DNA from: an uncultured Christensenella sp. | GTDB lineage: Bacteria > Bacillota > Clostridia > Christensenellales > UBA1242 | DNA length: 64,000 bases | Direction of reading: 5' to 3' | Assembly (NCBI GenBank): GCA_949296965.1 | Contig: CASFQL010000021.1 | Coordinates: 15,247 to 79,246, forward strand | Part shown: one piece after another, positions 1-64,000 of the stretch | Layout of the letters: each line of letters begins with the position of its first letter | How positions within the stretch are numbered: position 1 is the first letter of the stretch | Program-made: the position numbers and the translations under genes | Notes under the pieces: model-generated | Told to the model about the DNA's origin: nothing | What the model saw: only the letters and a program-made list of their open reading frames with translations | The model's database searches: none

Positions 1-58
1 AGGTTTTATTCAAGTTCTAATCTTAAAAACAATTAATATTTCTAAACTAACTCAATAA

Positions 59-133
59 GCACCCATAGTGTAATGGATAACACAGCAGTCTTCGGAACTG
101 CTTATCTGGGTTCGAATCCTAGTGGGTGCACCA
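59..133 (+). tRNA. tRNA-Arg (anticodon UCG), CCA encoded
   Basis: Cloverleaf folds by eye. Acceptor GCACCCA/TGGGTGC, D stem GTGT/ACAC, anticodon stem GCAGT/ACTGC with loop CTTCGGA, T arm CTGGG-TTCGAAT-CCTAG, then discriminator A plus CCA. Confidence 0.93.
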
Positions 134-690
134 AGTTAAGGTGGAATAAATATTTATCTATTTTTTTGGAATTAAAAAGGTTAAACTTATTCTAAATATT
201 GACACCAATATCTAATAATTAAAATATTTTTTAAAAAAATAAAGGTAGTAATTAAAGTCTAAAAAACTTTTACTTTTACAAATTGTATAATTAAAACGAC
301 TTAAAATGTTTAATTTCAATATTTTTATTATAATTATTAACAATTTTTAAAAATATTTTGTTAAATTGATAAGTATTATATTTTTTTTAATAATTTTTGG
401 TCTATATTTTAACTTTTTAATTTCCAATTTAATAATTTTTAATAAGTGTTTTTTCTATATATTTTTTTTCTAATAATTACATTAATATTTACTTTTTTAG
501 TTAGTATTTATATTATTTAATATTTGAATTATTATTTGCAATAATAAACTTTTATCTAATTTAAAAAGTAAACTCCCTGCCACAAATATTTTATATTCAT
601 TTAAGTCTTAATATCTTGTTATGATTTGCTATTAAGTATAGTTGATTTTTTATTTACTACATACTATTTAAGAATTATAAATACAAGAAT

Positions 691-2481
691 TTAATTAACT
701 GTATAATATAAATAGAAAACATAACCTAGATATTTAAAACTTGCTTGTTTTTGACCTATGCTAGAAGTGTCAATTTTATTTATAAAATCCTGCGAGTTAA
801 TTATTTCTGTAAAGGAGTAGCCGTCTAAAATAAATTTTATAGTTATTGTATTATAATCTTTTTCTAAAATTAAATTGTTGCCATAGGCAATTTCACAACT
901 AATTATTTGGTCTAAATTTATGACAAAATAATTTACATCAATTACACTATTTTTATACATAATTTTAGCAACTTGCCACCCAGAGTTTGTTGTATTTATA
1001 TCAAGCACAATATCATCTTTTTTAACTTTATATAATAAATAACCTTCGTTTTCAAAATTGATCTTAATAATTTCATTTTCCAAACTAGAAGCATTATACA
1101 GAAAGATTTTTTTATTGCTAAGAACATTTCCGCTAGTTGTGTTTTGTTTAACAACAGTATATTTAACTGAAATTGTTTTAAATCTAAATCTTATTTTACC
1201 TACAAAAGTCCCGCACTCGTTTGTTGAAAAATCAAACAAATAATAATTACTATATTCTTTCCCTAATGCACTTTCAGTGTCAAAATAGTTTTCAAGTTTT
1301 GTCTTGTCGCTTTCTCCAACCAAATTAGTCCAACTAGCAAATATATTTTTATCACTTAAAGAACATTCTTCGCCCTGATTAAAAATTAAATCTTCTTCAT
1401 TAATACAAAAAGTATCTAAATCTGTTTTTACTGAATACGGAATATTTAGTTTAACCCCATTAACTTCAAAAACGACATATGAGTAAAAAATTGAGTTATC
1501 TATCAAACTTTCAGAAGTTATGTATTCTAAGTTATTTAAATCAACAGACTTAAAATTTGAGATATTTAAAGAAGTTAACTCAACAATCTCATCTTCAAAA
1601 TTATCGTCTTTATACTCAATTAGCACTTTTGCGTCATTGCCTTGAAAACTTTCTCCGTATTCATATTCACTTTTTATGTTTCCAATTAAAGACAAACTCT
1701 CAACTTCTTTTTTGTTAAAACTTGCATAGAGATAATTTATTTCTTTATCAAAATCATAATAATCAACTTCATTTTCTACTTTATTATTAAGTTCTTTATC
1801 ACTATACCAACCATTAAATTGATATCCCAAAATTTGTGGCTTATATAATTCTAACTTATTAAAATTATCAACAAATTCACTTTTTTCTTCAAACTGATTA
1901 TACAATTTTTCATCTTCACAAAAATAAATAATTGTCTTTGTATTAGTATCAAAATTTGTTTTCCATTTGGCAAACAAAGTAACTTCTTTTTGATTAATTT
2001 CGTTTAAATATTGAATGCTAAATTTTTCTTCGAAAGTCAAGTCATCAAAATACCAACCTGCAAAAGTATATCCCTCTTTTTGTGGGAGTGGCAAATCAAT
2101 AAGAGAAGATGTAATTGTAATGTTTTCGCATTTAGAACCACCTTTACTATCAAAAATTAAAGTCGAGGCACATATCCACTTTGCATAAACGACAATCTTA
2201 GAATTATCAAAATTATTGTCCAATAAATACTTTAAATTAAAAGGAATTGTAAATGTTTCATTATCTAAATACCACCCAAGAAATATATAATTTTCTTTTT
2301 TAGGTTGTTTAGGAAAAACAATACTATCTCCGTATTTAATCGTTATAGCCTTAGTATCTCTACCATCTAAGGCGTCAAAATAGACAGTCAAACTCTCATT
2401 GTTTTGATTTGAAACACCAAACATAAATATGACCGCTAAAAATAAAACTATAAATAATGTAAAGACTATCTTTTTTCGCAT
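691..2481 (-). CDS. Membrane-anchored or secreted surface protein with Listeria-Bacteroides type (Flg_new / InlB B-like) repeats
   Basis: 596-aa ORF with an N-terminal hydrophobic anchor (KIVFTLFIVLFLAVIFMF). It has repeated modules ending GY.F.GWY.D...F...(Y/F)AKW (FLGWYLDNETF..VVYAKW, FAGWYFDDLTF..TLFAKW, FNGWYSDKEL). Confidence 0.8.
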   Translation of the reverse strand: MRKKIVFTLFIVLFLAVIFMFGVSNQNNESLTVYFDALDGRDTKAITIKYGDSIVFPKQPKKENYIFLGWYLDNETFTIPFNLKYLLDNNFDNSKIVVYAKWICASTLIFDSKGGSKCENITITSSLIDLPLPQKEGYTFAGWYFDDLTFEEKFSIQYLNEINQKEVTLFAKWKTNFDTNTKTIIYFCEDEKLYNQFEEKSEFVDNFNKLELYKPQILGYQFNGWYSDKELNNKVENEVDYYDFDKEINYLYASFNKKEVESLSLIGNIKSEYEYGESFQGNDAKVLIEYKDDNFEDEIVELTSLNISNFKSVDLNNLEYITSESLIDNSIFYSYVVFEVNGVKLNIPYSVKTDLDTFCINEEDLIFNQGEECSLSDKNIFASWTNLVGESDKTKLENYFDTESALGKEYSNYYLFDFSTNECGTFVGKIRFRFKTISVKYTVVKQNTTSGNVLSNKKIFLYNASSLENEIIKINFENEGYLLYKVKKDDIVLDINTTNSGWQVAKIMYKNSVIDVNYFVINLDQIISCEIAYGNNLILEKDYNTITIKFILDGYSFTEIINSQDFINKIDTSSIGQKQASFKYLGYVFYLYYTVN

Positions 2482-2630
2482 AATTTTACCAAGTAAGAAT
2501 TATACTTAATATTACTTTTTTAGTCAATTTTTTACATAAAATTACTTTTAAATACATAAAAAAAGATATTATAAAACTATGCCTAAAAGACACTTTCTAC
2601 AATATCCTTTTTAATTTCTAAAACGAAAAA

Positions 2631-5255
2631 TCAGTCTTTGCAAAATTTTGCCATAATTGGCTTTGATATTTCTATCAAAATAAAACCTAAGATATTTACA
2701 CCAAGAACTGCTAAAAATTGTAAAGGAGTTATACTAACAAGCCCAAACAAAACTCCAACAGGGGTAAAAAATACCAAAACTTGAACAACAAACAACACTA
2801 AAACAACTATATTAATAACTTTATTTCCAAAAATTCCTTTACTAAAAACAAAATCTTTTAACTCTTTACAATTATAAGTAAAAGTGAATTCACCAAATAC
2901 GACTGATAGTAGAGCAAGTGTTTGAGCAACTTCTAGTCCAAACATATTTTCACTTATAAAAAATACTCCTAGCGAAATAACCGCTTCAATTAAAGCAGAA
3001 ACAATAATTGACGAAACCATAAATGGCGTGAAGATTTTTCTATTAAGTCCGTATGGTTTTTGTTTCATACTATTTTTATTATCTTTTTCAAAAGCAAGAG
3101 CAATGGACGGCAATGTGTCTGCAACAATATCAATATACAGAATATGAAGTGGTAAGATAATGTTTTTAGATATAATCATTCCAAATATAATTAAAAATAT
3201 TTCAGCAAAGTTACTAGATAAATTATACAATATTGTCCTTAGGACATTGTGATAAATTCTTCTGCCTTCTTCAACGGCAGTAACTATTGTTGAGAAACTA
3301 TCGTCCATCAATATAATATCTGCAACACTTTTTGTAACATCAGTTCCACCCGCTCCCATTCCTATCCCGACATGTGCTAATTTAAGGGCTGGAGCATCAT
3401 TTACCCCATCTCCCGTCATAGCAACAACTTTACCACTATCTTGGAACGCTCTAACTATTCTAACTTTATGCTCAGGTGTAACACGGGCAAAAACTGTATA
3501 CTTTTTAACAAAACTAACTAATTCATCATCGCTTAAATTATTAATTTGCTTTCCTTCCACACCTTCGCTATCATTTTGCAAAATTCCAACTTCTCTTGCT
3601 ATTGATATGGCAGTTTGCAAACTATCTCCCGTTATCATAATTGGTTTCATCTTTGCTTCAATACATTTTTTTACAGCCTGTTTTACCCCATCTTTTGGAG
3701 GGTCAATCATTCCAACTAAACCAACTAAAACAAAATCATCTTCATCATTTGTTGAATAATTTTTCTTCTTCCCCACATCTTTATAGGCAAAGGCAAGCAC
3801 TTTGTAAGACTTCTTACTCATATAACTATCTTTTTGAATAAACTTTTTCTTAACAGCCTTACTTAAAGGATATTCTTTCCCGTCCTTATAAAACTTATTT
3901 GACCTAGATAAAATTTCCCCCAAACTTCCCTTTGTGAACATTAAATGTTTGTCTTCATATTCATTTACTACACTCATCATCTTTCTAGTTGAGTCAAAGG
4001 GCACTTCACCTATTCTTTTATAGTTTTCTCGTGCTGTGTTTAAATTAATATCCAAATTGTTTAAATATTTACTAAGTGCAATCTCAACAGGGTCGCCTAT
4101 AAATTCACCTTTATGCTTTATATCTATTTGAGTGTCATTACAAAGAGCAAAAATATCATTTAATAATTTTAATTCCTTATGCTTTATTTTGACATCTAAA
4201 TAATTTTTCAAATTTGAAAAAATCTCAACAACAGTCATCTCGTTAGTCGTTATCGTCCCTGTTTTATCTGTGCATATTATTTGCGTCGCCCCAAGTGTTT
4301 CTATTGCTGAAAGTTGCTTTACAATCGTCTTTCTTTTTGACATTTGGTTTACACCTATGGTTAGAGTTGCGGTAATTGAAACAGGTAGAACTTCTGGGAC
4401 TGATGCTAATACCATAGAAATACACAACATAATTATTGAAATGGCATCTAACTTTTTTATTAAGCCATAACACAAAGTCAGTGCAATTAATATACAAGCA
4501 ATAAAAGTTATAAAACTGCTAACTTTTTTTACTTTTACTTGAAGTGGTGTTAAAGTTTCTTCTTTTCTATCTAAACTACTTGCTATTGCTCCTATTTCTG
4601 TCTGCATTCCCGTTGAAACTACGACGGCTTCTATCCTACCATTTGAAATGCTAGTCCCACTAAAAACCATATTCACTCTATCTTGTAGTAATACTTCTTT
4701 TTTTATCTCCTGCGATTGCTTGCTAACTGCTAGACTCTCTCCCGTCAAAATAGACTCGTCCACACTTGCATTTACACAACTTATTATCCTAGCATCTGCT
4801 GGCACCTTATCTCCCGCATCAAGTTGAATTATATCCCCAACTACAATTTGACTTGCGTCAATTTCAAGCCACGCACCATCTCTTTTTACTTGAACTTTTG
4901 ACTCGGTTAAATCTTTTAGTGCATCAATAGCATTTTCGGCTTTCATCTCTTGAACAAAGCCCATAAATGCATTAACTAAAACACACCCAAATACAACAAT
5001 AGACTCTATTAAACTTTCGTTTGTAGAAATTGAATAAAATAATGATACAAAACCTACTAAAATCAAAAGTAAAATCATCATATTTGCAAATTGACTAAAA
5101 AATATGACAATAGGTTTTCTTTTTGATTTCTCTTTTAGAATATTCTTTCCATCTCTTAAAAGTCTTTCTTCTGCTTCTTTTGTAGAAAGACCTTCCAAAG
5201 AAGAATTAACATTTTTTAATACTTCAGGTATTGAATTTTGATAATATTTTTTCAT
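2631..5255 (-). CDS. P-type cation-transporting ATPase, Ca2+ (SERCA/PMCA-like P2) family
   Basis: Carries CTDKTGTITTN phosphorylation motif, LTGES actuator motif, MTGDGVNDAPALK hinge and multiple TM segments. The ORF track starts at 5276, but the ATG at 5255 follows AGGAG and is preferred. The gene ends in TGA. Confidence 0.93.
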   Translation of the reverse strand: MKKYYQNSIPEVLKNVNSSLEGLSTKEAEERLLRDGKNILKEKSKRKPIVIFFSQFANMMILLLILVGFVSLFYSISTNESLIESIVVFGCVLVNAFMGFVQEMKAENAIDALKDLTESKVQVKRDGAWLEIDASQIVVGDIIQLDAGDKVPADARIISCVNASVDESILTGESLAVSKQSQEIKKEVLLQDRVNMVFSGTSISNGRIEAVVVSTGMQTEIGAIASSLDRKEETLTPLQVKVKKVSSFITFIACILIALTLCYGLIKKLDAISIIMLCISMVLASVPEVLPVSITATLTIGVNQMSKRKTIVKQLSAIETLGATQIICTDKTGTITTNEMTVVEIFSNLKNYLDVKIKHKELKLLNDIFALCNDTQIDIKHKGEFIGDPVEIALSKYLNNLDINLNTARENYKRIGEVPFDSTRKMMSVVNEYEDKHLMFTKGSLGEILSRSNKFYKDGKEYPLSKAVKKKFIQKDSYMSKKSYKVLAFAYKDVGKKKNYSTNDEDDFVLVGLVGMIDPPKDGVKQAVKKCIEAKMKPIMITGDSLQTAISIAREVGILQNDSEGVEGKQINNLSDDELVSFVKKYTVFARVTPEHKVRIVRAFQDSGKVVAMTGDGVNDAPALKLAHVGIGMGAGGTDVTKSVADIILMDDSFSTIVTAVEEGRRIYHNVLRTILYNLSSNFAEIFLIIFGMIISKNIILPLHILYIDIVADTLPSIALAFEKDNKNSMKQKPYGLNRKIFTPFMVSSIIVSALIEAVISLGVFFISENMFGLEVAQTLALLSVVFGEFTFTYNCKELKDFVFSKGIFGNKVINIVVLVLFVVQVLVFFTPVGVLFGLVSITPLQFLAVLGVNILGFILIEISKPIMAKFCKD

Positions 5256-5347
5256 AATACTCCTATTTTTTTTCATACTAACATATTTAACATAAACTTG
5301 TAAAATGTTATCAAATGTTTTATTTTTACTACAACTAAACTATATAC

Positions 5348-5443
5348 GGGGCTTTGTGCCAAAAGTGAAACTTTTGTGCGAAATTTTAACTTGTTAAAAT
5401 TTCGCAGTAAAAATTTTATAAAATTTTTACTGCACAAAGCCCC
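5348..5443 (+). repeat. Four-way-junction intergenic repeat, copy A (forward)
   Basis: Closing stem GGGGCTTTGTGC/GCACAAAGCCCC encloses three hairpins: CAAAAGT-gaa-ACTTTTG, TGCGAAATTTTAA-cttg-TTAAAATTTCGCA, and GTAAAAATTT-tata-AAATTTTTAC. It lies between the divergent ATPase and acnX starts. Confidence 0.9.
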
Positions 5444-5625
5444 CTTTACTAGCATAGGTAAACTTAAAAAAATAATTATATTACTCTTACTATTTTTATT
5501 TTAAACATTAGAATTAAAACTAAATTATTAATTTAAAAAGTTTAATAAAAAGTATTTGTAAAAATTTGTTAAAACAAATAAAAAGTGTTAAAATTAATCA
5601 ATACAATAAATTAAAAGGGGAAAAA

Positions 5626-6903
5626 ATGAAACTAACACCAGAAGAAAAAAGAATACTTGATGGGAAAGAAGGTGAAGTAAAGGCTAAAATTTTAAGAACG
5701 CTAGTTGAATTTGGCGATGTTTTTGGAGCTGAAAAACTTGTAAAAATAACACACGAAGGACATCTTGTTACTTCTTTTGGAATTGGACTAATTAAACCAC
5801 TATTTAGAATTATGGACGAAATTATTGATGCAGGAATAAAATCAAGCGTTCCCTTTACTGTTGACCCAAGGCCTATTGATTATGAAAATGTTAAATGTAA
5901 TTTACTTAATAAATTAGTATTTAGCAAAATTATGTATAGTCAACAAAAGAGATACGAAGAACAACTATCAAAAATAGGACTAAAAGATAGCAATTCTTTT
6001 ACTTGCACTTGCTATCAAGATGAAGTTGGAAATCAACCAAAATACAAAGATATTTTATCTTGGGCAGAAAGTTCTGCGGTTGTATATGCAAATTCAGTTA
6101 TAGGAGCAAGGTGCAATAGAAATAGCGGAATGTTAGATTTATTTGGCTGTATTATTGGCAAAGTTCCATATTTTGGTCTTCTTACTGATGAAGGAAGAAA
6201 GGCAACTTGGGTGATAGAAATAAAAACAACTAAAAAACCTTTACCTCAAATTTTAGGCAGTGCAATAGGGTTAAAAGTTATGGAAGATGTTCCTTACATA
6301 ATTGGACTTGATAAATTTATTGGTGATAAACTTGATGATGAAACAAAAAGTTACTTAAAAGATTTCGGGGCGGCTGCCGCATCAAATGGAGCAATTGGGC
6401 TATATCATATTGACAACTTAACCCCTGAGGCAAAAAAACTTGGTAAGAAATTAATAAAAGAAGGGGCAAAAAAATATGTAATTGACGACAAAGAACTAGA
6501 AAAAGTTTACAATAGTTACCCTATTTTGTGGAAAAATAAAGATGCTAAACCTGAACTTTGTTTTATAGGTTGTCCACATTTAAGTTACAATCAATTGTTA
6601 ACTTGGTCTAAAAATATTGTTAATGGTTTAAAAGACAATAACAGAAAAAAGGTGGCATTAAGAACAATTTTAACAACTAGTCCACAAGTTAAAAATAAAT
6701 TTATTCAAACCCAAGAATATAAAGATTTGATAAAGACAGGAGCAAAAGTTTCTTCAATTTGTCCTCTTATGTATACTAACAATCCAATCGCCGGTAAAAA
6801 GCCAATAGTAACTTGCTCAAACAAACTGAGAACGTATTCTTCTTCAAGATATTATAAAGACGATGATTTATTAAAAATTATCTGCAAAAAGGAGGTAAAG
6901 TAA
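5626..6903 (+). CDS. Aconitase X (AcnX) large catalytic subunit, DUF521 family
   Basis: N-terminus MKLTPEEKRILDGKEGEVKAKILRTLVEFGDVFGAEKLVKITH is typical of DUF521/AcnX. The ATG at 5626 is preceded by AAAGGGGA (the ORF track start at 5566 is less likely). It is followed 1 nt later by the DUF126 partner. Confidence 0.85.
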   Translation: MKLTPEEKRILDGKEGEVKAKILRTLVEFGDVFGAEKLVKITHEGHLVTSFGIGLIKPLFRIMDEIIDAGIKSSVPFTVDPRPIDYENVKCNLLNKLVFSKIMYSQQKRYEEQLSKIGLKDSNSFTCTCYQDEVGNQPKYKDILSWAESSAVVYANSVIGARCNRNSGMLDLFGCIIGKVPYFGLLTDEGRKATWVIEIKTTKKPLPQILGSAIGLKVMEDVPYIIGLDKFIGDKLDDETKSYLKDFGAAAASNGAIGLYHIDNLTPEAKKLGKKLIKEGAKKYVIDDKELEKVYNSYPILWKNKDAKPELCFIGCPHLSYNQLLTWSKNIVNGLKDNNRKKVALRTILTTSPQVKNKFIQTQEYKDLIKTGAKVSSICPLMYTNNPIAGKKPIVTCSNKLRTYSSSRYYKDDDLLKIICKKEVK

Positions 6904-6904
6904 T

Positions 6905-7366
6905 ATGGACGAGAAAAAAGTTTTAAAATTTAAAGGTAGAGTCATTGCCCCTGGTTCACTTGTAGGAGAAGCCATTGTTTCTAGACAAGGTGTAAATACT
7001 CTTGCTACTTTTCAAAAAAGCGCTTTAAAAAATGCTAAACAAGTGTATAGTTCTGACCAAAATAATCCAGATTTATATAAAAAGAATTTGACAGGAAAAA
7101 TTTTATGCTTACCTCAAACGATAGGTTCCACAACGGGCGGACTTGTTATCCAAACTATTTGCTCTATGGGAATTAATCCAAGTGCAATGTTATTTTCACA
7201 AGAAATTGACTCCCTTGCCTGCTCAGGTATTATTCTTGCTAGAAATTGGGAAAATAGTAAAATTATTGCAATAGACAAACTTGGTAGTAATTTTCTTAAA
7301 AAAGTCGATAGTGGAGATACTATTGAAATTATGGAAGATGGAACTATATTAGTTACTAAAAAATAA
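6905..7366 (+). CDS. Aconitase X small (swivel) subunit, DUF126 family
   Basis: 153-aa ORF, translationally coupled to the DUF521 gene. The GKILCLPQTIGSTTGGLVIQT and INPSAMLFSQEID segments match the DUF126 pattern (G.ILv.P...GSt.G; aP.AiI..e.d). Confidence 0.82.
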   Translation: MDEKKVLKFKGRVIAPGSLVGEAIVSRQGVNTLATFQKSALKNAKQVYSSDQNNPDLYKKNLTGKILCLPQTIGSTTGGLVIQTICSMGINPSAMLFSQEIDSLACSGIILARNWENSKIIAIDKLGSNFLKKVDSGDTIEIMEDGTILVTKK

Positions 7367-7460
7367 TTTTAATTAAACTAGTTAAGTTGTTTAGATAAAA
7401 TTGTTTTTATTCACATTTTAGAAATAATTGTGCATAACTCTAATTTTTATATTATAAAAA

Positions 7461-7600
7461 GCCATAGCAAGAAGAAAAATTTATCTTTATTCTTGTATGG
7501 CGACGACTAATCAACATTGTGTGCAAAAATGTTAATTTTTGAATAAGGTTTGCTAAAACTTTATAGTAAAAATTTAGTATAATTTTTTACAGCACATAAT
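7461..7600 (+). repeat. Four-way-junction repeat, copy B (diverged, with extra 5' hairpin and CGACGAC linker)
   Basis: An upstream hairpin GCCATAgCAAGAA...TTCTTGTATGGC (7461-7501) and CGACGAC precede the core at 7516-7600. The core has closing stem ATTGTGTGC/GCACATAAT (G7519-T7597 wobble) and hairpins AAAAAT-gtta-ATTTTT, ATAAGGTTT-gcta-AAACTTTAT and GTAAAAATT..AATTTTTTAC. Confidence 0.7.
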
Positions 7601-7616
7601 TTATATTTTAGGAATT

Positions 7617-7770
7617 TAAGGTAAAAGAGAAAATTTATTTTCATTTTTACTTAACGACGACAAATTCAAATTTTGTGCCAAAAGTGTTAACTTTTGAATT
7701 AAAATTTATCTTAGTTAAATTTTAATAGTTGTTATTTTGTTCTACAAAATTACAACAACACATAATTTAT
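7617..7770 (+). repeat. Four-way-junction repeat, copy C (diverged, with extra 5' hairpin and CGACGAC linker)
   Basis: This unit is a tandem partner of copy B with a period of about 156 bp. A hairpin at 7617-7653 and ACGACGAC precede the core at 7668-7770, which holds CAAAAGT-gtta-ACTTTTG, ATTAAAATTTA-tcttagt-TAAATTTTAAT and GTTGTTATTTTG..CAAAATTACAAC. The closing stem AAATTTTGTG/CACATAATTT has one mismatch. Confidence 0.62.
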
Positions 7771-7814
7771 ACCATATAAAAAATTAGAATATATTAATAA
7801 GTTATTTTAAATTT

Positions 7815-7917
7815 GGACTTTGTGCTAAAAGGGGAGGGCCCCTTTTTTAAGTGAAGTTTTAGAAAAATTCTAAAACTTCACGGTAAAATTTTATTAAAAT
7901 TTTACTGCACAAAGTCC
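7815..7917 (+). repeat. Four-way-junction repeat, copy D (forward; P2 replaced by a GC-rich terminator-like hairpin)
   Basis: Closing stem GGACTTTGTGC/GCACAAAGTCC. P2 is AAAAGGGG-aggg-CCCCTTTT followed by TT. P3 is GTGAAGTTTTAGAA..TTCTAAAACTTCAC and P4 is GTAAAATTTT-att-AAAATTTTAC. Confidence 0.9.
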
Positions 7918-8060
7918 TTTTTTATTTTATAGTTGTAATATATAAAACTTATTTTCTTAATCACACAAATTAAAGAGCAAAATAGGCTCATAAACTTCAA
8001 TTAAACTTAACAAACAAGATAATCATATAATGAATTAGATAAGATTCGTAGGAGTTAAGA

Positions 8061-9149
8061 ATGTGTAATAATTGCTATAATAATTGCATTTGTGAAAATA
8101 AAAACAATAAAAAAATTGTTGAAAAAATAATAAATGGTAGCGTTGGCCCAACAGGACCTACGGGCCCTAGGGGTGAAGATGGATTAATTGGAGCAACAGG
8201 TCCAACAGGGGCAACAGGTCCAAGGGGAGAAAATTTTGGACCAACTGGTTCAACGGGACCAACAGGAGCGACAGGACCCACTGGACCACAAGGAATTAAC
8301 GGCATTTCAGGTCCTACGGGACCAATCGGTCCAACGGGTGCAACAGGTGCTACGGGTGCAAGTGGTCTAATGGGTGCAACGGGAGCAACAGGGCCTACGG
8401 GACCTACGGGGGCAACAGGGCCAAGAGGAGCCAATGCAAATAGTGTATTTAATCCTTATTCAATTTTTGTAAGAAGTAATACTGTTGGAGGAAATGGAAC
8501 ACAATCTAATCCCTTTCCTTCAATAGAAGATGCTTTGAATGTTGTCACTAATAATGGAACAATTGAAGTTTATGATGGGACATATCCTGTTGATACAACT
8601 ATTCCACTTAATAAAAATAACATAACATTAAGGGCAAAACCAAACGCCGTAATCTTATTAACTTCAAGTACTCCTGCCTTGCTAGTCAGCGGAAACGGCA
8701 ATAAAATTGAAGGTTTTACTTTTACAAGTGACAATGCTTACCCCGTAGAATTTATTCAAGTTGCTGGTCAAAATCATGTTATTAGAAACAATAAGATTTA
8801 TGGACCTACTCAATCAGGTAGTTCTGACACTTGGATTACTAATAGAGGTATTGTTACACAAGGCAACGCAAGTGATATTTGGATAGATAGCAATATTCTC
8901 TATTCTTTAAGGCAAAGTGGATATTTTAATCCAAATTCAACAGGCTATGTAACAAGAAATACAACATTTAATACTAGGGGTTGGGTTGTAGATAATGCTT
9001 TGTTTGAATTTTCTGGCAATTCTTGGGGCGACCCAGAAAATGCTGTCGACATTGCGCTTTTAAGTGGAACAACTAGCGGAGTGCCTTATAGCAACATAAC
9101 AAACTTACAACAAGATAATAGCAATGCAAATATCTCAGACCAAAGATAA
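8061..9149 (+). CDS. Collagen-like triple-helix repeat protein (BclA-like) with Cys-rich N-terminus and C-terminal beta-helix-like domain
   Basis: 362-aa ORF with an AGGAG RBS. About 95 residues are G-X-Y repeats ([13 protein letters not shown]...GATGPRG), interrupted once at GENFGPTG. The N-terminus is [14 protein letters not shown]. The C-terminal region ([28 protein letters not shown]) resembles a right-handed beta-helix. Confidence 0.88.
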
Positions 9150-9208
9150 AATACATTGACTAAAAAACAAAAAAATTAAAAATAATTTTGTGAGTAAATT
9201 AAATGATA

Positions 9209-9240
9209 AAAGGAATTTCAAAATAAGAAATTCCTTTTTA
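9209..9240 (+). terminator. Rho-independent terminator downstream of the collagen-like gene
   Basis: AAAGGAATTTC-aaaataa-GAAATTCCTTT followed by a T-run. Confidence 0.75.
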
Positions 9241-9448
9241 CATTTTTTTATAAATATTTTTATATATAATTTCTTTAATGTTGTAAATAAAATTTAAATA
9301 TATTAAGTTATTTTAAAAAATTGGACTACAAGTTTATAAAAACTTTTATAATCTAATTTAATTTATATTGCTTTTACTATTTCAAAAAAATTTATTTAAT
9401 TTAAAATATATTAATAATTTGTTAAACTCTAAACTAATTTTTTATTAA

Positions 9449-9538
9449 GGACTTTGTGCCAAAAGTTTCACTTTTGTGTGAAGTTTTATTTAAAACTTCA
9501 CCGTAAAGATTTTTAAAAATCTTTACTGCACAAAGTCC
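9449..9538 (+). repeat. Four-way-junction repeat, copy E (forward; near-consensus)
   Basis: GGACTTTGTGC | CAAAAGT-ttc-ACTTTTG | T | GTGAAGTTTT-attt-AAAACTTCAC | C | GTAAAGATTT-ttaa-AAATCTTTAC | T | GCACAAAGTCC. Confidence 0.93.
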
Positions 9539-9694
9539 GCAAAATGATACATATTATTATCAATATAATTAGTTTTAGATATGCTATAAGTAAAAATTTT
9601 ATGTCGTTAAATAATTTATAAAATAAATTCTTATAAAAATTTAATAAAATCTAATAAAGTTAATAATTTACTTAATAAGTAAAAAATTATCAAC

Positions 9695-11191
9695 CTATTT
9701 TTTATCTTTTATCTTTAATTTTTTTTGAACAAAATAAATTGTAAGTAGAAAAACAGTAAAGATTGCAAAAGAAGCAAGCATAACAATTAATGTAACATTG
9801 TCCATTGTATTCCCTGCTGTTTCAATTCTATCAAAACTGAAAAATCTCAACTGATTAAAATTATCTAAATTAATATCGACAAGTTCTTCTTGGCTACCTG
9901 TAATACTTGCCTTAATTTCCGCCCCTACGGTAACAAACTCTGGCAGGCTTGAAAAAATAGAAACATTTTGACTTTCATTTTGCACATCTATTGTAATTGT
10001 CCCTTCTTTAAATAATATTTCTTCACAAAAGATTCCAACTAGATTATCTTGTGCAACAATATCCATATCGACTTCTCCCTTATTAAAAACAACAGAATAT
10101 ATCTCGTCTTCTTCAATGTTTGATGGACAGTAAATACATCTCATACTATCAAAAAAATAGTTGGAAATATTCTTAATAAAAGTTTTTGACTTGTTAAAAG
10201 TAATATTCCCTTGACTAGTTGCTAATCCATACTGCAAAAAATCAGTGATAGAAAGTTCTCCACCATTTATCAAAATATGTTTATACCTTGAAAAAACTGA
10301 GTATTTACCACCGCAAAGATTAAGATAATCGCCCGTAATTTTTATGTTATTATGAGAATAAATACAAGCCGAATTTTGACTTAAATTCAAATCAATATTA
10401 ACCGTTCCACTCTCAACATTCAAATTTCCTCTATCCTCAAACTTAGGACCTTCTTGTTGTTGACTATCAGAATTATCTTCTTCTAAATCTTCTTGTAATT
10501 TTAAATCAATGTCGCCCAAAACTGCTATTCCGCAAATATCATTATTATTTAAAATTTGGTTTTCAAAATAAATATTGAGATAACTTTGAGTTGTTTCTTG
10601 TTCATCATCATTTGTGGCGTTATCATAATCTGGCAACTCGTCTTCGTTTAATAAAAATTTAACAGGGTGAGGAGATTTTGACTCTAAAATCTCATAATAA
10701 TTTATAATTGAAATATTTGAATTAAGTGCAAAAATACCCACGCTATTTTTTGACTCATTTAAAAAAATATTATTATCGTCCTTTATAACAATTTGGAAAC
10801 TTCCTTCAACAGAAATTCCTGTATAAAAAGTAGTTTCTTGGTAGGTTGTTTCATTGTTTGCATAAATATTTACATTTTCTAAAAACAATATGGAAGTATA
10901 TTCCTTTTCGTCTTGTTTAATAAAAACTTTATTTTCATCATAGTCGTTAACGGTGCTAGATGGAAAATAAACTGCACGACCGCTACCTATAGAATAAGTT
11001 GTTATTTGATTTGGTTTAGATAAAGAAAAATCTAACCCATTACAAACTATCTCCCCGCTACTTGTATTTAAACTGCTTTTTGCATTAACTGTTAATTGAT
11101 TATTTGAAATAATAATTATTGCAACATATAAGCAAAAAAATATTGTAAACAAGACAAAAAAACAATAAAAAATTTTTACTTTATCTTTCAT
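9695..11191 (-). CDS. Hypothetical surface protein with N- and C-terminal membrane anchors, possibly beta-helix (Cthe_2159-like)
   Basis: 498-aa ORF with an N-terminal TM (FYCFFVLFTIFFCLYVAIIII) and a C-terminal TM (VTLIVMLASFAIFTVFLLTIYFV) followed by KKLKIKDKK. Internal repeats such as ..I.I.GG.L.I (ILINGGELSI, IKITGDYLNLCGG) are present. Function is not recognised. Confidence 0.6.
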   Translation of the reverse strand: MKDKVKIFYCFFVLFTIFFCLYVAIIIISNNQLTVNAKSSLNTSSGEIVCNGLDFSLSKPNQITTYSIGSGRAVYFPSSTVNDYDENKVFIKQDEKEYTSILFLENVNIYANNETTYQETTFYTGISVEGSFQIVIKDDNNIFLNESKNSVGIFALNSNISIINYYEILESKSPHPVKFLLNEDELPDYDNATNDDEQETTQSYLNIYFENQILNNNDICGIAVLGDIDLKLQEDLEEDNSDSQQQEGPKFEDRGNLNVESGTVNIDLNLSQNSACIYSHNNIKITGDYLNLCGGKYSVFSRYKHILINGGELSITDFLQYGLATSQGNITFNKSKTFIKNISNYFFDSMRCIYCPSNIEEDEIYSVVFNKGEVDMDIVAQDNLVGIFCEEILFKEGTITIDVQNESQNVSIFSSLPEFVTVGAEIKASITGSQEELVDINLDNFNQLRFFSFDRIETAGNTMDNVTLIVMLASFAIFTVFLLTIYFVQKKLKIKDKK

Positions 11192-11572
11192 AATTTATTC
11201 CTTAATTTATTTATTAAAAAGTCATTTTAAAATATTTAAAAGTTGTTACTAAAATTTATTATGTATTTTATAAAACTCAAATAGTTATAAGAGTTTAAAA
11301 GATTCTTCATTTTTTTAAGAAAAAACAATGAAGTTTTGTTATTAATTTTTACTACCATAAATTATAGTTAGATAATTTTCATAAACAACAAACTAGAACT
11401 AACTTTAATTTCTAATTTAATTATTAATTAAATAAATAAGAATGTCAACTTTTTACAAAAGTTTAAAACAAAACATACATAAGATTATAAAAAAAATAAA
11501 AAGCATAAGAAAATTAACTCGTCAATATTAATTAATAATGGACAAACATTTAAAGATTAATAAGGGGACAAT

Positions 11573-14230
11573 ATGAGTAATTTTCACAATAAGACACCGC
11601 TTGAAATATTTAAACAAACAAATTCTTCTTCTAACGGCTTATCAACAAGCCAAGCCCTTATTCGCCTTAAAAAAAATGGATATAACGAATTGCCTGATAG
11701 TAAAAAGACAAATTATTTCTTAAAATTCTTATCTCAATTTAAGGACATAATGGTAATAATTTTATTAGTTGCAGCAGTTATTTCTCTAACTTTTGCAATG
11801 ATTCAAAATAGCAAAACCGAACTAATTGATGCATTAATAATATTTGTGATAGTTTTGATAAATGCAACTTTGAGTTTTATACAAGAAATAAAAGCAGAAA
11901 ATGCACTTGAAAGCCTAAAAAAACTATCCCAGCCATATTCAAAAGTAATTAGGGATAATGAAGAAAAAAAAGTAAAGACAAACGAACTTGTTGTTGGAGA
12001 TATAGTTTTATTAGAAGCGGGAGATGTCGTGCCTGCTGACATTTTTTTGTTAGAAAGTGCTAGTTTAAAAGTTGACGAATCGTCCTTGACCGGAGAAAGT
12101 ATTCAAAGCGAAAAAGTTACCGGAGTAGTTTTGCCAGAAAAAACTAGTTTAGCAGATAGAAAAAATATGTGTTTTTCTTCTACAATAGTTGCCTACGGGC
12201 GAGCAAAAGGAATTGTTGTATCAACAGGAAAAAATGCTGAAATTGGTAAAATAGCAAGTTTAATTAATGAAGAAAAGGAAGAAACTACACCGCTTGAAGC
12301 AAGTTTAAATAAGTTGGGAGAAGTTATAACATTTATTGTTATAGGTATTGCAATTATTATTTTCTTAGTAGATGTAATATTTGCTCACCAAGGCTACATC
12401 GACTCTTTTTTAACATCAGTTGCCATTGCAGTTGCGGCAATACCAGAAAGTTTACCTGCAGTTGTAACAATTATTCTTTCAATAGGCGTTACAAAACTAG
12501 CAAAGAAAAATGCAATCATTAAAAAAATTCATACAGTTGAAACTCTTGGTTGCTGTCAAGTAATTTGCTCAGATAAAACAGGAACAATAACTCAAAACAA
12601 AATGACAGTCCAAGAAGTTTATGTTAACGACAAAATTTATACTGATAGTTTAAATTCATTAAAACAAGAAAACATAGAAATTTTAAGATGTATGGTTTTA
12701 TGTAATGACGCAAAAAAACAAGGAGAAGATTATTTAGGAGATTCTACCGAAACTGCTCTTATAAGATATGCCGATAAAATAAAGTATGACAAGCAAGTAA
12801 TTGACAAAAAACATATAAGAATTGGCGAGTTGCCCTTTGACAGTAACAGAAAATTAATGAGCACCGTAAATGTTGTCGATGAGCAATTTGTTCAATATAC
12901 AAAGGGTGCGATAGACGAACTTTTAAATAAATGCAACTACATACTTATCAACAATAAAATAAGAACTCTCACAGAACAAGATAGACAAAAAATAAGAAAT
13001 CAAAACGATTTAATGTGTCAAAAAGCATTGAGAGTTTTGGGTTTTGCATATAAAAAATTAGAAAAAACAGGAAATAGTAATAGTTATAATAACAAAATAG
13101 AAGAAAATTCTCTTTGCTTTTTAGGACTTGCGGGAATGATTGACCCACCACGACCAGAAGTCTTTGACGCCCTAAAAAAGTGTAAAAGTGCTGGGATAAA
13201 AACAATTATGATAACGGGCGACCATAAGGATACAGCATATGCTATTGCAAAACAACTTGATATGGTTAAAACAAAAAATCAAGTAATAAATGGAAGTTAT
13301 TTAGATAATTTTAGCGATAAAGAGTTAGTCAAAGAAATAAATAAATATAATGTTTTTGCTCGCGTTAGCCCTGAACATAAAGTAAGAATAATTAAGGCTT
13401 TAAAGGCTAACGGGAAAATTGTCGCTATGACAGGTGATGGAGTAAATGATGCCCCTAGTATTAAATGTGCCGACATTGGAATAGGAATGGGAGCAGGTGG
13501 AACAGATGTTACTAAAAAAGTATCAAATATGATACTAAGTGATGATAACTTTGCTACCATTGTAGTTGCAGTAGAAGAAGGTAGAAAAGTTTTTGGTAAT
13601 ATACAAAAAACAATTCAATTCTTATTAAGTTGTAATATAGCAGAAGTAATAGCAATCTTTCTATTGACCCTACTATTTCCACAATATGCTTTTTTAAGTG
13701 CCGTCCAAATTTTGTTTATTAATTTAATAACGGACACCTTCCCTTCCATTGCTCTTGGAGTTGACAGGGCTGAAAAAGACATTATGAATAAGCCACCCCG
13801 CAATCCAAATCAAAGCATAGTTGGCGGTAGAGTGGGTTTTGATATTGTTTATCAAGGAGTTTTTCAATCTCTAATTGTAATAGGCGTTTATCTAATGGGA
13901 ATATTTTCTTTTAAGTCTAAGGAAGTTGCTTCTACAATGGCATTTTTGACATTAAACTTTATTCAATTATTTCATATGTATAATGTTCACTCAAATAAAA
14001 GCATATTTGAAGATAGTCCTTTTAAAAATAAATTCATTAACATTTCTTTCCTAATCGAAATTGGGTTGTTTATAATTATCTCTCTCTTACCAACATTATC
14101 AAACATTTTAGGTATGTATCCACTCTCAATATCACAATGGGCAATAGTCTTTTTAAGTTCGTCAATGATTATTCCTATTTGTGAAATATTTAAGTTTTTT
14201 CAAAATAAAAGAACTAAATCTTATAAATAA
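11573..14230 (+). CDS. P-type cation-transporting ATPase, Ca2+ (P2) family, paralog 2
   Basis: 885 aa with an AAGGGGA RBS. Motifs are LTGES, CSDKTGTITQN, MITGDHKDTA and MTGDGVNDAPSIK. Overall layout matches the ATPase at 2631-5255. Confidence 0.93.
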   Translation: MSNFHNKTPLEIFKQTNSSSNGLSTSQALIRLKKNGYNELPDSKKTNYFLKFLSQFKDIMVIILLVAAVISLTFAMIQNSKTELIDALIIFVIVLINATLSFIQEIKAENALESLKKLSQPYSKVIRDNEEKKVKTNELVVGDIVLLEAGDVVPADIFLLESASLKVDESSLTGESIQSEKVTGVVLPEKTSLADRKNMCFSSTIVAYGRAKGIVVSTGKNAEIGKIASLINEEKEETTPLEASLNKLGEVITFIVIGIAIIIFLVDVIFAHQGYIDSFLTSVAIAVAAIPESLPAVVTIILSIGVTKLAKKNAIIKKIHTVETLGCCQVICSDKTGTITQNKMTVQEVYVNDKIYTDSLNSLKQENIEILRCMVLCNDAKKQGEDYLGDSTETALIRYADKIKYDKQVIDKKHIRIGELPFDSNRKLMSTVNVVDEQFVQYTKGAIDELLNKCNYILINNKIRTLTEQDRQKIRNQNDLMCQKALRVLGFAYKKLEKTGNSNSYNNKIEENSLCFLGLAGMIDPPRPEVFDALKKCKSAGIKTIMITGDHKDTAYAIAKQLDMVKTKNQVINGSYLDNFSDKELVKEINKYNVFARVSPEHKVRIIKALKANGKIVAMTGDGVNDAPSIKCADIGIGMGAGGTDVTKKVSNMILSDDNFATIVVAVEEGRKVFGNIQKTIQFLLSCNIAEVIAIFLLTLLFPQYAFLSAVQILFINLITDTFPSIALGVDRAEKDIMNKPPRNPNQSIVGGRVGFDIVYQGVFQSLIVIGVYLMGIFSFKSKEVASTMAFLTLNFIQLFHMYNVHSNKSIFEDSPFKNKFINISFLIEIGLFIIISLLPTLSNILGMYPLSISQWAIVFLSSSMIIPICEIFKFFQNKRTKSYK

Positions 14231-14396
14231 TATTGTAAAAGAATTTAATTTAATTTAATTGGCCTTATTTTAAAAAAAATAGTGTATTATAACTATTTTT
14301 AAAATTCAAATTTAATTATTATAATTAGTAAAAAAGTAAAGAAAAAATTTTATTTTCTTTACTTTTTATAATTAGTTCACAAATTTTGCAAAATAA

Positions 14397-14559
14397 ATTA
14401 GTATAAGAATAGGGATAAATCTAAACGAAATCTACAAATTTGGTCTTATTCGTGGCGGTTATGTTGGCAATAGTAACGATGCTGGACCTTTCTACTACAT
14501 TAATAATAACATTCTCTCTACAACTTTTGCTTACTACGGGTTTCGCCTTTCCCTTACTT
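14397..14559 (+). pseudogene. Possible C-terminal gene remnant (..LIRGGYVGNSNDAGPFYYINNN..YYGFRLSLT*)
   Basis: This patch is GC-richer than its A/T-rich spacer. Its 54-codon open frame has no plausible start. The RGG....G.F......GFRL ending is reminiscent of C-termini of FGE-sulfatase-fold or phage-tail-like domains. Confidence 0.3.
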
Positions 14560-14702
14560 AGCAATTAGATTTTAATTGTATTAAAAATTTGTTCCTTAGC
14601 GTGTCTAAAAATTTATCGTTTGCCGTCGGTTTAGTAAATATTTGAAAGACTGACAGATATTGTAAGGGAATTTTTCCTTAATATTAAAGAATTTATTTTT
14701 AT

Positions 14703-15680
14703 TTAGAGATTTGATTTTATAATCTTTTCATAGTCGCAGTTAGTTAGATATTTTAATGGAATATCAAACAGCGAATATGCTCCAAATTTATTTTCTTGTT
14801 TTAATTTGTAAACTGCAAGTGCACCCATAATCATAATTTCAGCGGTAAAATGGGGGTTGCTTTTAGTATTTAACCTAAATTCTAATTGAGTTTTGAACTT
14901 ATCTAAAATTTCAAAATTTCTAATGACTATACCTTTATGATATAGTTTTTTTTGTTTATCTAAAATTTTTTTATTTGAAACAAACTTAACTATTGTTTTA
15001 TAGCCTTTAAAATAATTTGGTATATTAACAATTTCATCTTTTATTTTTTGTTTATCTATATTGTTTGATACGCTCACAAAGCAAAGTCTTTTGTGCTTAA
15101 CTGTGCTATCTGGTGTGTAATCACATAACTTCTTACATTTTTTTATTATTGCTTTATAAGGAATAGTATATTGTATCGCATTTTCTACACCACTGATTTG
15201 TCTAATTGCCTGACTATGACCTTGACTAACTCCGCTACCCCAAAAACAATTTGCAGTAAAATAAGAGGGCGAAATACTATTAAATAGCAACCTAACTAAA
15301 CTTAATATTCCGGGGTCCCAACCGCAAGCATTAAGACAAACAGTTTCCCTTTCTTTTGCAATTAGGTCAAGTTTTGAGATATAGTCATAAAGTTTTGAGT
15401 GGGTATCAAAACTATCAATAAAACTATAATCTTTTATTATTTCATTGCCAATTTTTTCAACTCCGTCATAACTTCCAGCACACAAAAACAAAAGGTCAAT
15501 CTTATCTTTATATTTTTCTAAATTATCTAATCTATCAACTTTAACTTCATACTGACTTTTCACAAACTTTCTCTTAGAAAAAATTGCGACAATCTTAAAT
15601 TCTTTTCTTGTTCTTAAAATTTCTTCGACTGCCTTGCCTAAATTTCCATAACCTATAATACCGACATTAATTTGACTCAT
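14703..15680 (-). CDS. ddh: meso-diaminopimelate D-dehydrogenase
   Basis: 325 aa with an AAAGGAG RBS. It has the N-terminal Rossmann motif VGIIGYGNLGKAV and the segment WGSGVSQGHSQAIRQISGVENAIQYTIP, which matches the conserved Ddh core (W.GPG.SQGHS.A.R.I.GV..A.QYT.P). Confidence 0.85.
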   Translation of the reverse strand: MSQINVGIIGYGNLGKAVEEILRTRKEFKIVAIFSKRKFVKSQYEVKVDRLDNLEKYKDKIDLLFLCAGSYDGVEKIGNEIIKDYSFIDSFDTHSKLYDYISKLDLIAKERETVCLNACGWDPGILSLVRLLFNSISPSYFTANCFWGSGVSQGHSQAIRQISGVENAIQYTIPYKAIIKKCKKLCDYTPDSTVKHKRLCFVSVSNNIDKQKIKDEIVNIPNYFKGYKTIVKFVSNKKILDKQKKLYHKGIVIRNFEILDKFKTQLEFRLNTKSNPHFTAEIMIMGALAVYKLKQENKFGAYSLFDIPLKYLTNCDYEKIIKSNL

Positions 15681-15776
15681 TTTTCTCCTTTTTTTATTTT
15701 TTTTGTTATAATGTTTTGTTTTTTTTGTTAAAAACTTTATAATATATCTAGTTGTTAAATTAAAGGTAGGTAAAAA

Positions 15777-16505
15777 ATGTTCTTTCTTATTTTTGGTTTA
15801 ATCTTATGTTTAGTGTCGACTTATATTTTCATAACCTTGCGTGTCAAAAAAGGTCAAACCGCAGGAGTTTTATCAAAAACGGTGGCTTCGTTTTGCTTTA
15901 TTGCTTTTGCCTTTATGCTCCAAGCAAATAAAAGCGGACTAAATCAGCAGTCAAGCCTTGCTATAACATTCATCTTGCTTGGGTTAATATGCGGACTTAT
16001 TGGAGATATTTTACTTGACTTAAAAGTTATGTATTCTTTCCACAAAGACCAATATTTGACAGGTGGAATGATTGTCTTTTCGCTTGGTCATATTTTTTAT
16101 ATAACTAGCCTTTTTTTAGTTTCGTATCCTTACCAAGATGTATTAAAATATCACTTGCTCGACATTTTTTTAATTACCCTTTCTTCTATCGTTCTTATGA
16201 TATTAATATGGATTTTTTCTAAAAAAGTTGCAAAACTTGAATTTGGTAAATTTACGGGACTTGTCAACCTATACTCATTTATCTTAATATTTACTACAAT
16301 ACTTTCAATCTATTTGTCTTTTATAATAACTGAGATTCCAATGTATATCTTAGCAATAGGTTTTGTATTATTCCTTCTTTCTGACTTAATTTTGTCTTTA
16401 CAATATTTTGGCAACAAAGAACAAAATAAAGTTATGATTGTCCTAAATCATACACTTTATTATATGGCGCAAATTATCATAGCAATGTTTATTTATTTTA
16501 TTTAA
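15777..16505 (+). CDS. YhhN-family (lysoplasmalogenase-like) membrane protein
   Basis: 242 aa with about 8 TM segments. It carries the GLICGLIGDILLD and FSLGHIFYI motifs characteristic of YhhN/TMEM86. Confidence 0.7.
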   Translation: MFFLIFGLILCLVSTYIFITLRVKKGQTAGVLSKTVASFCFIAFAFMLQANKSGLNQQSSLAITFILLGLICGLIGDILLDLKVMYSFHKDQYLTGGMIVFSLGHIFYITSLFLVSYPYQDVLKYHLLDIFLITLSSIVLMILIWIFSKKVAKLEFGKFTGLVNLYSFILIFTTILSIYLSFIITEIPMYILAIGFVLFLLSDLILSLQYFGNKEQNKVMIVLNHTLYYMAQIIIAMFIYFI

Positions 16506-16578
16506 AAATTTTTATATAAACAGTTTAGAAAAAATAATTTACATTATCTAAAAATGTTTATTTTAAAGTGGAGTAAAT

Positions 16579-17088
16579 ATGAAAATAATTTTTGTTAGAC
16601 ATGGTAAATCAAATATTAATACTAGTAAATTAAATTTTTTAGGTCATTTGCAAATAAAGTTGGCTCAGTATTTTTTAAAAAATGAAAAAATAGACTGCAT
16701 TTTTTGTTCCCCACAAACAAGGGCATTGCAGTCGGCTAATATAATAAATAAAAAAATTAATGTTCCGCTTTTAATAACAGATGAGTTTGACGAAAGACAG
16801 GTGTTAGAAAAAGAGCAAGAAGAAAAATTTATGAAAGAGTTTCAAGAAAACTATTTTAATTACTCTTTCAAAACAACAAATTATCAAAGTTGTAAAACAT
16901 TTATTGATAAAGTCTTTAAAAAGTTAGATGAAATAGTCCAAAATAAAGAAAATTATGAAACAGTAGTTATAGTTGCTCATAACTCAACATTTTATGCTAT
17001 TAACGCCTATATTAATAAAATTCCTAAAAACAATATAATTAATTTTGTTTCTTGTAACTATGGAGATGTAATAAAATTTCACATTTAA
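16579..17088 (+). CDS. Histidine phosphatase (phosphoglycerate mutase-like) family protein
   Basis: MKIIFVRHGKSN contains the RHG catalytic motif, and VIVAHNSTF supplies the second His. The RBS is GTGGAG. Confidence 0.78.
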   Translation: MKIIFVRHGKSNINTSKLNFLGHLQIKLAQYFLKNEKIDCIFCSPQTRALQSANIINKKINVPLLITDEFDERQVLEKEQEEKFMKEFQENYFNYSFKTTNYQSCKTFIDKVFKKLDEIVQNKENYETVVIVAHNSTFYAINAYINKIPKNNIINFVSCNYGDVIKFHI

Positions 17089-17135
17089 AAATTTGTCAAT
17101 TATCTTTTTTAAAACTTAAAATATATTTAAAATAA

Positions 17136-17172
17136 AAAAATTTTTAGTTAAGAGCATTAACTAAAAATTTTT
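17136..17172 (+). terminator. A/T-only perfect hairpin, candidate terminator after the phosphatase gene
   Basis: AAAAATTTTTAGTTAA-gagca-TTAACTAAAAATTTTT followed by ATTTTAT. The 16-bp stem has no G/C, so termination efficiency is uncertain. Confidence 0.45.
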
Positions 17173-17432
17173 ATTTTATAAGTATTGTTAATAATAAATT
17201 TGATTAACTAAAAACTTTAATTTAAAAAATTACAAAAAAATATTATTAAATTTCGTAAGAAATAAAAAAATTAATGACTAAATCTTAATTATTAGATATT
17301 AAAATAACTAGAATAATTAGAAAAAACATTTATAAACAAAAAAGTATTTATTTTAAAAATAGTTTTACAAATTTAAAATAACTTTTAAAAATATTTTAGT
17401 AACTACTTTTTTTAAAAATAAGTTTTCTTTTC

Positions 17433-18116
17433 TTACTCAACATGGTTTCTAAGTTCGTTTGCTCTATCACAAAGCATTTGAGAAATTTCATCGTCGGTTT
17501 TATTTAATGTCATAAGGTATGAATATTTAACTGCCTTATCCATTACAAAAGTCCTTTTCTTTTTGACAAAATATGACACATAGATATCAACATCAATGCC
17601 AATTTTGTAACACAGTTTTGCAAGTAATAGATATCCATTAAAAAATTGAATTATTTTGTCGTGGTAACCATTGCTTGAATCTTCTGGAAAAATTAAAATA
17701 TTTTGTTTGTTTTTTATAACTTCAATACTAGTTTGTATTGACTTCTTTAATCTATAATCGTGGTATGTTGGAATAAGTTGCAAGCCTTTATAAAACATAT
17801 TTGCTAGTGGTGCTGCAATTAAACTAAAAACTTTTGCAAAAAATTTATTCCAATGTTTTTTCTTATAGTAATAAATTTCAGATAAATACTTATAAACGCT
17901 TTTTAACCCATCATTCATTTCGTGCGTGCCCCAAATTCTAAAAGGACAATCAAAATAAATTTCATAAGATAGTGGGGCTTTTGCTCCAACATGATTGCTT
18001 AATATTATTGAACTTTCTTTTGGTTTCTCGCCAAGATATACAAATCGTGGTCTTCTAATAAAAATTCTTAAAAAAGATTTTACAAAATTAAACCATGGTT
18101 TCTTCTTTATTTTCAC
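17433..18116 (-). CDS. Lysophospholipid acyltransferase (PlsC-like) family protein
   Basis: 227 aa with a GTG start after AAAGGAAAAGAG. ILSNHVGAKAP stands in place of the H(X)4D box, and IFPEDSSNGY matches the FPEG-type motif. Assignment is tentative. Confidence 0.5.
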   Translation of the reverse strand: MKIKKKPWFNFVKSFLRIFIRRPRFVYLGEKPKESSIILSNHVGAKAPLSYEIYFDCPFRIWGTHEMNDGLKSVYKYLSEIYYYKKKHWNKFFAKVFSLIAAPLANMFYKGLQLIPTYHDYRLKKSIQTSIEVIKNKQNILIFPEDSSNGYHDKIIQFFNGYLLLAKLCYKIGIDVDIYVSYFVKKKRTFVMDKAVKYSYLMTLNKTDDEISQMLCDRANELRNHVE

Positions 18117-18765
18117 TTCTCTTTTCCTTTAATCATTGTTTACTTTATATTAATAAATAAATTAAAATTTATCAATCTTTTTTAGGTAGTTTATTTTTAT
18201 TTTACATTTATTTCATTTTGTAAAAAATACTTAATTGATTAAAGATTTTTAAATTATTAAAGATTCTTAATTGTGTATGATATCTATAACAATTTTTAGT
18301 TTATCAAAACTATTTAAATAAAATTAAAGGAATTTACTATGGCTATTTATATTGAAAAATTTATTTTACTTAAAGTGGTGGAAACTTAAATACACAAAAC
18401 TATATTATAAATTTTTTAAAGAAAACAGAGAGTGTTTAAAATTAAAAGATTTATTAATAATTTAACGCAGATTTTGTAAGTTTGTTAAATATTTTTATGA
18501 ATTTACTTATGACTTTAAATATAAGTTTTAAGTCTAAATTCATTATTAATTTAGACAGAATATAAGTAAAAAATTTATTAAAATAAAAGATTATAAATAA
18601 ATATTTACTAAAAATAAAAAATTTATCTTTTGGCTTTATTATTAATAACTACATTTATAAAAAGTTTACGACACAAATAAAAATTTTTGTGTTATAATTT
18701 TATTTTTTTGTTTAGTTATTTAGATTTTTATGCTAATCTATTATTAGATTAATAAAGGTAAAAAA

Positions 18766-21186
18766 ATGAAAAGTGTAACTAAAAAAATAACCATTATATT
18801 TATTAGTTTAATACTAATGTTTTTTCTAACAATTTTAATCTATTATTTTGTAAATTGTCACAATTCTAATTTGTCAGTTGCTGACCAAACTCTTTATAGA
18901 ATTAATCAAATTAGAAAAACACCAAATACTAAAACTGAAAATGTTGATGGTAATATTTATTATATGTCAAATAGTGGAAACGATAGTGCTGACGGCAAAA
19001 CTCCACAAACTGCGTGGAAAACGCTATCTAAACTTCAATTAGAGTTTTCTAATTCAATAGAAAGTGGAGATTGTATTCTATTTAATAGAGGAGATGTTTT
19101 TAGGGGAAATATTACGGTTAGTAAAGATAATATTTTGATAGGCTCATATGGAGATGAGAAAAAATCAAAGCCAACAATTAATGTTTCAGCATACAATTCT
19201 GCCATTGAAGGAAGTTGGCTTGAAGTAGAACCTAATATTTGGAAATATGATAAACAAATAAGTTCTGATGTTGGAGCAATTTGGTTTTTTAAAAATGATT
19301 TTTCACTTTCAAATAAGCACGATTGGAGCGACTATTCATACGAGATAGGACAAAAAATTTCGTTTGATGAGAGTTTTGACGAAACTAACTTAGACTTGTC
19401 TTCAATTCTTACTAACGACTTAGAGTTTTATCACACAGGAAAAGCAAGTAGCGGAATAAATACGGGCGAATATGTTTTTGTCTATTCTAAAATAAATCCA
19501 CAGTTAAGGTTTGATAAAATAGAGTTTTCAACAGGAGTAAACGGTATTTATGGTAGAACAAATCTAGTAGTTGATAATATCAAAATCGTTTTTGCTGGAA
19601 ATCACGGAATAGGCACAGGTAGTGTAGCGAATTTAACCGTTACAAATTGCGAATTTGGCTATATTGGCGGTTCTAGGCAAAATCAAAATAATGTAAGATT
19701 TGGCAATGCAATAGAAATTTATGGCCAAGTTACTGAAACTAACGGCTATAAGATAGAAAACGGTTTTGTTGTAAAAAATAATTATATTTATGAAGTTTAT
19801 GATGCAGGAATAACCTTTCAATATACAGCAAATTCATTTAAAACAGTGGTTGAAAATGTAGAATTTTCAAATAATGTTGTTGAAAAGTGTAATTATAGCA
19901 TTGAATATTGGAATGTTCCCAAGTCGTCAACACAAGATAAAGAAGATTCATATATTAAATTTTTCAAAATAAATGATAATATTTTTAGATATTCTGGAGT
20001 TGGGGTTTGCACAACTCGCCCTGATAAAGGAGAGTCTGCTCATATTAAAACTTGGGTGCATGACGAAAACTATGAAAACAAAATCACAGGATTTTTTGAA
20101 ATAAAAAATAATTTATTTTATTCGTCTTCGGAACAAATGCTCGCAATATATGCGTGCAATGAGAACTCTCTTCCTAAGTTTAATAATAATAAATTTTTTA
20201 ATGACGAAAAAATTTCACTTGGCTATATTTACTATAAAGGAGTGCCAAAAAAAGTCATTCCCTATGTAAAATCTAAAATAACGAAAGTTTTACCTAATAA
20301 TGAAGTTGTTTACACCACAAACTTAGTCGAAAAAGTTATGAGCGGAAGTAGTAAAGATGTAATGTGGAATTTTGATATGAAAACGGGACTTCTTACTATA
20401 AGCGGTAGTGGCGAAATGCAAGATTATTCACTTAATAATTTACCTAATTGGACTAAATATTCTAACTTTGTAAACGAAATTAAAATAGAAAAAGATATTA
20501 CCAAATTAGGAGCATATGCTTTTTACAATTTAACATATGTTGAGAAAATTCAAATTGATAGTGCAAATCTTCAAAATTTAAGTAATGATAAAGTAAATTT
20601 TAATGATGGTAATAATTTTACATTTTATAAAACAGGTAGAAATTGGTATGGAATTGAGGTGATATTCGGAGAAAAAGTTACAAGAGTCCCAAATTTTTTG
20701 TTCTGGCCATCTTCTTCAAATAGCGAAAGCCCATATGTAACTAACATTCAATATAAAGGAAACAATATAAAAGAAATAGGTAATCATGCTTTTTCTGGGA
20801 TAAATTGTTCAAGCATAACAATTCCCGAAGGAGTAGAAATCTTAGGAGTATTAGCAGTTAGTAATTCTTCAACTTTAAAATCAATTACTTTACCAAACTC
20901 TCTACTAACTTTATCTAGTTGGGCTTTGGCGGGCAATTACTACCTTGAACAAGGAACAATAGGGTCTAACATTGACAGGTTAGAAAATAATTTATTTTTT
21001 AGTGATGTAAATTTAAAACAAGTAATAATAAAAGGAGATATAAGTCCAACATCTAACATCTCAAACATCTTTCCTAACGAAGCCACGAATATTACACTTT
21101 ACGGGAATGATACAGTAAAATCATTTGTAGAAAGATATAACCAATCAGGTCAACTTCCCCAACTAACTTACTCTCCATTAAATTAG
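18766..21186 (+). CDS. Membrane-anchored surface protein with beta-helix region and C-terminal BspA-type leucine-rich repeats (LRR_5)
   Basis: 806 aa with an N-terminal TM (ITIIFISLILMFFLTILIYYF). The central part has parallel beta-helix-like repeats (NLTVTNCEFGYIGG.., VENVEFSNNVVEKCNYSIEY). The C-terminus has IKEIGNHAFSG..SITIPEGVEILG..AVSNSSTLKSITLPNSL repeats. Confidence 0.75.
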   Translation: MKSVTKKITIIFISLILMFFLTILIYYFVNCHNSNLSVADQTLYRINQIRKTPNTKTENVDGNIYYMSNSGNDSADGKTPQTAWKTLSKLQLEFSNSIESGDCILFNRGDVFRGNITVSKDNILIGSYGDEKKSKPTINVSAYNSAIEGSWLEVEPNIWKYDKQISSDVGAIWFFKNDFSLSNKHDWSDYSYEIGQKISFDESFDETNLDLSSILTNDLEFYHTGKASSGINTGEYVFVYSKINPQLRFDKIEFSTGVNGIYGRTNLVVDNIKIVFAGNHGIGTGSVANLTVTNCEFGYIGGSRQNQNNVRFGNAIEIYGQVTETNGYKIENGFVVKNNYIYEVYDAGITFQYTANSFKTVVENVEFSNNVVEKCNYSIEYWNVPKSSTQDKEDSYIKFFKINDNIFRYSGVGVCTTRPDKGESAHIKTWVHDENYENKITGFFEIKNNLFYSSSEQMLAIYACNENSLPKFNNNKFFNDEKISLGYIYYKGVPKKVIPYVKSKITKVLPNNEVVYTTNLVEKVMSGSSKDVMWNFDMKTGLLTISGSGEMQDYSLNNLPNWTKYSNFVNEIKIEKDITKLGAYAFYNLTYVEKIQIDSANLQNLSNDKVNFNDGNNFTFYKTGRNWYGIEVIFGEKVTRVPNFLFWPSSSNSESPYVTNIQYKGNNIKEIGNHAFSGINCSSITIPEGVEILGVLAVSNSSTLKSITLPNSLLTLSSWALAGNYYLEQGTIGSNIDRLENNLFFSDVNLKQVIIKGDISPTSNISNIFPNEATNITLYGNDTVKSFVERYNQSGQLPQLTYSPLN

Positions 21187-21589
21187 TATTAGTAAATGTA
21201 AATCTAACCAAAACCAGAACAATTCATATTACTACAATTAATTTACAAAAAACATTTCTAATTTATAAAAACAAATTTTAGAAAAATAAAAACTAAAAAA
21301 ACTAAGATACAAATTTATAAAAACAAAAAAATTATCTTCACAATTTTTACTCACAAATCTTTTAAATAATATTTCTATAAAATTTATTCCCCTTTTGCTT
21401 GTATTTTATAAAATTTTGTTTTTGATTTTATAATATACTATGGTTGTATATTTATTAATTAAATTTAAATAATATTGTTACTTAACCATTCCTATGAAAT
21501 AACCAATAAATAAAATTTAGCACTGAAATTTTATTAAAAAATTAATAATATAAAAAAGTTGATACTTTTATAATTTCATCAACTTATAG

Positions 21590-22192
21590 TTATCTTATAT
21601 ATGAGGCATTAGTCCCAAAAATTTGTTTTAGTTCATCTACAAAATAATTAATTTCAATTAAATCGCGTAAATTTAATGTTAATTTATAATTTACTGAATT
21701 TCCAGGATTCATCGCAACTAATTTTTTTAATTTACCATTTACATCCAGGTATTGACTTTTTTTCTTATGATCATAGTAACTCTTGCCTGAAATAATCTTA
21801 TAATAAATTTTATCAGTTGTTAACCCTATTAAAATAATATAATTATGGTTATAAATTGGGTTTATTCCATTAAATTGAAAAGTGTTGTTTTTCATCCCTT
21901 TACGAGCAGTTTTTATTTCAATCTTTTTGCCATTAGATATAATATCATACTCATCATGAATTATCTCTTTATTCTCATCTTTTATGGGAATATTGTTTTC
22001 ATGGAAAACTCTTTTTACAAAAGATTCGCCTATTTGCCCAATTGCATTTCCTTCAAAAATCATACTATTACCATCTCCCCTAGGATTATGCAGATGTTTA
22101 CCTTTATACACTATGTAAAATTTACTAGCATAGTCTATTTCAAATGTCTCAACATCATTTAATACTCCATCAATGTCCACGCCAATTCTCAT
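21590..22192 (-). CDS. Hypothetical protein; HAD/5'-nucleotidase-like N-terminal 25 aa fused to a PD-(D/E)XK-nuclease-like core
   Basis: 200 aa with a strong GGAGG RBS. It starts MRIGVDIDGVLND, a HAD motif I-like DxDG. The segment GQIGESFVKRVF...HDEYDIISNGKKIEIKTARKG fits a GE...D...(E/I)xK restriction-endonuclease-fold pattern. Confidence 0.45.
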   Translation of the reverse strand: MRIGVDIDGVLNDVETFEIDYASKFYIVYKGKHLHNPRGDGNSMIFEGNAIGQIGESFVKRVFHENNIPIKDENKEIIHDEYDIISNGKKIEIKTARKGMKNNTFQFNGINPIYNHNYIILIGLTTDKIYYKIISGKSYYDHKKKSQYLDVNGKLKKLVAMNPGNSVNYKLTLNLRDLIEINYFVDELKQIFGTNASYIR

Positions 22193-22353
22193 TTTTCCTC
22201 CACTTAAAAAAGTCTATTATATAATAAATAACAGAATAAATATTAATTTTAAAAAAATTTTGCATTGCTTTCACTTGTTCATTTTAAAAAAATTCATAAA
22301 TAATATCACAAATTTAGGTTAAACCGAAATAAATTCACAATAATTTGTTTGCT

Positions 22354-23016
22354 CTAGTAAATAAGGTTACCATAAGACTTAATACAAGTGTTTATCCACC
22401 TTTCAAAAATATTTAATAAAACATAATTACGACTAAAATTCTCTACTTTATTAGTAATTGCACTATTTATCTCAATTTGCAAAGCCCAAACATTATCAAA
22501 CTCTCTTGTAATAGAACTACAAATTGTGTTAGCGTTTGCCATAAACGGCTTGTCTATAGATACTTTAAAGCCCTTTTCTGCGAGTAAATTAAGTAAATCA
22601 TCAAATAATTTAATGTTTTGTTTAATGTTATATCCTAAATGTATCCCAAGATTAACATCACAATCCCTATTTTGTGCTAACCCGTGAAAATCCAATAAGA
22701 ATTTTATTTTTTCGTTTTTTATCAAATTTTTAATATTATCCTTGTATAAACTATTTGTATCAAAATTTACATCATCATTATTATTTTTAGTTTTAACAAT
22801 CAAAAAACTATTAGTGCGTTGTTGTAAATATAAAGCAGTTGGTAAAGAACCAATTTCTGGCGCTTTATATTTTCCTAACCTAATCTGAAAGACTGCGTGC
22901 GGTACAGATAATAAAATATTATTCTCTCCCTTTAATATCACGTGGTCTTTTTTGTTATACTCTTGTAGAAAAATTTTTCTATTCTGTTTAAATTTATTAA
23001 AAGTCAATCTCTGCAT
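22354..23016 (-). CDS. N-formylglutamate amidohydrolase (FGase)-like hydrolase
   Basis: 220 aa. LLSVPHAV, LLDFHGL and ALQIEIN resemble the conserved PHaG / iDlHs / lqiEi blocks of PF05013. No obvious RBS. Confidence 0.5.
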   Translation of the reverse strand: MQRLTFNKFKQNRKIFLQEYNKKDHVILKGENNILLSVPHAVFQIRLGKYKAPEIGSLPTALYLQQRTNSFLIVKTKNNNDDVNFDTNSLYKDNIKNLIKNEKIKFLLDFHGLAQNRDCDVNLGIHLGYNIKQNIKLFDDLLNLLAEKGFKVSIDKPFMANANTICSSITREFDNVWALQIEINSAITNKVENFSRNYVLLNIFERWINTCIKSYGNLIY

Positions 23017-23356
23017 AAATTTATTATATCATAACTTTAAATTTTAACCTACTACTTTACTCTCCATATCTTTTAGATTTTTGTGTTAATAAATTGCTCA
23101 ACAAAAAATTACTATAATCTTTATATTTATTAAAATCTTTTTATTTTTAATCTTTTTTAAAATAATTTATCATTAAACAAAAAACTGTAAAAATATAAAA
23201 TATATTAAAATATGTTGCAAATTGATAAAAATAAAGAAAATAAATAAAGTAATACTAATAATTACCTACAAAATTTAAACTATAAATATTAAGTAACAAC
23301 ATAATCTCACAATATAAAAAACCACCCATACTCTCTAGTACGGATGGACAAGTTCA

Positions 23357-23444
23357 TGGCGGAGAGGACAGGATTCGAACCTGCGGTTGGTTGCCCAACA
23401 CGCGCTTTCCAAGCGCGCACTTTAGACCACTCGGACACCTCTCC
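23357..23444 (-). tRNA. tRNA-Ser (anticodon GGA), class II long variable arm, CCA encoded
   Basis: The reverse complement is GGAGAGGTGTCCGAGTGGTCTAAAGTGCGCGCTTGGAAAGCGCGTGTTGGGCAACCAACCGCAGGTTCGAATCCTGTCCTCTCCGCCA. The anticodon loop is TTGGAAA. Confidence 0.93.
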
Positions 23445-24123
23445 ATAGGTATATTATTTTACTATATACTTTTGTTTTTTGCAATAATATTTTTGCAATT
23501 TGCTTTTTATTATTTTTTTTATTTCTTTTTAAAAAACATTTAATAATTATTTTATTTCTTAAAAAATTAAAAAATATTTTTTAGTTATTTTGTTAATTAA
23601 TAATTCTACTAAATAATTAAAAAATATAATATGATTTATATTCAAATGTAGTAATAATTTTAAAAGCACTTTATATTAACATATAAACAAACAAAAATTA
23701 ACTAAAAACTCTAATTAAAATAATTAATAAGTTTATTTTTTTGTTTTAATAAAATGACTTGAAAAGCAAATAACAACTATTTAATATTAATAAAATCATT
23801 ATCAAAGGCTTATTACCATTATGCAACATCACATCAGTAAATGAAATAACATCATAATTTTAAATAATTTTTATTTATTTTTCTATTAGGAACTAAAATA
23901 TCTTTAATAATTTTTTTTAGTAAAAATTTAATTATTAAATAAAAAAGGAATATATAATAAAATTATTTAAAGCAAACAAACAAATTTTAGCAGTATAACT
24001 AACAAATCTTTTAATTAATATTAGAAAAAAATTAAAACAATAAATAAAATTTTTTATTTAATACCTTTTATTTTTTAATATATTACATTATGATAATATG
24101 ATAAAATTGTAAAAATAAAAACA

Positions 24124-24299
24124 AACTAGGTTAAATATTTTTTTAAATACAGACTAGGTTAAATATTTTTTAAAATAAAATAAGTTAAATATTTTTTTAA
24201 ATAAATTAGACTAAATATATTTTTTAAACTAGACTAAGTATATTAAACAGACTAGGCTAGAAAATTTTTAATAAAATTGACTAGATAATTTATTTTTTT
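24124..24299. repeat. Degenerate array (about 7 units, 25-30 bp period) of (A)GACTAGGTTAAATATTTTT-like motifs
   Basis: The units are aaactaggttaaatattttt, agactaggttaaatatttttt, aagttaaatattttttt, agactaaatatatttttt, agactaagtatatt, agactaggctagaaaattttt and tgactagataatttattttt. The array runs into the 3' end of the XRE gene. Confidence 0.6.
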
Positions 24300-24868
24300 C
24301 TAAGCATTGATAATATTACAGACAAAATAGTAAGAATTTGCAAAGGTAGTCCAATAATATAAACTAGCCAAATATTATAACTTTGAAAAACTAAACTAAT
24401 TGCTAAAATAGTAGTCCATACAAGAAAAGATGCAAAAATTCCACACAATAAAATTTGTTTCCAACATACAGAAAATATTAATAATATTAAAAAAGTTATT
24501 GGAATTGGAATGATAAAGCAGAGCCAAGTATTTTCTATTCCCTTAATATAAAATAAAATAACAAATATTATTGTTGCTATTAACCAAACAAAGACGCAAG
24601 ACAAGAGCGAAAGTGTTACTCTTAATTTAACGCGTTCGCTTTTAGGTTTAGTTTCCCTATTTTCATATAAAATATCTTCTATCCTAACACCATAAAAACT
24701 TGCGACTTTCATCAAAACTTCAACACTTGGGACACAAGTACCTTTCTCCCATTTTGAAATTGCCTTGTCAGAATAATTTAATTGATTAGCAAGTTGTAGT
24801 TGGGTTAAATTATTTTGTTTTCTAAGTCTTATTAAATTATTTGCTATAACCAAATTAAGTTCGTTCAT
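24290..24868 (-). CDS. XRE-family HTH transcriptional regulator with C-terminal 4-TM membrane domain
   Basis: 192 aa. LRKQNNLTQLQLANQLNYSDKAISKWEKG is a canonical Cro/C1-type HTH. The C-terminal half is hydrophobic with four predicted helices. Confidence 0.85.
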   Translation of the reverse strand: MNELNLVIANNLIRLRKQNNLTQLQLANQLNYSDKAISKWEKGTCVPSVEVLMKVASFYGVRIEDILYENRETKPKSERVKLRVTLSLLSCVFVWLIATIIFVILFYIKGIENTWLCFIIPIPITFLILLIFSVCWKQILLCGIFASFLVWTTILAISLVFQSYNIWLVYIIGLPLQILTILSVILSMLRKK

Positions 24869-24924
24869 ACGAATATTTTACAATATTTTTTAGGTTATAT
24901 CAACTAAAATAAGTCATAAAAATC

Positions 24925-24990
24925 AAACTCTACTTTTAAGAGAGTTACTATATTTTCATTCTACAAGCAAACTCTATTATGGAGAGAGTT
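24925..24990. promoter_or_regulatory. Two direct copies of a 22-nt imperfect palindrome, candidate operator between the XRE regulator and the DegV gene
   Basis: AAACTCTActtttaaGAGAGTT (24925-24946) and AAACTCTAttatggaGAGAGTT (24969-24990) start 44 bp apart in the divergent intergenic region. Confidence 0.4.
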
Positions 24991-25057
24991 AAAACAAAGT
25001 AGTAGAATAAAAGTTTTATAAAAATAAACTAAAATATTCACAAAAGTGAGGTGCGAT

Positions 25058-25918
25058 ATGAAAATAGCATTATCTTGTGAAACGACAGTTGATGTAACTA
25101 ATAAAATTTTAGAAGAAAATGAAATTCACACAATTCCATTTACAATATTGCTGGGGGATAAAACTCTGCAAGATGGGCCTAGTGTTGCAAGCGAAATTTT
25201 TAGTTATGTAGAAAAAACAAAAGAACTTCCTAAAACTTCGGCAGTCAACCAAGAGCAATTTAAGGAATATTTTGAAAACTTACTAAAAGATTACGATGCA
25301 ATTATACATATTTCATTATCTTCAAGTATGAGTAGTGCCTGTGATAACGCAAGAAAAGTTGCAGATTTGATTGGCAGGGATAAGATTAAAATAATTGATA
25401 GCAAATCTTTATCAACGGGCATTGCCCTTCTTGTATTGTATGCTAGAAAACTTATAGATGAAAAACTATCCCTTGATGAGATTGAGCAAAAGATAATGAA
25501 TAGAATTCCATTTGTTCAAGCAAGTTTTGTAATAAATAGGCTCGAATATTTATATAAAGGCGGAAGATGTAGTTCTTTGCAATATTTTAGTGCTAGTCTT
25601 TTGAAAATTAAACCTGAGATAATTGTAGAAAATGGAAATATGAAATCTGCAAAAAAATTTTTTGGCAGTTCATCGGGGGCAATAAGAAGTTATTTTTATG
25701 ATATTCTAAAAAAATTTAATAAACCTGACCTAGAAAATGTTTTTATTACTTATTCAACCGCTAGCGAAAAAGATATAGAATTTTTAAAACAAGAACTTAC
25801 TAAATTAAATTTTAAAAATATTTACATTACGGTCGCTGGTGGAACTATTTCCAGCCATTGCGGGCCAGACTGTTTGGGAGTTTTATATATTAATGATGGA
25901 GAGAAAACTTTAAGTTAA
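25058..25918 (+). CDS. DegV-family fatty-acid-binding protein
   Basis: The sequence begins MKIALSCETTVDV..IHTIPFTILLGDKTLQDG, followed by the KTSAVNQEQF and LSTGIALLV blocks typical of DegV. The ATG at 25058 follows GTGAGGTG (the ORF-track GTG start at 25046 is less likely). Confidence 0.85.
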   Translation: MKIALSCETTVDVTNKILEENEIHTIPFTILLGDKTLQDGPSVASEIFSYVEKTKELPKTSAVNQEQFKEYFENLLKDYDAIIHISLSSSMSSACDNARKVADLIGRDKIKIIDSKSLSTGIALLVLYARKLIDEKLSLDEIEQKIMNRIPFVQASFVINRLEYLYKGGRCSSLQYFSASLLKIKPEIIVENGNMKSAKKFFGSSSGAIRSYFYDILKKFNKPDLENVFITYSTASEKDIEFLKQELTKLNFKNIYITVAGGTISSHCGPDCLGVLYINDGEKTLS

Positions 25919-25964
25919 ATTTTAAAGAGTATACCTAAAATATTTAATATCTTATACAATATTT

Positions 25965-26155
25965 GTCTTTAATGATATTTATCTTATTTTATCTGTGTTT
26001 AACATTTATCTTTTTTGTCTTTATGTAATAATGTTTATCTTTTTTATCTTTATATAATATTTATCTTGTATATTTGTATAATGTTTATCTATTATATTTC
26101 TGTATAATATTTATCTATTTAAGTTTATATAATATTTATTTATACAATTTCAAAT
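25965..26155. repeat. Degenerate array (about 7 units) of TATAAT(A/G)TTTATCT-like motifs
   Basis: The units are gatatttatctt, aacatttatctttt, taatgtttatctttt, taatatttatcttg, taatgtttatctatt, taatatttatctatt and taatatttatttat, spaced 20-35 bp apart in the convergent DegV / yfcE-like spacer. Confidence 0.55.
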
Positions 26156-26364
26156 ATTTAGTAAAAATTATTTTATTATTCTTCTATAATAATAAAAAAT
26201 TTCATAAAATTTAAAAATCACGATTAAGCATTTATAAAAGTAAAATTGCTCACAAATAATCAAAAAGCAATTAAAAAAATTAGCAATATAATTTAATTAT
26301 GTTACTATAAAAAATTAACTATTTTGATAATTCAAAAATCAACTAGCCTTATAAAACATAAAAG

Positions 26365-26817
26365 TTATAAATTGAAAAAGTCTATGCCTATTCCCTTCCC
26401 GTCAAGGTAAATTATGGCATATTCATTATTTTTTAAAGCCCCCGGATTTAACAATGTTACACCATCTTTCATTTGTAAAGACTTTTGATGAGTATGCCCA
26501 TAGCAAACAAGACTTATACCGTGTTGTTTAGCATATTCAAATAGATTAGAAGTGCCTAATTTTACTTTAAACTGATGTCCGTGTGTTATCATAATTTTTA
26601 CATTATTTAAAGAAAAAATTTGAGTTAATGCTTGGTCTGCAAACAAATCACAATTCCCGCTGACAATCTTAGTTTTTATGTTCTCTAAATCGTCTAAAAC
26701 TTCTAAATCTCTTATTCCATCACCTAAAAAAAATAAGTAATCAAAACTATTTTGATTTATTACTTTTTGAACTTTTCCCTTATTTCCGTGGCTGTCGCTT
26801 ATTACACAAATTTTCAT
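26365..26817 (-). CDS. YfcE/MJ0936-family metallophosphoesterase
   Basis: 150 aa with MKICVISDSHGN, LGDG, GNCD, THGH and GHTH metallophosphatase motifs. The RBS is AGGTGA. Confidence 0.88.
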   Translation of the reverse strand: MKICVISDSHGNKGKVQKVINQNSFDYLFFLGDGIRDLEVLDDLENIKTKIVSGNCDLFADQALTQIFSLNNVKIMITHGHQFKVKLGTSNLFEYAKQHGISLVCYGHTHQKSLQMKDGVTLLNPGALKNNEYAIIYLDGKGIGIDFFNL

Positions 26818-27010
26818 AAATTCACCTATCTAACTTTTATTTTATAAAAATCTACGCATAATGTAAAGTTAATTATTTTAGCATTTTTTTATTTACAAAA
26901 TGTCGTCTGCATTACATATAATGATTTGTAATTTTAAAAAAAACTAAAAAAATTACAATTTTCTTTTGCAAACATTCTTTGGTTGTGATAGAAAAATATT
27001 GTGGTGTAAA

Positions 27011-27814
27011 ATGAAAAAAGGTATTAGTTTGTATTTTGGGTTTTATTTGCCGATTGAGAAAAGAGTTGAACTTATAAAAAGTGCTGGATTTGACTGCGTA
27101 ATTTCTAATGCTGATAAAAAATTTAATGATAATAGCAAAAGAAAATTTTTACTTCAATGTAAGTTAATTAAGAAAAATAAGTTGCGGTTTTCAAGCCTAC
27201 ATATGTCTTATTCAATAAAAGAATTGCCTTGTTTTTGGAAAAACACAAAACTAGGACATAAATTAGAAAAAAATTTAATTAGAGATGTAAAAATTGCTAA
27301 AAAATTTGGGTTTAGTTGCGTTGTCGTTCATCTTATGGGGCAACCAAATCAAATTGGACTAGATAGATTAAAAAGAATCTTAAAGGTTTGTAAAAAAGTT
27401 AAAATTCCACTTGCAATAGAAAATATTGATGAAAACGATTGTTTGTTTTATGTATTTAAAAATATTAATGATAAATATTTAAAGTTTTGCTTTGATATCG
27501 GACATCAAAATATTTATGATAAAGATATTGATTTTTTAGAACTTTTTAAAGACAAATTGATAGCACTTCATCTACACGACAATATGGGAGTTAATGACGA
27601 CCATACCCTAAATAGATACGGAAGTATTAATTGGAGAAATTTTGCTAGAAAAATCGCTAAAATTAACCCAAATATATGTTTAGACTATGAAATATTGATG
27701 AAATTTAAAAAAGACGAAACAGCAAGTCAAGTTGTTAATCTTACTTTTAATCAAGCCTTAGAACTTGAAAATATGATTAATGAGGAAGTTCTAAAACTAA
27801 AACAAAATTATTAA
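27011..27814 (+). CDS. Sugar phosphate isomerase/epimerase (xylose isomerase-like TIM barrel, AP endonuclease 2 family)
   Basis: The motifs VVVHL, LAIENI, FCFDIGH and LHLHDNMGVNDDH fit the family. The ATG at 27011 is preferred over the TTG at 26966. Confidence 0.75.
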   Translation: MKKGISLYFGFYLPIEKRVELIKSAGFDCVISNADKKFNDNSKRKFLLQCKLIKKNKLRFSSLHMSYSIKELPCFWKNTKLGHKLEKNLIRDVKIAKKFGFSCVVVHLMGQPNQIGLDRLKRILKVCKKVKIPLAIENIDENDCLFYVFKNINDKYLKFCFDIGHQNIYDKDIDFLELFKDKLIALHLHDNMGVNDDHTLNRYGSINWRNFARKIAKINPNICLDYEILMKFKKDETASQVVNLTFNQALELENMINEEVLKLKQNY

Positions 27815-27878
27815 TTGATGTTTTTATTTGGAAAAATTTTGATTATATTATAAAATTATTTTGAGAAAGGATAAAAAT

Positions 27879-28421
27879 ATGAATTTAATTGTTTGTGTTG
27901 ATAGAGAAAATAATATTTTAAAAGAAAGCATAATATTAAAATATTTAGGGGCAACAAAGTTAGTTAATGATTTGATTTATAACAAAACCATAGTCTATTC
28001 TTTACCTTCTCAAAAATTAAAAGATAGTTTTAAACATTGTAAAATTTTTTCGTTAAAGATTAACGAAAATGATAATAATTTAATTCCAAGTTATTTAAAA
28101 GATGACTTATATTTGTATGACCAAATAACTAGTTTTGAAGCATTATTTAATTTGAATGAAGTTACAATGCAGGATAATTTATTTGTCCTAACTGAAAAAT
28201 ATGCTAATAATTTAATAGACTTTGTTGATAAAGTTTTTATAATAAAATTTAACATTTTAAAAGATGGCGAATTTGTTTTAGAACATTTAGAAAACAGCAC
28301 TTCTTGGAAACTAGATTATGCTAATGACCCTTATTTTGAAAAAAATAAAGACTATTGTTTATTAGTTTTTAAAAATCAAAATATAAAACAATTTTTTGAA
28401 AAAAAAGAACTTCCATTTTAG
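27879..28421 (+). CDS. Hypothetical protein
   Basis: 180 aa from the ATG at 27879, after GAGAAAGGA. The MNLIVCVDRENNI start is only faintly DHFR/RibD-C-like. No confident family assignment. Confidence 0.5.
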   Translation: MNLIVCVDRENNILKESIILKYLGATKLVNDLIYNKTIVYSLPSQKLKDSFKHCKIFSLKINENDNNLIPSYLKDDLYLYDQITSFEALFNLNEVTMQDNLFVLTEKYANNLIDFVDKVFIIKFNILKDGEFVLEHLENSTSWKLDYANDPYFEKNKDYCLLVFKNQNIKQFFEKKELPF

Positions 28422-28577
28422 TTTTTTTGTGAAATTTTAAATAAAGTTAAGTTTTTAAAGAAGTTTTAACTTTAAAGATTATTTTAAAAATTATAAAGAT
28501 AATTTATTTATAAATTTTTAAGTTTTGATTTAAAAAAAATATTTTTTATTTTATTTATCTTAAAATAACAATAGAGA

Positions 28578-28666
28578 AAAATTATGTGCCAAAAGCAAAG
28601 CTTTTGCATAAAGTTTTCTAAAACTTTATGGTAAAATTTTTTAAAAAATTTTACGCACATAATTTT
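28578..28666 (+). repeat. Four-way-junction repeat, copy F (forward)
   Basis: AAAATTATGTGC | CAAAAGC-aaa-GCTTTTG | CATAAAGTTTT-ct-AAAACTTTATG | GTAAAATTTTTT-AAAAAATTTTAC | GCACATAATTTT. Confidence 0.88.
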
Positions 28667-28763
28667 TTTATTTTTACTACTTTTTCACATAATTCAAATT
28701 TTTTAGAATTTCTTTTTCAATAAATTTTTAAAAAGTTAAAATATTTTTTAATTTAATAAGAAA

Positions 28764-29738
28764 CTAATTACTCTCAATTTCTTTTATTATTTTTTCTCTT
28801 AATTTATCAATTCCCTTAAAGTCCATATTTCTTATATAATATTCTTCAACTTTTTTGTGATAAATTTTTGCATTGCTAATACTTTGACCTGCAAGAGTTA
28901 GTAGTCTATCCATTATTTTTTTATTTTCAAAAGAGTTTTGCCAAATATTATTTACTATCAAAATGTCAAGTTCATTAACATATATACTTTCCCTATGACA
29001 ACAATCAAGTAAAGATAGAAATGATACAAACTCTATTTTTCTTTCTTGTAAATAATTAGCAATATAATTTAAAATTTGCACGCCAATAAAGTAGTTATCA
29101 CTATTTAAGTTGACTATTTTTTTAAAATTATTTCTTTCTTGGAAAGTTTCAATCCCATTAGCCCCTAAATACGACAAAAACAATTTTCTCTGTTTGCCTT
29201 TTTTTCTAGTCTTATTAAGTCCTAATTTTGAGAGCAATCTTTTACCCTGTTTTTCTACTTCATTTTTATCAATATCAAAAAGCAAATTTTCTAGTTTTAC
29301 TAATTCTCCGACACAACTTAAATATCCATAGCCTAATTTAAAGTTTAAACTTTTTTTGCTAAGTAAGTTTTCTATTTCTTCTTTGTTTTCTTTAACCCCA
29401 CTACCGATAAAGTCACCTATATTCACAATTTTTTCTTTAACTTGTGGAATACTTGCTTCTGTCACATGCGGAGCTGTTCCGTCAACAATAGAAATTTTTT
29501 TCTCAACAATTCTCACTCCATCAAGACTTTCCATATCTGACGAGCAATAAAAATATTCAATGTTATAACCTTGATTTTCAAAATACTCGCCAATTTTTTT
29601 CATAAAAGAACTTTTACCTGTTCCCGGTCCGCCTTTTAAAATATAAACAAAATCATCTTTTGTATAATAAATATTATCAAAATAATTTTTAAATCCTTGG
29701 CAGGTATTACCTGCCCCAAAACATACTAATTTTTTCAT
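28764..29738 (-). CDS. P-loop NTPase of unknown function (PRK06851-like)
   Basis: 324 aa with the Walker A motif LKGGPGTGKSSFMKKIG. It diverges from dpaA. Family assignment is by recollection only. Confidence 0.6.
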   Translation of the reverse strand: MKKLVCFGAGNTCQGFKNYFDNIYYTKDDFVYILKGGPGTGKSSFMKKIGEYFENQGYNIEYFYCSSDMESLDGVRIVEKKISIVDGTAPHVTEASIPQVKEKIVNIGDFIGSGVKENKEEIENLLSKKSLNFKLGYGYLSCVGELVKLENLLFDIDKNEVEKQGKRLLSKLGLNKTRKKGKQRKLFLSYLGANGIETFQERNNFKKIVNLNSDNYFIGVQILNYIANYLQERKIEFVSFLSLLDCCHRESIYVNELDILIVNNIWQNSFENKKIMDRLLTLAGQSISNAKIYHKKVEEYYIRNMDFKGIDKLREKIIKEIESN

Positions 29739-29832
29739 ATTATTATTTTATTTTTTTTAAAAAATTATTGTTACAAAAAAGTAACATTAGACCTTGAAAT
29801 GACATAAGGTGATTTGTAAAGGACGATTAAAG

Positions 29833-30591
29833 ATGAAAAATTTATTTTTAGACTTAAAAGACAAAAGAATAAACTTTATAAAAAAAGATTTTGAAGAACT
29901 AGGCTATAAAGTTTTTGATTTTGAAAAAGATATAAATTTTATTACAAATAATGATGTATGTGTTCTTTCCCCTGCTTACAAGTGGAAAGAAGAAATATTT
30001 AATAAATTACCAAACAAAATTAAAATATTTGGTGGTAATATTGACGAAAATTTACTTAAAACAAAACAAATTAATTATTACAACTTAATGAGAAATGAAA
30101 ATTTTGTTTTAACTAATGCAAATTTTACCGCGGAAGGATTTTTGGTCGATTTAATATCAAATACTAATTCTTCTATTTATGAACAAAACATTTTAATTTT
30201 AGGAAGTGGTAGAGTCGCTAAGGCAGTTGCTTATCTTCTTTTAAAACTAAATGTTAACTTTGATATAGCAATGAGAAATGAAAAAGAATGTAATCATTTT
30301 AAACTTATTTGTAAAAATACTTACAATTTTAATGAATATAAAGACAAATTAAAAAACTATGATGTAATTATCAATACAATTCCACAAATTTTATTTGAAA
30401 AAAATGATAAAAATCTTTTTAAAACAAATTGTGTATTATTTGAACTCGCATCTATTAAGTGTTTAAATTTAAATGATTTTAGTAGCGTTAATTATATTCT
30501 TTGCCCAGCACTTCCTGCTAAATATATGCCAAGGTCTGCTGGAAAATTAGTTTTTGAAATAGTTAAAAATTATTTACAGGGAGAAATTTAA
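29833..30591 (+). CDS. dpaA: Dipicolinate synthase subunit A
   Basis: NANFTAEGFL and the NAD-binding LILGSGRVAKAVAYLL are typical of SpoVFA. The dpaB gene follows immediately. The ATG at 29833 is preferred over the GTG at 29809. Confidence 0.85.
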   Translation: MKNLFLDLKDKRINFIKKDFEELGYKVFDFEKDINFITNNDVCVLSPAYKWKEEIFNKLPNKIKIFGGNIDENLLKTKQINYYNLMRNENFVLTNANFTAEGFLVDLISNTNSSIYEQNILILGSGRVAKAVAYLLLKLNVNFDIAMRNEKECNHFKLICKNTYNFNEYKDKLKNYDVIINTIPQILFEKNDKNLFKTNCVLFELASIKCLNLNDFSSVNYILCPALPAKYMPRSAGKLVFEIVKNYLQGEI

Positions 30592-30593
30592 TA

Positions 30594-31166
30594 ATGAATA
30601 TTGGTCTAGCAATAACAGGCTCTTTTTGCACTTATAGTCAAATTTTAGAGCAAATAAAATTTTTAGTAGAAAAAGGAAATAATGTAATTCCTATCGTTTC
30701 AAACGAAGTATTTTCTATTGATACTCGTTTTGGGAATGCTAATGAATTTATAAATAAACTTGAAGAAATTACAAAAAATAAAGTCGTTCATACCATTGTT
30801 GAAGCAGAACCACTTGGCCCTAAAAATGCAATAGATGTGTTAGCAATAGCTCCTTGCACTGGTAACACTCTTGCTAAACTCGCTAACGGACTTAGTGATG
30901 ATGCCGTTACTATGTCTAGTAAGGCTCATATGAGAAATTATAAGCCACTTGTTATTGGTTTATCTACAAACGATGCTCTTGGACTTAATTTACAAAATAT
31001 TGCAAAACTTATGAATGCTAAAAATGTTTTCTTTATACCATTTAGACAAGATGCACCTAACACAAAACCTAAGTCTATGATTGCTGATTTTAGTTTGTTA
31101 TATGACACAATTTTAAGTGCGATAGAAAATAAACAAATTCAACCTATTATACTAGGGACGAAGTAG
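30594..31166 (+). CDS. dpaB: Dipicolinate synthase subunit B (flavoprotein)
   Basis: MNIGLAITGSFCTY and APCTGNTLAKLANGLSD are hallmark SpoVFB/flavoprotein motifs. The length is 190 aa. Confidence 0.9.
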   Translation: MNIGLAITGSFCTYSQILEQIKFLVEKGNNVIPIVSNEVFSIDTRFGNANEFINKLEEITKNKVVHTIVEAEPLGPKNAIDVLAIAPCTGNTLAKLANGLSDDAVTMSSKAHMRNYKPLVIGLSTNDALGLNLQNIAKLMNAKNVFFIPFRQDAPNTKPKSMIADFSLLYDTILSAIENKQIQPIILGTK

Positions 31167-31173
31167 AATTAAC

Positions 31174-31262
31174 GGACTTTGTGCTGTGAAAAGTTTGAAA
31201 AACTTTTCACGGTGAAGTTTTTTAAAACTTCACACAAAAGTGAAACTTTTGGCACAAAGTCC
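31174..31262 (-). repeat. Four-way-junction repeat, copy G (reverse orientation)
   Basis: The plus strand reads GGACTTTGTGC | T | GTGAAAAGTTT-gaa-AAACTTTTCAC | G | GTGAAGTTTT-tt-AAAACTTCAC | A | CAAAAGT-gaa-ACTTTTG | GCACAAAGTCC. The CAAAAG hairpin is next to the 3' arm, so the forward form is on the minus strand. The copy starts 8 nt after the dpaB stop. Confidence 0.92.
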
Positions 31263-31455
31263 ATTTTTACTAATATAGTTGTAGTAAATATTATTATTCT
31301 CTTAGAATTCCACTTTTATATTTAATATGTTAAAGCAGATAAGAAATTATCTAAACAAAAACACCAAACTAAAAATGCTTAAAATTTTAGAAAATAAATC
31401 TTTATAATATGAATATAATTCATCTAATAATCATACAATAAAATAAAATTAAGTG

Positions 31456-31484
31456 TTGACAAAATAAACACAAATGAATATAAT
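31456..31484 (+). promoter_or_regulatory. Sigma-A-type promoter for the initiator tRNA
   Basis: TTGACA (31456-31461), a 17-nt spacer, then TATAAT (31479-31484). It lies 15 nt upstream of the mature tRNA 5' end. Confidence 0.7.
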
Positions 31485-31498
31485 AATAATGTTCTTAT

Positions 31499-31574
31499 CG
31501 CGGGGTGGAGCAGTTGGAAGCTCGCCGGGCTCATAACCCGGAGGTCGAAGGTTCGAGTCCTTCCCCCGCAACCA
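31499..31574 (+). tRNA. Initiator tRNA-fMet (anticodon CAU), CCA encoded
   Basis: The sequence is CGCGGGGTGGAGCAGTTGGAAGCTCGCCGGGCTCATAACCCGGAGGTCGAAGGTTCGAGTCCTTCCCCCGCAACCA. It has the C1-A72 mismatch and three consecutive G-C pairs closing the anticodon stem. Confidence 0.95.
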
Positions 31575-31582
31575 ATTTATTT

Positions 31583-31610
31583 AGGAAGACTAATAGTCTT
31601 TCTTTTTTTT
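31583..31610 (+). terminator. Rho-independent terminator after tRNA-fMet
   Basis: AGGAAGACTA-a-TAGTCTTTCT (one G-U pair) followed by T8. Confidence 0.7.
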
Positions 31611-31709
31611 AAATCACTATTTAATTTTATAATCTTAAAAATGAGAATTTGACACTAAAACTTGTAATTGACATATTCCCTGTTTTATCCTTTTACAAAG
31701 GAGAATTAT

Positions 31710-33200
31710 ATGAATAAGCAGGAATATTTATTTGAAAAAGTTTCTCAAATATTTAATGAAATGGAAAATATAAAATATGCGTTAAAAAAACTTTCTAATC
31801 CAACTGAGATTATCTCGCAACTTGACTTAATAAAAAATAACATACAAACTCTATCAAGTAACATTTCAAACAATACTCAAAATATTACCGAAATTAATTC
31901 TAGTATTGCCGAAATAAATAGTGATATTGAAAGTATTAATCAAACAAATTCGTCTATGCAACAAAGCATTACCAACAATACAAATAATATAGATTCAATT
32001 AATGGTAGGCTTACCCAAGCAATCAACAATATTTCAGCATTAGTCCAAGATTATTCTGACTTTTCTGATTCACTTACTGCATTAAATAACTTATTTTTAG
32101 AACTTAACCAAGACATTTTAGAACTAAATGACACTACAACTCAAATTTCTTCTAACTTAACTTCTAGTGTTTCTACACTTGAACAATCAATTGAAGATAC
32201 AAATACACAACTTACCCAAAAAATAACTCAAAATGAAAATAGTATATCTACAATTAATCAAAACATTACCGAAATAAATAGTGATATTGAAAGTATTAAC
32301 CAAACAAATTCGTCTATGCAACAAAGCATTACCAACAATACAAATAATATAGATTCAATTAATGGTAGGCTTACCCAAGCAATCAACAACATTTCAGCAT
32401 TAGTCCAAGATTATTCTGACTTTTCTGATTCACTTACTGCATTAAATAACTTATTTTTAGAACTTAACCAAGACATTTTAGAACTAAATGACACTACGAC
32501 TCAAATTTCTTCTAACTTAACTTCTAGTGTTTCTACACTTGAACAATCAATTGAAGATACAAATAACCAAGTAACAACAAATCAACTTAATATCGCTCAA
32601 TTAAATCTTTCAATGGACGAATTTCATCAAAGTGTTGAAAACTCCATTGATAATATGAACACGAGAATAATTGATGTTGAAAGCACAAGGACAAAAACTG
32701 ACGCATCAAATTTAACTTCTAACAATGTAACAAGTTGGAGAGAAAAACTTGGAATAAGTGAAAGCGTTATAAATTTCAATAACATAGAGCAAATGGAAGT
32801 AGTATATGATATTAATGATTCAACAAAATTAAAATTAGGAGAACTTACCTATAAAAATGGTATCCCAACTCAGATTGATATTTGTATAGGCGTTAACTTT
32901 TCAAAATATAAAAGACTAAGAATCTATTATAGTCATAACGGTTATCAATATTCTATAATAGGCGAAGTCGATTTAACTATACCTCTTTCAACAGAATACC
33001 CTGACAACAACAGGGCAACATTTACTGAAATGACGTCTACTGCTGATAAAAATTATCTCTTTATTTCTGGCATTGTCACATATAATAGATTTTACATTAA
33101 TAGCAATGGTTATATTTCGCGTTCTAGTAATGCAGTAAATAACAGACCAACTTCATCAAATCCTAAATATTTCGTTTACAGAATTGAAGGAATTTATTAG
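31710..33200 (+). CDS. Repetitive N/S/T/Q-rich coiled-coil protein with globular C-terminal domain (surface or tail-fibre-like; function unknown)
   Basis: The ATG at 31710 follows AAAGGAG (the ORF-track TTG at 31668 is unlikely). There are long heptad-like stretches (ITEINSDIESINQTNSSMQQSITNNTNNIDSINGRL...). An approximately 98-aa segment is duplicated with a 120-aa period. The C-terminal approximately 170 aa are non-repetitive. Confidence 0.75.
   Translation: MNKQEYLFEKVSQIFNEMENIKYALKKLSNPTEIISQLDLIKNNIQTLSSNISNNTQNITEINSSIAEINSDIESINQTNSSMQQSITNNTNNIDSINGRLTQAINNISALVQDYSDFSDSLTALNNLFLELNQDILELNDTTTQISSNLTSSVSTLEQSIEDTNTQLTQKITQNENSISTINQNITEINSDIESINQTNSSMQQSITNNTNNIDSINGRLTQAINNISALVQDYSDFSDSLTALNNLFLELNQDILELNDTTTQISSNLTSSVSTLEQSIEDTNNQVTTNQLNIAQLNLSMDEFHQSVENSIDNMNTRIIDVESTRTKTDASNLTSNNVTSWREKLGISESVINFNNIEQMEVVYDINDSTKLKLGELTYKNGIPTQIDICIGVNFSKYKRLRIYYSHNGYQYSIIGEVDLTIPLSTEYPDNNRATFTEMTSTADKNYLFISGIVTYNRFYINSNGYISRSSNAVNNRPTSSNPKYFVYRIEGIY
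31911..32565 (+). repeat. In-frame tandem duplication, period 360 bp, two about 295-bp near-identical cores (31911-32205 and 32271-32565)
   Basis: The two cores differ at only a few positions (attaatcaaac/attaaccaaac, aacaatattt/aacaacattt, actacaactc/actacgactc). Confidence 0.95.
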
Positions 33201-33260
33201 AAAATAATAAAATATTAAACAATAAAAGTTTTATGACTTTATAAACTCATAAAAACGACA

Positions 33261-33297
33261 AAAACTCTTACAAATCTAGTAAGAGTTTTTATTTTTT
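33261..33297. terminator. Bidirectional intrinsic terminator between the convergent coiled-coil gene and valS
   Basis: AAAACTCTTAC-aaatcta-GTAAGAGTTTT is flanked by an A-run on the left and a T-run on the right. Confidence 0.75.
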
Positions 33298-33318
33298 AAA
33301 ACTATTATTTACTAAAAA

Positions 33319-35733
33319 TTATTCTTCGATTATTCCTTCAACTTGTATTTGAGACTTATCACCTTTTTCATATTTGATATTAATAATTCCCGTTGCGTCT
33401 TTTATATCACTTTCACAAGATTTAACAAAATCAATATTATTAGTCGTTATTACTGCTCTTTCAAGTTTTGTTTTAAGACTAATCTTATTGTCTGTCTTAA
33501 AGCCCCTAACCTGCGAAACTATACTACAAACTTCATCACCATTCTTAATTAAATCTATATCTTCATCAATAATAGGCTTAGCAAATTCGAGCAAATGTAT
33601 ACTTTTTGCTTTTATACTATCTTTAAAAGTATTTTGATAAATCTCCTCTGTAATGTGTGGAAGATAAATGGCAAACATTTTTAATGTTTCAAGCAATACA
33701 TTATAGAGAGCAAATTGACCACTCTTTTTTGCTTCTTCCCCATAAATTTCAGGGTTATACAAACGAACCTTGGCAAGTTCAATATAGTTATCGCAAAAAT
33801 TCCAAAAGAAACTTTCAAGTTCGTTCATAGCAAGCCCTACTTCGTATTTTTCAAAATAATTTTTAAATTTTTTTGACATTTGACTAAATTTTGATAAAAT
33901 CCACCTGTCTAGTGGCAATAATTTTGTTTTACAATCTGGCTCATAATTTTCAATAAATAACCAAACAAATTTTGATGCATTATATATTTTATTTACAAGC
34001 CTTGCACCTATTTTAAACTTGTCTTCGCTATATAAAATATCTCTACCAAGAGAGCCCGTTGCAGTCCAATATCTTATAACATCGGCAGAATAAGTAGAAA
34101 TTAAATCTATTGGGTCAAATTTCGTATTACTTTTACTCTTAGACAATTTTTGTCCCGCACTTGCTAAGACAAAACCACTAATCATAACATTTTTCCAAGG
34201 AATTGTATTCGAATGATAAAAAGACTTAACAATCGTATAAAAGTCCCAAGTTCTAATAATGTCGTGTGCGTTAGGTCTTAAAGTCATTGGCATCATCTTT
34301 TTATAAAATTCATCGCTAACTTTCCATCTTGTATTTATTTGCGGAGTTATACTGCTTGTAGCCCAGGTGTCAAAAATATCTTTTTCAGGCTCAAAATTAT
34401 GTCCTCCGCATTTTGGACAAGCATTTTTAGGCAGAGTAGTGAGTGGGTTAACGGGCAAATCTTCTTCCCTTGCTACAATTATCTCCCCGCAATCTTTGCA
34501 ATACCAAACAGGAAATGGCACGCCAAAATATTTTTGCCTTGAAATACACCAGTCCATCATTAAGTTGTTAACCCAATCGTCATACCTTGATTTCATAAAT
34601 GATGGATACCAATTAATTTTGTTCCCAAGTTCTAACCACTTTTCTTTATTTTCAACTGTCTTAATAAACCATTGTTTTTTTAGTTTAATTTCCATCTCAT
34701 TTCCACATCTTTCGTGGACTGAAACTTGATGCTTAATAGGTTCTTGTCTAATTAACAAATCATTTTCTTTTAAGTCTTGTATAATTTGACTTCTTGCCTC
34801 TTTTACCTTTAATCCAGCATATTTTCCAGCAATTTCGGTCATTTTACCAAAATCGTCAATGGCAACTTTTAGTTCTAATTTGTATTTTTTAAACCACTGA
34901 GTATCAGTTTGGTCCCCAAATGTGCAACACATGACTACACCTGTTCCTTTTTCAAGGTCAACTTTGTCATCACTTAAAACAGGAACATAAAAATTATAAA
35001 GTGGAACCCTAACTTTCTTGCCTAACAAATGTAAATTCTTATCATCTTTTGGGTTAACAAAAATACAATCGCAAGCACACAATAACTCTGGTCTTGTAGT
35101 TGCTATCTCAACATAATTTTTGCTATTTTCAATATAAAATTTTAAATAATTAAAACTACTTTCTTTTTCTTCGCTTTCAAGTTCACTTTGTGCAATGGCA
35201 GTTTGACACTTTGTGCACCAAAGAGCAGGAGCATTTGAATAATAAACTTGCCCCTTTTTGTATAAATCTAAAAAAGATTTTTGACTTGCCTTTTGACTCT
35301 CTGGGCTAACTGTGTGATAAAGTAAATTCCAATCTGCACTATTGCCTGAAGATATAAATAATTTTTTAAACTCATCTTCATATTTATCAACTGTTTCAAG
35401 GCACATCTTTGTAAATTCTTCACGCGAAACTGTGTATGCTTTTAATTTTTTTTCCTTCTCTACAAGCAATTCTGTTGGTAGTCCATTATCATCAAAGCCA
35501 AATGGATAAAAAACATTATACCCCATCATTCTTTTATATCTTGCTATAAATTCTGCCTGAGAATAACTAAATATATGCCCTATGTGAATTTTCCCATTAA
35601 CTGTTGGAGGCGGAGTATCTATTGAAAATATAGGTTTATTTGACTTTTCATCAAATTTATAAATTTGTTCCTTTTGCCAATAATCTTGCCACTGTTTTTC
35701 TCTTGTCTTAAAATCATATTTTTTGTCTAACAT
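33319..35733 (-). CDS. valS: Valine--tRNA ligase (type-2, archaeal/actinobacterial-like)
   Basis: IDTPPPTVNGKIHIGH is a HIGH region of ValRS type. DWCISRQKYFGVPFPVWYC, KLSKSKSN (KMSKS) and the zinc-knuckle CKDCG...CPKCGG are present. The ATG at 35733 follows AAGGAA (the ORF-track TTG at 35754 is less likely). Confidence 0.85.
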   Translation of the reverse strand: MLDKKYDFKTREKQWQDYWQKEQIYKFDEKSNKPIFSIDTPPPTVNGKIHIGHIFSYSQAEFIARYKRMMGYNVFYPFGFDDNGLPTELLVEKEKKLKAYTVSREEFTKMCLETVDKYEDEFKKLFISSGNSADWNLLYHTVSPESQKASQKSFLDLYKKGQVYYSNAPALWCTKCQTAIAQSELESEEKESSFNYLKFYIENSKNYVEIATTRPELLCACDCIFVNPKDDKNLHLLGKKVRVPLYNFYVPVLSDDKVDLEKGTGVVMCCTFGDQTDTQWFKKYKLELKVAIDDFGKMTEIAGKYAGLKVKEARSQIIQDLKENDLLIRQEPIKHQVSVHERCGNEMEIKLKKQWFIKTVENKEKWLELGNKINWYPSFMKSRYDDWVNNLMMDWCISRQKYFGVPFPVWYCKDCGEIIVAREEDLPVNPLTTLPKNACPKCGGHNFEPEKDIFDTWATSSITPQINTRWKVSDEFYKKMMPMTLRPNAHDIIRTWDFYTIVKSFYHSNTIPWKNVMISGFVLASAGQKLSKSKSNTKFDPIDLISTYSADVIRYWTATGSLGRDILYSEDKFKIGARLVNKIYNASKFVWLFIENYEPDCKTKLLPLDRWILSKFSQMSKKFKNYFEKYEVGLAMNELESFFWNFCDNYIELAKVRLYNPEIYGEEAKKSGQFALYNVLLETLKMFAIYLPHITEEIYQNTFKDSIKAKSIHLLEFAKPIIDEDIDLIKNGDEVCSIVSQVRGFKTDNKISLKTKLERAVITTNNIDFVKSCESDIKDATGIINIKYEKGDKSQIQVEGIIEE

Positions 35734-35814
35734 TTTTATATTCCTTTTTAACAATTTTTATTTTAATTAATCTCTTTACTTAATTTATTATCTCTACCCA
35801 ATACTAAACTAGAC

Positions 35815-35906
35815 GAACTATGTGCTGTAAAAATTTTTTCAAAATTTTTACTGTGAAGTTTAATTCTTAAACTTCACCCAAAAGTGAAACTTTTGGCACA
35901 TAGTTC
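35815..35906 (-). repeat. Four-way-junction repeat, copy H (reverse on plus strand; sense to rsmD-valS)
   Basis: The plus strand reads GAACTATGTGC | T | GTAAAAATTTT-ttc-AAAATTTTTAC | T | GTGAAGTTTAA-ttc-TTAAACTTCAC | C | CAAAAGT-gaa-ACTTTTG | GCACATAGTTC. It lies in the 211-nt rsmD-valS spacer. Confidence 0.92.
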
Positions 35907-35944
35907 CCTCTTTAAAACTCTAATTGCAGTGCTACTAAATATTT

Positions 35945-36481
35945 TTATTTACTAATAAAGTCTACTTTAATTTTACCATAAATTCTACTATCAATAACTT
36001 TACTTTGATAACTATTTATTTTGTCTAATGAATGCTCAAAAACAATTATACCATTATCATTAAGTAAATCAAACTTAAAAATCTTTTGAATAGCAACTTG
36101 CGCTAAATCGCTATCAAAAGGAGGGTCCAAAAAAATAATATCAAATTTTTTGTTTTCATCTTTAAACAATTTTAGAGCATCGTAAAAATCTAAATTATGT
36201 AAAGAAAAGTTTTGAGCTTTAATTTTATCTAAAAATTTTTCTAACTCTCTAATATTTTGCTTGTTATTGTCAACAAAATCAACAAATTCAGCATTTCTAC
36301 TTAAACATTCAATACCAAGAGCCCCACTACCGCAAAACAAATCTAAGCACCTACTTTTCTCCATTCGAAATTGCATAATGTTGAAAATATTTTCTTTAAC
36401 TCTATCTAGTGTAGGTTTAACAATACTTTCTTTTGGCGAAGGTATGATAATCCCCCGATATTTACCCGAAATAATTCTCAT
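35945..36481 (-). CDS. rsmD: 16S rRNA (guanine966-N2)-methyltransferase RsmD
   Basis: MRIISGKYRG..KPTLDRVKENIFN..LDLFCGSGALGIE..DIIFLDPPF are canonical RsmD motifs. The start is taken at the M of MRIISG (36481) rather than the ORF-track 36538. Confidence 0.88.
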   Translation of the reverse strand: MRIISGKYRGIIIPSPKESIVKPTLDRVKENIFNIMQFRMEKSRCLDLFCGSGALGIECLSRNAEFVDFVDNNKQNIRELEKFLDKIKAQNFSLHNLDFYDALKLFKDENKKFDIIFLDPPFDSDLAQVAIQKIFKFDLLNDNGIIVFEHSLDKINSYQSKVIDSRIYGKIKVDFISK

Positions 36482-36736
36482 ACATATATAATAAATTAAA
36501 TAACAAAATAAGTAAATAAAATTTTTTTTAAAATTCACTATTTTTTATAGTTATAATATTGTGGAATTATACTATCCTAATTTTTAACAATGAAATAAAA
36601 CTTAAACCTTTTTTAAATTAGCAAAATTAAAATAAACGATACAAATGTAGCAGTTTCTGATTTTAATATTGTCAAAATAAGTTAAGATATCTTTTATTTT
36701 TTGAAAGGTAATTTTATTATAAAAAAACTCTACACT

Positions 36737-36779
36737 TAACAAAAAATTTTTCATTCTCTAACAAAAAATTTTTCATTCT
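36737..36779. repeat. Tandem 22-bp direct repeat (TAACAAAAAATTTTTCATTCT x2)
   Basis: Two 21-nt copies (36737-36757 and 36759-36779) are separated by a single C. They lie about 90 bp upstream of the tRNA-Lys promoter. Confidence 0.8.
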
Positions 36780-36866
36780 TAGTAAAAATAACTAAAAAAT
36801 TATGATAAAATAAATCAATAATGTGTTTTAGTAAATTCAAAGTTATCAACAATTTATAAATAATTG

Positions 36867-36895
36867 TTGACAAGTATAGCGATTGGTATTAAAAT
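36867..36895 (+). promoter_or_regulatory. Sigma-A-type promoter for tRNA-Lys
   Basis: TTGACA (36867-36872), a 17-nt spacer, then TAAAAT (36890-36895). Confidence 0.6.
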
Positions 36896-36937
36896 AAAAA
36901 AGCGATAAATAAGCAAAAATATTCAATATAATTTTAA

Positions 36938-37013
36938 GGACGACTAGCTCAGTTGGTAGAGCAACTGACTCTTAATCAGTGGGTCCAGGGTTCGAGTCCC
37001 TGGTCGTCCACCA
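36938..37013 (+). tRNA. tRNA-Lys (anticodon CUU), CCA encoded
   Basis: The sequence is GGACGACTAGCTCAGTTGGTAGAGCAACTGACTCTTAATCAGTGGGTCCAGGGTTCGAGTCCCTGGTCGTCCACCA, with anticodon loop CTCTTAA. Confidence 0.95.
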
Positions 37014-37020
37014 AAAATTA

Positions 37021-37050
37021 AGATAATACTTAAATTGTATTGTCTTTTTT
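37021..37050 (+). terminator. Rho-independent terminator after tRNA-Lys
   Basis: AGATAATAC-ttaaatt-GTATTGTCT (one T-G pair) followed by T8. The same hairpin is repeated at 37223-37252. Confidence 0.7.
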
Positions 37051-37181
37051 TTATTATTTGGACCCACTGATAGAGTTCTCAAAAATAGCAACAAAGTGAA
37101 ATTTTTGAGATATGGGTAAAACCAAGCAAAAAAGTCGTATTTTGCGTCAAGCAAATAGACATTAGCGAGTGTTTTACCCAA

Positions 37182-37252
37182 GGGTCCAGGGTTCGAGTCC
37201 TAAAATCTTCCACCAAAAATTAAGATAATACTTAAATTGTATTGTCTTTTTT
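37182..37252 (+). pseudogene. Duplicated 3' portion of tRNA-Lys (variable/T-arm, CCA) plus its terminator
   Basis: GGGTCCAGGGTTCGAGTCC (37182-37200) is identical to 36981-36999. TCCACCAAAAATTAAGATAATACTTAAATTGTATTGTCTTTTTT (37209-37252) is identical to 37007-37050. The 8 nt in between differ (TAAAATCT vs CTGGTCGT), so no acceptor stem can form. Confidence 0.85.
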
Positions 37253-37402
37253 CATTTATTTACTATGGAAGATGTAAAAAAGAAAAAATTAAAAGAAAAA
37301 TTTTATGCCAAAATTTTAAAGTTTTTTGCCCCTTTAATATAAAAAAATACATTTCAATTTTAGAAATGTATTTTTTCGATTTTAGAAATGTATTTTCGTT
37401 TT

Positions 37403-37891
37403 TTATTCTTTAACATAATCTGCTTTTGAAACTTTGAAAGTTGTTTTTGCAAGTTCAACTTTTTCTGCACCATTCATATAATAAATTTCAACTGACCAAT
37501 CTTTGTCTAGGTCTTCCTCTGCCCAACCTATCATAATTTTGACAATTTTATTTTCTTGGTTAGGAGCATCTTTATCAACATAAATGCCCGTTTCCGCGTC
37601 TGATGTTAATTCAAAGTCTTGGTTATCCTTTAAAATCCATTTAATTTCCGTTTTATCAACCAAACTGTCATCTATGTCGTAAATTATAATTGTTCTATGC
37701 CTGCTATCTGCTTTAACATCTTCCAAAACACTTTGAGAAAAATAACTTGTAATCTGCTCGTCAGTCATATTTTTTGTATTATAAAGTGTTAACTTAGAAG
37801 TTTCGCCACAACCAATTAATAAAAAAGAAGTCCCTACAAAAATAGATAGCAAAAACAAACCTAAAAAAATATTTTTAAACTTTTTCATCAT
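37403..37891 (-). CDS. Lipoprotein of unknown function
   Basis: 162 aa with the signal peptide and lipobox MMKKFKNIFLGLFLLSIFVGTSFLLIGC. The RBS is AAAGGAGGG. Confidence 0.8.
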   Translation of the reverse strand: MMKKFKNIFLGLFLLSIFVGTSFLLIGCGETSKLTLYNTKNMTDEQITSYFSQSVLEDVKADSRHRTIIIYDIDDSLVDKTEIKWILKDNQDFELTSDAETGIYVDKDAPNQENKIVKIMIGWAEEDLDKDWSVEIYYMNGAEKVELAKTTFKVSKADYVKE

Positions 37892-38054
37892 TCCCTCCTT
37901 TACTATATTATGTGAAAATAATTAGTGTTTATTAGTTAATTCTTATAATTTAAAAAATATTTTAGTATAAAATGAACAAAAAAATTTCTTTCTATTGATA
38001 CCTAAATTTTAATATGCTAAACTCATTATATAAATATAAGGAAAAGGAAATAAT

Positions 38055-39065
38055 ATGAAAAAACAAACTCAATTTGAATTAAAGAGAAAATTTAAAATTT
38101 TGAAACTAATGTGCGACTTTTCAAGTGAGGAAACTAAGGAAATACTTAATTCCTGTCCAAAGATGTTTAAGTATAGCGAAAGTGAATTAATTAACTTTTC
38201 TCAAAACTTAAATAAGATTACAAAAAATAGCAAGACAAAAATGGATATCATTAAAGAATATGGCAGTTGTATTGAAAATGACGATTGTGTATTGAATAAT
38301 TTAGACGAATTTTTAGGACTTTTGAACTTTAAACTATCCGACTTTGATAATTGTAAAACTAATGTTTATAGTTTTTTGACTCTTAATTATGATGATGTTA
38401 GAAAACAAATATCTATCATAAAAGACAAACTAAGTATTAATAACCAAGAACTTCGTAAATACTTTTTAAATAGAGCACAGCGTTTTTCTTTGGACTATAA
38501 TTTAATTTGTAATAATTTAATATTTTTAAAATCTCTATTTAATTTTTCAAACACGGACCTTTTAAATTTGTTAAATAATAACCCTTATTTTCTTTTTAAA
38601 AGTAAAAAATATTATATAAATTTATATAATAAATATCATCAACTTGATGTCCCTAACAAAATAGATCCTGCAATTTTGAAGTGTATTGAAAAAGAAGATT
38701 TCTTTATTAGATATTTCTTTAATATTATTGTTAATGATGAAATAAAATCTCCTTTCTATTCATATAGTTTTCAAAGAATGTGGGCTAGATATTGTTTCCT
38801 ATACAATGTAGACAAATCTTTAATTTCTCTAAGAAGTTTGGGGGCTTCTTCTAGTAGTTTTGAAAAAATTTACAAAGTTACAGATGAAGACCTATTAAAA
38901 AAATATCCATTAGGCGAAAAGACAATTCAAATTATTAAACAAAGATATAGGAGCCTTTATCCTAATGCTTCCGTAAAAGAAATGCGTGTTTTGAACAATT
39001 TAAGCGTTGACGATTTGCCTAAATTTTATGCTAGAAGAGAAGTGGAAGAAGAAATGAGTATGTAA
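38055..39065 (+). CDS. Hypothetical all-helical repeat protein (weak mTERF-like periodicity)
   Basis: 336 aa with a good RBS. It has recurring about 30-aa units of the form F(S/N)..E..(K/N).L...P..F..S..EL (DFSSEETKEILNSCPKMFKYSESEL; FNFSNTDLLNLLNNNPYFLFKS). No enzyme motif is present. Confidence 0.55.
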   Translation: MKKQTQFELKRKFKILKLMCDFSSEETKEILNSCPKMFKYSESELINFSQNLNKITKNSKTKMDIIKEYGSCIENDDCVLNNLDEFLGLLNFKLSDFDNCKTNVYSFLTLNYDDVRKQISIIKDKLSINNQELRKYFLNRAQRFSLDYNLICNNLIFLKSLFNFSNTDLLNLLNNNPYFLFKSKKYYINLYNKYHQLDVPNKIDPAILKCIEKEDFFIRYFFNIIVNDEIKSPFYSYSFQRMWARYCFLYNVDKSLISLRSLGASSSSFEKIYKVTDEDLLKKYPLGEKTIQIIKQRYRSLYPNASVKEMRVLNNLSVDDLPKFYARREVEEEMSM

Positions 39066-39300
39066 ATTGTTGTTTAAAAATTTTGATAAAATAAATTTTA
39101 AAAATTAAGATATGATAAGATTTTTCTTAAATTTATTTTAATAATAAAAAAAAACTATAAGTTAACTAATAAACTAAATTTTCAAAAAATTTTTATCAAT
39201 TTAAAAAACTACTAAGCAATCTTTGACTAATTTTTTACCTAAAAATTATATAAAAATACTTTATAAAAATAAATATTACTTTCATTTTTTGTATATAAAA

Positions 39301-39345
39301 AAGAACTTTATCAACATTAATTTTGATAAGGTTCTTTTGTTTTTA
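39301..39345 (+). terminator. Rho-independent terminator
   Basis: AAGAACTTTATCAA-cattaatt-TTGATAAGGTTCTT followed by TTGTTTTT. It lies 236 nt downstream of the 38055-39065 stop. Confidence 0.6.
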
Positions 39346-39596
39346 TTAAGATTTTTATAAATTTGATATTTTTTATGTCAAAAAAATAATTTAACTATGT
39401 TTTTAGACTTTTACTTCTTTTTTCTTAATTTTTTTATATCTTAAATCTCCTTATTTTATTTATTTGTTAAGTTATGTAAGTTTTTAATGTTTAATTTTTG
39501 TATGTTAAATTATTTAGTAAAGATTTTTGTCCTATTAGTTAAAAACTTGTTGGGCGTAAGTATGTAAATAATGTGTAATGCAACTATTTTTTAACT

Positions 39597-39693
39597 CGGG
39601 CACGCTTTTAAAATTAAGTTTCAAAATTTGAAACTTAATTTTAAGAAATGAATATTTCTTGCTAGTTTTTCAAACTAGCAAAAAGCGTGCCCG
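39597..39693. repeat. Sequence-unrelated element with the same closing-stem plus three-hairpin (four-way junction) architecture
   Basis: CGGGCACGCTTTT | AAAATTAAGTTTCAAA-a-TTTGAAACTTAATTTT | AAGAAAT-gaat-ATTTCTT | GCTAGTT-tttca-AACTAGC | a | AAAAGCGTGCCCG. Every helix is perfect with 0-1 junction nucleotides. It lies in a convergent spacer. Confidence 0.8.
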
Positions 39694-39705
39694 TAAATTT
39701 AATTT

Positions 39706-40815
39706 TTATAACAAAACAAACTCAATTTTAACAGGGTTATGGTCAGAATACATAAACTCAGTATCAATATTTGTAACACTATTAACTTGTATATTTGACG
39801 AAACAATAAATCCATCAATGACAACGAGATAGGACTCACCTTCTATATATCCCGTATCGCTTGACCTACAAGTAGGGGCATTTTTACTTGAAGCCCAAGT
39901 ATAGCCACTAGTTAAATCATCATTAGTTAACTGAAAAACCCAATCAGGTTGTTTTCTATTAGTTGGAAAGTAGCCCACCGAATCTGCTATATCGTGGTTA
40001 AAATCTCCACCAACAATAACATAATTATCTTTTTTGCTTTCCTCTTCTAAAATTGAATTTAACATATCTAGTTGTTTTGCCCTAATCTTTCCACCCTCAT
40101 CGTAAGCACTCATATGAATATTAATAAGCACAAGTTCTTTTGAACTATCACTTATAGGAAGTCTATTTACTTGAAAGCATCTATCAAGGTCAAAAAATTT
40201 ATTTGGAAAACTTTCGTCAACAGGCAAACTTCTTCTAACTGCACTTGAAATATTGTATTTACTAAGGGTAACAATTCCTGCGTCGGTTTTGCCATGTGGA
40301 TTAAAGATAGGATACATCAAAAAAGCACTATGAAAATTCATTGAGATTGAATTTGAATATTCTTTAAAGTTATCTTGTATGTATTCATATTGATTATAAT
40401 AATAACTCCTAGTTGCTTTAACATCAACTTCTTGAAAAAATGCAAAATCCGTGTTTAATTGTTTTATTGTATCCACTGCCCCGCTAGTATTATTTATTAC
40501 AGTTTTTAAATCTTTTGCGACACTACCACTACCCTGCAACTTGACTCCGTCAAGTGTTTCTCCGCTATCCATAAAAAACGAAAAATCTTGCGAATAAGCA
40601 CCAAAGCCAATATTAAAAGTAGATATGCTTAAATTTTGTCCAAGTTGAACAAGTTCTTCCCTATTATTATTTACAGTGATTTTATAATTGTCTTGTATTC
40701 TGCTATATTGCAACACAACATATAGCACATAGCCTCCAATTAAAAAAATAATCACAGCAAGCACAATCGCAACTGTCTTAAAGATATTTTTTAAAACTTT
40801 ACTTTTGACTGCCAT
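39706..40815 (-). CDS. Endonuclease/exonuclease/phosphatase (EEP) family protein, membrane-anchored
   Basis: 369 aa with an N-terminal TM (VAIVLAVIIFLIGGYVLYVVL). EEP motifs FFQEVD, GGDFNHD and SDHNPV are present. The RBS is AAAGGGGGGAG. Confidence 0.85.
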   Translation of the reverse strand: MAVKSKVLKNIFKTVAIVLAVIIFLIGGYVLYVVLQYSRIQDNYKITVNNNREELVQLGQNLSISTFNIGFGAYSQDFSFFMDSGETLDGVKLQGSGSVAKDLKTVINNTSGAVDTIKQLNTDFAFFQEVDVKATRSYYYNQYEYIQDNFKEYSNSISMNFHSAFLMYPIFNPHGKTDAGIVTLSKYNISSAVRRSLPVDESFPNKFFDLDRCFQVNRLPISDSSKELVLINIHMSAYDEGGKIRAKQLDMLNSILEEESKKDNYVIVGGDFNHDIADSVGYFPTNRKQPDWVFQLTNDDLTSGYTWASSKNAPTCRSSDTGYIEGESYLVVIDGFIVSSNIQVNSVTNIDTEFMYSDHNPVKIEFVLL

Positions 40816-40883
40816 AAAAACTCCCCCCTTTAATTAGAGTTTATCACATAACATTAAAATTTCTAAACTAAAATTAAAAAATA

Positions 40884-40938
40884 AAAACTCTTTTTTGTAT
40901 TAATTTATTTAAAATCTTTAATACATAAAAAGAGTTTT
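40884..40938 (-). terminator. Long hairpin terminator after the 40959-41942 gene
   Basis: AAAACTCTTTTT..GTATTAA...TTAATAC..AAAAAGAGTTTT. On the minus strand it is followed by TATTTTTTAATTTT. Confidence 0.55.
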
Positions 40939-40958
40939 CAAACTATTAATAATATAAT

Positions 40959-41942
40959 TTAATGTAGTAACATTTCCCCAACACTATCTATTTGACTATT
41001 TATTGTATCACTTATCTCTTTATTAATTTCATAGCCTGTAACTTTCTCTATATCACTAGAAATATCCTTTTGTGCCAAATCTTTTAAGGTCCTACCTAAA
41101 TTTTTATATTCTTTTCTGTCAAAACATTCGCCAACTATTTTATTTTTTTTCATCTTTGAAACTAAGTCGTATTGATAAAGTGGATTAATATCAAACGACG
41201 TTCTGTATAAAAAATCTTCGTTTGATAATCTTTTATCTTTTACTGATTTTATATTAACAAAACTATTTCCACTATCAAGCACTGCAATCCTTGAAACTTT
41301 TTTACTTTTACCAACTTCATATAGAGAACTTGAATTCCTATTTGAAGTATTAAACATTATTACATTTAAAATATTTGCTTTAATCTCGTCTTTTATTGCT
41401 TGTCTTTCAAAATACACTCTTAAAGTGTTTCTTACTTTTTGGTCATCAAAGTAAAACAATGGTGTCCTAATTGGAGTAAGTTTTTTAATGCCACTAATAA
41501 ACTTAACATAAGGGTCAGACCCCATTTTTCCTTCTTTAATAAGTTTATCTTTTAAGTTATTATATTCTGCAATTTGTTCTAGTCTATATAAATTTATTTC
41601 ATTTAAGTAATCATCATTATATTTAAAATAATTATCTTTTTTTGATAATGGAATATCATCATTTACTATTAAATTTTTTCCCCAACTTTTTTCATCTCCA
41701 CATACATAATAAATAGGAGTTTTAAGTCCCATTTCACTTGCTATTTGTGAAAACAAAATTTGACAGTCTGCATAATCTTTACTGAAACAATTTTGAAAAT
41801 TTTGTAAATCTTGTGGATATTTCTCACTTAAATCATCAAAAGAATTTCCATTATTTATAAAGTATCTTCTTAAAGCACACCTAGCAAGATACCCTTTATT
41901 AAAATATTTTTCATTTTCTGTAAAAATCTCAGTATTTTTCAT
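40959..41942 (-). CDS. Hypothetical protein
   Basis: 327 aa with an AGGAAG RBS. It looks soluble and I recognise no motif. Confidence 0.6.
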   Translation of the reverse strand: MKNTEIFTENEKYFNKGYLARCALRRYFINNGNSFDDLSEKYPQDLQNFQNCFSKDYADCQILFSQIASEMGLKTPIYYVCGDEKSWGKNLIVNDDIPLSKKDNYFKYNDDYLNEINLYRLEQIAEYNNLKDKLIKEGKMGSDPYVKFISGIKKLTPIRTPLFYFDDQKVRNTLRVYFERQAIKDEIKANILNVIMFNTSNRNSSSLYEVGKSKKVSRIAVLDSGNSFVNIKSVKDKRLSNEDFLYRTSFDINPLYQYDLVSKMKKNKIVGECFDRKEYKNLGRTLKDLAQKDISSDIEKVTGYEINKEISDTINSQIDSVGEMLLH

Positions 41943-42248
41943 TTTTTACTTCCTATATAATTTTAATTTTTTGTCTTATTAATTAAAAAAATTGCAAATT
42001 TTTTTATTTATAACTTAGCATAAATATTCTATATTTTATAAATTAATTTTTCAATATCCAATATGCACAAATAATAAATTTAAATAGAAAATAATTATAA
42101 ATTTAATGTTTTTTTTAGTTTTTATAAAATTAAAATTCTTTTATTAAAAAGTTAAAAAAATAACTTTTACAAATAGAACTCCATTAAATTTAAAATGATA
42201 ACTATATTTTTTAAAACAACTTATTTTGTGGTAAGCAACTAATAAATT

Positions 42249-42341
42249 GGAACTATGTGCCAAAAGTTTCACTTTTGTGTGAAATTTTAAAATAAAATTT
42301 CACTGTAAAAAATTTGAAAAATTTTTTACGCACATAGTTCC
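42249..42341 (+). repeat. Four-way-junction repeat, copy I (forward)
   Basis: GGAACTATGTGC | CAAAAGT-ttc-ACTTTTG | T | GTGAAATTTTA-aaa-TAAAATTTCAC | T | GTAAAAAATTT-gaa-AAATTTTTTAC | GCACATAGTTCC. Confidence 0.93.
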
Positions 42342-42518
42342 CGTTTTATTCATCATATAGTTTTAGTAAATATCATACATTTTCATACAAACTCTTTCCT
42401 ACTAAATAAATAGGACTAAAACAACTAAACATATTCATATAAAAATATTGTCAACATTTTATTAAACATTATTAGTATTTTTAGTTAAAATTATTTTCTA
42501 TTAACAATATAATAGAAT

Positions 42519-42701
42519 TTAGTTATTATTTTGATTATTTTCACTATCTAAATTATAATTTGTAGGAACGCTTAACTTTTCATCATTCATAATATCTTTT
42601 AACTCTTCAACACCATTCACAACTTTTTCTCCACTAAAATTTTGTAAATTGCTTTGATTTTCAAATTTATTTGTATCCAAAATTTCTTTACTATTATTCA
42701 T
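42519..42701 (-). CDS. Small acidic N/E-rich hypothetical protein
   Basis: 60 aa. It starts 3 nt after the stop of the upstream membrane-protein gene, so coupling is likely. There is no homology signal, so the coding call is tentative. Confidence 0.4.
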   Translation of the reverse strand: MNNSKEILDTNKFENQSNLQNFSGEKVVNGVEELKDIMNDEKLSVPTNYNLDSENNQNNN

Positions 42702-42704
42702 ATC

Positions 42705-43037
42705 TTAATTTTCAATTTGTTTAATATTATTTAGTATTGCATTAGATTTTTCTAACTTTTTTGCTAAAACTAAATCTTTAACATTTCCAACCATATTATT
42801 AACTCCCATTGCTGAGAGACCATACATAATTCCGCTTATAATTGAATGAAAGATAATATCCGTTCCTGCTACTTGCTTAGAAATAAAAAACGACACAAGT
42901 CCTAGTATTCCGCCAAAAATACTTACAATAAGTGGAATAATTTTTTCAAGTATTAAACTACTACTAAAAGTTTTTTTTAAAATAATAATCAATAACCAAG
43001 AAAGTGTAGTTATTGAAGAAAGAGAAACTATTTCCAT
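42705..43037 (-). CDS. Small 3-TM membrane protein, holin-like
   Basis: 110 aa with an AAGGGG RBS. It has three hydrophobic helices followed by a charged tail (KDLVLAKKLEKSN..). The segment YGLSAMGVNNMVGNVKD resembles phage holin family cores. Assignment is tentative. Confidence 0.5.
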   Translation of the reverse strand: MEIVSLSSITTLSWLLIIILKKTFSSSLILEKIIPLIVSIFGGILGLVSFFISKQVAGTDIIFHSIISGIMYGLSAMGVNNMVGNVKDLVLAKKLEKSNAILNNIKQIEN

Positions 43038-43130
43038 TTTAACCCCTTATAGCAAAATATGAAAAAATATTAAAATATGTTTAGCAATAGAAAAAATAAA
43101 GCATATTATGATTTGGCTATGGAGTTAAAA

Positions 43131-43978
43131 ATGGCTGATATTCAAAAAGATTTATATGACTTAAATTTTAGTGAAAATTTTAATATAACAGGCATAAACG
43201 AACCAACTATTGACCTAGAATTAAGCGAAACTTCGATAGGTTCTTGCAGTGTAAGTGGAACAGTTACTGATGAAGAGAGTCTACCTGTTGGAGGAGCTAC
43301 TATAAAACTTTTTGATGAAAAAGGTGTCCCTTATATGCACACTTTAACAAATGAAGATGGAAATTATACTTTTTCTGGTTTAAAAAGTGGTAACTACCAA
43401 ATTTCTTGTTTTAAAGAAGATATTGTCTTAACAGTTGCAGAAAGTTTTTCTTACAGAATAACGAAATAAGGACACACGATTTTAACACAACAAAAGATGC
43501 AAGTTTATCTCTTTGTTCAATTTCTGGCTATATCTTAAAAGAAAATGATGATAGCACAAAAATTGGCGAAGCAGTTGTAAGTTTGCTTGACAGCACTACA
43601 AGAGAAACAGTTGCTTCAACGCTTTCTGCAAGTGATGGAGAATATATTTTCTACGATGTTGTTGCAAAAGACTATATTATTGTAGCAACAAAACAAGGGT
43701 ATAAAAAATCTATTGATAACTTAGTAACCGCAAAAGATAACACAATTATCAATACTAACTTATATTTGTCAATAGATGCCGTTCAAAACACAGGCACAAT
43801 AAGTGGAGTAATAAGTCATAATGGAAGTATTGTCCCAAGTGCTTTTGTTGGTTTATACAAAATAACTGACGGAGTAGAAAAATTAGTAGCAACCACAAAA
43901 ACTAATGCAAAAGGCGTTTATATGTTTGGCAAAGTAGAAAGTGGTGAATATAAAATCAAAGCAAAACAAAATGAATAA
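43131..43978 (+). pseudogene. Carboxypeptidase-regulatory-like (CarboxypepD_reg) three-domain protein, interrupted by a frameshift at a T5 tract
   Basis: ORFs 43077-43469 and 43583-43978 each carry SG.V.D....P...A.V.L.D.......T..DG.Y.F..L..G.Y modules. The second frame is open back to about 43450 and reads ..FFLQNNEIRTHDFNTTKDASLSLCSISGYILKE. One extra T in TTTTT (43445-43449) would fuse both frames. The likely start is the ATG at 43131, after GGAG. Confidence 0.65.
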
Positions 43979-44610
43979 TGCTTATAAAAAGTAACAAAAT
44001 TAAAATTTTTAATTGCAATGAAGAAAATATTAATTTAGATGTTGCGATATTAGATAGTTTACTTTTAGTGAAGATAACTTATAAAGAATTAAATTTAAGT
44101 TGTATTGCTGACTCATTTTATAAAGGGAAAAGAAAAAACAACTTAAATTGTTGTCTTTTAATAAATTATAACTGCTTTTGCAATAATATTAATTTAAACT
44201 CTAACTTAGAAGGTAAAATAAATTGTAATTTTTCTTTAAACCGTATTTTTAACTTTAATCACTTTAATTCAAATTGTAGAAGTGGAAATTATTTATTAAA
44301 GCAAAATATTGAAAAAAAATATTTAAACCAAAATTTTTCAAATTGCCTAAATTCTAATATAAAGTTAAAACAAGTTAACAGTTGCAAATTATTGCTAAGA
44401 AAATATTATATTAAAGTATGTGTCATAGTAGAAAATATAAAATCAAAACAATGTTATTATAAACAAGTAACAACTTGTAAAGGTTATGCTATGTTTAGAC
44501 TAATAGAAGGAACCTACTATGTATATGCAAAATATAATAATATTGAAACAAAAAAAATTTATATTGATTTAAGAGAAAAAAAGACTATCACAATGAATTT
44601 AGAACTTTGA
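43978..44610 (+). CDS. Cys/Asn-rich hypothetical protein with C-terminal CarboxypepD_reg-like module
   Basis: 210 aa. Its ATG overlaps the preceding TAA by 1 nt. It has 16 Cys, many in NC/CC/CF contexts (NLNCCLLINYNCFCNN), and a C-terminus of TTCKGYAMFRLIEGTYYVYAKYNNIE. Confidence 0.6.
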   Translation: MLIKSNKIKIFNCNEENINLDVAILDSLLLVKITYKELNLSCIADSFYKGKRKNNLNCCLLINYNCFCNNINLNSNLEGKINCNFSLNRIFNFNHFNSNCRSGNYLLKQNIEKKYLNQNFSNCLNSNIKLKQVNSCKLLLRKYYIKVCVIVENIKSKQCYYKQVTTCKGYAMFRLIEGTYYVYAKYNNIETKKIYIDLREKKTITMNLEL

Positions 44611-44642
44611 AATTAAAAACTTTTTTAAGTTATAAAGCAAAA

Positions 44643-44680
44643 AAGATAATGAAAATAAAACTCATTGTCTTTTTGTTTTT
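44643..44680 (+). terminator. Rho-independent terminator
   Basis: AAGATAATGA-aaataaaac-TCATTGTCTT followed by TTTGTTTTT. Confidence 0.65.
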
Positions 44681-45019
44681 GTGTTTATTTTAAAAATAAT
44701 AAAATCTTTCTTTAAAAAAATTTATTTATGAATTTATTTTTTTCTTATTTTTCTTTTTTTATTTTTACTATTGTATTTTTATTTTTACTATTATTTATTT
44801 TTTATTTTCTAATATTATTTTTTTATTGTTTTTAGTAATATTTTTTATTAATATTTTTTTACTTTTATTACAATTTTTTGTATATTTATTTTGCTTGTTA
44901 TTTTTATTTTGATTGTAATTTTTTTCTATTTTAGTTTTTCTTAATGTTTTTAATTATTGCTTTGTTGTTATTTAATTTTTTCACAAAATTTAAGAAAACT
45001 TTAAGAATTAAAACTTAAA

Positions 45020-45053
45020 ACAAAAAAAGGATAATAAAAACCTATTATCCTTT
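45020..45053 (-). terminator. Rho-independent terminator after rubrerythrin
   Basis: The minus strand reads AAGGATAATA-ggtttt-TATTATCCTT followed by TTTTTTGTTTT. Confidence 0.7.
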
Positions 45054-45095
45054 AAATTTCAAAACTGAAAATATAAGTAAAAATCTTATTAAAGA

Positions 45096-45635
45096 TTAAA
45101 AGTTGTCACAATGAAGTTCAAAGTAACTTTGTGGGTGAACACAAACTGGGCATAACTCTGGGGCTTTTTTACCAACGACAATGTGTCCACAATTTCTACA
45201 TTCCCAAACTTTAATTTCACTTCTTTCAAAAACTGCCTTAGTTTTGACATTATTTAAAAGTTGTCTATATCTTTCTTCGTGTCTTTTTTCAATATCAGCA
45301 ACTCCTCTAAACTTTTTAGCAAGTTCAGGGAAACCTTCTTCTTCGGCAGTCTTTGCAAAACCGTCATACATATCAGTCCATTCATAGTTTTCGCCATTTG
45401 CAGCATCTTCAAGGTTTTGTGCAGTTTGATTTAACTCTCCGAGTTCTTTAAACCACAATTTTGCGTGTTCTTTTTCATTGTTAGCAGTTTGTTCAAAAAT
45501 ACTAGCAATTTGTTCAAAACCTTCCTTTTTTGCAACAGAAGCAAAATATGTATATTTATTTCTTGCTTGGCTCTCTCCAGCGAAAGCAGTCCTTAAATTT
45601 TGTTCAGTTTTTGTTCCTTTATATTTATTTTCCAT
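45096..45635 (-). CDS. rbr: Rubrerythrin
   Basis: 179 aa. [26 protein letters not shown] and NEKEHAKLW are ferritin-like diiron motifs. The C-terminal rubredoxin knuckles are CRNCG...CPVC. Confidence 0.93.
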
Positions 45636-45696
45636 AAAATCTCTCCTTTTTTTGCTTAGTCATTATCATATTTTTTAAACTTTTTGTCAAACATTT

Positions 45697-46194
45697 TCAC
45701 ATTATTGGTAAATCAATATCGTCACCAGACTTTTCAATAGACAAAATTTTTACAAAATAACCGACATCTTTACTAACATTAACTTTCACCCTTTCTCCAA
45801 CTTTTCTACCTAAAATAGCCTTACCAAAAGGAGATTCTTTACTAATAATTCCCTTAGAAACATCGTTCCTTAAAGTTGTTGAAATTTGCACTTTCTCAAC
45901 TTCGTTTTCATCTTCAAATAAAATTTCCACCTTATCAAAAATACCAACTTCATCTTTATTGTCATTTAAAGAAATTATTTTAGCAGTATCAATCATATTT
46001 TTAAGATATTCAATACGGCCTTCATTTTTACCTTTTTCTCGTCTTGCTGCGTGATATTCTGCATTCTCACTCAAATCGCCCATTGCACGACTTTCTTGTA
46101 TTTCTTTAATAATTTTAGGACGAACAACTTTAATTCTATATTCAATTTCTTCTTTCATTTTTTTTATGTCATTTTCAGTAAGTTCATTATACAT
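45697..46194 (-). CDS. greA: Transcription elongation factor GreA
   Basis: DLSENAEYHAARREKG and SPFGKAILGRKVGE are GreA signatures. The ATG at 46194 follows GAGGGA. Confidence 0.92.
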   Translation of the reverse strand: MYNELTENDIKKMKEEIEYRIKVVRPKIIKEIQESRAMGDLSENAEYHAARREKGKNEGRIEYLKNMIDTAKIISLNDNKDEVGIFDKVEILFEDENEVEKVQISTTLRNDVSKGIISKESPFGKAILGRKVGERVKVNVSKDVGYFVKILSIEKSGDDIDLPIM

Positions 46195-46282
46195 AATTAA
46201 TTCCCTCATTAAATTTTTTCACAATAAAAAATATAAGTCAAACAAAAAAATAAAAAATAAAAGCCATAAAGGCTTCTACTCT

Positions 46283-46358
46283 TGGTGGGCAATAAGAGAC
46301 TCGAACTCCTGACTTTCACTACGTCAAAGTGACACTCTACCAACTGAGTTAATTGCCC
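46283..46358 (-). tRNA. tRNA-Val (anticodon GAC), CCA encoded
   Basis: The reverse complement is GGGCAATTAACTCAGTTGGTAGAGTGTCACTTTGACGTAGTGAAAGTCAGGAGTTCGAGTCTCTTATTGCCCACCA. The anticodon stem is TCACT/AGTGA with loop TTGACGT. A hairpin AAGCC-ttta-TGGCTT plus T-run follows on the minus strand. Confidence 0.9.
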
Positions 46359-46532
46359 AAAATTTTTAATAAATCTATTATAAATTAAAAATCAATTTTT
46401 TGCAAGTATTTTTGTTTTAAAAATTATTTTTTATATTTATTTATATTAAATTTTTATTTTAAACTTATTCTATTTTTAAAAATAATTTTATAGAAGTTTT
46501 TTAAATAGATTAATCATTAATATAAAATAAAA

Positions 46533-46622
46533 AAATTATGTGCCAAAAATGAAATTTTTGAATAAAGTCCTAGAAGGACTTTATAGTAAAATTTTTATCA
46601 AAAATTTTACTGCACATAATTT
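46533..46622 (+). repeat. Four-way-junction repeat, copy J (forward; antisense to flanking genes)
   Basis: AAATTATGTGC | CAAAAAT-gaa-ATTTTTG | A | ATAAAGTCCT-aga-AGGACTTTAT | A | GTAAAATTTTT-atc-AAAAATTTTAC | T | GCACATAATTT. It ends 4 nt from the stop codon of the 46627-47304 gene. Confidence 0.92.
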
Positions 46623-46626
46623 TCCT

Positions 46627-47304
46627 TTACTCTTCTTTATCTGGAACATCTTCAATTGGATTAGTAGGTTTTCTATTCAAAAATTTTGCAAGATAACAAA
46701 CCGCAAAACTAGCACCAACTGAAATAACAAAAGTTGTCAAAATACAAAGTAAAATACTACCTATTGACAAAAGCCCTGCAAAGGCTAGCATATTGAAAAT
46801 TACTAAGTAAATAAAACTAGTTAAAGAAACAACTGCTGACCTTCTCAAATATTTTTTGTTTTCTAAATCTTTTACTTTACTGCAAATCAAATTTGCAACT
46901 AAAACTGCAACCGCAAAAGCAATCATAGTAGAAACAAAAGGACTTAAAAATTCCCAAGTTAAATAGACTTGACTTTGAACTTCTGCGTCCATATATGCTG
47001 CTAGGAAGAAATAAACAACTATGTAAACTAGCATAGAAATTAGAAGGTAAAAAGTAAGTCTTTTTGAGTCGTCCCTACCATACTTTTCATCGCAGATAAG
47101 AATTGAAAAAAAGACTAGTGGAAGTAAGGCACAAGAGATTGTGATTTGCAAACTAAACATAGAAACAAAAGGTAGCGAAAGTGAAATAAGCGTAGTTATA
47201 ATTGAAAATAAGAAAAATCCATTTTTATTTAAAAAACTATATGCTACCCAAAGACCTAGCAGAGCCAAAATCAAAAATAAAAATAATGCTGTCCAATGTA
47301 TCAT
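46627..47304 (-). CDS. VUT/YhhQ-family (queuosine precursor transporter-like) membrane protein
   Basis: 225 aa with 6-7 TM segments. The segment ILICDEKYGRDDSKR resembles the conserved D..nE.YG...a.. loop of DUF165/YhhQ. The RBS is AAGGGGGA. Confidence 0.6.
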   Translation of the reverse strand: MIHWTALFLFLILALLGLWVAYSFLNKNGFFLFSIITTLISLSLPFVSMFSLQITISCALLPLVFFSILICDEKYGRDDSKRLTFYLLISMLVYIVVYFFLAAYMDAEVQSQVYLTWEFLSPFVSTMIAFAVAVLVANLICSKVKDLENKKYLRRSAVVSLTSFIYLVIFNMLAFAGLLSIGSILLCILTTFVISVGASFAVCYLAKFLNRKPTNPIEDVPDKEE

Positions 47305-47623
47305 TAATTTTCCCCCTTAATCATTATATTAGTATGAAAAAAAGATAAAAAAGTCAACTAAAAAGACAAAAAATAATGGTTTTGATTAAAAAAATTCAAA
47401 ATTTTTATCTTTTTATTCCGCTTATAAATAAATTAAATAGGTTTTTAGATTATTTTAAACTTATATTTTAAGGTTTATTATTTTCATTTCTTTTATATAA
47501 TACAGTATTAAGTTTAGTTAAAGATTGCTTGTAAATTTTAACAAACTATTAAATAGTTATATTTATACCTTTTATAACTAATATTTAAATAGACTTATAC
47601 AAATATCATCTATTAAGTTTAGT

Positions 47624-49036
47624 CTAGTCAACAACTGATATTTTGACAGTATTTGTATGAACAGTTTCGCTAAGTGGTAAGCCAAGAGTAACAATTATTT
47701 CATCGCCTTTTTTTGCAAGTTTTAACTCTTTAACTATTTTATTTGAAAAGTCTAAAATATCTTGCATTGTATTTTGTTTTTCTACAAGAACAGGAACAAC
47801 CCCCCAAGCAAGAGCGAGTTTATTGTAAGTAAAATTATCGTGTGTTATTGCTACAATAGTTGCCTTAGGTCTAAACTTAGAAATTTTTTCTGCGGTTTTG
47901 CCTTGGTCAGTATAACAAACTATCGCTTTTGCTCCAACTGCTCTTGCGGTTGCACAAGCAGAATATGCTATAACTTCGACCTTTTTGTGTAAGTCTTTAT
48001 ATGTGGACATAAACTCATTGTCATAGTTAATAACTTTTTCAGTTGCACTTGCTATTTTTGACATTGTTAAAGCGGACTCTATTGGATAACTTCCGCTTGC
48101 TGTTTCGCCAGAAAGCATAGTTGAGCCAGCCTTATCATAAATTGCTTGTGAAACATCTGTCGTTTCTGCTCTTGTTGGTCGTCTTTTATAAATCATTGAT
48201 TCTAGCATCTCTGTTGCTACAATAACTTTCTTAGACTCTTTTATGCATTTTTCAATCATATTTTTTTGAATTTGTGGAATATGTTCAATAGCGACCTCCG
48301 TTCCCATATCGCCCCTTGCAACCATAATACCGTCGCTAACTTTTATGATACTGTCAAGTTTATTTATTCCTTCCAAACTCTCAATTTTTGAAATAATTTC
48401 TTGTCTACCACCATATTTTTTTATACACTCTCTCATAAGCACAACATCTTCAGGTCTATTAACAAAAGAGGCGGAAATATATTCGACATCGTTTTTGGCT
48501 GCAAATTCAATATTTTTTTCATCTTTTTCACTAATAAAAGGCAAAGGAAGTCTTGTCCTTGGTATTGAAACACTTTTATGATTGCTAAGTTCTCCCCCAA
48601 CAGAAACGCGGGTAATAATATCAGTCTTAGTAATCTCTTTAACAACAAATTCTAATAGTCCATTATTAGCATATATTTTTTGATTTGGCTTCATAATTAA
48701 AAGCAAATCTGGGTAATTTAAAGTAACTATACTCTCATCTCCCACGACCTCCCTAGTGGTAAAAGTAAAGGTTTTACCTTTTTCAAGTTTGACTTTTGAG
48801 AATTCAAAATTACCGATTCTCAGTTCGGGTCCGCAAGTATCTACCATAATAGCGCAAGGAACACCTAAACTTTCGCGTGCCTTTTTAACATTATCGACAG
48901 TCTGTTGATGACCTTCTAAATTACCGTGGCTCATATTAAGTCTAGCAACATTCATACCAGCCCTTAAAAGTTTTACAATTTGTTCAAACCTATTGGTCGA
49001 TGGTCCAATAGTGCAAACAATTTTTGTTTTTTTCAT
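47624..49036 (-). CDS. pyk: Pyruvate kinase
   Basis: 470 aa. MKKTKIVCTIGPS, MNVARLNMSHG, IISKIES, MVARGDMG.E and VATEMLESM are canonical PK motifs. Confidence 0.95.
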   Translation of the reverse strand: MKKTKIVCTIGPSTNRFEQIVKLLRAGMNVARLNMSHGNLEGHQQTVDNVKKARESLGVPCAIMVDTCGPELRIGNFEFSKVKLEKGKTFTFTTREVVGDESIVTLNYPDLLLIMKPNQKIYANNGLLEFVVKEITKTDIITRVSVGGELSNHKSVSIPRTRLPLPFISEKDEKNIEFAAKNDVEYISASFVNRPEDVVLMRECIKKYGGRQEIISKIESLEGINKLDSIIKVSDGIMVARGDMGTEVAIEHIPQIQKNMIEKCIKESKKVIVATEMLESMIYKRRPTRAETTDVSQAIYDKAGSTMLSGETASGSYPIESALTMSKIASATEKVINYDNEFMSTYKDLHKKVEVIAYSACATARAVGAKAIVCYTDQGKTAEKISKFRPKATIVAITHDNFTYNKLALAWGVVPVLVEKQNTMQDILDFSNKIVKELKLAKKGDEIIVTLGLPLSETVHTNTVKISVVD

Positions 49037-49219
49037 ACCTTAAAACACTCCTAAACTTTATAATTAACTATATTATATCTTCTTTAAAATTTTTTATCTA
49101 CTTTTTTACAAATATTTTTGATAAAATATAGGAAAATTAACGATTTTATTTTACTTTAATAAAAATAATTTATATAATTATTTTGTAATAAATATTAAAA
49201 ATTCAAAAGGAAATTTGTT

Positions 49220-49807
49220 ATGAAAAGAGAATTAATTTATGAAGAGGTTCTTTCAATGCTTAACGACCGTGTGGACTATAAGTCTATAACTCTTTCAGAA
49301 GTTGCAAAAAAATGCGGTATGGGCAAAAGCACAATTTATGAGTATTTTGAGAGCAAAGACGAGATGGTTTTTAATAGTATTTTATATTACTTAAATAAAA
49401 TGATTAAGTTCTTCTCTAATAGTTTTCAAATTTCGACTTTTAGGACGACTTTAAAAACTTTCATTAAAGCCGTCATAATTACAATGAAAGCAAATTATTG
49501 GATGGTTATGCCTTGGACCTTCCTTGATAATTATGCCTCTTTTTTAACAAGCGAAGATGCTGACACAATAACTGAAATGCTTTATAAATGTAGAGAAGTA
49601 ATTTTGACTTTGTTTACATCAATTTGTCAAAAAGGAGAAGAAGAGGGCACTCTTTTCAAAATAGATGATTTGAATATAAATTTTTCTTTTAATGGTATAA
49701 TCGGTTCTTTAAGCGAAGAAATTGATAGCGACTATGATTTGGAAAGCGAAGATGGCCGTATGCTTGTTGAAGACCTTTGCTCCTGCGTAGTTAAACAACT
49801 TAATTAA
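49220..49807 (+). CDS. TetR/AcrR-family transcriptional regulator
   Basis: 195 aa with the N-terminal HTH ITLSEVAKKCGMGKSTIYEYFESKDEM. Confidence 0.85.
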   Translation: MKRELIYEEVLSMLNDRVDYKSITLSEVAKKCGMGKSTIYEYFESKDEMVFNSILYYLNKMIKFFSNSFQISTFRTTLKTFIKAVIITMKANYWMVMPWTFLDNYASFLTSEDADTITEMLYKCREVILTLFTSICQKGEEEGTLFKIDDLNINFSFNGIIGSLSEEIDSDYDLESEDGRMLVEDLCSCVVKQLN

Positions 49808-50090
49808 TCAAATTTTTGTTGTCAAGTTAACTAATTATCTTTATTCTAAAACTATTAGTATCTTACTTTAAAAATAGAAGAAATCTATTTAATTATAGTT
49901 AATTATCATATAAAAAATTTTTTAATATTTATAAAAAGATTGTATTAAAAAACTTTTATCAAAAACAAAATTTAACACTCTTATCTTTCATTGCTAAGAC
50001 ATATAATATTATTAGAGTTTTTAAATTTGGAGTTTTATAAAAAGATTTTATAATTCCTAAATTATTTTATAATTTTACACACGAGGTTTT

Positions 50091-52448
50091 ATGGAAAAGT
50101 TAGAAATAAATAAAAATATAAATTTGGATATCGGCTTAAATGACGAGCAAGTTAAAGAGAGAATAAAAAACAAACAACAAAATAAAACTTGCACTAAGAC
50201 TTCTAAATCATACTTTAAGATTTTTATTAGTAACATATTTACTTGGTTTAATATAGTTTGTTTCTTTATTGCTGGAACACTAATTGCAATTGGAAGTTTT
50301 GAAAATGTTCTTTTTGTCGTTATTTTTACAGCAAATCTTTTAATAGGTCTTATACAAGAAATTCGTGCTAAAAATATGGTAGATAAAATATCAGTAATTT
50401 ATAGCAGTAAAATTGAAGTTTTAAGAAATGGGAAAAAAACACAAGTCGACCTTGATAAAATAGTTGTTGATGATATAATTTTTGTGAAAAATGGCGACCA
50501 AGTATGTTGCGACTGTGTTTTAATTGAAGGTCAGGTAGAGGTTAACGAGAGTTTACTTACAGGAGAAAGCAAACCTATTAAAAAATTAGCAAATGACACT
50601 CTTTTAGGCGGAAGTTTTGTTGTGAGTGGAAATTGTATATGTATGGCAGTTAAAGTAGGGCTAGAAACTTATAGTTCAAAACTTATAAAAAAAGCAAGAG
50701 AATTAAAGGCAAATCAAAGCACGATTTTAAAGACTTTAAACTTTATTATTAAGTCTGTTGGAGTTTTAATTGTTCCACTTGGATTACTCACATTTTTTGA
50801 TTTAAGAGGCACACACGATTTAGTTTATTCAATAGAAAAGACTTCTGGCTCTGTAATTGGAATGATGCCTGTTGGTATGTTTTTACTGACAAGTGTTTCA
50901 CTAGTTGTTGGAGTTATTAATCTTGCTAAGAAAAAAACATTAGTTCAAAATTTATATAGTATTGAAATGTTAGCAAGAGCAAATGTTTTATGCCTAGATA
51001 AAACAGGAACATTAACTGACGGAACAATGTCAGTTAGAAGTGTTCTTCCTCTTAATTCAACCGGAGATGAAATTCGAAAAATAATGCAAAGTTATATAAA
51101 TGCTACTAAAACGCAAAATGCTACTTCTCTTGCGCTACAAAAATATTTTTGGGCAGAAGAAAAAGAGATTGAAAAACCTCTAAACATTGTTGAATTTAGC
51201 AGCGAAAGAAAATTTTCTGCGGTCGAATTTAAAAATTTAGGGAGTTTTATGTTAGGGGCGCCAGAGTTTGTTACAAAAAAACTAGATGATGAAATAAAGC
51301 AAACAATCAAATCTTTTACAGAGCAAGGTTATAGAGTTCTCTTATTATGCAAAAGTAAAGAAAAAAATATTGATGAAAAAATTACAAAAAACAACTCCCC
51401 AATTGCTTTAATAAGTATTGAAGATAATATTAGACAAGACGCAAAGTCAACTATTGAATGGTTTAAAAATAATGATGTAGAAATAAAAATTATTTCAGGG
51501 GATAATGTTGATACTGTTAGCAATATAAGCAAAAAGGTGGGTGTCGCTAATTATGATAAATGTATAAGCCTTGAAAATTTATCTGACGAGGAAGTTTATA
51601 AAATAGCAAACGAATATACTGTTTTTGGTAGAGTTACACCAGAGCAAAAAGCAATTATTGTAAAGTCTTTAAAAAGTAACGGACATAAAGTCGCTATGAC
51701 AGGTGATGGAGTTAACGATATCCTTGCTTTAAAAGAAAGTGATTGCTCTATTGCAATGGCAAGCGGTAGCGAAGCCACTAGAAGTTCAAGTAATCTTGTT
51801 ATGCTTGAAAATAACTTTTCGGCAATGCCAAGCATAGTCGCAGAAGGTAGAAGAGTTATTAATAACATAACAAAAGCATCGTCATTATTTCTAACTAAAA
51901 CATTTTTTGCAATGTTTTTGACTATTTTCGTAATTATTTCTAGTAGATATGAATACCCTTTACAACCAAATCAAATTCTTTTATGGGAAACTCTTTTTAT
52001 AGGAATACCTGCTTTCTTCCTTGCATTACAACCTAATAATGAGCGAATAAAAGAAACATTTTTAGGTGGACTCGCTTCAAAAGCGATTCCCGGAGCATTA
52101 GTTTTATTTTTTAGTGCACTTGCCTGTTACATCTATTGTAATGCAACAAATAATGAACAACTTATACCTACTTTAATTTCATACTGCGTTACATTTGGTT
52201 CTTTTTTTATCCTTTTTAATCTGTGCCTACCACTAAATAAATATAGGACAGTCTTAGTGTTCAGTCTTCTAACTTTTTGTATACTAGCATTCATCATAAT
52301 TGATAATAGTTTTTTCAGTTACTTAACACTTTCAAATAAAGATTTTATTTTCTTGTTGATTAACTTGGTCTTTATTTATATGCTATATGTCTTAATTAAA
52401 ATGCTGTTTGAAAAAATATTTAAAACAAAAAAGATTGAAGGAAAATAA
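50091..52448 (+). CDS. Cation-translocating P-type ATPase (shorter, 785 aa; substrate unknown)
   Basis: Motifs are LTGESKP, CLDKTGTLTDG, ISGDNVDT and MTGDGVNDILALKESD. It lies downstream of the TetR gene. Confidence 0.9.
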   Translation: MEKLEINKNINLDIGLNDEQVKERIKNKQQNKTCTKTSKSYFKIFISNIFTWFNIVCFFIAGTLIAIGSFENVLFVVIFTANLLIGLIQEIRAKNMVDKISVIYSSKIEVLRNGKKTQVDLDKIVVDDIIFVKNGDQVCCDCVLIEGQVEVNESLLTGESKPIKKLANDTLLGGSFVVSGNCICMAVKVGLETYSSKLIKKARELKANQSTILKTLNFIIKSVGVLIVPLGLLTFFDLRGTHDLVYSIEKTSGSVIGMMPVGMFLLTSVSLVVGVINLAKKKTLVQNLYSIEMLARANVLCLDKTGTLTDGTMSVRSVLPLNSTGDEIRKIMQSYINATKTQNATSLALQKYFWAEEKEIEKPLNIVEFSSERKFSAVEFKNLGSFMLGAPEFVTKKLDDEIKQTIKSFTEQGYRVLLLCKSKEKNIDEKITKNNSPIALISIEDNIRQDAKSTIEWFKNNDVEIKIISGDNVDTVSNISKKVGVANYDKCISLENLSDEEVYKIANEYTVFGRVTPEQKAIIVKSLKSNGHKVAMTGDGVNDILALKESDCSIAMASGSEATRSSSNLVMLENNFSAMPSIVAEGRRVINNITKASSLFLTKTFFAMFLTIFVIISSRYEYPLQPNQILLWETLFIGIPAFFLALQPNNERIKETFLGGLASKAIPGALVLFFSALACYIYCNATNNEQLIPTLISYCVTFGSFFILFNLCLPLNKYRTVLVFSLLTFCILAFIIIDNSFFSYLTLSNKDFIFLLINLVFIYMLYVLIKMLFEKIFKTKKIEGK

Positions 52449-52463
52449 CTTCAGTCTTTTTTT
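52431..52463 (+). terminator. Rho-independent terminator overlapping the ATPase stop codon
   Basis: AAGATTGAAG-gaaaataa-CTTCAGTCTT (one T-G pair) followed by T5. Confidence 0.6.
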
Positions 52464-52867
52464 AGTTATGTTGCTATGTTTAATTGTATTATTTTAAAAA
52501 ATATTGATTTATAATATATAGCATAAAACAAAAAAAATATAATTAATAAATTTAAAAAATATTTTTTAATAAAAATGAAATTTTTTATTATATCTTTTCT
52601 TATATATAATTATGTATTCATTTTTTAATAAATAAAATAAATAAAAAATACTTTAACAAATTTCATACTTTTATGTTTTAATATTTAACTTACTTTTTAT
52701 AAATATATATTTTTTAATCTACTATTTTTATTTACAGTAATTTATCATTAAATATTAGTTTATTATGTATTAGTTTATTTTAATTTCTTGTGTGTTAATT
52801 TTTATATATTAATTTAAATTTTTTTATTTTTTGTAAATATCTATAATATTTAAAAATTCCATTATAG

Positions 52868-53413
52868 TTAATTATGAATAGAAAATTTACAGCCACAATA
52901 ATTCTGTCTATATAAGTTATATTTTTTTGAAAGTTTTATACTAGTTAAATAACCATCTTTCTTTTTAAAATCAGCCACAAGATAATCCACATTATACTTT
53001 TTAGAGATATCTAATCCAATTTCATTAATAAGACTTGCATTTTTATGCGGACTTACAGTCAAAGTAGTAGCAAAGATATCAAAGTTATTTTCTTTTGCAA
53101 TTTGGGCCGTTTTGTCAAGTCTTAATGCAAAGCATATCGAACATCTCCTGCCGCCTTCTTTTTCATTTTCAAAGCCTTTAAAACTATCATAAAATTTCAC
53201 AAAATCTTCATACCCGCCATTTATAACTTTAATGGGTAAATTAATTATTGAAACATATTTTTTTTGTTCATTAAATCTATGCTCATATTCTTCTAGCGGA
53301 AAAATGTTAGGATTATAGTAAAGAATAGTTAAATCGTATTCTTCTTTTAACCTATCAATTACCGCTGTCGAACAAGGTCCACAACAACTATGGAGCAACA
53401 TTTTCTTTTTCAT
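52868..53413 (-). CDS. queH: Epoxyqueuosine reductase QueH (DUF208)
   Basis: LLHSCCGPCS, RCSICFALRL, TLTVSPHKN and YRQNYCGC are the conserved Cys/His blocks of QueH. Confidence 0.88.
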   Translation of the reverse strand: MKKKMLLHSCCGPCSTAVIDRLKEEYDLTILYYNPNIFPLEEYEHRFNEQKKYVSIINLPIKVINGGYEDFVKFYDSFKGFENEKEGGRRCSICFALRLDKTAQIAKENNFDIFATTLTVSPHKNASLINEIGLDISKKYNVDYLVADFKKKDGYLTSIKLSKKYNLYRQNYCGCKFSIHN

Positions 53414-53460
53414 ACAAACAATTATAATTAAAATGAAAAAAAATTCAATAATTTTAAACT

Positions 53461-53494
53461 AAAAAAAGATAGAATAAATTTACTCTATCTTTTT
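53461..53494 (-). terminator. Intrinsic terminator after the small membrane-protein gene
   Basis: AAGATAGA-ataaatttac-TCTATCTT is flanked by A/T runs on both sides. Confidence 0.55.
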
Positions 53495-53509
53495 AAAAAA
53501 AATAAATTA

Positions 53510-53731
53510 TTAAATGTTAAGAAGTCTTAAAATATGTTTTGAAATTGCCATAAAAATAATGTCGAGAATCCAAATAATGTTCCACCCTAATAAAAGTCTA
53601 AGTATTCCTGCAACAATTTTTCCTTCCATAAACCTTGTAACTGCCCCCAAAATCCAAGAAGTTACAGGAATGATAGCAAGGATTAAACTAACTAAGTAAC
53701 CAAGTCCAAAATAATCAGATTTTTTTGCCAT
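53510..53731 (-). CDS. Small 2-TM membrane protein
   Basis: 73 aa with a strong AAAGGAG RBS and two hydrophobic helices. Function is unknown. Confidence 0.65.
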   Translation of the reverse strand: MAKKSDYFGLGYLVSLILAIIPVTSWILGAVTRFMEGKIVAGILRLLLGWNIIWILDIIFMAISKHILRLLNI

Positions 53732-53850
53732 TTTTTTCTCCTTTTTTATTAAAATATATTCAAAAATAAAAAATTTATAACTAAAAATAAAATTTTTATT
53801 TTTTGAACCAAAACATTTTCCTATGTAGATAATTTTAACTTAATTTTAAT

Positions 53851-54048
53851 CTATCCATTAAACTTAATATCATTAATAGTTTTATCATTTAAAACATAAA
53901 AAATACTTGCAGTATTACTTTCGTTTATTTGTTTTTCAAGTCTTTTTATTAAAACAAATTGATAAATAACACCTATTAAAAGAACAGCAATGATAGCAAT
54001 AACCATACCAAGAAAAAGTTTTGTCTTTCTATCTCTCTTTTCTTTCAT
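53851..54048 (-). CDS. Small bitopic membrane protein, possibly a DivIC/FtsB-like septation protein
   Basis: 65 aa with a basic N-terminus, one TM (LFLGMVIAIIAVLLIGVIYQFVL) and a short KRLEKQINE helix. It lies after yabP-yabQ, matching the B. subtilis order yabP-yabQ-divIC. It is much shorter than DivIC. Confidence 0.35.
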   Translation of the reverse strand: MKEKRDRKTKLFLGMVIAIIAVLLIGVIYQFVLIKRLEKQINESNTASIFYVLNDKTINDIKFNG

Positions 54049-54205
54049 CTTTTCCTACAAAATAATTATAATTAAAATTAAAAAAGAAAACAAGCAAATA
54101 ATAAAATTTATTTTTAAAAATTATTTTTTAATAGATTTTTATTTTTACATAATATACAAATTTATTTTAGCAAATTTAGCAATTTTCTATATTTTCAACT
54201 AATTT

Positions 54206-54973
54206 TTATGTTTTTTTAAAATTAATAAAATTTATTAATACTAAAAGAAAATAATTAGAAATGAAAAAGGAAAGAACAAAAAACATTGTGCATATAAAGT
54301 TTATATCTCCATAATTAAAATTTAGATTAATAATGTAACATAAAGATATTAAAAACACTAGACAAAATATTTTAAAAATTGTAAATAAAATCTTATTAAA
54401 ATTAATAAAAAAATTAAAAAAACTGAAACTAAATTTTGAATAATTGATTTTTCTTAATAACTTTTTTTGTTGCTTAGTAAGTTTTTCTTTATCATTTATT
54501 TTACTTAAATTTTTATTTTCTTGTAACAATTTTTTATTTTTATTAATTATTTTTTCTTCTTTATTTTTTCTATTATCTTTTTTGATTACTAAACTAATAT
54601 TCTTTGTTTTGCTATCTATATTTTTCTGTTTTTTATTTTTACTAAAATAAAGAAAAAGTTTTTGTATTAAACTATTTTTTATCCTTTTTTGTTTTGTTTC
54701 TTTTTCATTTTTTAGTAATTTTTTTGCTAAATAATTTTTATTCTTTTTTATTTTTTTTGTTTTTACTTCGTTTATATTTTTCCCTGTTTGTTCCTTAAAC
54801 TTTTCTAATAAATTATTAAGTTTATTTTTTGTTTTTTCTTTTCTAAAAGAAAATTTTTTAAACATTAAATTAAAAAGTTTACAAAAAAAATAAAAAATTA
54901 ACCCTGAAACAAATCCCAAATAACAATAAAGCCACATTACTGCAGGTTGATTAAAAGTTGAAAATAAAATCAT
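54206..54973 (-). CDS. yabQ: Spore cortex biosynthesis protein YabQ-like, with a long Lys-rich insertion
   Basis: It overlaps the yabP stop (ATGA). The ends are hydrophobic (VMWLYCYLGFVSGLIFYFF; ILFTIFKIFCLVFLISL...) and flank about 140 aa of K/N/E low complexity. Assignment rests mainly on synteny. Confidence 0.6.
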   Translation of the reverse strand: MILFSTFNQPAVMWLYCYLGFVSGLIFYFFCKLFNLMFKKFSFRKEKTKNKLNNLLEKFKEQTGKNINEVKTKKIKKNKNYLAKKLLKNEKETKQKRIKNSLIQKLFLYFSKNKKQKNIDSKTKNISLVIKKDNRKNKEEKIINKNKKLLQENKNLSKINDKEKLTKQQKKLLRKINYSKFSFSFFNFFINFNKILFTIFKIFCLVFLISLCYIINLNFNYGDINFICTMFFVLSFFISNYFLLVLINFINFKKT

Positions 54974-55260
54974 TTGAACATTCTCTTAAAAAAATTTGAT
55001 TTTTCGCCTGTTTGACCTGTATATTTAATGTCCGTTACTAGTCCGCTTGCCTCAACTAACCCTTGATTTACATCTAACTTTGTTATTGATAATTGCTCTC
55101 CACAAATTATTACATTTGAGCCTGCTACTTTTAATTGTAATTTACTTTCGTTACTCTCGTAAACCCTTTCAACTCCGCTTATTTTCAACTCTTTTCTATT
55201 ATTTAATATGACTTGACTATTATCAAACTTTTTTTCTTGGACATTTTCAATATTTTCCAT
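54970..55260 (-). CDS. yabP: Sporulation protein YabP
   Basis: 96 aa. The K.L.ISGV..V.S......L....G...I.G..L....L....G......G....I.Y pattern and the C-terminal NFFKRMFK match B. subtilis YabP (..GFFSKLFK). Confidence 0.85.
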   Translation of the reverse strand: MENIENVQEKKFDNSQVILNNRKELKISGVERVYESNESKLQLKVAGSNVIICGEQLSITKLDVNQGLVEASGLVTDIKYTGQTGEKSNFFKRMFK

Positions 55261-55530
55261 AAAACTTCCTTTTTTAACTTAATTTTAACCTTTCATAAAA
55301 AATATTAGTTTTACTATAAGTATTTATTTTTATTACAAGGTGTTAATAAAATATACTACTATTTTTTTAGTTTTATGAATATTTTAAAGGTAAATTACTT
55401 TCTTTTTTATCTAAAAATAAGATAAATTAATAAAAAGTAATTTATATATTTTTATATTATTTCTATAATTTTAAAACATCTTTTATTTAACTAATAATAA
55501 TTAAATTAAGATAATTTTTATACGAGAAAA

Positions 55531-55580
55531 TTTTTTTTGAAGACCTATTAGATTATTTTTTTTGAAGACCTATTAGATTA
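55531..55580 (+). repeat. Perfect 25-bp tandem duplication (TTTTTTTTGAAGACCTATTAGATTA x2) abutting repeat copy K
   Basis: 55531-55555 and 55556-55580 are identical. The four-way-junction copy K starts 2 nt later. Confidence 0.95.
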
Positions 55581-55582
55581 AT

Positions 55583-55673
55583 GGACTTTGCGTCAAAAGT
55601 TTCACTTTTGGGCGGACTTAAAAGTCCGCAGTAAAAATTAAAAATTTTTACTACGCAAAGTCCTTTTTTATAT
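55583..55673 (+). repeat. Four-way-junction repeat, copy K (forward; antisense to yabP/gyrA)
   Basis: GGACTTTGCGT | CAAAAGT-ttc-ACTTTTG | G | GCGGACT-taaa-AGTCCGC | A | GTAAAAAT-taaaa-ATTTTTAC | T | ACGCAAAGTCC. The closing stem carries a compensated GC->CG/T-A change. Confidence 0.92.
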
Positions 55674-55871
55674 TCTATTTTTTATTCTTATATCTAATTT
55701 TTTTTCTAATTTTTTTCTAATTTTAATATTTTATTCTTTTCATTTTATTTTCTTTTTCATTCTTAATTTTTATTTTTCTATTTATTTATATTTTAACAAA
55801 CTTTATTTCTTATAAATTATCTTTTAATTTACTTCCTAACAAAATTTAATACACCTTAAAAAATTTTTTAT

Positions 55872-55901
55872 ATAAAAAAGGATAGTAAAAATACTACCCT
55901 T
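55872..55901 (-). terminator. Rho-independent terminator directly after gyrA
   Basis: The minus strand reads AAGGGTAGTA-tttt-TACTATCCTT followed by TTTTATAT. The stem begins inside the stop codon. Confidence 0.65.
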
Positions 55902-58519
55902 TAAACATTGATTTGTTCTTCTATCTTATCTTGGTTATTATTTATTTCGCCTGATAATTGTTCCCCAACTTCTTCATTATTATCTTCTTGTAGTTGGTCT
56001 ACATTTAACACTACTTTTTGTGCAGTTGTTTGGTTTTCTTCTTCGTTTTCCTCGTCATCATCTTCTTCTTGGTGTTCTGTAATTGAAGCGCAAACAACTT
56101 TATAATTTTTACCTTTCAATCTCATTATTTTAACACCTTGAGTATTTCTACCAATTTTACTAATTTCACACGCTTGAAGTCTTATAATTGTTCCGTTATC
56201 GGTAATTAAAATAACATCTTCTTCTGGCTTAACTTGTTTTAAATTAACTAATTTACCTGTTTTATCATTAAAGACACCCGCTTTAATACCTTTTCCTGCT
56301 CTACCTTGTAAACGATAATCTTGCGGATCGCTTCTCTTACCATAGCCATTTTCACTAATTGTCAAAATCTCACAATCATCTTTTACTACACACATATCAA
56401 CAACATAATCATCTTTGGAAAGTTTGATACTCTTAACTCCCTGAGAACTTCTTCCAAGTCTTCTTAATTTTGTTTCATTAAACCTAATACATTTACCTTC
56501 GTGTGAAGCAATTATGATATCGTCATCACCTTTTGAAGTTTGAACACTAATTAACTTATCATCATCAACTAATTTAATTGCAATTTTACCATTTTTATTT
56601 ATTTTTCTAAATTCTTCAATAGTTGTTTTCTTAATTAAACCTTTTCTTGTAGCCATAATCAAGTTACCTGAGTCAGTTGAATCAAGTTTAATAATTTCTG
56701 TAACAAACTCATCTTGTGCAAGTTGTAGTAAATTAATCATAGCCCTACCCTTTGAAGCCCTTTGAGCATCAGGGACCATATATGCTTTTTGAGTATAAAC
56801 TCTCCCAAGACTTGTAAAGAATAATAAATTATCATGTGTATTACATACAAACATTTTTTCAACAAAATCATCATCTTTTGTCTTATGTCCTGAGATACCA
56901 ACACCGCCTCTCCTTTGAGATTTATACTCGCTAACAGGTTGTCTTTTTATATAACCAGAGTGAGTAAGTGAGATAACAACATCTTCTTTTTCAATCAAAT
57001 CTTCAATATCTATATCGTTGTAATCTACACAAATTTCACTTTGTCTAGGTCTACCATATTTTTCTTTTATCTCATTTAGGTCGTCTTTAATAATATTTAA
57101 GACTAGTTGGTCGCTTGATAAGATTTCTCTAAAACGCACTATTTGATTGTGTAAATCGTTTAATTCTTCTTCTACTTTATATACTTCAAGACTAGTTAGT
57201 TTTTGCAATTTCATTTCAAGAATTGCATTTGCCTGCTTATCACTTAACTCAAATCTCTCACACAATCTTTGACTTGCATCGTTCTTATCATTACTTGCTT
57301 TAATAATCCTAATTACCTCGTCAACATTATTTAATGCAATTACAAGACCTTCTAAGATATGGGCTCTTTCAAGTGCTTTTTCAAGGTCATATTTTGTTCT
57401 ACGAACAATAACTTCTTTTTGATGTTCTAGGTAATAATATAAAATTTCCTTTAAATTTAATATTTTTGGTTCACCGTTAACAAGTGCTAAGAAAATAATC
57501 CCTTGTCCGCTTTGAAGTGGAGTATGCTTAAATAACATATTTAAAACAACTTGTGCATTTGCGTCTTTTTTAACTTCTATTGAAATACACATACCTTGTC
57601 TATCGGACTCGTCAATAATATCTGAAATACCTTCAATCTTCTTTTCTCTTACTAGTTGAGCAATTTGTTCAATAAGTTTTGTCTTATTAACTTGATAAGG
57701 CAACTCTGTAATTAAAATATGAGTTTTTTTATCTTTTTCTACAATTTCTGTTCTTGCACGAATAGTGACATGTCCCTTACCTATTTTATATGCATTTCTT
57801 ATACCATTTCTATCAAAAATAAGTCCTTTTGTTGGATAATCTGGGGCTGGGATATACTTTATAAGTTCGTCAATATCAATATTTGGGTTTTCGATTAAAG
57901 CAGTAACACCGTTAATAGTTTCTACTAAATTATGAGGTGGAATATTTGTTGCCATACCAACTGCAATACCGTCTGAACCATTGACTAACAAATTTGGAAA
58001 TCTTGCTGGCAAAACACAAGGTTCTTGCTCTTTACCATCAAAGTTAGGCATAAAATCAATAGTGTTCTTGTCAATATCTCTTAACATTTCGGCAGCAACT
58101 TTTGAAAGTCTTGCCTCAGTATACCTCATAGCAGCAGGACTATCTCCGTCTATGCTACCAAAATTACCTTGACCGTCGACAAGAGGTTCATTAATAGAAA
58201 AATCTTGTGCAAGTCTAACAAGAGCATCATAAACTGCCGTATCTCCGTGAGGGTGAAATTTACCTAAAACATCACCTACAATACGAGCACATTTTGTATA
58301 AGGCTTGTCATTAAAATAACCAAGTTCCCCCATATCATACAAAATTCTTCTATGAACAGGCTTAAATCCATCTCTAACATCTGGTATAGCACGACTGACA
58401 TTAACTGCCATAGCATAAGCAATAAAAGATGTCTTCATTTCATCGTTAAGATTAGTTTTAATATACTTTGTATTGTCAACTAACTCATCAAGTGGTATTA
58501 AATTATCGTGTTTTTTCAT
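55901..58519 (-). CDS. gyrA: DNA gyrase subunit A
   Basis: 872 aa. The AAMRYTE active-site Tyr region, [20 protein letters not shown] (QRDR) and the C-terminal beta-pinwheel repeats are present. It also has an acidic E/D/N-rich tail. Confidence 0.97.
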
Positions 58520-58603
58520 TTTTTCCTCTACTTAATAAAATAACAAAAACTATTAATAACTATATAATTTTTAAAAATAAAAGTATCAAATAATAAGATA
58601 AAA

Positions 58604-60655
<2,052 letters not shown>

Positions 60656-61199
60656 TTACAAAACTTTGACTAAAAATGTGTTTAAAAAAAACATACTAAA
60701 TCGAAAAATTTAATTTTAAATTATGTAAATTATATGCAGGAAGAAACTATTTTTAAATAAGGTTTTTATAACTTCATAATAAAAATTTTGTATAATTTTT
60801 AAAATATATAATTTTTTAATCTTAAAATTTTTTTAACTCTTACATTTTCTTAAATTAAAAATTACTTTTAATTTTTTATAATTTTTTAATTTAAAATAAT
60901 ATACTCTTATCAGTTTATAAAAAGATAAGAGTATTTATTATTTTTTATTTTTATAAAATTTTTAAATTATTTTTTATATTAAATTTAGTTATAAAAATAT
61001 ATAAAGTTATAAATATATTACAATTAAACAAAGTATAGAAAAATTTATTATTCTATTATTTTTGATAAAAAATTACAAAAATTGTTAAAAAATCATTGTT
61101 TTTTAGCATTTTTTGTTATATTTTGTAACTTTTACAACTAAAAATAGTTTTTTAAATTATAATTAAAATTTTTAAAAAAATAAAATAAAAATATTTTTT

Positions 61200-61287
61200 T
61201 ATTTTTACTAAATGATTTTTTTTATTTTTACTAGTTAAACTTTTTTATTTCTACTAAATGATTTTTTATTTTTACTAAATGATAATA
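61200..61287 (+). repeat. Four tandem 22-23-bp units TATTTTTACTAAATGATTTTTT (degenerate)
   Basis: The units are tatttttactaaatgatttttt, tatttttactagttaaactttttt, tatttctactaaatgatttttt and tatttttactaaatgataat. They lie immediately 5' of the decayed repeat at 61292. Confidence 0.7.
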
Positions 61288-61291
61288 AATT

Positions 61292-61337
61292 AAAATTGTG
61301 TGTCAAAAATACTAATTTTTTTGAATTTTAAATTCAA
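61292..61337 (+). repeat. Possible decayed fragment of the four-way-junction repeat
   Basis: AAAATTGTGTGT | C AAAAAT-acta-ATTTTT | TTGAATT-tta-AATTCAA resembles the 5' arm plus P2 and P3. No convincing P4 or 3' closing arm is present. Confidence 0.3.
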
Positions 61338-61480
61338 AAAAGTTAAATTTTAAAAATTATGATTTTATTTTTTTTAATTATAATAGCAGACAAATTTCTA
61401 TTATCTTTTACTATTTTTTATATACTTCATAACAGATTTAATCAAATCTTAAAAAAACATATTTTTTTATTTTTAAATAA

Positions 61481-61650
61481 TAATCAAAACTTTTATTTTT
61501 TTTATTTAACTATTAAAAATAATAGTTTTTTTTAAAAAATTAATCTTTTATACATTTATAATAAATAATTTAATCAATACTTTTAATTTTTTTTATTTAA
61601 CAATTAAAAATAATAGTTTTTTTTATTTTAAATTAATCTTCTACATTTTT
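61481..61650 (+). repeat. Two about 78-bp direct repeats (period 90 bp, about 85 percent identical), each with an internal palindrome AACTATTAAAAATAATAGTT-like
   Basis: 61481-61557 (taatcaaaacttttattttttttatttaactattaaaaataatagtttttttt..attaatcttttatacattt) matches 61571-61650 (taatcaatacttttaattttttttatttaacaattaaaaataatagtttttttt..attaatcttctacattttt). Confidence 0.8.
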
Positions 61651-61875
61651 AATTTAAAATTTTGAATTATTTAAAACATAAAATTATTTTATATTATAAA
61701 ATTTTTTATTTTTAACCTAAAAAATTATGACTAGTAATTTTTTTATAACTATTTTAAAAATAACTACATTTTTTATTTTTTATTAAACTAATTTTTATTT
61801 TTAATCATTAAAAAATATTAAAAACATTAAAAATTACAAAAAATACATTAAAAAACGCATAATTTGATTAAAAAA

Positions 61876-62970
61876 TCATAATATGCGTTCTATTTGAGCA
61901 TTTTTAACACTAAAAACTGCATCATTTTGTGAAATCTTTTTAAAGTATTTAGTTGTTGTAATTATTGTTTGATAATCTTTTATATAATTAATTAAGTTGT
62001 TACACCTTTTTGTATCAAGTTCACTTAAAACATCGTCAAGTAATAAAATCGGTTTTTCTCCAATATTTTTTTCAAAAATTGAAAGTTCTGCTATTTTAAG
62101 TGATAGAGTTGCAAGTCTTTGCTGACCTTGTGAGCCATAAATTCTAATATCAACATTATTGACTTTTATTTCTATATCATCTCTATGCGGACCTATTGAA
62201 GTAAAACCTAAATCAAAATCAGTTTTTAATTTTTCTTTATATAATTTATATATTTTATCTTTTATTTTTTCCTTACTTTCAAAATTTATTCCTTGATAAC
62301 TAATTTCTAAGTTTTCTTTGTTATTTGTTATAAAAGAGTGAGTTTGTTTTGCCGGTTCTTTAATTTGCTTAATAAAGTCTAATCTATAAAAAATGATTTT
62401 ACTTGAAACATCTGCAAGTTGACTATCCCATAAATCAACTGTTTCTTGTAAACTCTCAATGCTTTTAGATTGTTTTAAAAGTTTATTTCTCTCATCAAGT
62501 AATTTTTCATATTTACAAAGAAGATAAAAATAATTTTTATTTAACTGACTTATATCAATGTCCATAAATCTTCTTCTATCACTTGGACCATCTTTAATTA
62601 AACCAATTTCATCGGGCGCAAAGTATACAACTGGCATCTCGCCAATTAAATCACCAATTTTTCTAATTGACAAGCCATTTATTTTTACTGCCTTGTTTGT
62701 TTCTTTATTTAAAACTGTTTCTATCTCTTGTTCAAAGTATTTTTTTTGTAGAGTTATTTTAACTCGTGCAATTTTACTATCCCAATTAATAAGTTCCTTT
62801 TCTTTTTTAGTTTTTGGCGACCTACCTATACTAGATAGATAAATACTTTCTAAAAAATTAGTTTTTCCCTGTGCATTATTTCCTTTAAAAATATTTAAGC
62901 AAGGGGCAAGTTTTACTAAACAAGTTTGATAATTTCTAAAATTTTTTAAACTAACTTCTTTTATATACAT
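61876..62970 (-). CDS. recF: DNA replication and repair protein RecF
   Basis: 364 aa. MYIKEVSLKNFRNY, the Walker A GNNAQGKTNFLES, the signature GSQGQQR and the Walker B LLLDDVLSELD are present. Confidence 0.95.
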   Translation of the reverse strand: MYIKEVSLKNFRNYQTCLVKLAPCLNIFKGNNAQGKTNFLESIYLSSIGRSPKTKKEKELINWDSKIARVKITLQKKYFEQEIETVLNKETNKAVKINGLSIRKIGDLIGEMPVVYFAPDEIGLIKDGPSDRRRFMDIDISQLNKNYFYLLCKYEKLLDERNKLLKQSKSIESLQETVDLWDSQLADVSSKIIFYRLDFIKQIKEPAKQTHSFITNNKENLEISYQGINFESKEKIKDKIYKLYKEKLKTDFDLGFTSIGPHRDDIEIKVNNVDIRIYGSQGQQRLATLSLKIAELSIFEKNIGEKPILLLDDVLSELDTKRCNNLINYIKDYQTIITTTKYFKKISQNDAVFSVKNAQIERIL

Positions 62971-63178
62971 ACTTATTAAAATAGTAACACATTTACACTA
63001 AAATTAAAAGAAATTTTTATTTTTTAGTGTATTTTTAATAAAAAAATATTTAAAAAAGTTTGTAAGTATTGCATAAATTTATAATTTTTGTTTTTTTGTT
63101 AAATTTACTAAAAATTTATTATTCATTGACATTAAAATATAATTATAGTATTATTATAATGTATTTTATGGGGGTTAT

Positions 63179-64000
63179 ATGGACAGTCTATTAAGTAATT
63201 GGAACGAAGTTCTAAAAGGTATGTCTAAACTTGTTACCGCTGTTAGTTACGATTTGTATATTGAGACACTTGAACCTATAAAAATTGATAATAATAAATT
63301 AATTTTGCTAGCATCGACAATTTCTAACAAAAATCAACTGATGAGGTTACATAAAGACAAGTTGTTAACGGAAGTAAAAAAGTATTTTGAAAATGTTGAC
63401 GATTTAGTAATACTTGACCCTAGCGAAAAAGAGGCTTTTTTAGAAGATATAAAACACGCAGAAGAAGTTTTAGAAGCAAAACAAATATTTAACGACAAAA
63501 ATAAATTGAATGAAAAATACACTTTTGAAAGTTTTGTTGTTGGTAAGAGTAATCAATTTGTTTATGCGGCTTGCCGAAGTGTTGCTGAAAATCCTGGTAA
63601 AAAATACAATCCTCTTTTTATTTATGGTGGGGTTGGCCTTGGTAAAACTCACCTTTTACACGCTATTGGAAACTATGTTAGAAAGACTAGAAAAAATTTA
63701 AAAATTTTATATGTTACTAGCGAACAATTTACAAATGACTATATTCAAGCATTAAAAGCGGATAAAAAAGAGAATGCTAACAAGGCTTTTAGAGATAAAT
63801 ATAGAGATATTGATATTTTAATGGTTGATGATATTCAATTTATTGCAAATAAAAATAGCACACAAGAGGAATTTTTCCATACATTCAACGATTTATATCA
63901 GTTAGATAAACAAATTGTCATTACTTCTGATAAACACCCTAGAAATATGGAAACTCTTGAAGAAAGATTAAGGTCAAGGTTTACAGGAGGACTTATACAA
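63179..64000 (+). CDS. dnaA: Chromosomal replication initiator protein DnaA (5' partial, continues beyond the window)
   Basis: The frame is open from the ATG at 63179 (after GGGGG) to the window end and is absent from the ORF track because it has no stop. It reads [94 protein letters not shown], with the Walker A/B and sensor motifs of DnaA. Confidence 0.95.

Follow-up and report, generated by a model that had tools for sequence, protein, structure and literature searches.

The window analysed here, 64,000 nucleotides of DNA from an uncultured Clostridia bacterium of the gut or rumen with very AT-rich DNA, contains intergenic repeats of about 90 bases, which raises the question of what kind of element they are and in which form they would act. 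The original prediction described 11 dispersed copies of a four-way-junction repeat, folded either as RNA or as single-stranded DNA. Most likely, the repeats are an undescribed REP/MITE-like four-way-junction family that would act as folded single-stranded DNA.

All 11 copies were present where they had been described, with small corrections to the ends of c28578, c46533, c7668 and c55583 (Table 1); at c55583, the last 10 nt of the earlier interval are a T-rich tail outside the fold. A covariance model recovered each of the 11 at E <= 6e-12, along with a sequence-divergent twelfth copy (33 bits) absent from the earlier list, and found nothing better than E = 0.15 beyond those 12 in the window. 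When scanned without regard to sequence, for a perfect closing stem around at least two clean hairpins, the window yielded 10 elements, each with exactly three hairpins, and five Markov controls yielded none. Every copy is strictly intergenic, as had been noted, and the short distances to stop codons also hold (31166 to 31174 and 46623 to 46627). The number 11 needs qualification: all of the copies exist, but c7516 and c7668 belong to one tandem segmental duplication of ~150 bp and do not count as two independent copies, because the duplicated unit includes flanking DNA.

Table 1. Repeat elements in the window and the inferred replication origin region.
Element	Class	Position	Strand	Features and context	Score (bits)	z-scores
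c5348	canonical	5348..5443	+	P1 GGGGCTTTGTGC/GCACAAAGCCCC; P2 loop GAA; divergent neighbours, P-type ATPase (- strand) and AcnX (+ strand)	97.4	-10.8 / -11.9
c7516	decayed	7516..7600	+	2 G·T pairs, 1 mismatch; duplication unit 1	62.3	-3.1 / -2.1
c7668	decayed	7668..7768	+	closing stem mismatched, P4 altered; duplication unit 2	55.3	
c7815	canonical	7815..7917	+	P2 tip now GGGG/CCCC; P3 grown symmetrically to 14 bp; T-run after	76.9	
c9449	canonical	9449..9538	+	between convergent genes	100.3	
c28578	canonical	28577..28667	+	outer closing stem all A/T; convergent genes	78.6	
c31174	canonical, minority orientation	31174..31262	-	8 nt past dpaB stop codon; upstream of tRNA gene	100.4	
c35815	canonical, minority orientation	35815..35906	-	between rsmD and valS	105	
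12th element	divergent sequence	39597..39693	ambiguous	12-bp GC-rich closing stem, three hairpins; ends 12 nt from stop codon of Exo_endo_phos gene	33.4 / 31.5	-11.8 / -11.4
c42249	canonical	42249..42341	+	antisense to both flanking - strand genes	98.6	
c46533	canonical	46532..46623	+	P3 ATAAAGTCCT/AGGACTTTAT; P2 loop GAA; 3-4 nt from stop codon of - strand gene 46627..47304; tRNA gene on other side	86.9	
c55583	canonical	55583..55663	+	P1 GGACTTTGCGT/ACGCAAAGTCC; P3 GCGGACT/AGTCCGC; T-run after; antisense to both neighbours, gyrA and yabP	76	
recF/dnaA divergent spacer	inferred replication origin region	62971..63178	.	GC skew changes sign		

The repeat unit measures 78-103 nt and consists of a closing stem (P1), 9-13 bp long in clean copies, around exactly three hairpins (P2 to P4) joined by linkers of 0-2 nt (4 nt at one c7815 junction). 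Both strands fold likewise; c7516 and c7668 fold less cleanly. Folding with DNA parameters gave z-scores of -10 to -12 on both strands, with none of 200 shuffles folding as well, and only much weaker values for the decayed c7516. RNAalifold and pair counting defined 38 pairs, and 98.5% of 407 aligned cells were paired, against 37-53% in slid-alignment controls. Double-sided changes were found in 25 of the 38 pairs (shuffled mean 8.6; 0 of 500 shuffles reached 25), which bears out the proposal that the helices covary, and the closing stem covaries at 7 of its 11 pairs. The closing-stem and P3 variants quoted earlier as examples are correct.

Pairing is almost purely Watson-Crick on either strand: across 20 elements, one strand gave 774 Watson-Crick pairs against 4 G·T, the other 768 against 3. 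The sole two G·T pairs inside helices are in c7516, on the strand transcribed by the flanking genes. The P2 and P4 loops alternate between GAA and its complement TTC, and stems vary by symmetric extension, canonical copies having P3 stems of 7 to 14 bp that always remain paired. The outer ends of the closing stem are G/C-rich in most copies, and where an arm meets the junction its last pair is usually G:C or C:G. A junction-proximal core (TGTGC, CAAAAG..CTTTTG, GTGAA..TTCAC, GTAAA..TTTAC, GCACA) is kept in three species; the distal stems drift, flip loops and alter length, yet remain perfectly Watson-Crick on both strands.

Both strands carry copies, as had been described, mostly in the + orientation, with c31174 and c35815 in the minority. 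Of 12 independent sites, 10 have the canonical strand on the C-rich (lagging) side (two-sided binomial p = 0.039), a bias that rests on those 12 sites and is only nominally significant. Orientation reverses across the recF/dnaA spacer, which probably marks the origin region because GC skew switches sign there: on its left the + strand carries most elements, and on its right, beyond the window, the - strand carries both. Compared with the gene upstream, about six copies are antisense and four sense. Element orientation follows the replichore, not transcription, which favours a DNA-level element. The choice between RNA and single-stranded DNA that the original prediction had offered therefore leans towards DNA, given scarce G·U and near-pure Watson-Crick pairing, equal folding of both strands, loop flips with symmetric stem growth, and replichore-linked orientation.

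We regard as possible, but unlikely, that the repeats are RNA-level cis elements in 3' UTRs and intercistronic spacers, where they would block exonucleases, insulate transcription units or aid termination, with selection acting on each copy. Such roles have been proposed for REP, BOX or bcr1 transcripts, and placement here is consistent with them: of the 14 copies in this species, 13 follow the 3' end of at least one gene, two of them 4-8 nt from a stop codon, and sites are kept between sister species amid randomised spacers. A T-run follows c7815, c55583 and c28578, and the G·T pairs of c7516 are tolerated on the transcribed strand. However, orientation to transcription is mixed, G·U is virtually absent (4 of 778 pairs), unlike in RNA families, most copies have no U-tract, and nothing at the RNA level would cause loops to flip or stems to grow symmetrically. 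Genes here end at ordinary terminators of a hairpin and a T-run, and c9449 lies ~200 nt past one such classical intrinsic terminator (9208-9238) of its upstream gene, while c5348 sits between divergent promoters. A family of trans-acting small RNAs, with each copy its own sRNA gene, would account for the strong covariation and discrete size, and the sole Rfam lead is a sub-threshold likeness to an sRNA candidate, TD-2. This is very improbable nonetheless, as the copies have no conserved promoter or terminator beside them, occur in both orientations with equal folding of both strands and no G·U, and in two cases abut stop codons.

The claim that the fold itself is maintained was strengthened by compensated changes at orthologous sites in a sister species, where flanks are near-random (55-62% identical, compared with 51 ± 4% for random pairs). 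The ortholog of c35815 (L131 1188-1277) is 82% identical and differs by four compensated pair changes, with no uncompensated stem substitution and one terminal P2 pair lost through a 1-nt deletion. The c28578 site is also occupied in the sister species (L131 8552-8648; 63% identical), yet every one of the 41 pairs is standard and 40 are Watson-Crick. Beside the same tRNA as c31174, the sister species has an element within an inverted segment. All three comparable sites are occupied in both species, a pattern that suggests retention over a long time more than recent movement, and strains 99.3-100% identical showed no presence/absence polymorphism. In relative B (~78% identity), the site of the twelfth element holds a canonical copy (L140 2727-2806), and one canonical copy there scores 64.9 bits. 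Three spacers with five window copies measure 290-695 bp here and 134-208 bp, element-free, in relative B; the rsmD-valS spacer is only 15-17 bp in two relatives more distant than the sister species. None of the relatives compared provided a clean empty site with exact boundaries.

This genome carries 14 copies within ~81 kb of contiguous sequence, 12 in the window and 2 in the adjoining 9.6 kb. There were three copies in 13.8 kb of the sister species, three in ~32 kb of relative B and none in ~85 kb searched from four other relatives. Among the relatives searched, the family is restricted to this species, the sister species and the one ~78%-identity relative. Plasmid, phage, viral and JGI collections gave no match to the family, and no Rfam match reached its gathering score, in agreement with the earlier view that this is not a named Rfam family; the top match, TD-2, reached 33.2 bits where 48.7 would be needed, on c7815 alone. 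Copy spacing is irregular, as three copies fall within 400 bp and an 18-kb stretch without any follows, and the family shows a life cycle of local tandem duplication and decayed copies.

Flanking sequences contain no target-site duplication (mean best flanking repeat 1.85 nt; controls 1.94 nt) and no conserved target motif. REP/RAYT and IS200/IS605-type elements leave no target duplication either. No ORF of at least 80 aa in the window matches a transposase, HUH, integrase or resolvase family, as had been stated, and Pfam annotation gave no HUH/Y1, RAYT, IS110-type or integrase candidate in ~91 kb of this genome or in ~46 kb of the sister species and relative B.

Two further readings were considered. 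The element may be a structural site selected by the host, where a host protein binds the folded lagging-strand template or a cruciform and copies are kept for chromosome function rather than selfish spread. Its partner could be a nucleoid protein that binds junctions, or gyrase or HU as at REP/BIME; alternatively, the site might signal priming or primosome assembly, perhaps akin to the three-hairpin G4-type single-strand initiation (ssi) sites. Replichore-linked orientation, strict Watson-Crick pairing, a perfect junction with G:C pairs at the arm bases, positions shared with the sister species and strains without polymorphism all fit, but four related genomes manage without the elements, spacing is irregular, decayed copies are tolerated and the binding protein is hypothetical, and we consider this quite unlikely. 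Improbable, too, is functionless palindromic debris, an old family kept "perfect" by template switching or hairpin-directed mismatch correction with neither fold selection nor mobility. Arm-to-arm conversion is expected to give loop inversions, symmetric length changes and missing G·T, and strain polymorphism and a transposase are both lacking. The debris reading is opposed by a junction core kept across three species with saturated spacers (82% vs ~60%, one orthologous pair), by the score of the canonical relative B copy and by an architecture that always has three hairpins. Conversion should also be inefficient between closing-stem arms ~70 nt apart, yet these covary, and the existence of decayed copies indicates that correction is not automatic.

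The reading we prefer, at a probability of roughly 0.45, is a lineage-specific, non-coding palindromic family of the REP/MITE kind whose functional form would be folded single-stranded DNA or an extruded cruciform, not RNA; this reading presupposes that the DNA would fold in vivo. A putative protein would recognise the junction core in a folded single strand of DNA, for which the replication fork is the most plausible place of exposure, and would either copy the element into new intergenic sites or bind it for a host purpose. The absence of target duplication would make such copying HUH/RAYT-like. Intrastrand template switching in hairpins (quasipalindrome correction) may keep the arms perfect and would also yield loop inversions and symmetric stem growth, and the structure, being stable in either orientation, would affect neighbouring transcripts only secondarily. 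In favour of this explanation we count the dispersed, intergenic and clade-restricted distribution, DNA-like pairing, palindrome-specific mutational signatures, structure that outlasts sequence, replichore orientation, absence of target duplication and the life cycle. Counted against it are the lack of a candidate enzyme, strain polymorphism, clean empty site or target motif, the retention of all three sister-species sites and the nominal significance of the orientation bias.

Several known systems are comparable. PATEs (IS200/IS605-derived) and integron attC sites are single-stranded DNA substrates defined by their fold; they have one imperfect hairpin or two, with extrahelical bases, and a defined tetranucleotide for cleavage or targeting, and orientation of IS608/ISDra2 is tied to the lagging-strand template. 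The present family is likened to PATE/attC, whose function needs intrastrand folding of one strand and whose sequence is free where pairing is kept, and like IS200/IS605 it has no target duplication and an orientation linked to the lagging strand; it differs in its four perfect helices, the absence of a recognisable target motif and the absence of TnpA, TnpB or integrase genes near its copies. A REP is one imperfect hairpin, 20-40 bp long and headed by GTAG or CGTC; structure and a short conserved motif allow its recognition as folded single-stranded DNA. Like REP/BIME, our repeats are palindromes that are abundant between genes, frequently close to gene 3' ends and in either orientation, with some clusters and no target duplication. 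They differ as ~90-nt four-way junctions with variable outer ends (GGAC.., GGGGC.., AAAATT..) and conserved sequence at the junction, and the available DNA of their carriers has no RAYT gene, in contrast to the REP/BIME and REPIN systems with RAYT (Y1 HUH) transposases (PMC3333891, PMC3116915, PMC3733652).

TD-1 and TD-2 of Treponema denticola (Rfam RF03162) occur in dozens of copies in one species as consecutive covarying hairpins with modular stems, and their instances overlap each other's reverse complements (PMC1950547). The covarying hairpin series and modular stems are shared, and TD-2 is the only Rfam model with a signal here; unlike in TD-2, pairing in our family is essentially perfect. 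Another Firmicutes-specific dispersed intergenic repeat is the MITE-like bcr1 of the Bacillus cereus group, which also has a "cruciform-like" multi-branch fold with compensatory changes and some destabilised copies (PMC3184786). It is ~155 bp long and transcribed, with two independent stem-loops and 5-bp flanking direct repeats, and strains do not share a conserved genomic distribution of it (PMC3184786). By that description the present family is set apart, with 78-103 nt, three hairpins, no flanking duplication and stable positions between strains and sister species.

The repeat family of the window is real and statistically solid, and it is undescribed. Direct reading of the sequence found the 11 units of the original prediction at their positions, all strictly intergenic, although four end coordinates were off by 1-10 nt. 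All 11 exist as copies, but c7516 and c7668 (copies are named by their start in the window) are not independent, as each with ~25 nt of flank per side forms one unit of a ~150-bp tandem duplication. On both strands, every clean unit forms the predicted closing stem (P1) and three hairpins (P2, P3 and P4); the folds of c7516 and c7668 are less clean. Folding with DNA parameters gave z = -10 to -12 for the five copies tested, whichever strand was taken, and none of 200 shuffles folded as well; the visibly decayed c7516 gave z = -3.1 and -2.1 on its two strands. RNAalifold, applied to the 11 copies aligned with MAFFT, returned 38 pairs in four helices. As had been claimed, these helices covary: in 25 of the 38 pairs both partners change, where shuffling gives a mean of 8.6, and 0 of 500 shuffles reached the observed number. 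By explicit pair counting 98.5% of 407 alignment cells are paired, compared with 37-53% when partners are slid by 1-3 columns.

A covariance model of the 11 copies, the kind of model that the original prediction had called for, was run unfiltered over the whole window; it recovered all 11 at 55-105 bits and added one divergent element, c39597 (Table). Beyond those 12, no model match in the window was better than E = 0.15. A sequence-blind scanner, which required a perfect closing stem around at least two clean hairpins and nothing else, found 10 elements in the window, each with exactly three hairpins, and 0 in five Markov-randomised windows. Including two just right of the window, there are 14 copies in ~81 kb of the window species, and units make up ~1.5% of the DNA in the examined region. 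Several independent assemblies from ENA and Logan, and a contig of an NCBI MAG, contain the same DNA at 99.3-100% identity, so the repeats are not an assembly artefact. Each of these strains has all the copies with unchanged scores, and no presence/absence polymorphism was found among them.

Elements of the family, loci without elements, and other features by position
Feature	Genome	Locus	Position	Details
Element c39597	window species	window	39597-39693	33 bits
Element	window species	L142, right of window	692-786	~72.2 kb in window coordinates
Element	sister species, ERZ16268169 (ValRS 91%)	L131, 13.8 kb	1188-1277	
Element	sister species	L131	3823-3905	
Element	sister species	L131	8552-8648	
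Element	relative B, GCA_949290565.1 (77-80%)	L139 (with L140, ~32 kb)	2307-2384	
Element	relative B	L140	2727-2806	canonical, 64.9 bits
Element	relative B	L140	9149-9231	
No element by model or scanner	four other relatives (75-80%)	L133/L134, L135, L144, L145, ~85 kb		
Collagen-like (Gly-X-Y) protein gene	window species	window	8061-9149 (+)	Pel9A-like beta-helix domain
Classical terminator	window species	window	9208-9238	after collagen-like gene, ~200 nt before c9449
mTERF-like gene	window species	window	38055-39065 (+)	336 aa
Element, tRNA and coiled-coil gene	window species	window	31174-33200	
Same segment, inverted	sister species	L131	3823-6102	
Coiled-coil-type protein ORF	window species	window	31668-33200	
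360-bp in-frame tandem repeat	window species	window	31905-32565	1.8 copies, 98% identical
Replication-origin region	window species	window and L142	61876-64000 and 1-10000	unusual gene order
Retroelement-like cassette	relative D, ERZ28653768 scaffold_21	L135	2405-9228	between gyrA and rsmD-valS
ORF without Pfam/NCBIfam match	window species	window	9695-11191	
ORF without Pfam/NCBIfam match	window species	window	17433-18116	
ORF without Pfam/NCBIfam match	window species	window	21590-23016	
ORF without Pfam/NCBIfam match	window species	window	27861-28421	
ORF without Pfam/NCBIfam match	window species	window	37403-37891	
ORF without Pfam/NCBIfam match	window species	window	40959-41942	
ORF without Pfam/NCBIfam match	window species	window	43978-44610	
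ORF without Pfam/NCBIfam match	window species	window	54206-54973	
Public gene call	relative B	L140	2712-2831	39-aa ORF
Public gene call	relative B	L140	4709-4861	50-aa ORF

On its canonical strand, the one that reads as the consensus, the unit opens with (GGAC)TTTGTGC as the first P1 arm, continues with CAAAAGT-ttc-ACTTTTG as P2, GTGAAGTTTT..AAAACTTCAC as P3 and GTAAAAATTT..AAATTTTTAC as P4, and ends with the 3' P1 arm GCACAAA(GTCC). Units measure 78-103 nt, and their arms are joined by linkers of 0-2 nt, except at one c7815 junction, where the linker is 4 nt. Conservation is strongest nearest the junction, where pairs are usually G:C or C:G in a unit that is otherwise A/T-rich, and this conservation at the junction, not at the termini, sets the family apart. 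Outer P1, distal P3 and distal P4 are free to vary in sequence with complementarity kept, so that unit ends read, for example, GGAC/GTCC, GGGGC/GCCCC or AAAATT/AATTTT. The closing stem of 9-13 bp is formally a terminal inverted repeat whose outer half differs among copies. P3 is 7-14 bp long among canonical copies and P4 9-16 bp over all 20 elements, both always paired; stems differ by symmetric insertions, and one P2 tip has been swapped for GGGG/CCCC. From copy to copy, the triloops of P2 and P4 alternate between GAA and its exact complement TTC, the signature of hairpin or loop inversion. Five elements (39597 in the window, L131 3823 and 8552, L139 2307 and L140 9149) keep the architecture at much lower sequence similarity, some of them with remnants of the canonical family such as GGGAATTTGTCG followed by GCAAGT versus GGACTTTGTGC followed by CAAAAGT.

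Pairing in the family is almost exclusively Watson-Crick. In minimum-energy folds of the 20 elements, the canonical strand carries 774 Watson-Crick and 4 G·T pairs and the complement strand 768 and 3; two G·T pairs lie inside helices, both in the decayed c7516. RNA families normally tolerate wobble pairs. Such strict pairing is a requirement for a two-strand structure, or for copying of one arm from the other. Orientation was compared with replication: the sign of the GC skew switches precisely in the divergent spacer between recF and dnaA, near 63.0 kb of the window. This switch, together with DnaA-box-like sequences between dnaA and dnaN, makes nearly the whole window a single replichore. 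The canonical strand is on the + strand in 9 of 11 copies left of the switch and on the - strand in both new copies right of it. Counting the tandem duplicate once, it is the C-rich (lagging) strand at 10 of 12 independent sites (two-sided binomial p = 0.039), a link that we grade as suggestive only because the sample is small. The pair census, the loop flips, the symmetric stem insertions and the replichore-linked orientation argue for DNA over RNA, and the predicted maintenance of the fold itself is upheld and sharpened towards DNA. The origin region has a gene order of its own, with recF-gyrB-gyrA running leftward and dnaA-dnaN, a gene for a 241-aa protein and rpmH-rnpA-yidD-yidC-jag-mnmE-mnmG rightward; the divergent spacer is 208 bp and contains none of the four DnaA-box-like 9-mers, all of which lie between dnaA and dnaN.

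Elements at orthologous sites keep their pairing. The 80-nt flanks of elements are 55-62% identical between the window species and the sister species, against 51 ± 4% for random 80-mers of the window, indicating that intergenic sequence is nearly saturated with changes. The element in the rsmD-valS spacer is 82% identical between the two, with stem substitutions that are all compensated (two A-T to G-C in P1, C-G to G-C in P2, G-C to A-T in P3) and no uncompensated one in the pair; one terminal P2 pair was lost through a 1-nt deletion, and loops and linkers are also altered. At the site by an NPHP3_N-type ATPase gene the elements of the two species are 63% identical with all pairs intact (40 and 41 Watson-Crick pairs; in L131 8552 one G·T pair closes a loop). 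At two further sites, both genomes compared carry elements that are no more alike than random sequence, one beside a tRNA gene in a segment inverted between window species and sister, the other just after an Exo_endo_phos gene in the window and relative B. Shared sites may reflect in-place evolution under a strong pairing constraint, re-occupation or conversion by family members, or both, and neutral decay is excluded under all three explanations. The inverted segment holds the element, the tRNA gene and the gene for a coiled-coil protein, with the element at one border in each species, and relative C (L133) shares the arrangement of the window. Within the coiled-coil ORF, ENA scaffold_139 lacks 360 bp at the tandem repeat but is identical elsewhere; the repeat is therefore a strain-level copy-number polymorphism.

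Syntenic loci of relatives were reached via valS, a P-type ATPase gene and pyruvate kinase. Their element counts (Table) confine the family to a narrow clade in which the window species is the densest carrier. Spacers are short where the element is missing: the rsmD-valS spacer is 15-17 bp in two relatives versus 190 bp in the window, and three copy-bearing spacers of 290-695 bp measure 134-208 bp in relative B. No clean empty site with exact insertion boundaries was found, the spacers of the element-free relatives being too diverged to align. The protein collection contained no sister-species orthologs for either outer third of the window, and the next relatives stand at 77-80% identity. The window, whose genes include dpaA/dpaB, valS, gyrB/gyrA, recF and yabP, has a G+C content of 24-31% per 4-kb bin, dropping to 20-22% in two bins. 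An unusually large share of its ORFs lack a Pfam or NCBIfam match, which is consistent with a poorly sampled lineage of Clostridia. The densest element cluster flanks the collagen-like gene, with three copies upstream and one downstream. Relative D carries a cassette like a diversity-generating retroelement, consisting of a bAvd-like gene, a reverse transcriptase gene and then one for a 1518-aa protein without a Pfam match.

Marks of transposition were sought around the copies and among neighbouring genes. The best direct repeat flanking a copy averages 1.85 nt versus 1.94 nt at 2000 control positions, so that no target-site duplication is evident, and no conserved motif flanks the copies. One exception is the element at L142 692-786, which has CTAAAAAA directly 5' and again 2 nt after its 3' end; a recent insertion may have left it, or it may have arisen by chance, the DNA being A-rich. 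As predicted, no window ORF of at least 80 aa matched a transposase, HUH, integrase or resolvase family, and the genes called in ~91 kb of this genome include none of these classes and no RAYT gene; the same enzyme classes are also absent from the other carriers' loci. The mTERF-like gene that adjoins c39597 was set aside as a candidate partner; relative B lacks it at the syntenic locus and yet has an element there. Its product has a weak, above-threshold match to Pfam mTERF (28.5 bits), and a search by sequence found no homolog of solved structure. Members of the mTERF family bind nucleic acids and are seldom found in bacteria.

Comparison with known families agreed with the expectation that the element is neither a named Rfam family nor a REP repeat. 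Rfam 15 at gathering thresholds returned five tRNAs only for the whole window and no element. TD-2 (RF03162) was the only non-trivial match at permissive thresholds; membership was rejected, since c7815 alone matched, at 33.2 bits versus a gathering score of 48.7, and the alignment took in three consecutive hairpins but not the closing stem. BLAST of a canonical copy against PLSDB plasmids and INPHARED phages gave nothing. A 22-base structured pattern matched 11 loci in JGI metagenomes, none of them a true copy, and 0 in IMG/VR viral contigs, and the loose pattern GTGCCAAAAGN{5,6}CTTTTG gave 113 chance matches in unrelated phyla of the GTDB genome collection and no element. REP and BIME sequences are single hairpins of 20-40 bp with a GTAG or CGTC tetranucleotide at one end, and a RAYT (Y1 HUH) gene is typically flanked by REPs. 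The elements described here differ in being four-way junctions of 78-103 nt, without a GTAG or CGTC head. The closing stem does resemble the terminal inverted repeats of a MITE, but its variable outer half is unlike a transposase-binding end and the fixed-length target-site duplication of classical MITEs is absent. No parent IS with the same ends was found in the sequence examined, and the plasmid, phage, viral and JGI metagenome collections held no similar DNA. An IS200/IS605-type (PATE-like) element would leave no target duplication and be biased in orientation with respect to replication; no duplication was seen here, and 10 of 12 independent sites, a small sample, are co-oriented with the replichore. 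A conserved 4-5-nt target or cleavage motif of that type is absent, the flanks being heterogeneous with CTTTA three times and GTCTA twice on the 3' side and no consensus.

The bcr1 element of the Bacillus cereus group is ~155 bp long with 5-bp direct repeats, is variably present between close strains, and is transcribed, with a cruciform-like two-hairpin fold that shows compensatory changes (PMC3184786). The present element is shorter, has no flanking repeat and is present in all strains. Closest in concept are bcr1, the TD-1/TD-2 motifs of Treponema denticola (PMC1950547) and the REP/BIME-RAYT elements (PMC3333891, PMC3116915, PMC3733652); the family departs from each in a defining trait, be it the head, direct repeats, size, branch number or Rfam score. 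It is best filed among structured intergenic palindromic repeats, with a closed four-way junction, near-absolute Watson-Crick pairing and junction-located conservation as its own marks.

We tentatively interpret the family as a REP/MITE-like DNA element whose relevant form is the hairpin-capped four-way junction of one DNA strand, with a rough probability of 45%. A protein would read the conserved junction core, and the orientation bias suggests that folding may take place on single-stranded DNA at the replication fork; with standard replication geometry, it is the complement of the canonical strand that would lie on the lagging-strand template. The arms could be kept perfect by intrastrand template switching, quasipalindrome correction being an established mutational mechanism. 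If that mechanism acted alone, the units might be functionless palindromes whose perfection is owed to mutation only, an account that suits the loop inversions, the symmetric stem changes and the near-absence of G·T pairs and sits poorly with conservation at the junction, and which we consider improbable. A DNA-structural site serving the host would be compatible with the presence of every copy in all strains and with the replichore-linked orientation, and less so with the absence of elements from four relatives; it seems rather unlikely to us.

Action as RNA draws on the helix covariation, which is that of a structured RNA, but strand specificity of the RNA type is not seen: G·U is nearly absent, both strands fold with equal energy, and orientation relative to genes is mixed. 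About six copies are antisense and four sense to the nearest upstream gene, and the majority orientation occurs in a +/+ gene context (7516-7917) as well as in -/- contexts (42249, 46533, 55583). Intrinsic termination was rejected as a general role, since only a few copies are followed by a T-run and the host uses ordinary terminators. A consensus terminator scan of 5200-9800 called none of the five copies there and did call the classical terminator behind the collagen-like gene; hairpins with T-runs follow valS in the window and in a relative, and c5348 sits between divergent genes. A role in RNA 3'-UTRs or as an insulator is doubtful, and a small RNA family is very unlikely. To return to the one-strand DNA junction, a bolder and in our view unlikely version is an undescribed system that recognises the hairpin-capped, Holliday-junction-like structure at the fork, either a mobile element guided by structure and equipped with a junction-specific enzyme, or a host system for which dispersed single-strand junctions serve as signals, with arm-from-arm copying whenever the structure forms.

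Bacterial intergenic repeats such as REP, BOX, Correia and bcr1 have long been known, and their maintenance and their action as DNA or RNA remain under debate. In this family the two can be told apart unusually well: it offers four helices with ~40 pairs per copy, almost no wobble, loop flips and compensated orthologous changes in randomised flanks, to which the reversal of orientation at the replication origin adds. If the single-stranded-DNA reading is true, it points to a protein for which the hairpin-capped junction is the recognition site, and it provides a natural system for palindrome upkeep by selection versus template switching. The family also matters for annotation, as gene callers place spurious small ORFs on the units: of the two public calls in L140, the 39-aa one lies directly over the element at 2727-2806 and is likely an artefact caused by the repeat.

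Follow-up and report, generated by a model that had tools for sequence, protein, structure and literature searches.

Stacked hairpin-rich units between acnX and a collagen-like gene in an uncultured Christensenella: candidate gene-less integrative modules bounded by a dif-like joint

The 694-nt spacer between the acnX small-subunit gene and a collagen-like gene of an uncultured Christensenella species holds three hairpin-rich units in a row, here called B, C and D. Does this cluster serve the downstream gene, as a regulatory leader or an insulator, or does it consist of DNA that has moved in? The stretch of DNA that we analysed (the window, 64,000 nt; G000:C21:15247-79246) belongs to G000, a 1.15-Mb draft genome with 27% G+C in 33 contigs, which are referred to by C-numbers. 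The acnX small-subunit ORF (6905..7366) and the ORF of the collagen-like protein with GxT repeats (8061..9149) both lie on the plus strand, so that the upstream transcript would run into the cluster; the spacer contains no ORF of 50 or more amino acids. Orthologues of the acnX small-subunit gene are present in 18 of 27 congeners, and in the closest species, G022, a collagen-like orthologue is located directly downstream of acnX. The explanation that we favor, and regard as reasonably probable, is that B and C are gene-less integrative modules moved by a Xer-type recombinase, and that D is a separate element, the probable terminator of acnX.

The array formed by B and C begins at a TTTATA hexamer (7446..7451), which we propose to be the crossover (central) region common to target and unit; the hexamer is present at every boundary of units of this kind. 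Folding and comparison with other units define B as 154 nt on the plus strand (7452..7605). It consists of a degenerate left arm (TTATAAAAAG), a 41-nt head hairpin of type Ha (7461-7501), the linker CGACGAC (7501-7507), a Y-type four-way junction (7516-7600), a right arm (ACAGCACATAA, 7589-7599) and TTTATA (7600-7605). Unit C, delimited in the same way on the same strand, is 166 nt long (7606..7771) and comprises a left arm (TTTTAGGAATT), a head hairpin of type Hb (7621-7650), CGACGAC (7655-7661), an X-type junction (7668-7770, with P2 at 7679-7696, P3 at 7698-7726 and P4 at 7728-7756), a right arm (ACAACACATAA, 7755-7765) and TTTATA (7766-7771). Its closing stem, P1, is weakened by a G-to-A change at 7758. 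All features first described for the cluster, namely the three copies, the 5′ hairpins and CGACGAC linkers of B and C, the spacing of about 155 nt (154-156 nt from B to C) and the GGGG/CCCC core in P2 of D, could be confirmed in the sequence and its folds. Compared with shuffled sequences, single-stranded DNA of B, C and D folds with z = -5.0, -5.4 and -11.3, none of 200 shuffles being as good, and the minus strand of each folds about equally well. The frame TTGTGC-N70-100-GCACAA occurs twice in the window as against 0.03 expected.

The original prediction regarded B and C as a tandem duplication. The identities argue otherwise: between B and C, identity is about 77% and covers only 75 nt, whereas a full-length comparison of C with a unit on C17 gives 94.6%, and units on C23, C12 and C18 reach 92-94%. 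The head of B, for its part, is 90.6% identical to C18:103211-103263, and the whole unit is 78% identical to C21:94442-94579. Since C is far closer to units on other contigs than to B, the pair cannot be described as a local duplication. Moreover, extended units (type 2 in what follows) are not unique to the acnX locus. There are about 25 of them in G000, at no fewer than 14 loci, usually 167 nt long (range 154-167), and two more in the congener G015, which are flanked by TTTATA on both sides and are the only full-length copies among the 24 congeners searched. Confinement to this locus, coupled with a simple local duplication, had been named as part of the outcome that would speak against a regulatory role; extended units do occur elsewhere, and the simple duplication fails as well. 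The idea of modular sub-variants, on the other hand, holds: the heads Ha and Hb combine with the tails X and Y, and all four combinations occur.

Type-2 units follow one order, that is, the left arm TTCTAGGAAGT, head hairpin, AACGACGAC, four-way junction, ACAGCACATAA and TTTATA. They often form pairs or triplets, and all arrays are head-to-tail with one hexamer between units. The genes that they adjoin are unrelated. No strand bias with respect to replication was seen when the orientations of units were compared with the skew signs of their contigs. Dispersal over many loci, stacking in a single orientation and exchange of heads and tails are thus apparent from the assembled genome.

How does the spacer look in relatives? 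In G022, whose AcnX small subunit is 90% identical, the acnX–collagen pair is separated by 135 nt; B, C and D are all absent, and the spacer carries a terminator, GACTGTTA...TAACAGTC followed by T9. A plain terminator directly after acnX recurs among more distant metagenome relatives (85% identity; L273, in which no collagen-like gene lies downstream). Altogether, three related species (G022 and L273 among them) have only a plain terminator after acnX. The metagenome loci around acnX included no conspecific contigs, and neither joints (see below) nor type-1 copies, the family of D, were found in them. A MAFFT alignment of the spacer with that of G022 was uninformative in such AT-rich sequence. 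Comparison with nearly the whole G022 genome revealed further cases: a two-unit array at C12:19692-20030 interrupts sequence that is continuous in G022 (...TATATATGAAAATTTTTTAGTTTT...) and has TATAAA on both sides, and a spacer of 1.1 kb, as against 116 nt in G022, houses a three-unit array. On the level of sequence, these comparisons establish the modules as lineage-specific insertions. The spacer on C10 that holds a type-1 copy besides a three-unit array, and is 116 nt in G022, also contains four to five tandem copies of a unit of about 25 nt (TTTTTATAAGTTAATTATGATA; C10:224810-224930).

What, then, defines the boundary of a unit? Between B and C, the minus strand reads AATTCCTAAAA-TATAAA-TTATGTGCTGT (7589..7616), two mismatches away from the canonical 28-bp dif-like core, ACTTCCTAGAA-TATAAA-TTATGTGCTGT on the same strand. 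The layout of this joint is 11-6-11, with two 11-bp arms and a 6-bp centre. The joint ACTTCCTAGAATATAAATTATGTGCTGT matches dif of B. subtilis (ACTTCCTAGAATATATATTATGTAAACT; PMC3025954) at 23 of 28 positions, and its left arm does so at 11 of 11. On the plus strand, the left-edge site of the array is ...TTTATA-TTATAAAAAG (7446-7461) and the right-edge site is ACAACACATAA-TTTATA-CCATATAAAAA (7755-7782); the arms on the side of the integration target show little likeness to dif. As module ends meet arm to arm, a 28-bp dif-type site is rebuilt wherever two units adjoin or a single unit is closed end to end. Similarity scans for the host's own dif gave no unique candidate in G000 or G022, so that the statement that the joint mimics host dif rests on its likeness to the B. 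subtilis site. According to GC skew, contig 1 of another genome, G183, holds the origin and not the terminus.

The joint extends well beyond type-2 units. In mosaic arrays of other congeners, small modules of different kinds are bounded by the motif ACTTCC[GT]A[TG]AATATAAA[CT]TAT[GA][TG]G. One of these, of 75 nt, is made up only of an arm, a hairpin and a CGACGACGAA linker, and corresponds to the 5′ extension of the original prediction without the junction; others, of 137-157 nt, carry a conserved box of their own, GTTTGAATAAACATCAG. Across the family, the joint motif ACTTCCNANAATATAAAYTATRKG was found with at most one mismatch in 27 of 201 genomes, which represent 13 of 58 genera and have at most 18 sites each, while a control search with the reversed pattern produced one hit. 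Even genomes with a single hit have a module adjoining the joint, and joint-bounded modules elsewhere in the family measure 75-157 nt. Among 185,579 species representatives, exact matches to the joint were confined to metagenome-assembled genomes of related uncultured gut Clostridia, several of them labelled Christensenella or Christensenellales. In a viral collection we found no exact match and no phage parent. An invariant joint next to variable DNA is how a recombination site would look, and just this is seen family-wide, around different small modules. In other genera (L170, L172, L171 and L094), modules of 130-157 nt with the box GTTTGAATAAACATCAGTTTTGCT...CAGACAAA end in a dif-like joint; such box modules are multi-copy in several genera of the family, and these alpha modules match no Rfam family.

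We infer a Xer mechanism from the architecture of the site, the geometry of the arrays and the lack of another candidate. The stretch 7446-7771 would accordingly represent a head-to-tail array of two different members of a family of gene-less, hairpin-rich integrative DNA modules. Movement would take place by tyrosine-recombinase (Xer-type) exchange within the TATAAA/TTTATA hexamer, the partners being the module's own site and AT-rich pseudo-sites, and the candidate enzyme is the product of the only Xer-like gene found in G000. B and C may have integrated one after the other, or may have come from an exchange between arrays. They would now be decaying, as suggested by the two arm mismatches in their joint and the broken P1 in C.

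The integrase genes of G000 comprise four of phage type and the Xer-like one, which encodes 355 aa (C15:43311-44378; L059) and lies inside the GC-skew maximum plateau of C15. The best NCBIfam match of its product is XerS, at 200 bits against a cut-off of 267; the scores for XerC and XerD (150 and 144 bits) are also below the cut-offs, and a XerC and XerD pair was not found in G000. Of 27 congeners, 25 have a single copy of the gene, and its flanks in 25 congeners revealed no dif. Upstream of it there is a conserved promoter-like AGTCAACTTTTGTTTTACA motif, and in most congeners (L060-L084) lexA with a Cheo box (TAGAACATATGTTTGAC) is located downstream. Several points count against the Xer reading: neither the host's dif nor a XerC and XerD pair was found, the modules are not at the terminus, target arms have little dif likeness and no strand bias was seen. 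A double-stranded circle of 75-167 bp is physically awkward as an intermediate. In addition, a 6-bp target-site duplication would likewise leave a TTTATA at either side of a unit.

This last point lies at the heart of an alternative in which B and C are non-autonomous MITE-like transposons mobilized by a TTTATA-duplicating transposase, their dif likeness being coincidental or a matter of AT-rich target preference. TTTATA on both sides of single units, the dispersal of units over many loci in a species-restricted manner and the perfect 12-bp terminal inverted repeats of D-type copies would all suit such elements. However, the ends of type-2 units are not inverted repeats (about 5 of 10 match), the units of an array always follow each other head-to-tail, separated by exactly one hexamer, and neither the complete identity of the joint's left arm to B. 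subtilis dif nor the family-wide retention of the joint around differing module bodies is what MITE-like transposition would lead one to expect. Moreover, the sole transposase-type gene found, in a search for Y1 transposases (PF01797), is an IS200 tnpA pseudogene. On this evidence we consider MITE-like transposition unlikely. The pseudogene (L058:547-1008) resides on C28, a short contig of 2.7 kb, and has an in-frame TAA. A link to RAYT or IS200 was also considered and dropped: the only PF01797 (Y1) hit is this broken tnpA, and the GC-rich hairpins that accompany it are unrelated.

Could the units have spread and stacked without any dedicated enzyme, solely by homologous recombination, slippage and gene conversion, with the joint as a relic of one dif integration? 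Units are 85-95% alike and could recombine; their heads and tails are reshuffled; and B, C and several other copies have decayed. Such processes cannot, however, insert single units with exact boundaries at new and unrelated sites, and they leave unexplained why 13 genera have kept the joint next to modules that differ. This scenario therefore appears very unlikely, and we return to the favored one, integration by a Xer-type recombinase.

Modules that are bounded by Xer sites and lack a recombinase of their own are already a known kind. Xer-exploiting integrative mobile elements, or IMEXs, include CTXphi, TLCphi, VGJphi and gokushovirus prophages (PMC4246890, PMC6744903, PMC7062461). Like the units described here, they have no recombinase of their own, a dif-like 11-6-11 attachment site and head-to-tail arrays with one site between units. 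In contrast to our 75-167-bp, gene-less modules at no fewer than 14 loci, IMEXs are kilobase-sized phages, satellites and islands with genes that occupy the single chromosomal dif. They also depend on the host's XerC and XerD, whereas G000 has one Xer-like gene and no such pair was found in it. The replication origin region falls inside the window: at about 62750-64000, close to gyrB/gyrA and recF, lie the minimum of the cumulative GC skew of C21 and the start of dnaA. Both map to C21 near 78 kb, while the likely terminus is the GC-skew maximum plateau on C15. Some 55 kb separate the B–C array from the skew minimum and dnaA (oriC), and it does not lie at the terminus; for this reason the modules are not IMEXs in the strict sense.

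The second comparison is with the plasmid dif (pdif) modules of Acinetobacter (PMC6449649, PMC13141974, PMC12907356), in which many Xer-type sites per replicon likewise bound discrete modules that are shuffled between contexts. Those modules carry genes, reside mostly on plasmids and have alternating (inverse) sites; the units of G000 are non-coding, lie on the chromosome (on contigs with core genes) and have direct sites. At C15:53885-55561, a short-chain dehydrogenase gene (54469-55203) is located between two inverted two-unit arrays (X,Y - gene - Y,X), an arrangement that recalls gene-carrying dif modules and may represent a possible gene-carrying exception. Another two-unit type-2 array directly follows a second collagen-like gene (MNCCNCCDNCICP..., with GPT repeats; C23:18708-20136).

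Unit D is of a different type. It is a type-1 nested palindrome (7814..7918, plus strand) with a fold of -38.3 kcal/mol and a covariance-model score of 79.3 bits, and it forms a perfect closed four-way junction. P1 (7815-7825/7907-7917) encloses P2 (7827-7846; AAAAGGGG-AGGG-CCCCTTTT plus TT), P3 (7851-7881) and P4 (7882-7906). Regex and covariance-model censuses located about 95 type-1 loci in G000, with a layout built on a 12-bp closing stem, sGrACTwTGTGC/GCACAwAGTyCs, around three hairpins. The termini are perfect 12-bp inverted repeats, and no target duplication is visible by eye in the flanks. One strand of the closing stem, AA[CT]TATGTGC, equals the centre-proximal part of the right arm of the joint; type 1 can therefore be described as two inverted copies of this arm around three hairpins. 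Type 2, in turn, appears to be a head of the 75-nt type fused to a type-1-like junction. G022 has about 7 type-1 copies and other congeners 0-2; in 23 of 27 congeners, the model has no significant match.

As short, intergenic, species-restricted nested palindromes, D and its approximately 95 relatives resemble REP/REPIN, BOX and bcr1-type repeats. Many copies follow genes, where a terminator or stabilizer role is possible, as for those repeats. They differ in their architecture, a four-way junction closed by a stem that pairs two inverted copies of a dif-type arm, and, from REP/REPIN in particular, in that the elements of G000 come with no RAYT-type transposase and no GTAG-type REP head. In an alignment of 50 type-1 copies, 22 of 36 pairs show two-sided changes, and paired cells hold 154 two-sided as against 3 one-sided (G-U type) changes. 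This pattern suggests that the elements are palindromes of DNA more than of RNA.

That the cluster is a structured RNA leader, or a set of small RNA genes, regulating the collagen-like gene could find support in the persistence of the hairpin architecture through exchanges of sequence (Ha/Hb heads, X/Y tails), in the 22 type-1 pairs with two-sided changes and in the orientation bias of type-1 copies relative to genes, but it is highly improbable given that the cluster is absent from the G022 gene pair and L273 has only a plain terminator, that the family is missing in 22-23 of 27 congeners, that both strands fold about equally, that the balance of two-sided over G-U type changes points to DNA palindromes, that no Rfam family matches and that the same units adjoin unrelated genes. 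In the window, only tRNAs reach an Rfam threshold. TD-2 RNA (RF03162) scored 33.2 bits against a threshold of 48.7, for D only; this involves the GC-rich P2 of D, and we read it as chance. Nothing links B and C to the collagen-like gene. With the same gene pair present in G022 without B, C and D, that gene is unlikely to have a dedicated structured leader. We largely abandon the idea of a regulatory leader in favor of stacked mobile mini-modules and a repeat-borne terminator.

The other part of the proposed role, that of an insulator, fits better: D does lie where a terminator or insulator would be expected, with the acnX operon on one side and the collagen-like gene on the other. Moreover, D and the type-1 copies at C21:46419 and C12:19571 lie exactly where G022 has a simple terminator hairpin, with similar sequence downstream. 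Directly after D follow a T6 run (7918-7923) and a -10-like TATAGT box (7928-7933), together spanning 7918..7933. TATAGT forms part of a promoter-like site, TGCACA-16-TATAGT (7906-7933), whose TGCACA lies in the 3′ strand of P1 of D. In G022, a T-run followed by a -10-like TATAAT box is found at the same place. Most likely, judging by these signals, D and its T-run terminate acnX transcription just upstream of the promoter of the collagen-like gene; if D ends the acnX transcript, B and C would therefore belong to the acnX 3′ untranslated region. P2 of D had been described as looking like a canonical intrinsic terminator. As RNA (A4G4-loop-C4T6) it reaches -9.9 kcal/mol, compared with -3.2 for the usual P2 and about -12 for the plain terminators of G022, so the likeness in energy stands; a simple terminator scan did not call P2, or anything else at D. 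D as a whole resembles a Rho-independent terminator in having a strong stem followed by T6 at the spot of the relatives' plain terminators, and P2 is similar. It differs in its size of about 105 nt, its three internal hairpins and its membership in a repeat family.

Of 78 copies tallied across the genome (65 type-1 and 13 extended), 38 are located immediately behind the end of a gene, on the opposite strand with respect to the orientation adopted in the original prediction. Among the 65 type-1 copies, a T-run (at least 5 T in 8) is present at 32 of 52 exits with an incoming gene versus 26 of 78 without one, the background expectation for such a run being 0.17.

Taken more widely, the findings would point to an undescribed class of gene-less, hairpin-rich modules of 75-170 bp, spread through a family of small-genome gut Clostridia, that carry a core site mimicking dif and use the host's single Xer-like recombinase at many AT-rich pseudo-sites and not only at dif, that stack and swap heads and tails, and that in G000 have spawned a palindrome of about 95 copies, built from their arm, with a terminator role at many genes. 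We put this generalization forward tentatively, with somewhat more doubt than confidence. In the literature searched, we found no description of modules with this size, gene-less state, chromosome-wide spread and hairpin architecture. If the mechanism is true, they would be the smallest known elements to exploit the Xer/dif machinery and the first to be scattered through a chromosome and not parked at dif. This raises the questions of how a cell tolerates dozens of dif-like sites and in what form elements of this size recombine, be it as single strands that have folded or within larger arrays. The repeats also account for much of the expansion of intergenic DNA, and of the fragmentation of assemblies, in these abundant uncultured gut bacteria.

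Two further features of type-1 copies deserve mention. In about 20 of them, a T-run on one side is followed by a conserved outward motif, TTTAGTTGTAGTAAAA or TATAGTTGTA (for example, at 5323-5343 on the minus strand, 31276-31292 and 7926-7940), which could be a -10 box with a start region or an extension of the element. The flank motif TAGTTGTAGTA proved too loose as a search pattern, with 963 hits in the genome at 2 mismatches. P2 of type-1 copies exists in two mirror forms, CAAAAGT-GAA-ACTTTTG and CAAAAGT-TTC-ACTTTTG, both of which are common (in the window at 5365-5381, and genome-wide); this looks like loop inversion of a DNA palindrome.

Follow-up and report, generated by a model that had tools for sequence, protein, structure and literature searches.

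Within the 64,000-nt stretch of DNA from an uncultured Christensenella sp. that was analysed here (the window), a 97-nt element at 39597-39693 probably represents a single-copy, highly diverged member of a genus-restricted superfamily of 70-105-bp nested-palindrome intergenic repeats. The members of this superfamily, which are found in a few species of one genus, consist of a closing inverted repeat around exactly three hairpins, and they comprise one recently amplified lineage, the GGACTWTGTGC main family, as well as older low-copy divergent members including the element at 39597-39693. Across the members the shape is kept while the sequence changes almost completely. Repeats of this small intergenic kind are usually recognised by their sequence; in this superfamily, members without BLAST-detectable similarity keep one strict topology. 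The present analysis adds that this outlier can be placed in the same structural superfamily, that the topology is exclusive and above chance, that it extends to at least six species and that positional partners of differing sequence type exist.

All stem and hairpin coordinates given for the element in the initial annotation were correct when rechecked in the window. The 13-bp closing stem is formed by the 5' arm CGGGCACGCTTTT (39597-39609), which pairs perfectly with the 3' arm AAAAGCGTGCCCG (39681-39693) and which, in the main-family covariance model introduced below, aligns to the closing helix. It encloses three perfect hairpins, resulting in a four-way junction. Hairpin 1 (39610-39642; AAAATTAAGTTTCAA-AAT-TTGAAACTTAATTTT) has a 15-bp stem and a 3-nt loop, hairpin 2 (39643-39660; AAGAAAT-GAAT-ATTTCTT) a 7-bp stem and a 4-nt loop, and hairpin 3 (39661-39679; GCTAGTTT-TTC-AAACTAGC) an 8-bp stem and a TTC loop; these hairpins and the 3' arm are present in both the RNA and the DNA folds, and the hairpins align to model helices 2, 3 and 4, respectively. 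All of the 43 base pairs are Watson-Crick pairs, and only one junction base, A39680, is unpaired. Judging from the sequence, an exchange of pairing partners would be possible between the outer AAAA/TTTT of hairpin 1 and the TTTT/AAAA that ends the closing stem on its inner side. The minimum-energy RNA fold is the four-way junction on both strands (-47.1 kcal/mol), with z scores of -10.8 for the plus and -10.6 for the minus strand and none of 200 shuffles folding as well, and the DNA fold reaches -37.3 kcal/mol (z = -11.8). An Rfam 15 search of the window at the gathering threshold returned five tRNAs only and no family at 39597-39693.

The stem with three hairpins is far more frequent in the genome of the window (G000) than expected by chance. 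The whole 1.147-Mb genome (27.4% G+C) was searched with a descriptor consisting of a perfect outer inverted repeat of at least 9 bp, whose arms lie 45-140 nt apart and whose outer stem is kept in the RNAfold minimum-energy fold, around n simple hairpins of at least 5 bp with a maximum of six unpaired junction bases; eight genomes shuffled with dinucleotides preserved in 2-kb blocks served as controls. We found 94 three-hairpin designs in the real genome, 92 of which fold below -22 kcal/mol, compared to a mean of 0.4 in the shuffled genomes, all weak (-14 to -22 kcal/mol). Two-hairpin designs occur at chance level (six, all weak with -6 to -20 kcal/mol, vs about five in the shuffled genomes), and the four-hairpin design was found once in a weak form (shuffled genomes: 0) and never in a strong one. 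Since strong two- and four-hairpin forms are missing, the strongly folded nested palindromes of this genome take the three-hairpin form only. The initial annotation had raised the possibilities that such architectures are similarly frequent in dinucleotide-shuffled sequence or that the element is unique in its genome. Neither is the case: the whole-genome shuffles rule out a chance origin of the design (94 vs 0.4), and eight other non-main elements are present in the genome, with more in five other species.

About 83 of the strong elements belong to the main family and nine, among them the element at 39597-39693, do not. All 92 are located in intergenic DNA, although 80% of the genome is coding. 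They are distributed over tandem (65), convergent (19) and divergent (7) spacers roughly in proportion to spacer length, with a mild enrichment near 3' ends (17/85 within 30 nt of a stop).

The main family is characterised by an 11-bp closing stem with the ends GGACTWTGTGC / GCACAWAGTCC and by three adjacent hairpins, GTAAAAATTTT..., GTGAAGTTTT... and the short CAAAAGT-GAA-ACTTTTG. The closing stem CGGGCACGCTTTT does not correspond to this consensus, and a pattern search for the latter in the window returned known copies only. Likewise, the short hairpin of the main family (CAAAAGT-GAA/TTC-ACTTTTG) is not matched, with hairpin 3 sharing only an AGT...ACT core and the TTC loop. By BLAST, the element is unique in its own genome, where the sole partial match is an AT-rich likeness to hairpin 2 of one main copy, and no copies were detected in 200 genomes of the taxonomic family, in which partial matches were restricted to AT-rich hairpins. 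On the basis of these 200 genomes a high-copy family elsewhere was rejected, the BLAST partials being AT-rich hairpins such as an ordinary terminator-like hairpin in G115. Scanning genome and metagenome collections for the closing-stem pattern gave 25 loci, all of which belong to one unrelated Methylococcaceae-type inverted-repeat element with the ends TGGGCACGCTTTTGTGCCCAC and one long imperfect hairpin, so that the 12-mer match is due to chance.

Beyond the BLAST level, the element does resemble the main family. A covariance model (R2), in which the four helices were specified and which was derived from 36 copies of the main family, matches the element over its full length (39600-39691, plus strand) with 36.3 bits (E 4e-5 for the window) and with 30.8 bits on the minus strand. 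On the same scale, true main copies reach 74-101 bits, their wrong-strand matches 40-51 bits and the background a maximum of 17 bits. Because wrong-strand matches of true copies already attain 40-51 bits, we read the score of the element as driven mainly by architecture; it lies within the range that architecture alone gives and does not by itself prove homology over convergence. Helix order, spacing and helix lengths are collinear with the model. In addition, a flank motif, TTTAGTTGYAGTAGACAT, is located about 10 nt outside the closing stem in 33/83 main copies (1% in the null), and a resembling motif, AATAGTTGCATTACACATTATTTA, is found on the minus strand at 39565-39588, separated by 8 nt from the outer end of the closing stem and on the flank opposite to the neighbouring gene of the Exo_endo_phos (EEP) family. 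This motif has the same offset as in main copies and a weight-matrix score of 10.2 (p = 0.003 vs random intergenic flanks). In REP/RAYT systems a GTAG is conserved at the 5' foot of the hairpin; the flank motif of the main copies includes a GTAG, and the corresponding stretch next to the element reads GCATTAC. Towards the EEP gene, the end of which is too close to accommodate it, the motif is absent; another non-main element, C10:177285, carries it on both sides.

Further similarities concern the hairpins. Hairpin 3 is nearly identical to GCTAGTT-TTC-AACTAGC of the non-main element G000:C10:138291, and the hairpin cores of the element show short matches to their positional counterparts in main-type copies. 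The mean similarity to other non-main elements exceeds that of 300/300 structure-preserving shuffles (p < 0.004), which may reflect only generic A/T-run hairpins. Moreover, graded intermediates between sequence types exist, e.g. G230 c2:21191 and C21:43823, G230 being a sister species of the same genus. The statement of the initial annotation that the element shares no primary sequence with the main family holds at the level of BLAST only. Of the two options proposed there, one family that is more diverse than its consensus suggests fits better, given the R2 match, the flank motif and a main-type copy at the corresponding site in G230 (see below), and several independent families fit less well in view of the flank motif, the collinear helices and the intermediates.

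We consider it quite unlikely that the element represents an independent family that converged on the four-way shape and is read by one putative structure-specific protein of the lineage. Such convergence could account for the missing BLAST-level similarity, for the differences from the consensus in the closing stem and all three hairpin sequences, for the at least five sequence types of the same design in the genus and for the restriction to the three-hairpin topology. However, the flank motif is common to the main family and the element, helix order and lengths follow the main-family model, each hairpin has a short core in common with the G230 copy at this site, intermediates such as G230 c2:21191 and C21:43823 grade between the types, and no reader protein was identified.

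The distribution in other species is consistent with a superfamily confined to the genus. By BLAST, the main family was detected in one other genome, G230, among 27 genus genomes and 200 family genomes. The descriptor revealed 14 strong three-hairpin elements in G230 (whole genome, 0.95 Mb), about six of the main type and eight of other sequence, and no strong two- or four-hairpin designs. In 274 kb sampled from G159, two elements of a further sequence type with the closing stem GGGGCGACAG were found, a third descriptor match having been left out because it lies inside rRNA. R2 also matched elements of differing sequences in G228, G208 and G109. Since the genome-wide R2 searches scored the best 150 candidates per genome, negatives in these searches do not equal absence, as illustrated by G159, which was negative by R2 and has two elements according to the descriptor. 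No elements were detected by descriptor or R2 in 0.8 Mb from two genomes of other genera. The non-main elements of G000, G230 and G159 are all matched full-length by R2 with 18-51 bits, and altogether the three-hairpin topology is found in at least six species of one genus with at least five sequence types.

Separately, we noted that a main copy (G000:C22:25671-25758) and a sequence-unrelated four-way element (G159:C3:276-356) are each located about 250 nt from the same orthologous gene. After the EEP site described below, this is the second example of corresponding spacers that hold different sequence types.

The pairing pattern indicates that the palindromes are maintained at the DNA level. 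In an alignment of 20 non-main R2 matches, which was fitted to R2 and in which five elements are present on both strands, 98.0% of 697 stem cells are standard Watson-Crick pairs, compared to 53% in shuffled and 31-50% in slid controls. Pairs with double changes amounted to 38/38, and one-sided changes were restricted to two cells of the 697. Across 92 elements, G-T pairs account for less than 1% on both strands, whereas in RNA helices G-U pairs on one of the strands are usually tolerated. From this purely Watson-Crick pairing on both strands we conclude that it is the DNA palindrome that is being preserved; the pattern is the signature of DNA palindromes and not that of an RNA gene. In addition, the loop of hairpin 3 flips among copies (GAA in 43, the complement TTC in 14), and in some orthologous or paralogous copies whole interiors are inverted relative to the closing stem.

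Templated quasi-palindrome correction, a template-switch mutation, would also lead to stems free of mismatches, to double changes that lack intermediates and to flip/flop loops, and would need no reader protein to do so. The scarcity of G-T pairs and one-sided changes and the loop flips are equally well explained by such palindrome-correcting DNA mutation as by a shape-reading protein. The junction-binding or junction-resolving protein, to which the initial annotation had pointed, does therefore not follow from these observations. If the stems are kept by templated mutation, the superfamily would provide a clear natural example of quasi-palindrome correction over evolutionary time.

As noted in the initial annotation, the element is located in a convergent spacer next to the stop of the EEP gene (39706-40815, minus strand; Pfam PF03372, E 2.4e-9). 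The spacer measures 640 nt, and the distance from the EEP stop to the element is 12 nt. Opposite to the latter, the spacer is bordered by an orphan gene on the plus strand (38055-39065, 336 aa) with a weak match to mTERF (Pfam PF02536, E 9.5e-7), which would be unusual in a bacterium. This gene occurs once in the genome, has no counterpart in G230 and retrieved no homologue besides itself from a large protein collection. Because a terminator scan assigned to the plus-strand gene its own ordinary terminator-like hairpin with a T-run (39299-39338, plus strand), the four-way element is not needed for ending that transcript.

It is conceivable, but in our assessment rather unlikely, that the element is primarily a functional 3'-end RNA structure of the EEP gene, i.e. 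a terminator or a block to 3'-to-5' exonucleases, which is selected on the mRNA, with the likeness to the repeats being secondary or repeats having been recruited. In line with such a role, the element follows the EEP stop after only 12 nt, the four-way element of G230 follows the same stop after 20 nt with another sequence type, and the fold is very stable. Main copies in tandem spacers are also preferentially co-oriented with transcription (40 vs 14, p = 5e-4) and are followed by a T-run in 42/77 cases compared to 17/77 on the other strand. The element thus resembles intrinsic (Rho-independent) terminators in that a stable GC-closed stem directly follows the stop, as many main copies do in being co-oriented and followed by a T-run; it differs from them in being branched, 97 nt long and devoid of a U-tract on the EEP strand. 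The tail behind the closing stem on this (minus) strand reads AGTTAAAAAATAG and contains no U-tract, the plus-strand tail TAAATTTAATTTTT is merely T-rich, and a terminator scan flagged only one inner hairpin, weakly. Furthermore, the stems are perfect on both strands without G-U pairs, unlike what is expected for selection on RNA, the genome-wide enrichment at 3' ends is mild (see above) with seven elements in divergent spacers, no Rfam family is matched, and no four-way element was found next to the more distant EEP orthologs in G211 and G218. Under the preferred reading as a diverged repeat, the element, located 12 nt after the EEP stop, might plausibly serve in addition as a stable structure at the 3' end of the EEP mRNA, and some main copies probably double as terminators. 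For annotation, this means that 39597-39693 would be non-coding repeat DNA and not an RNA gene or an EEP-specific regulator.

The same site was compared in the sister species. The EEP ortholog of G230 is 79% identical and is followed, 20 nt past its stop, by a main-type four-way element in the same orientation and then directly by a lipoprotein gene, the G000 counterpart of which is located at 37403-37891. Between the EEP stop and the lipoprotein gene, G000 contains about 1.6 kb extra, and this G000-only segment consists of the element, a 530-nt spacer and the mTERF-like orphan gene. Both species thus carry a four-way element at the EEP stop, the sequence type of which differs, with short cores common to each hairpin of the two copies. 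This situation could have arisen by extreme divergence of one ancestral copy or by replacement; replacement is somewhat more likely, since other orthologous element pairs keep clear similarity. Because four further assemblies of the species carry the element without any difference, neither covariation nor an empty site or movement of this copy is visible within the species.

The segment is also bracketed exactly by a 25-nt direct repeat, TATGAAAAAACAAACTCAATTTGAA (38054-38078) and TATAACAAAACAAACTCAATTTTAA (39707-39731), with 22/25 matches, and is missing from G230. Together with the additional 1.6 kb precisely where G230 has its main-type element, this repeat would be compatible with the element being the recombination site of a small cassette (mTERF-like gene, spacer and element), which replaced the resident four-way element behind EEP in analogy to capture at attC or dif sites. 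We regard this scenario as very unlikely. The direct repeat may be due to chance, with an estimated probability of roughly 0.08 in a region as large as this one, no second four-way element was found at the far end of the segment, the best match to a dif-like site at 37000-40000 (17/28) equals the median of random 3-kb windows, and the orphan gene has no relatives elsewhere that would reveal a travelling cassette.

Comparison of the two sister genomes revealed that the main family spread recently. Among main copies with two-sided synteny, the orthologous G230 site is empty in 47/48 cases, and therefore the main family expanded in G000 after the split. The non-main elements are older than this spread: 2/6 syntenic ones are kept in place in G230, namely C23:5428, which pairs with G230 c2:36810 and differs from it by several double substitutions, and C10:221978, which pairs with G230 c30:41532 and has an interior inverted relative to the closing stem. 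Reciprocally, 5/10 syntenic G230 elements have a partner in G000. Similar non-main elements also occur at non-orthologous sites (C23:54679 and G230 c2:4447). Spacer alignments of G000 and G230 resolved no target-site duplication or clean empty site, the intergenic DNA being too diverged for exact borders, and no direct repeat was found to flank the element at 39597-39693 in the window sequence. Its perfect 13-bp terminal inverted repeat is reminiscent of a MITE, but it is single-copy and lacks such a flanking repeat.

From the features described above, a mechanism can be proposed in which the elements would be non-autonomous mobile DNA that is copied or moved while folded, either as single-stranded DNA or as a cruciform. 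The mover would be a putative enzyme reading the hairpin or junction shape, with a tyrosine recombinase or a Y1/HUH transposase as candidates, and the perfect stems might be kept by a mix of a folding requirement and templated palindrome-correcting mutation.

The genome encodes five tyrosine recombinases and contains at least eight copies of a 28-bp look-alike of Bacillus subtilis dif, ACTTCCTAGAATATAAATTATGTGCTGT (C12:7656, C12:19848, C15:54043, C15:55373, C18:103093, C10:225338, C10:225505 and C23:19954), some of which are arranged in tandem, 164-167 bp apart. The right arm of this look-alike corresponds to the closing stem AAATTATGTGC of one four-way repeat subfamily. With regard to Y1 transposases, an IS200-type gene at G000:C28:586-942 (L053) contains an in-frame TAA, i.e. 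an internal stop, whereas the IS200-type gene of G230 is multi-copy and located at contig ends (C4, C6, C9, C36, C41). When the best 150 R2 candidates per genome were considered, a Y1 gene was present in 4/6 element-positive genus genomes compared to 3/22 others (hypergeometric p about 0.02, the related genomes not being independent). The ends of this IS200-type gene, the only transposase considered as a candidate parent insertion sequence, were rejected as a source of the hairpins because they are unlike them. No RAYT gene flanked by four-way elements was found, the only Y1 gene examined being of the IS200 type.

Several known systems share parts of this behaviour. REP, BIME and REPIN sequences of enterobacteria and Pseudomonas are likewise short, strictly intergenic, palindromic and multi-copy and form lineage-specific sequence families; a Y1/HUH enzyme (RAYT) recognises them in their folded DNA form, and they are often located at gene 3' ends, where they can stabilise mRNA (see also PMC3184786). 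However, REPs are single GC-rich hairpins and REPINs one long hairpin of two REPs, and neither forms a closed stem with three hairpins. The pneumococcal BOX, RUP and SPRITE repeats and bcr1 of the Bacillus cereus group are similar in size (about 100-150 bp), intergenic position, extensive folding, species restriction and modular sub-elements, as well as in copy numbers that differ among closely related genomes and in the influence that they sometimes exert on adjacent genes, but they are defined by conserved sequence, unlike the four-way elements. A literature search retrieved no small repeat with a strict topology of a stem and three perfect hairpins across sequence-unrelated members.

Folded single-stranded DNA creates a tyrosine recombinase substrate in IMEX and in attP(+) of CTX phage, which hijack Xer/dif (PMC5357621). 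A likeness to IMEX is given by the G000 repeat subfamily with the closing stem AAATTATGTGC, which overlaps the dif look-alike ACTTCCTAGAATATAAATTATGTGCTGT; the element at 39597-39693 differs in having neither a dif-like site nor genes, its CGGGCACGCTTTT arm shows no likeness to a Xer arm, and integration at dif is not involved. AAV ITRs also combine a closing stem with small perfect hairpins, a HUH nuclease that reads the shape, and flip/flop orientations. This is an analogy only, since ITRs are T-shaped three-way junctions that act as replication origins at the ends of a linear viral genome, whereas the four-way elements are chromosomal, internal and dispersed.

A more far-reaching reading, which we consider unlikely, is that the recognised and inherited unit would be the four-way, Holliday-junction-like DNA shape itself, on which a putative enzyme of the lineage would act regardless of sequence, so that elements would be propagated, flipped and exchanged at the same site. 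Tyrosine recombinases, junction resolvases and HUH nucleases are candidates for such a shape reader. An exchange of sequence-unrelated elements at one site seems to have taken place behind the EEP gene, with a main-type element in G230 and the element at 39597-39693 in G000. If true, this would constitute a class of mobile DNA that is addressed by its shape, comparable to the attC sites of integrons but built on a closed four-way junction. Were shape alone recognised, sequence-based repeat annotation would miss part of such families, and the superfamily would offer a natural test bed for structure-specific DNA recognition.

Two minor observations were made in the window and in the collections searched. 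The stretch at 36981-37059, which comprises the 3' part of the tRNA-Lys gene (36938-37013) and the downstream terminator-like sequence, is directly repeated 202 bp further on at 37182-37261 with 93-100% identity, an inverted fragment is located at 37060-37078, and the arrangement, which looks like the scar of an element integrated into a tRNA gene, is also present in G230. Furthermore, Methylococcaceae-type DNA with 41-57% G+C (L030-L051, metagenome Ga0209512 and others; L027-L029) contains a multi-copy inverted-repeat element, about 95-105 bp long and with the ends TGGGCACGCTTTTGTGCCCACGCGG, that is unrelated to 39597-39693 and has the 12-mer GGGCACGCTTTT in common with it by chance.
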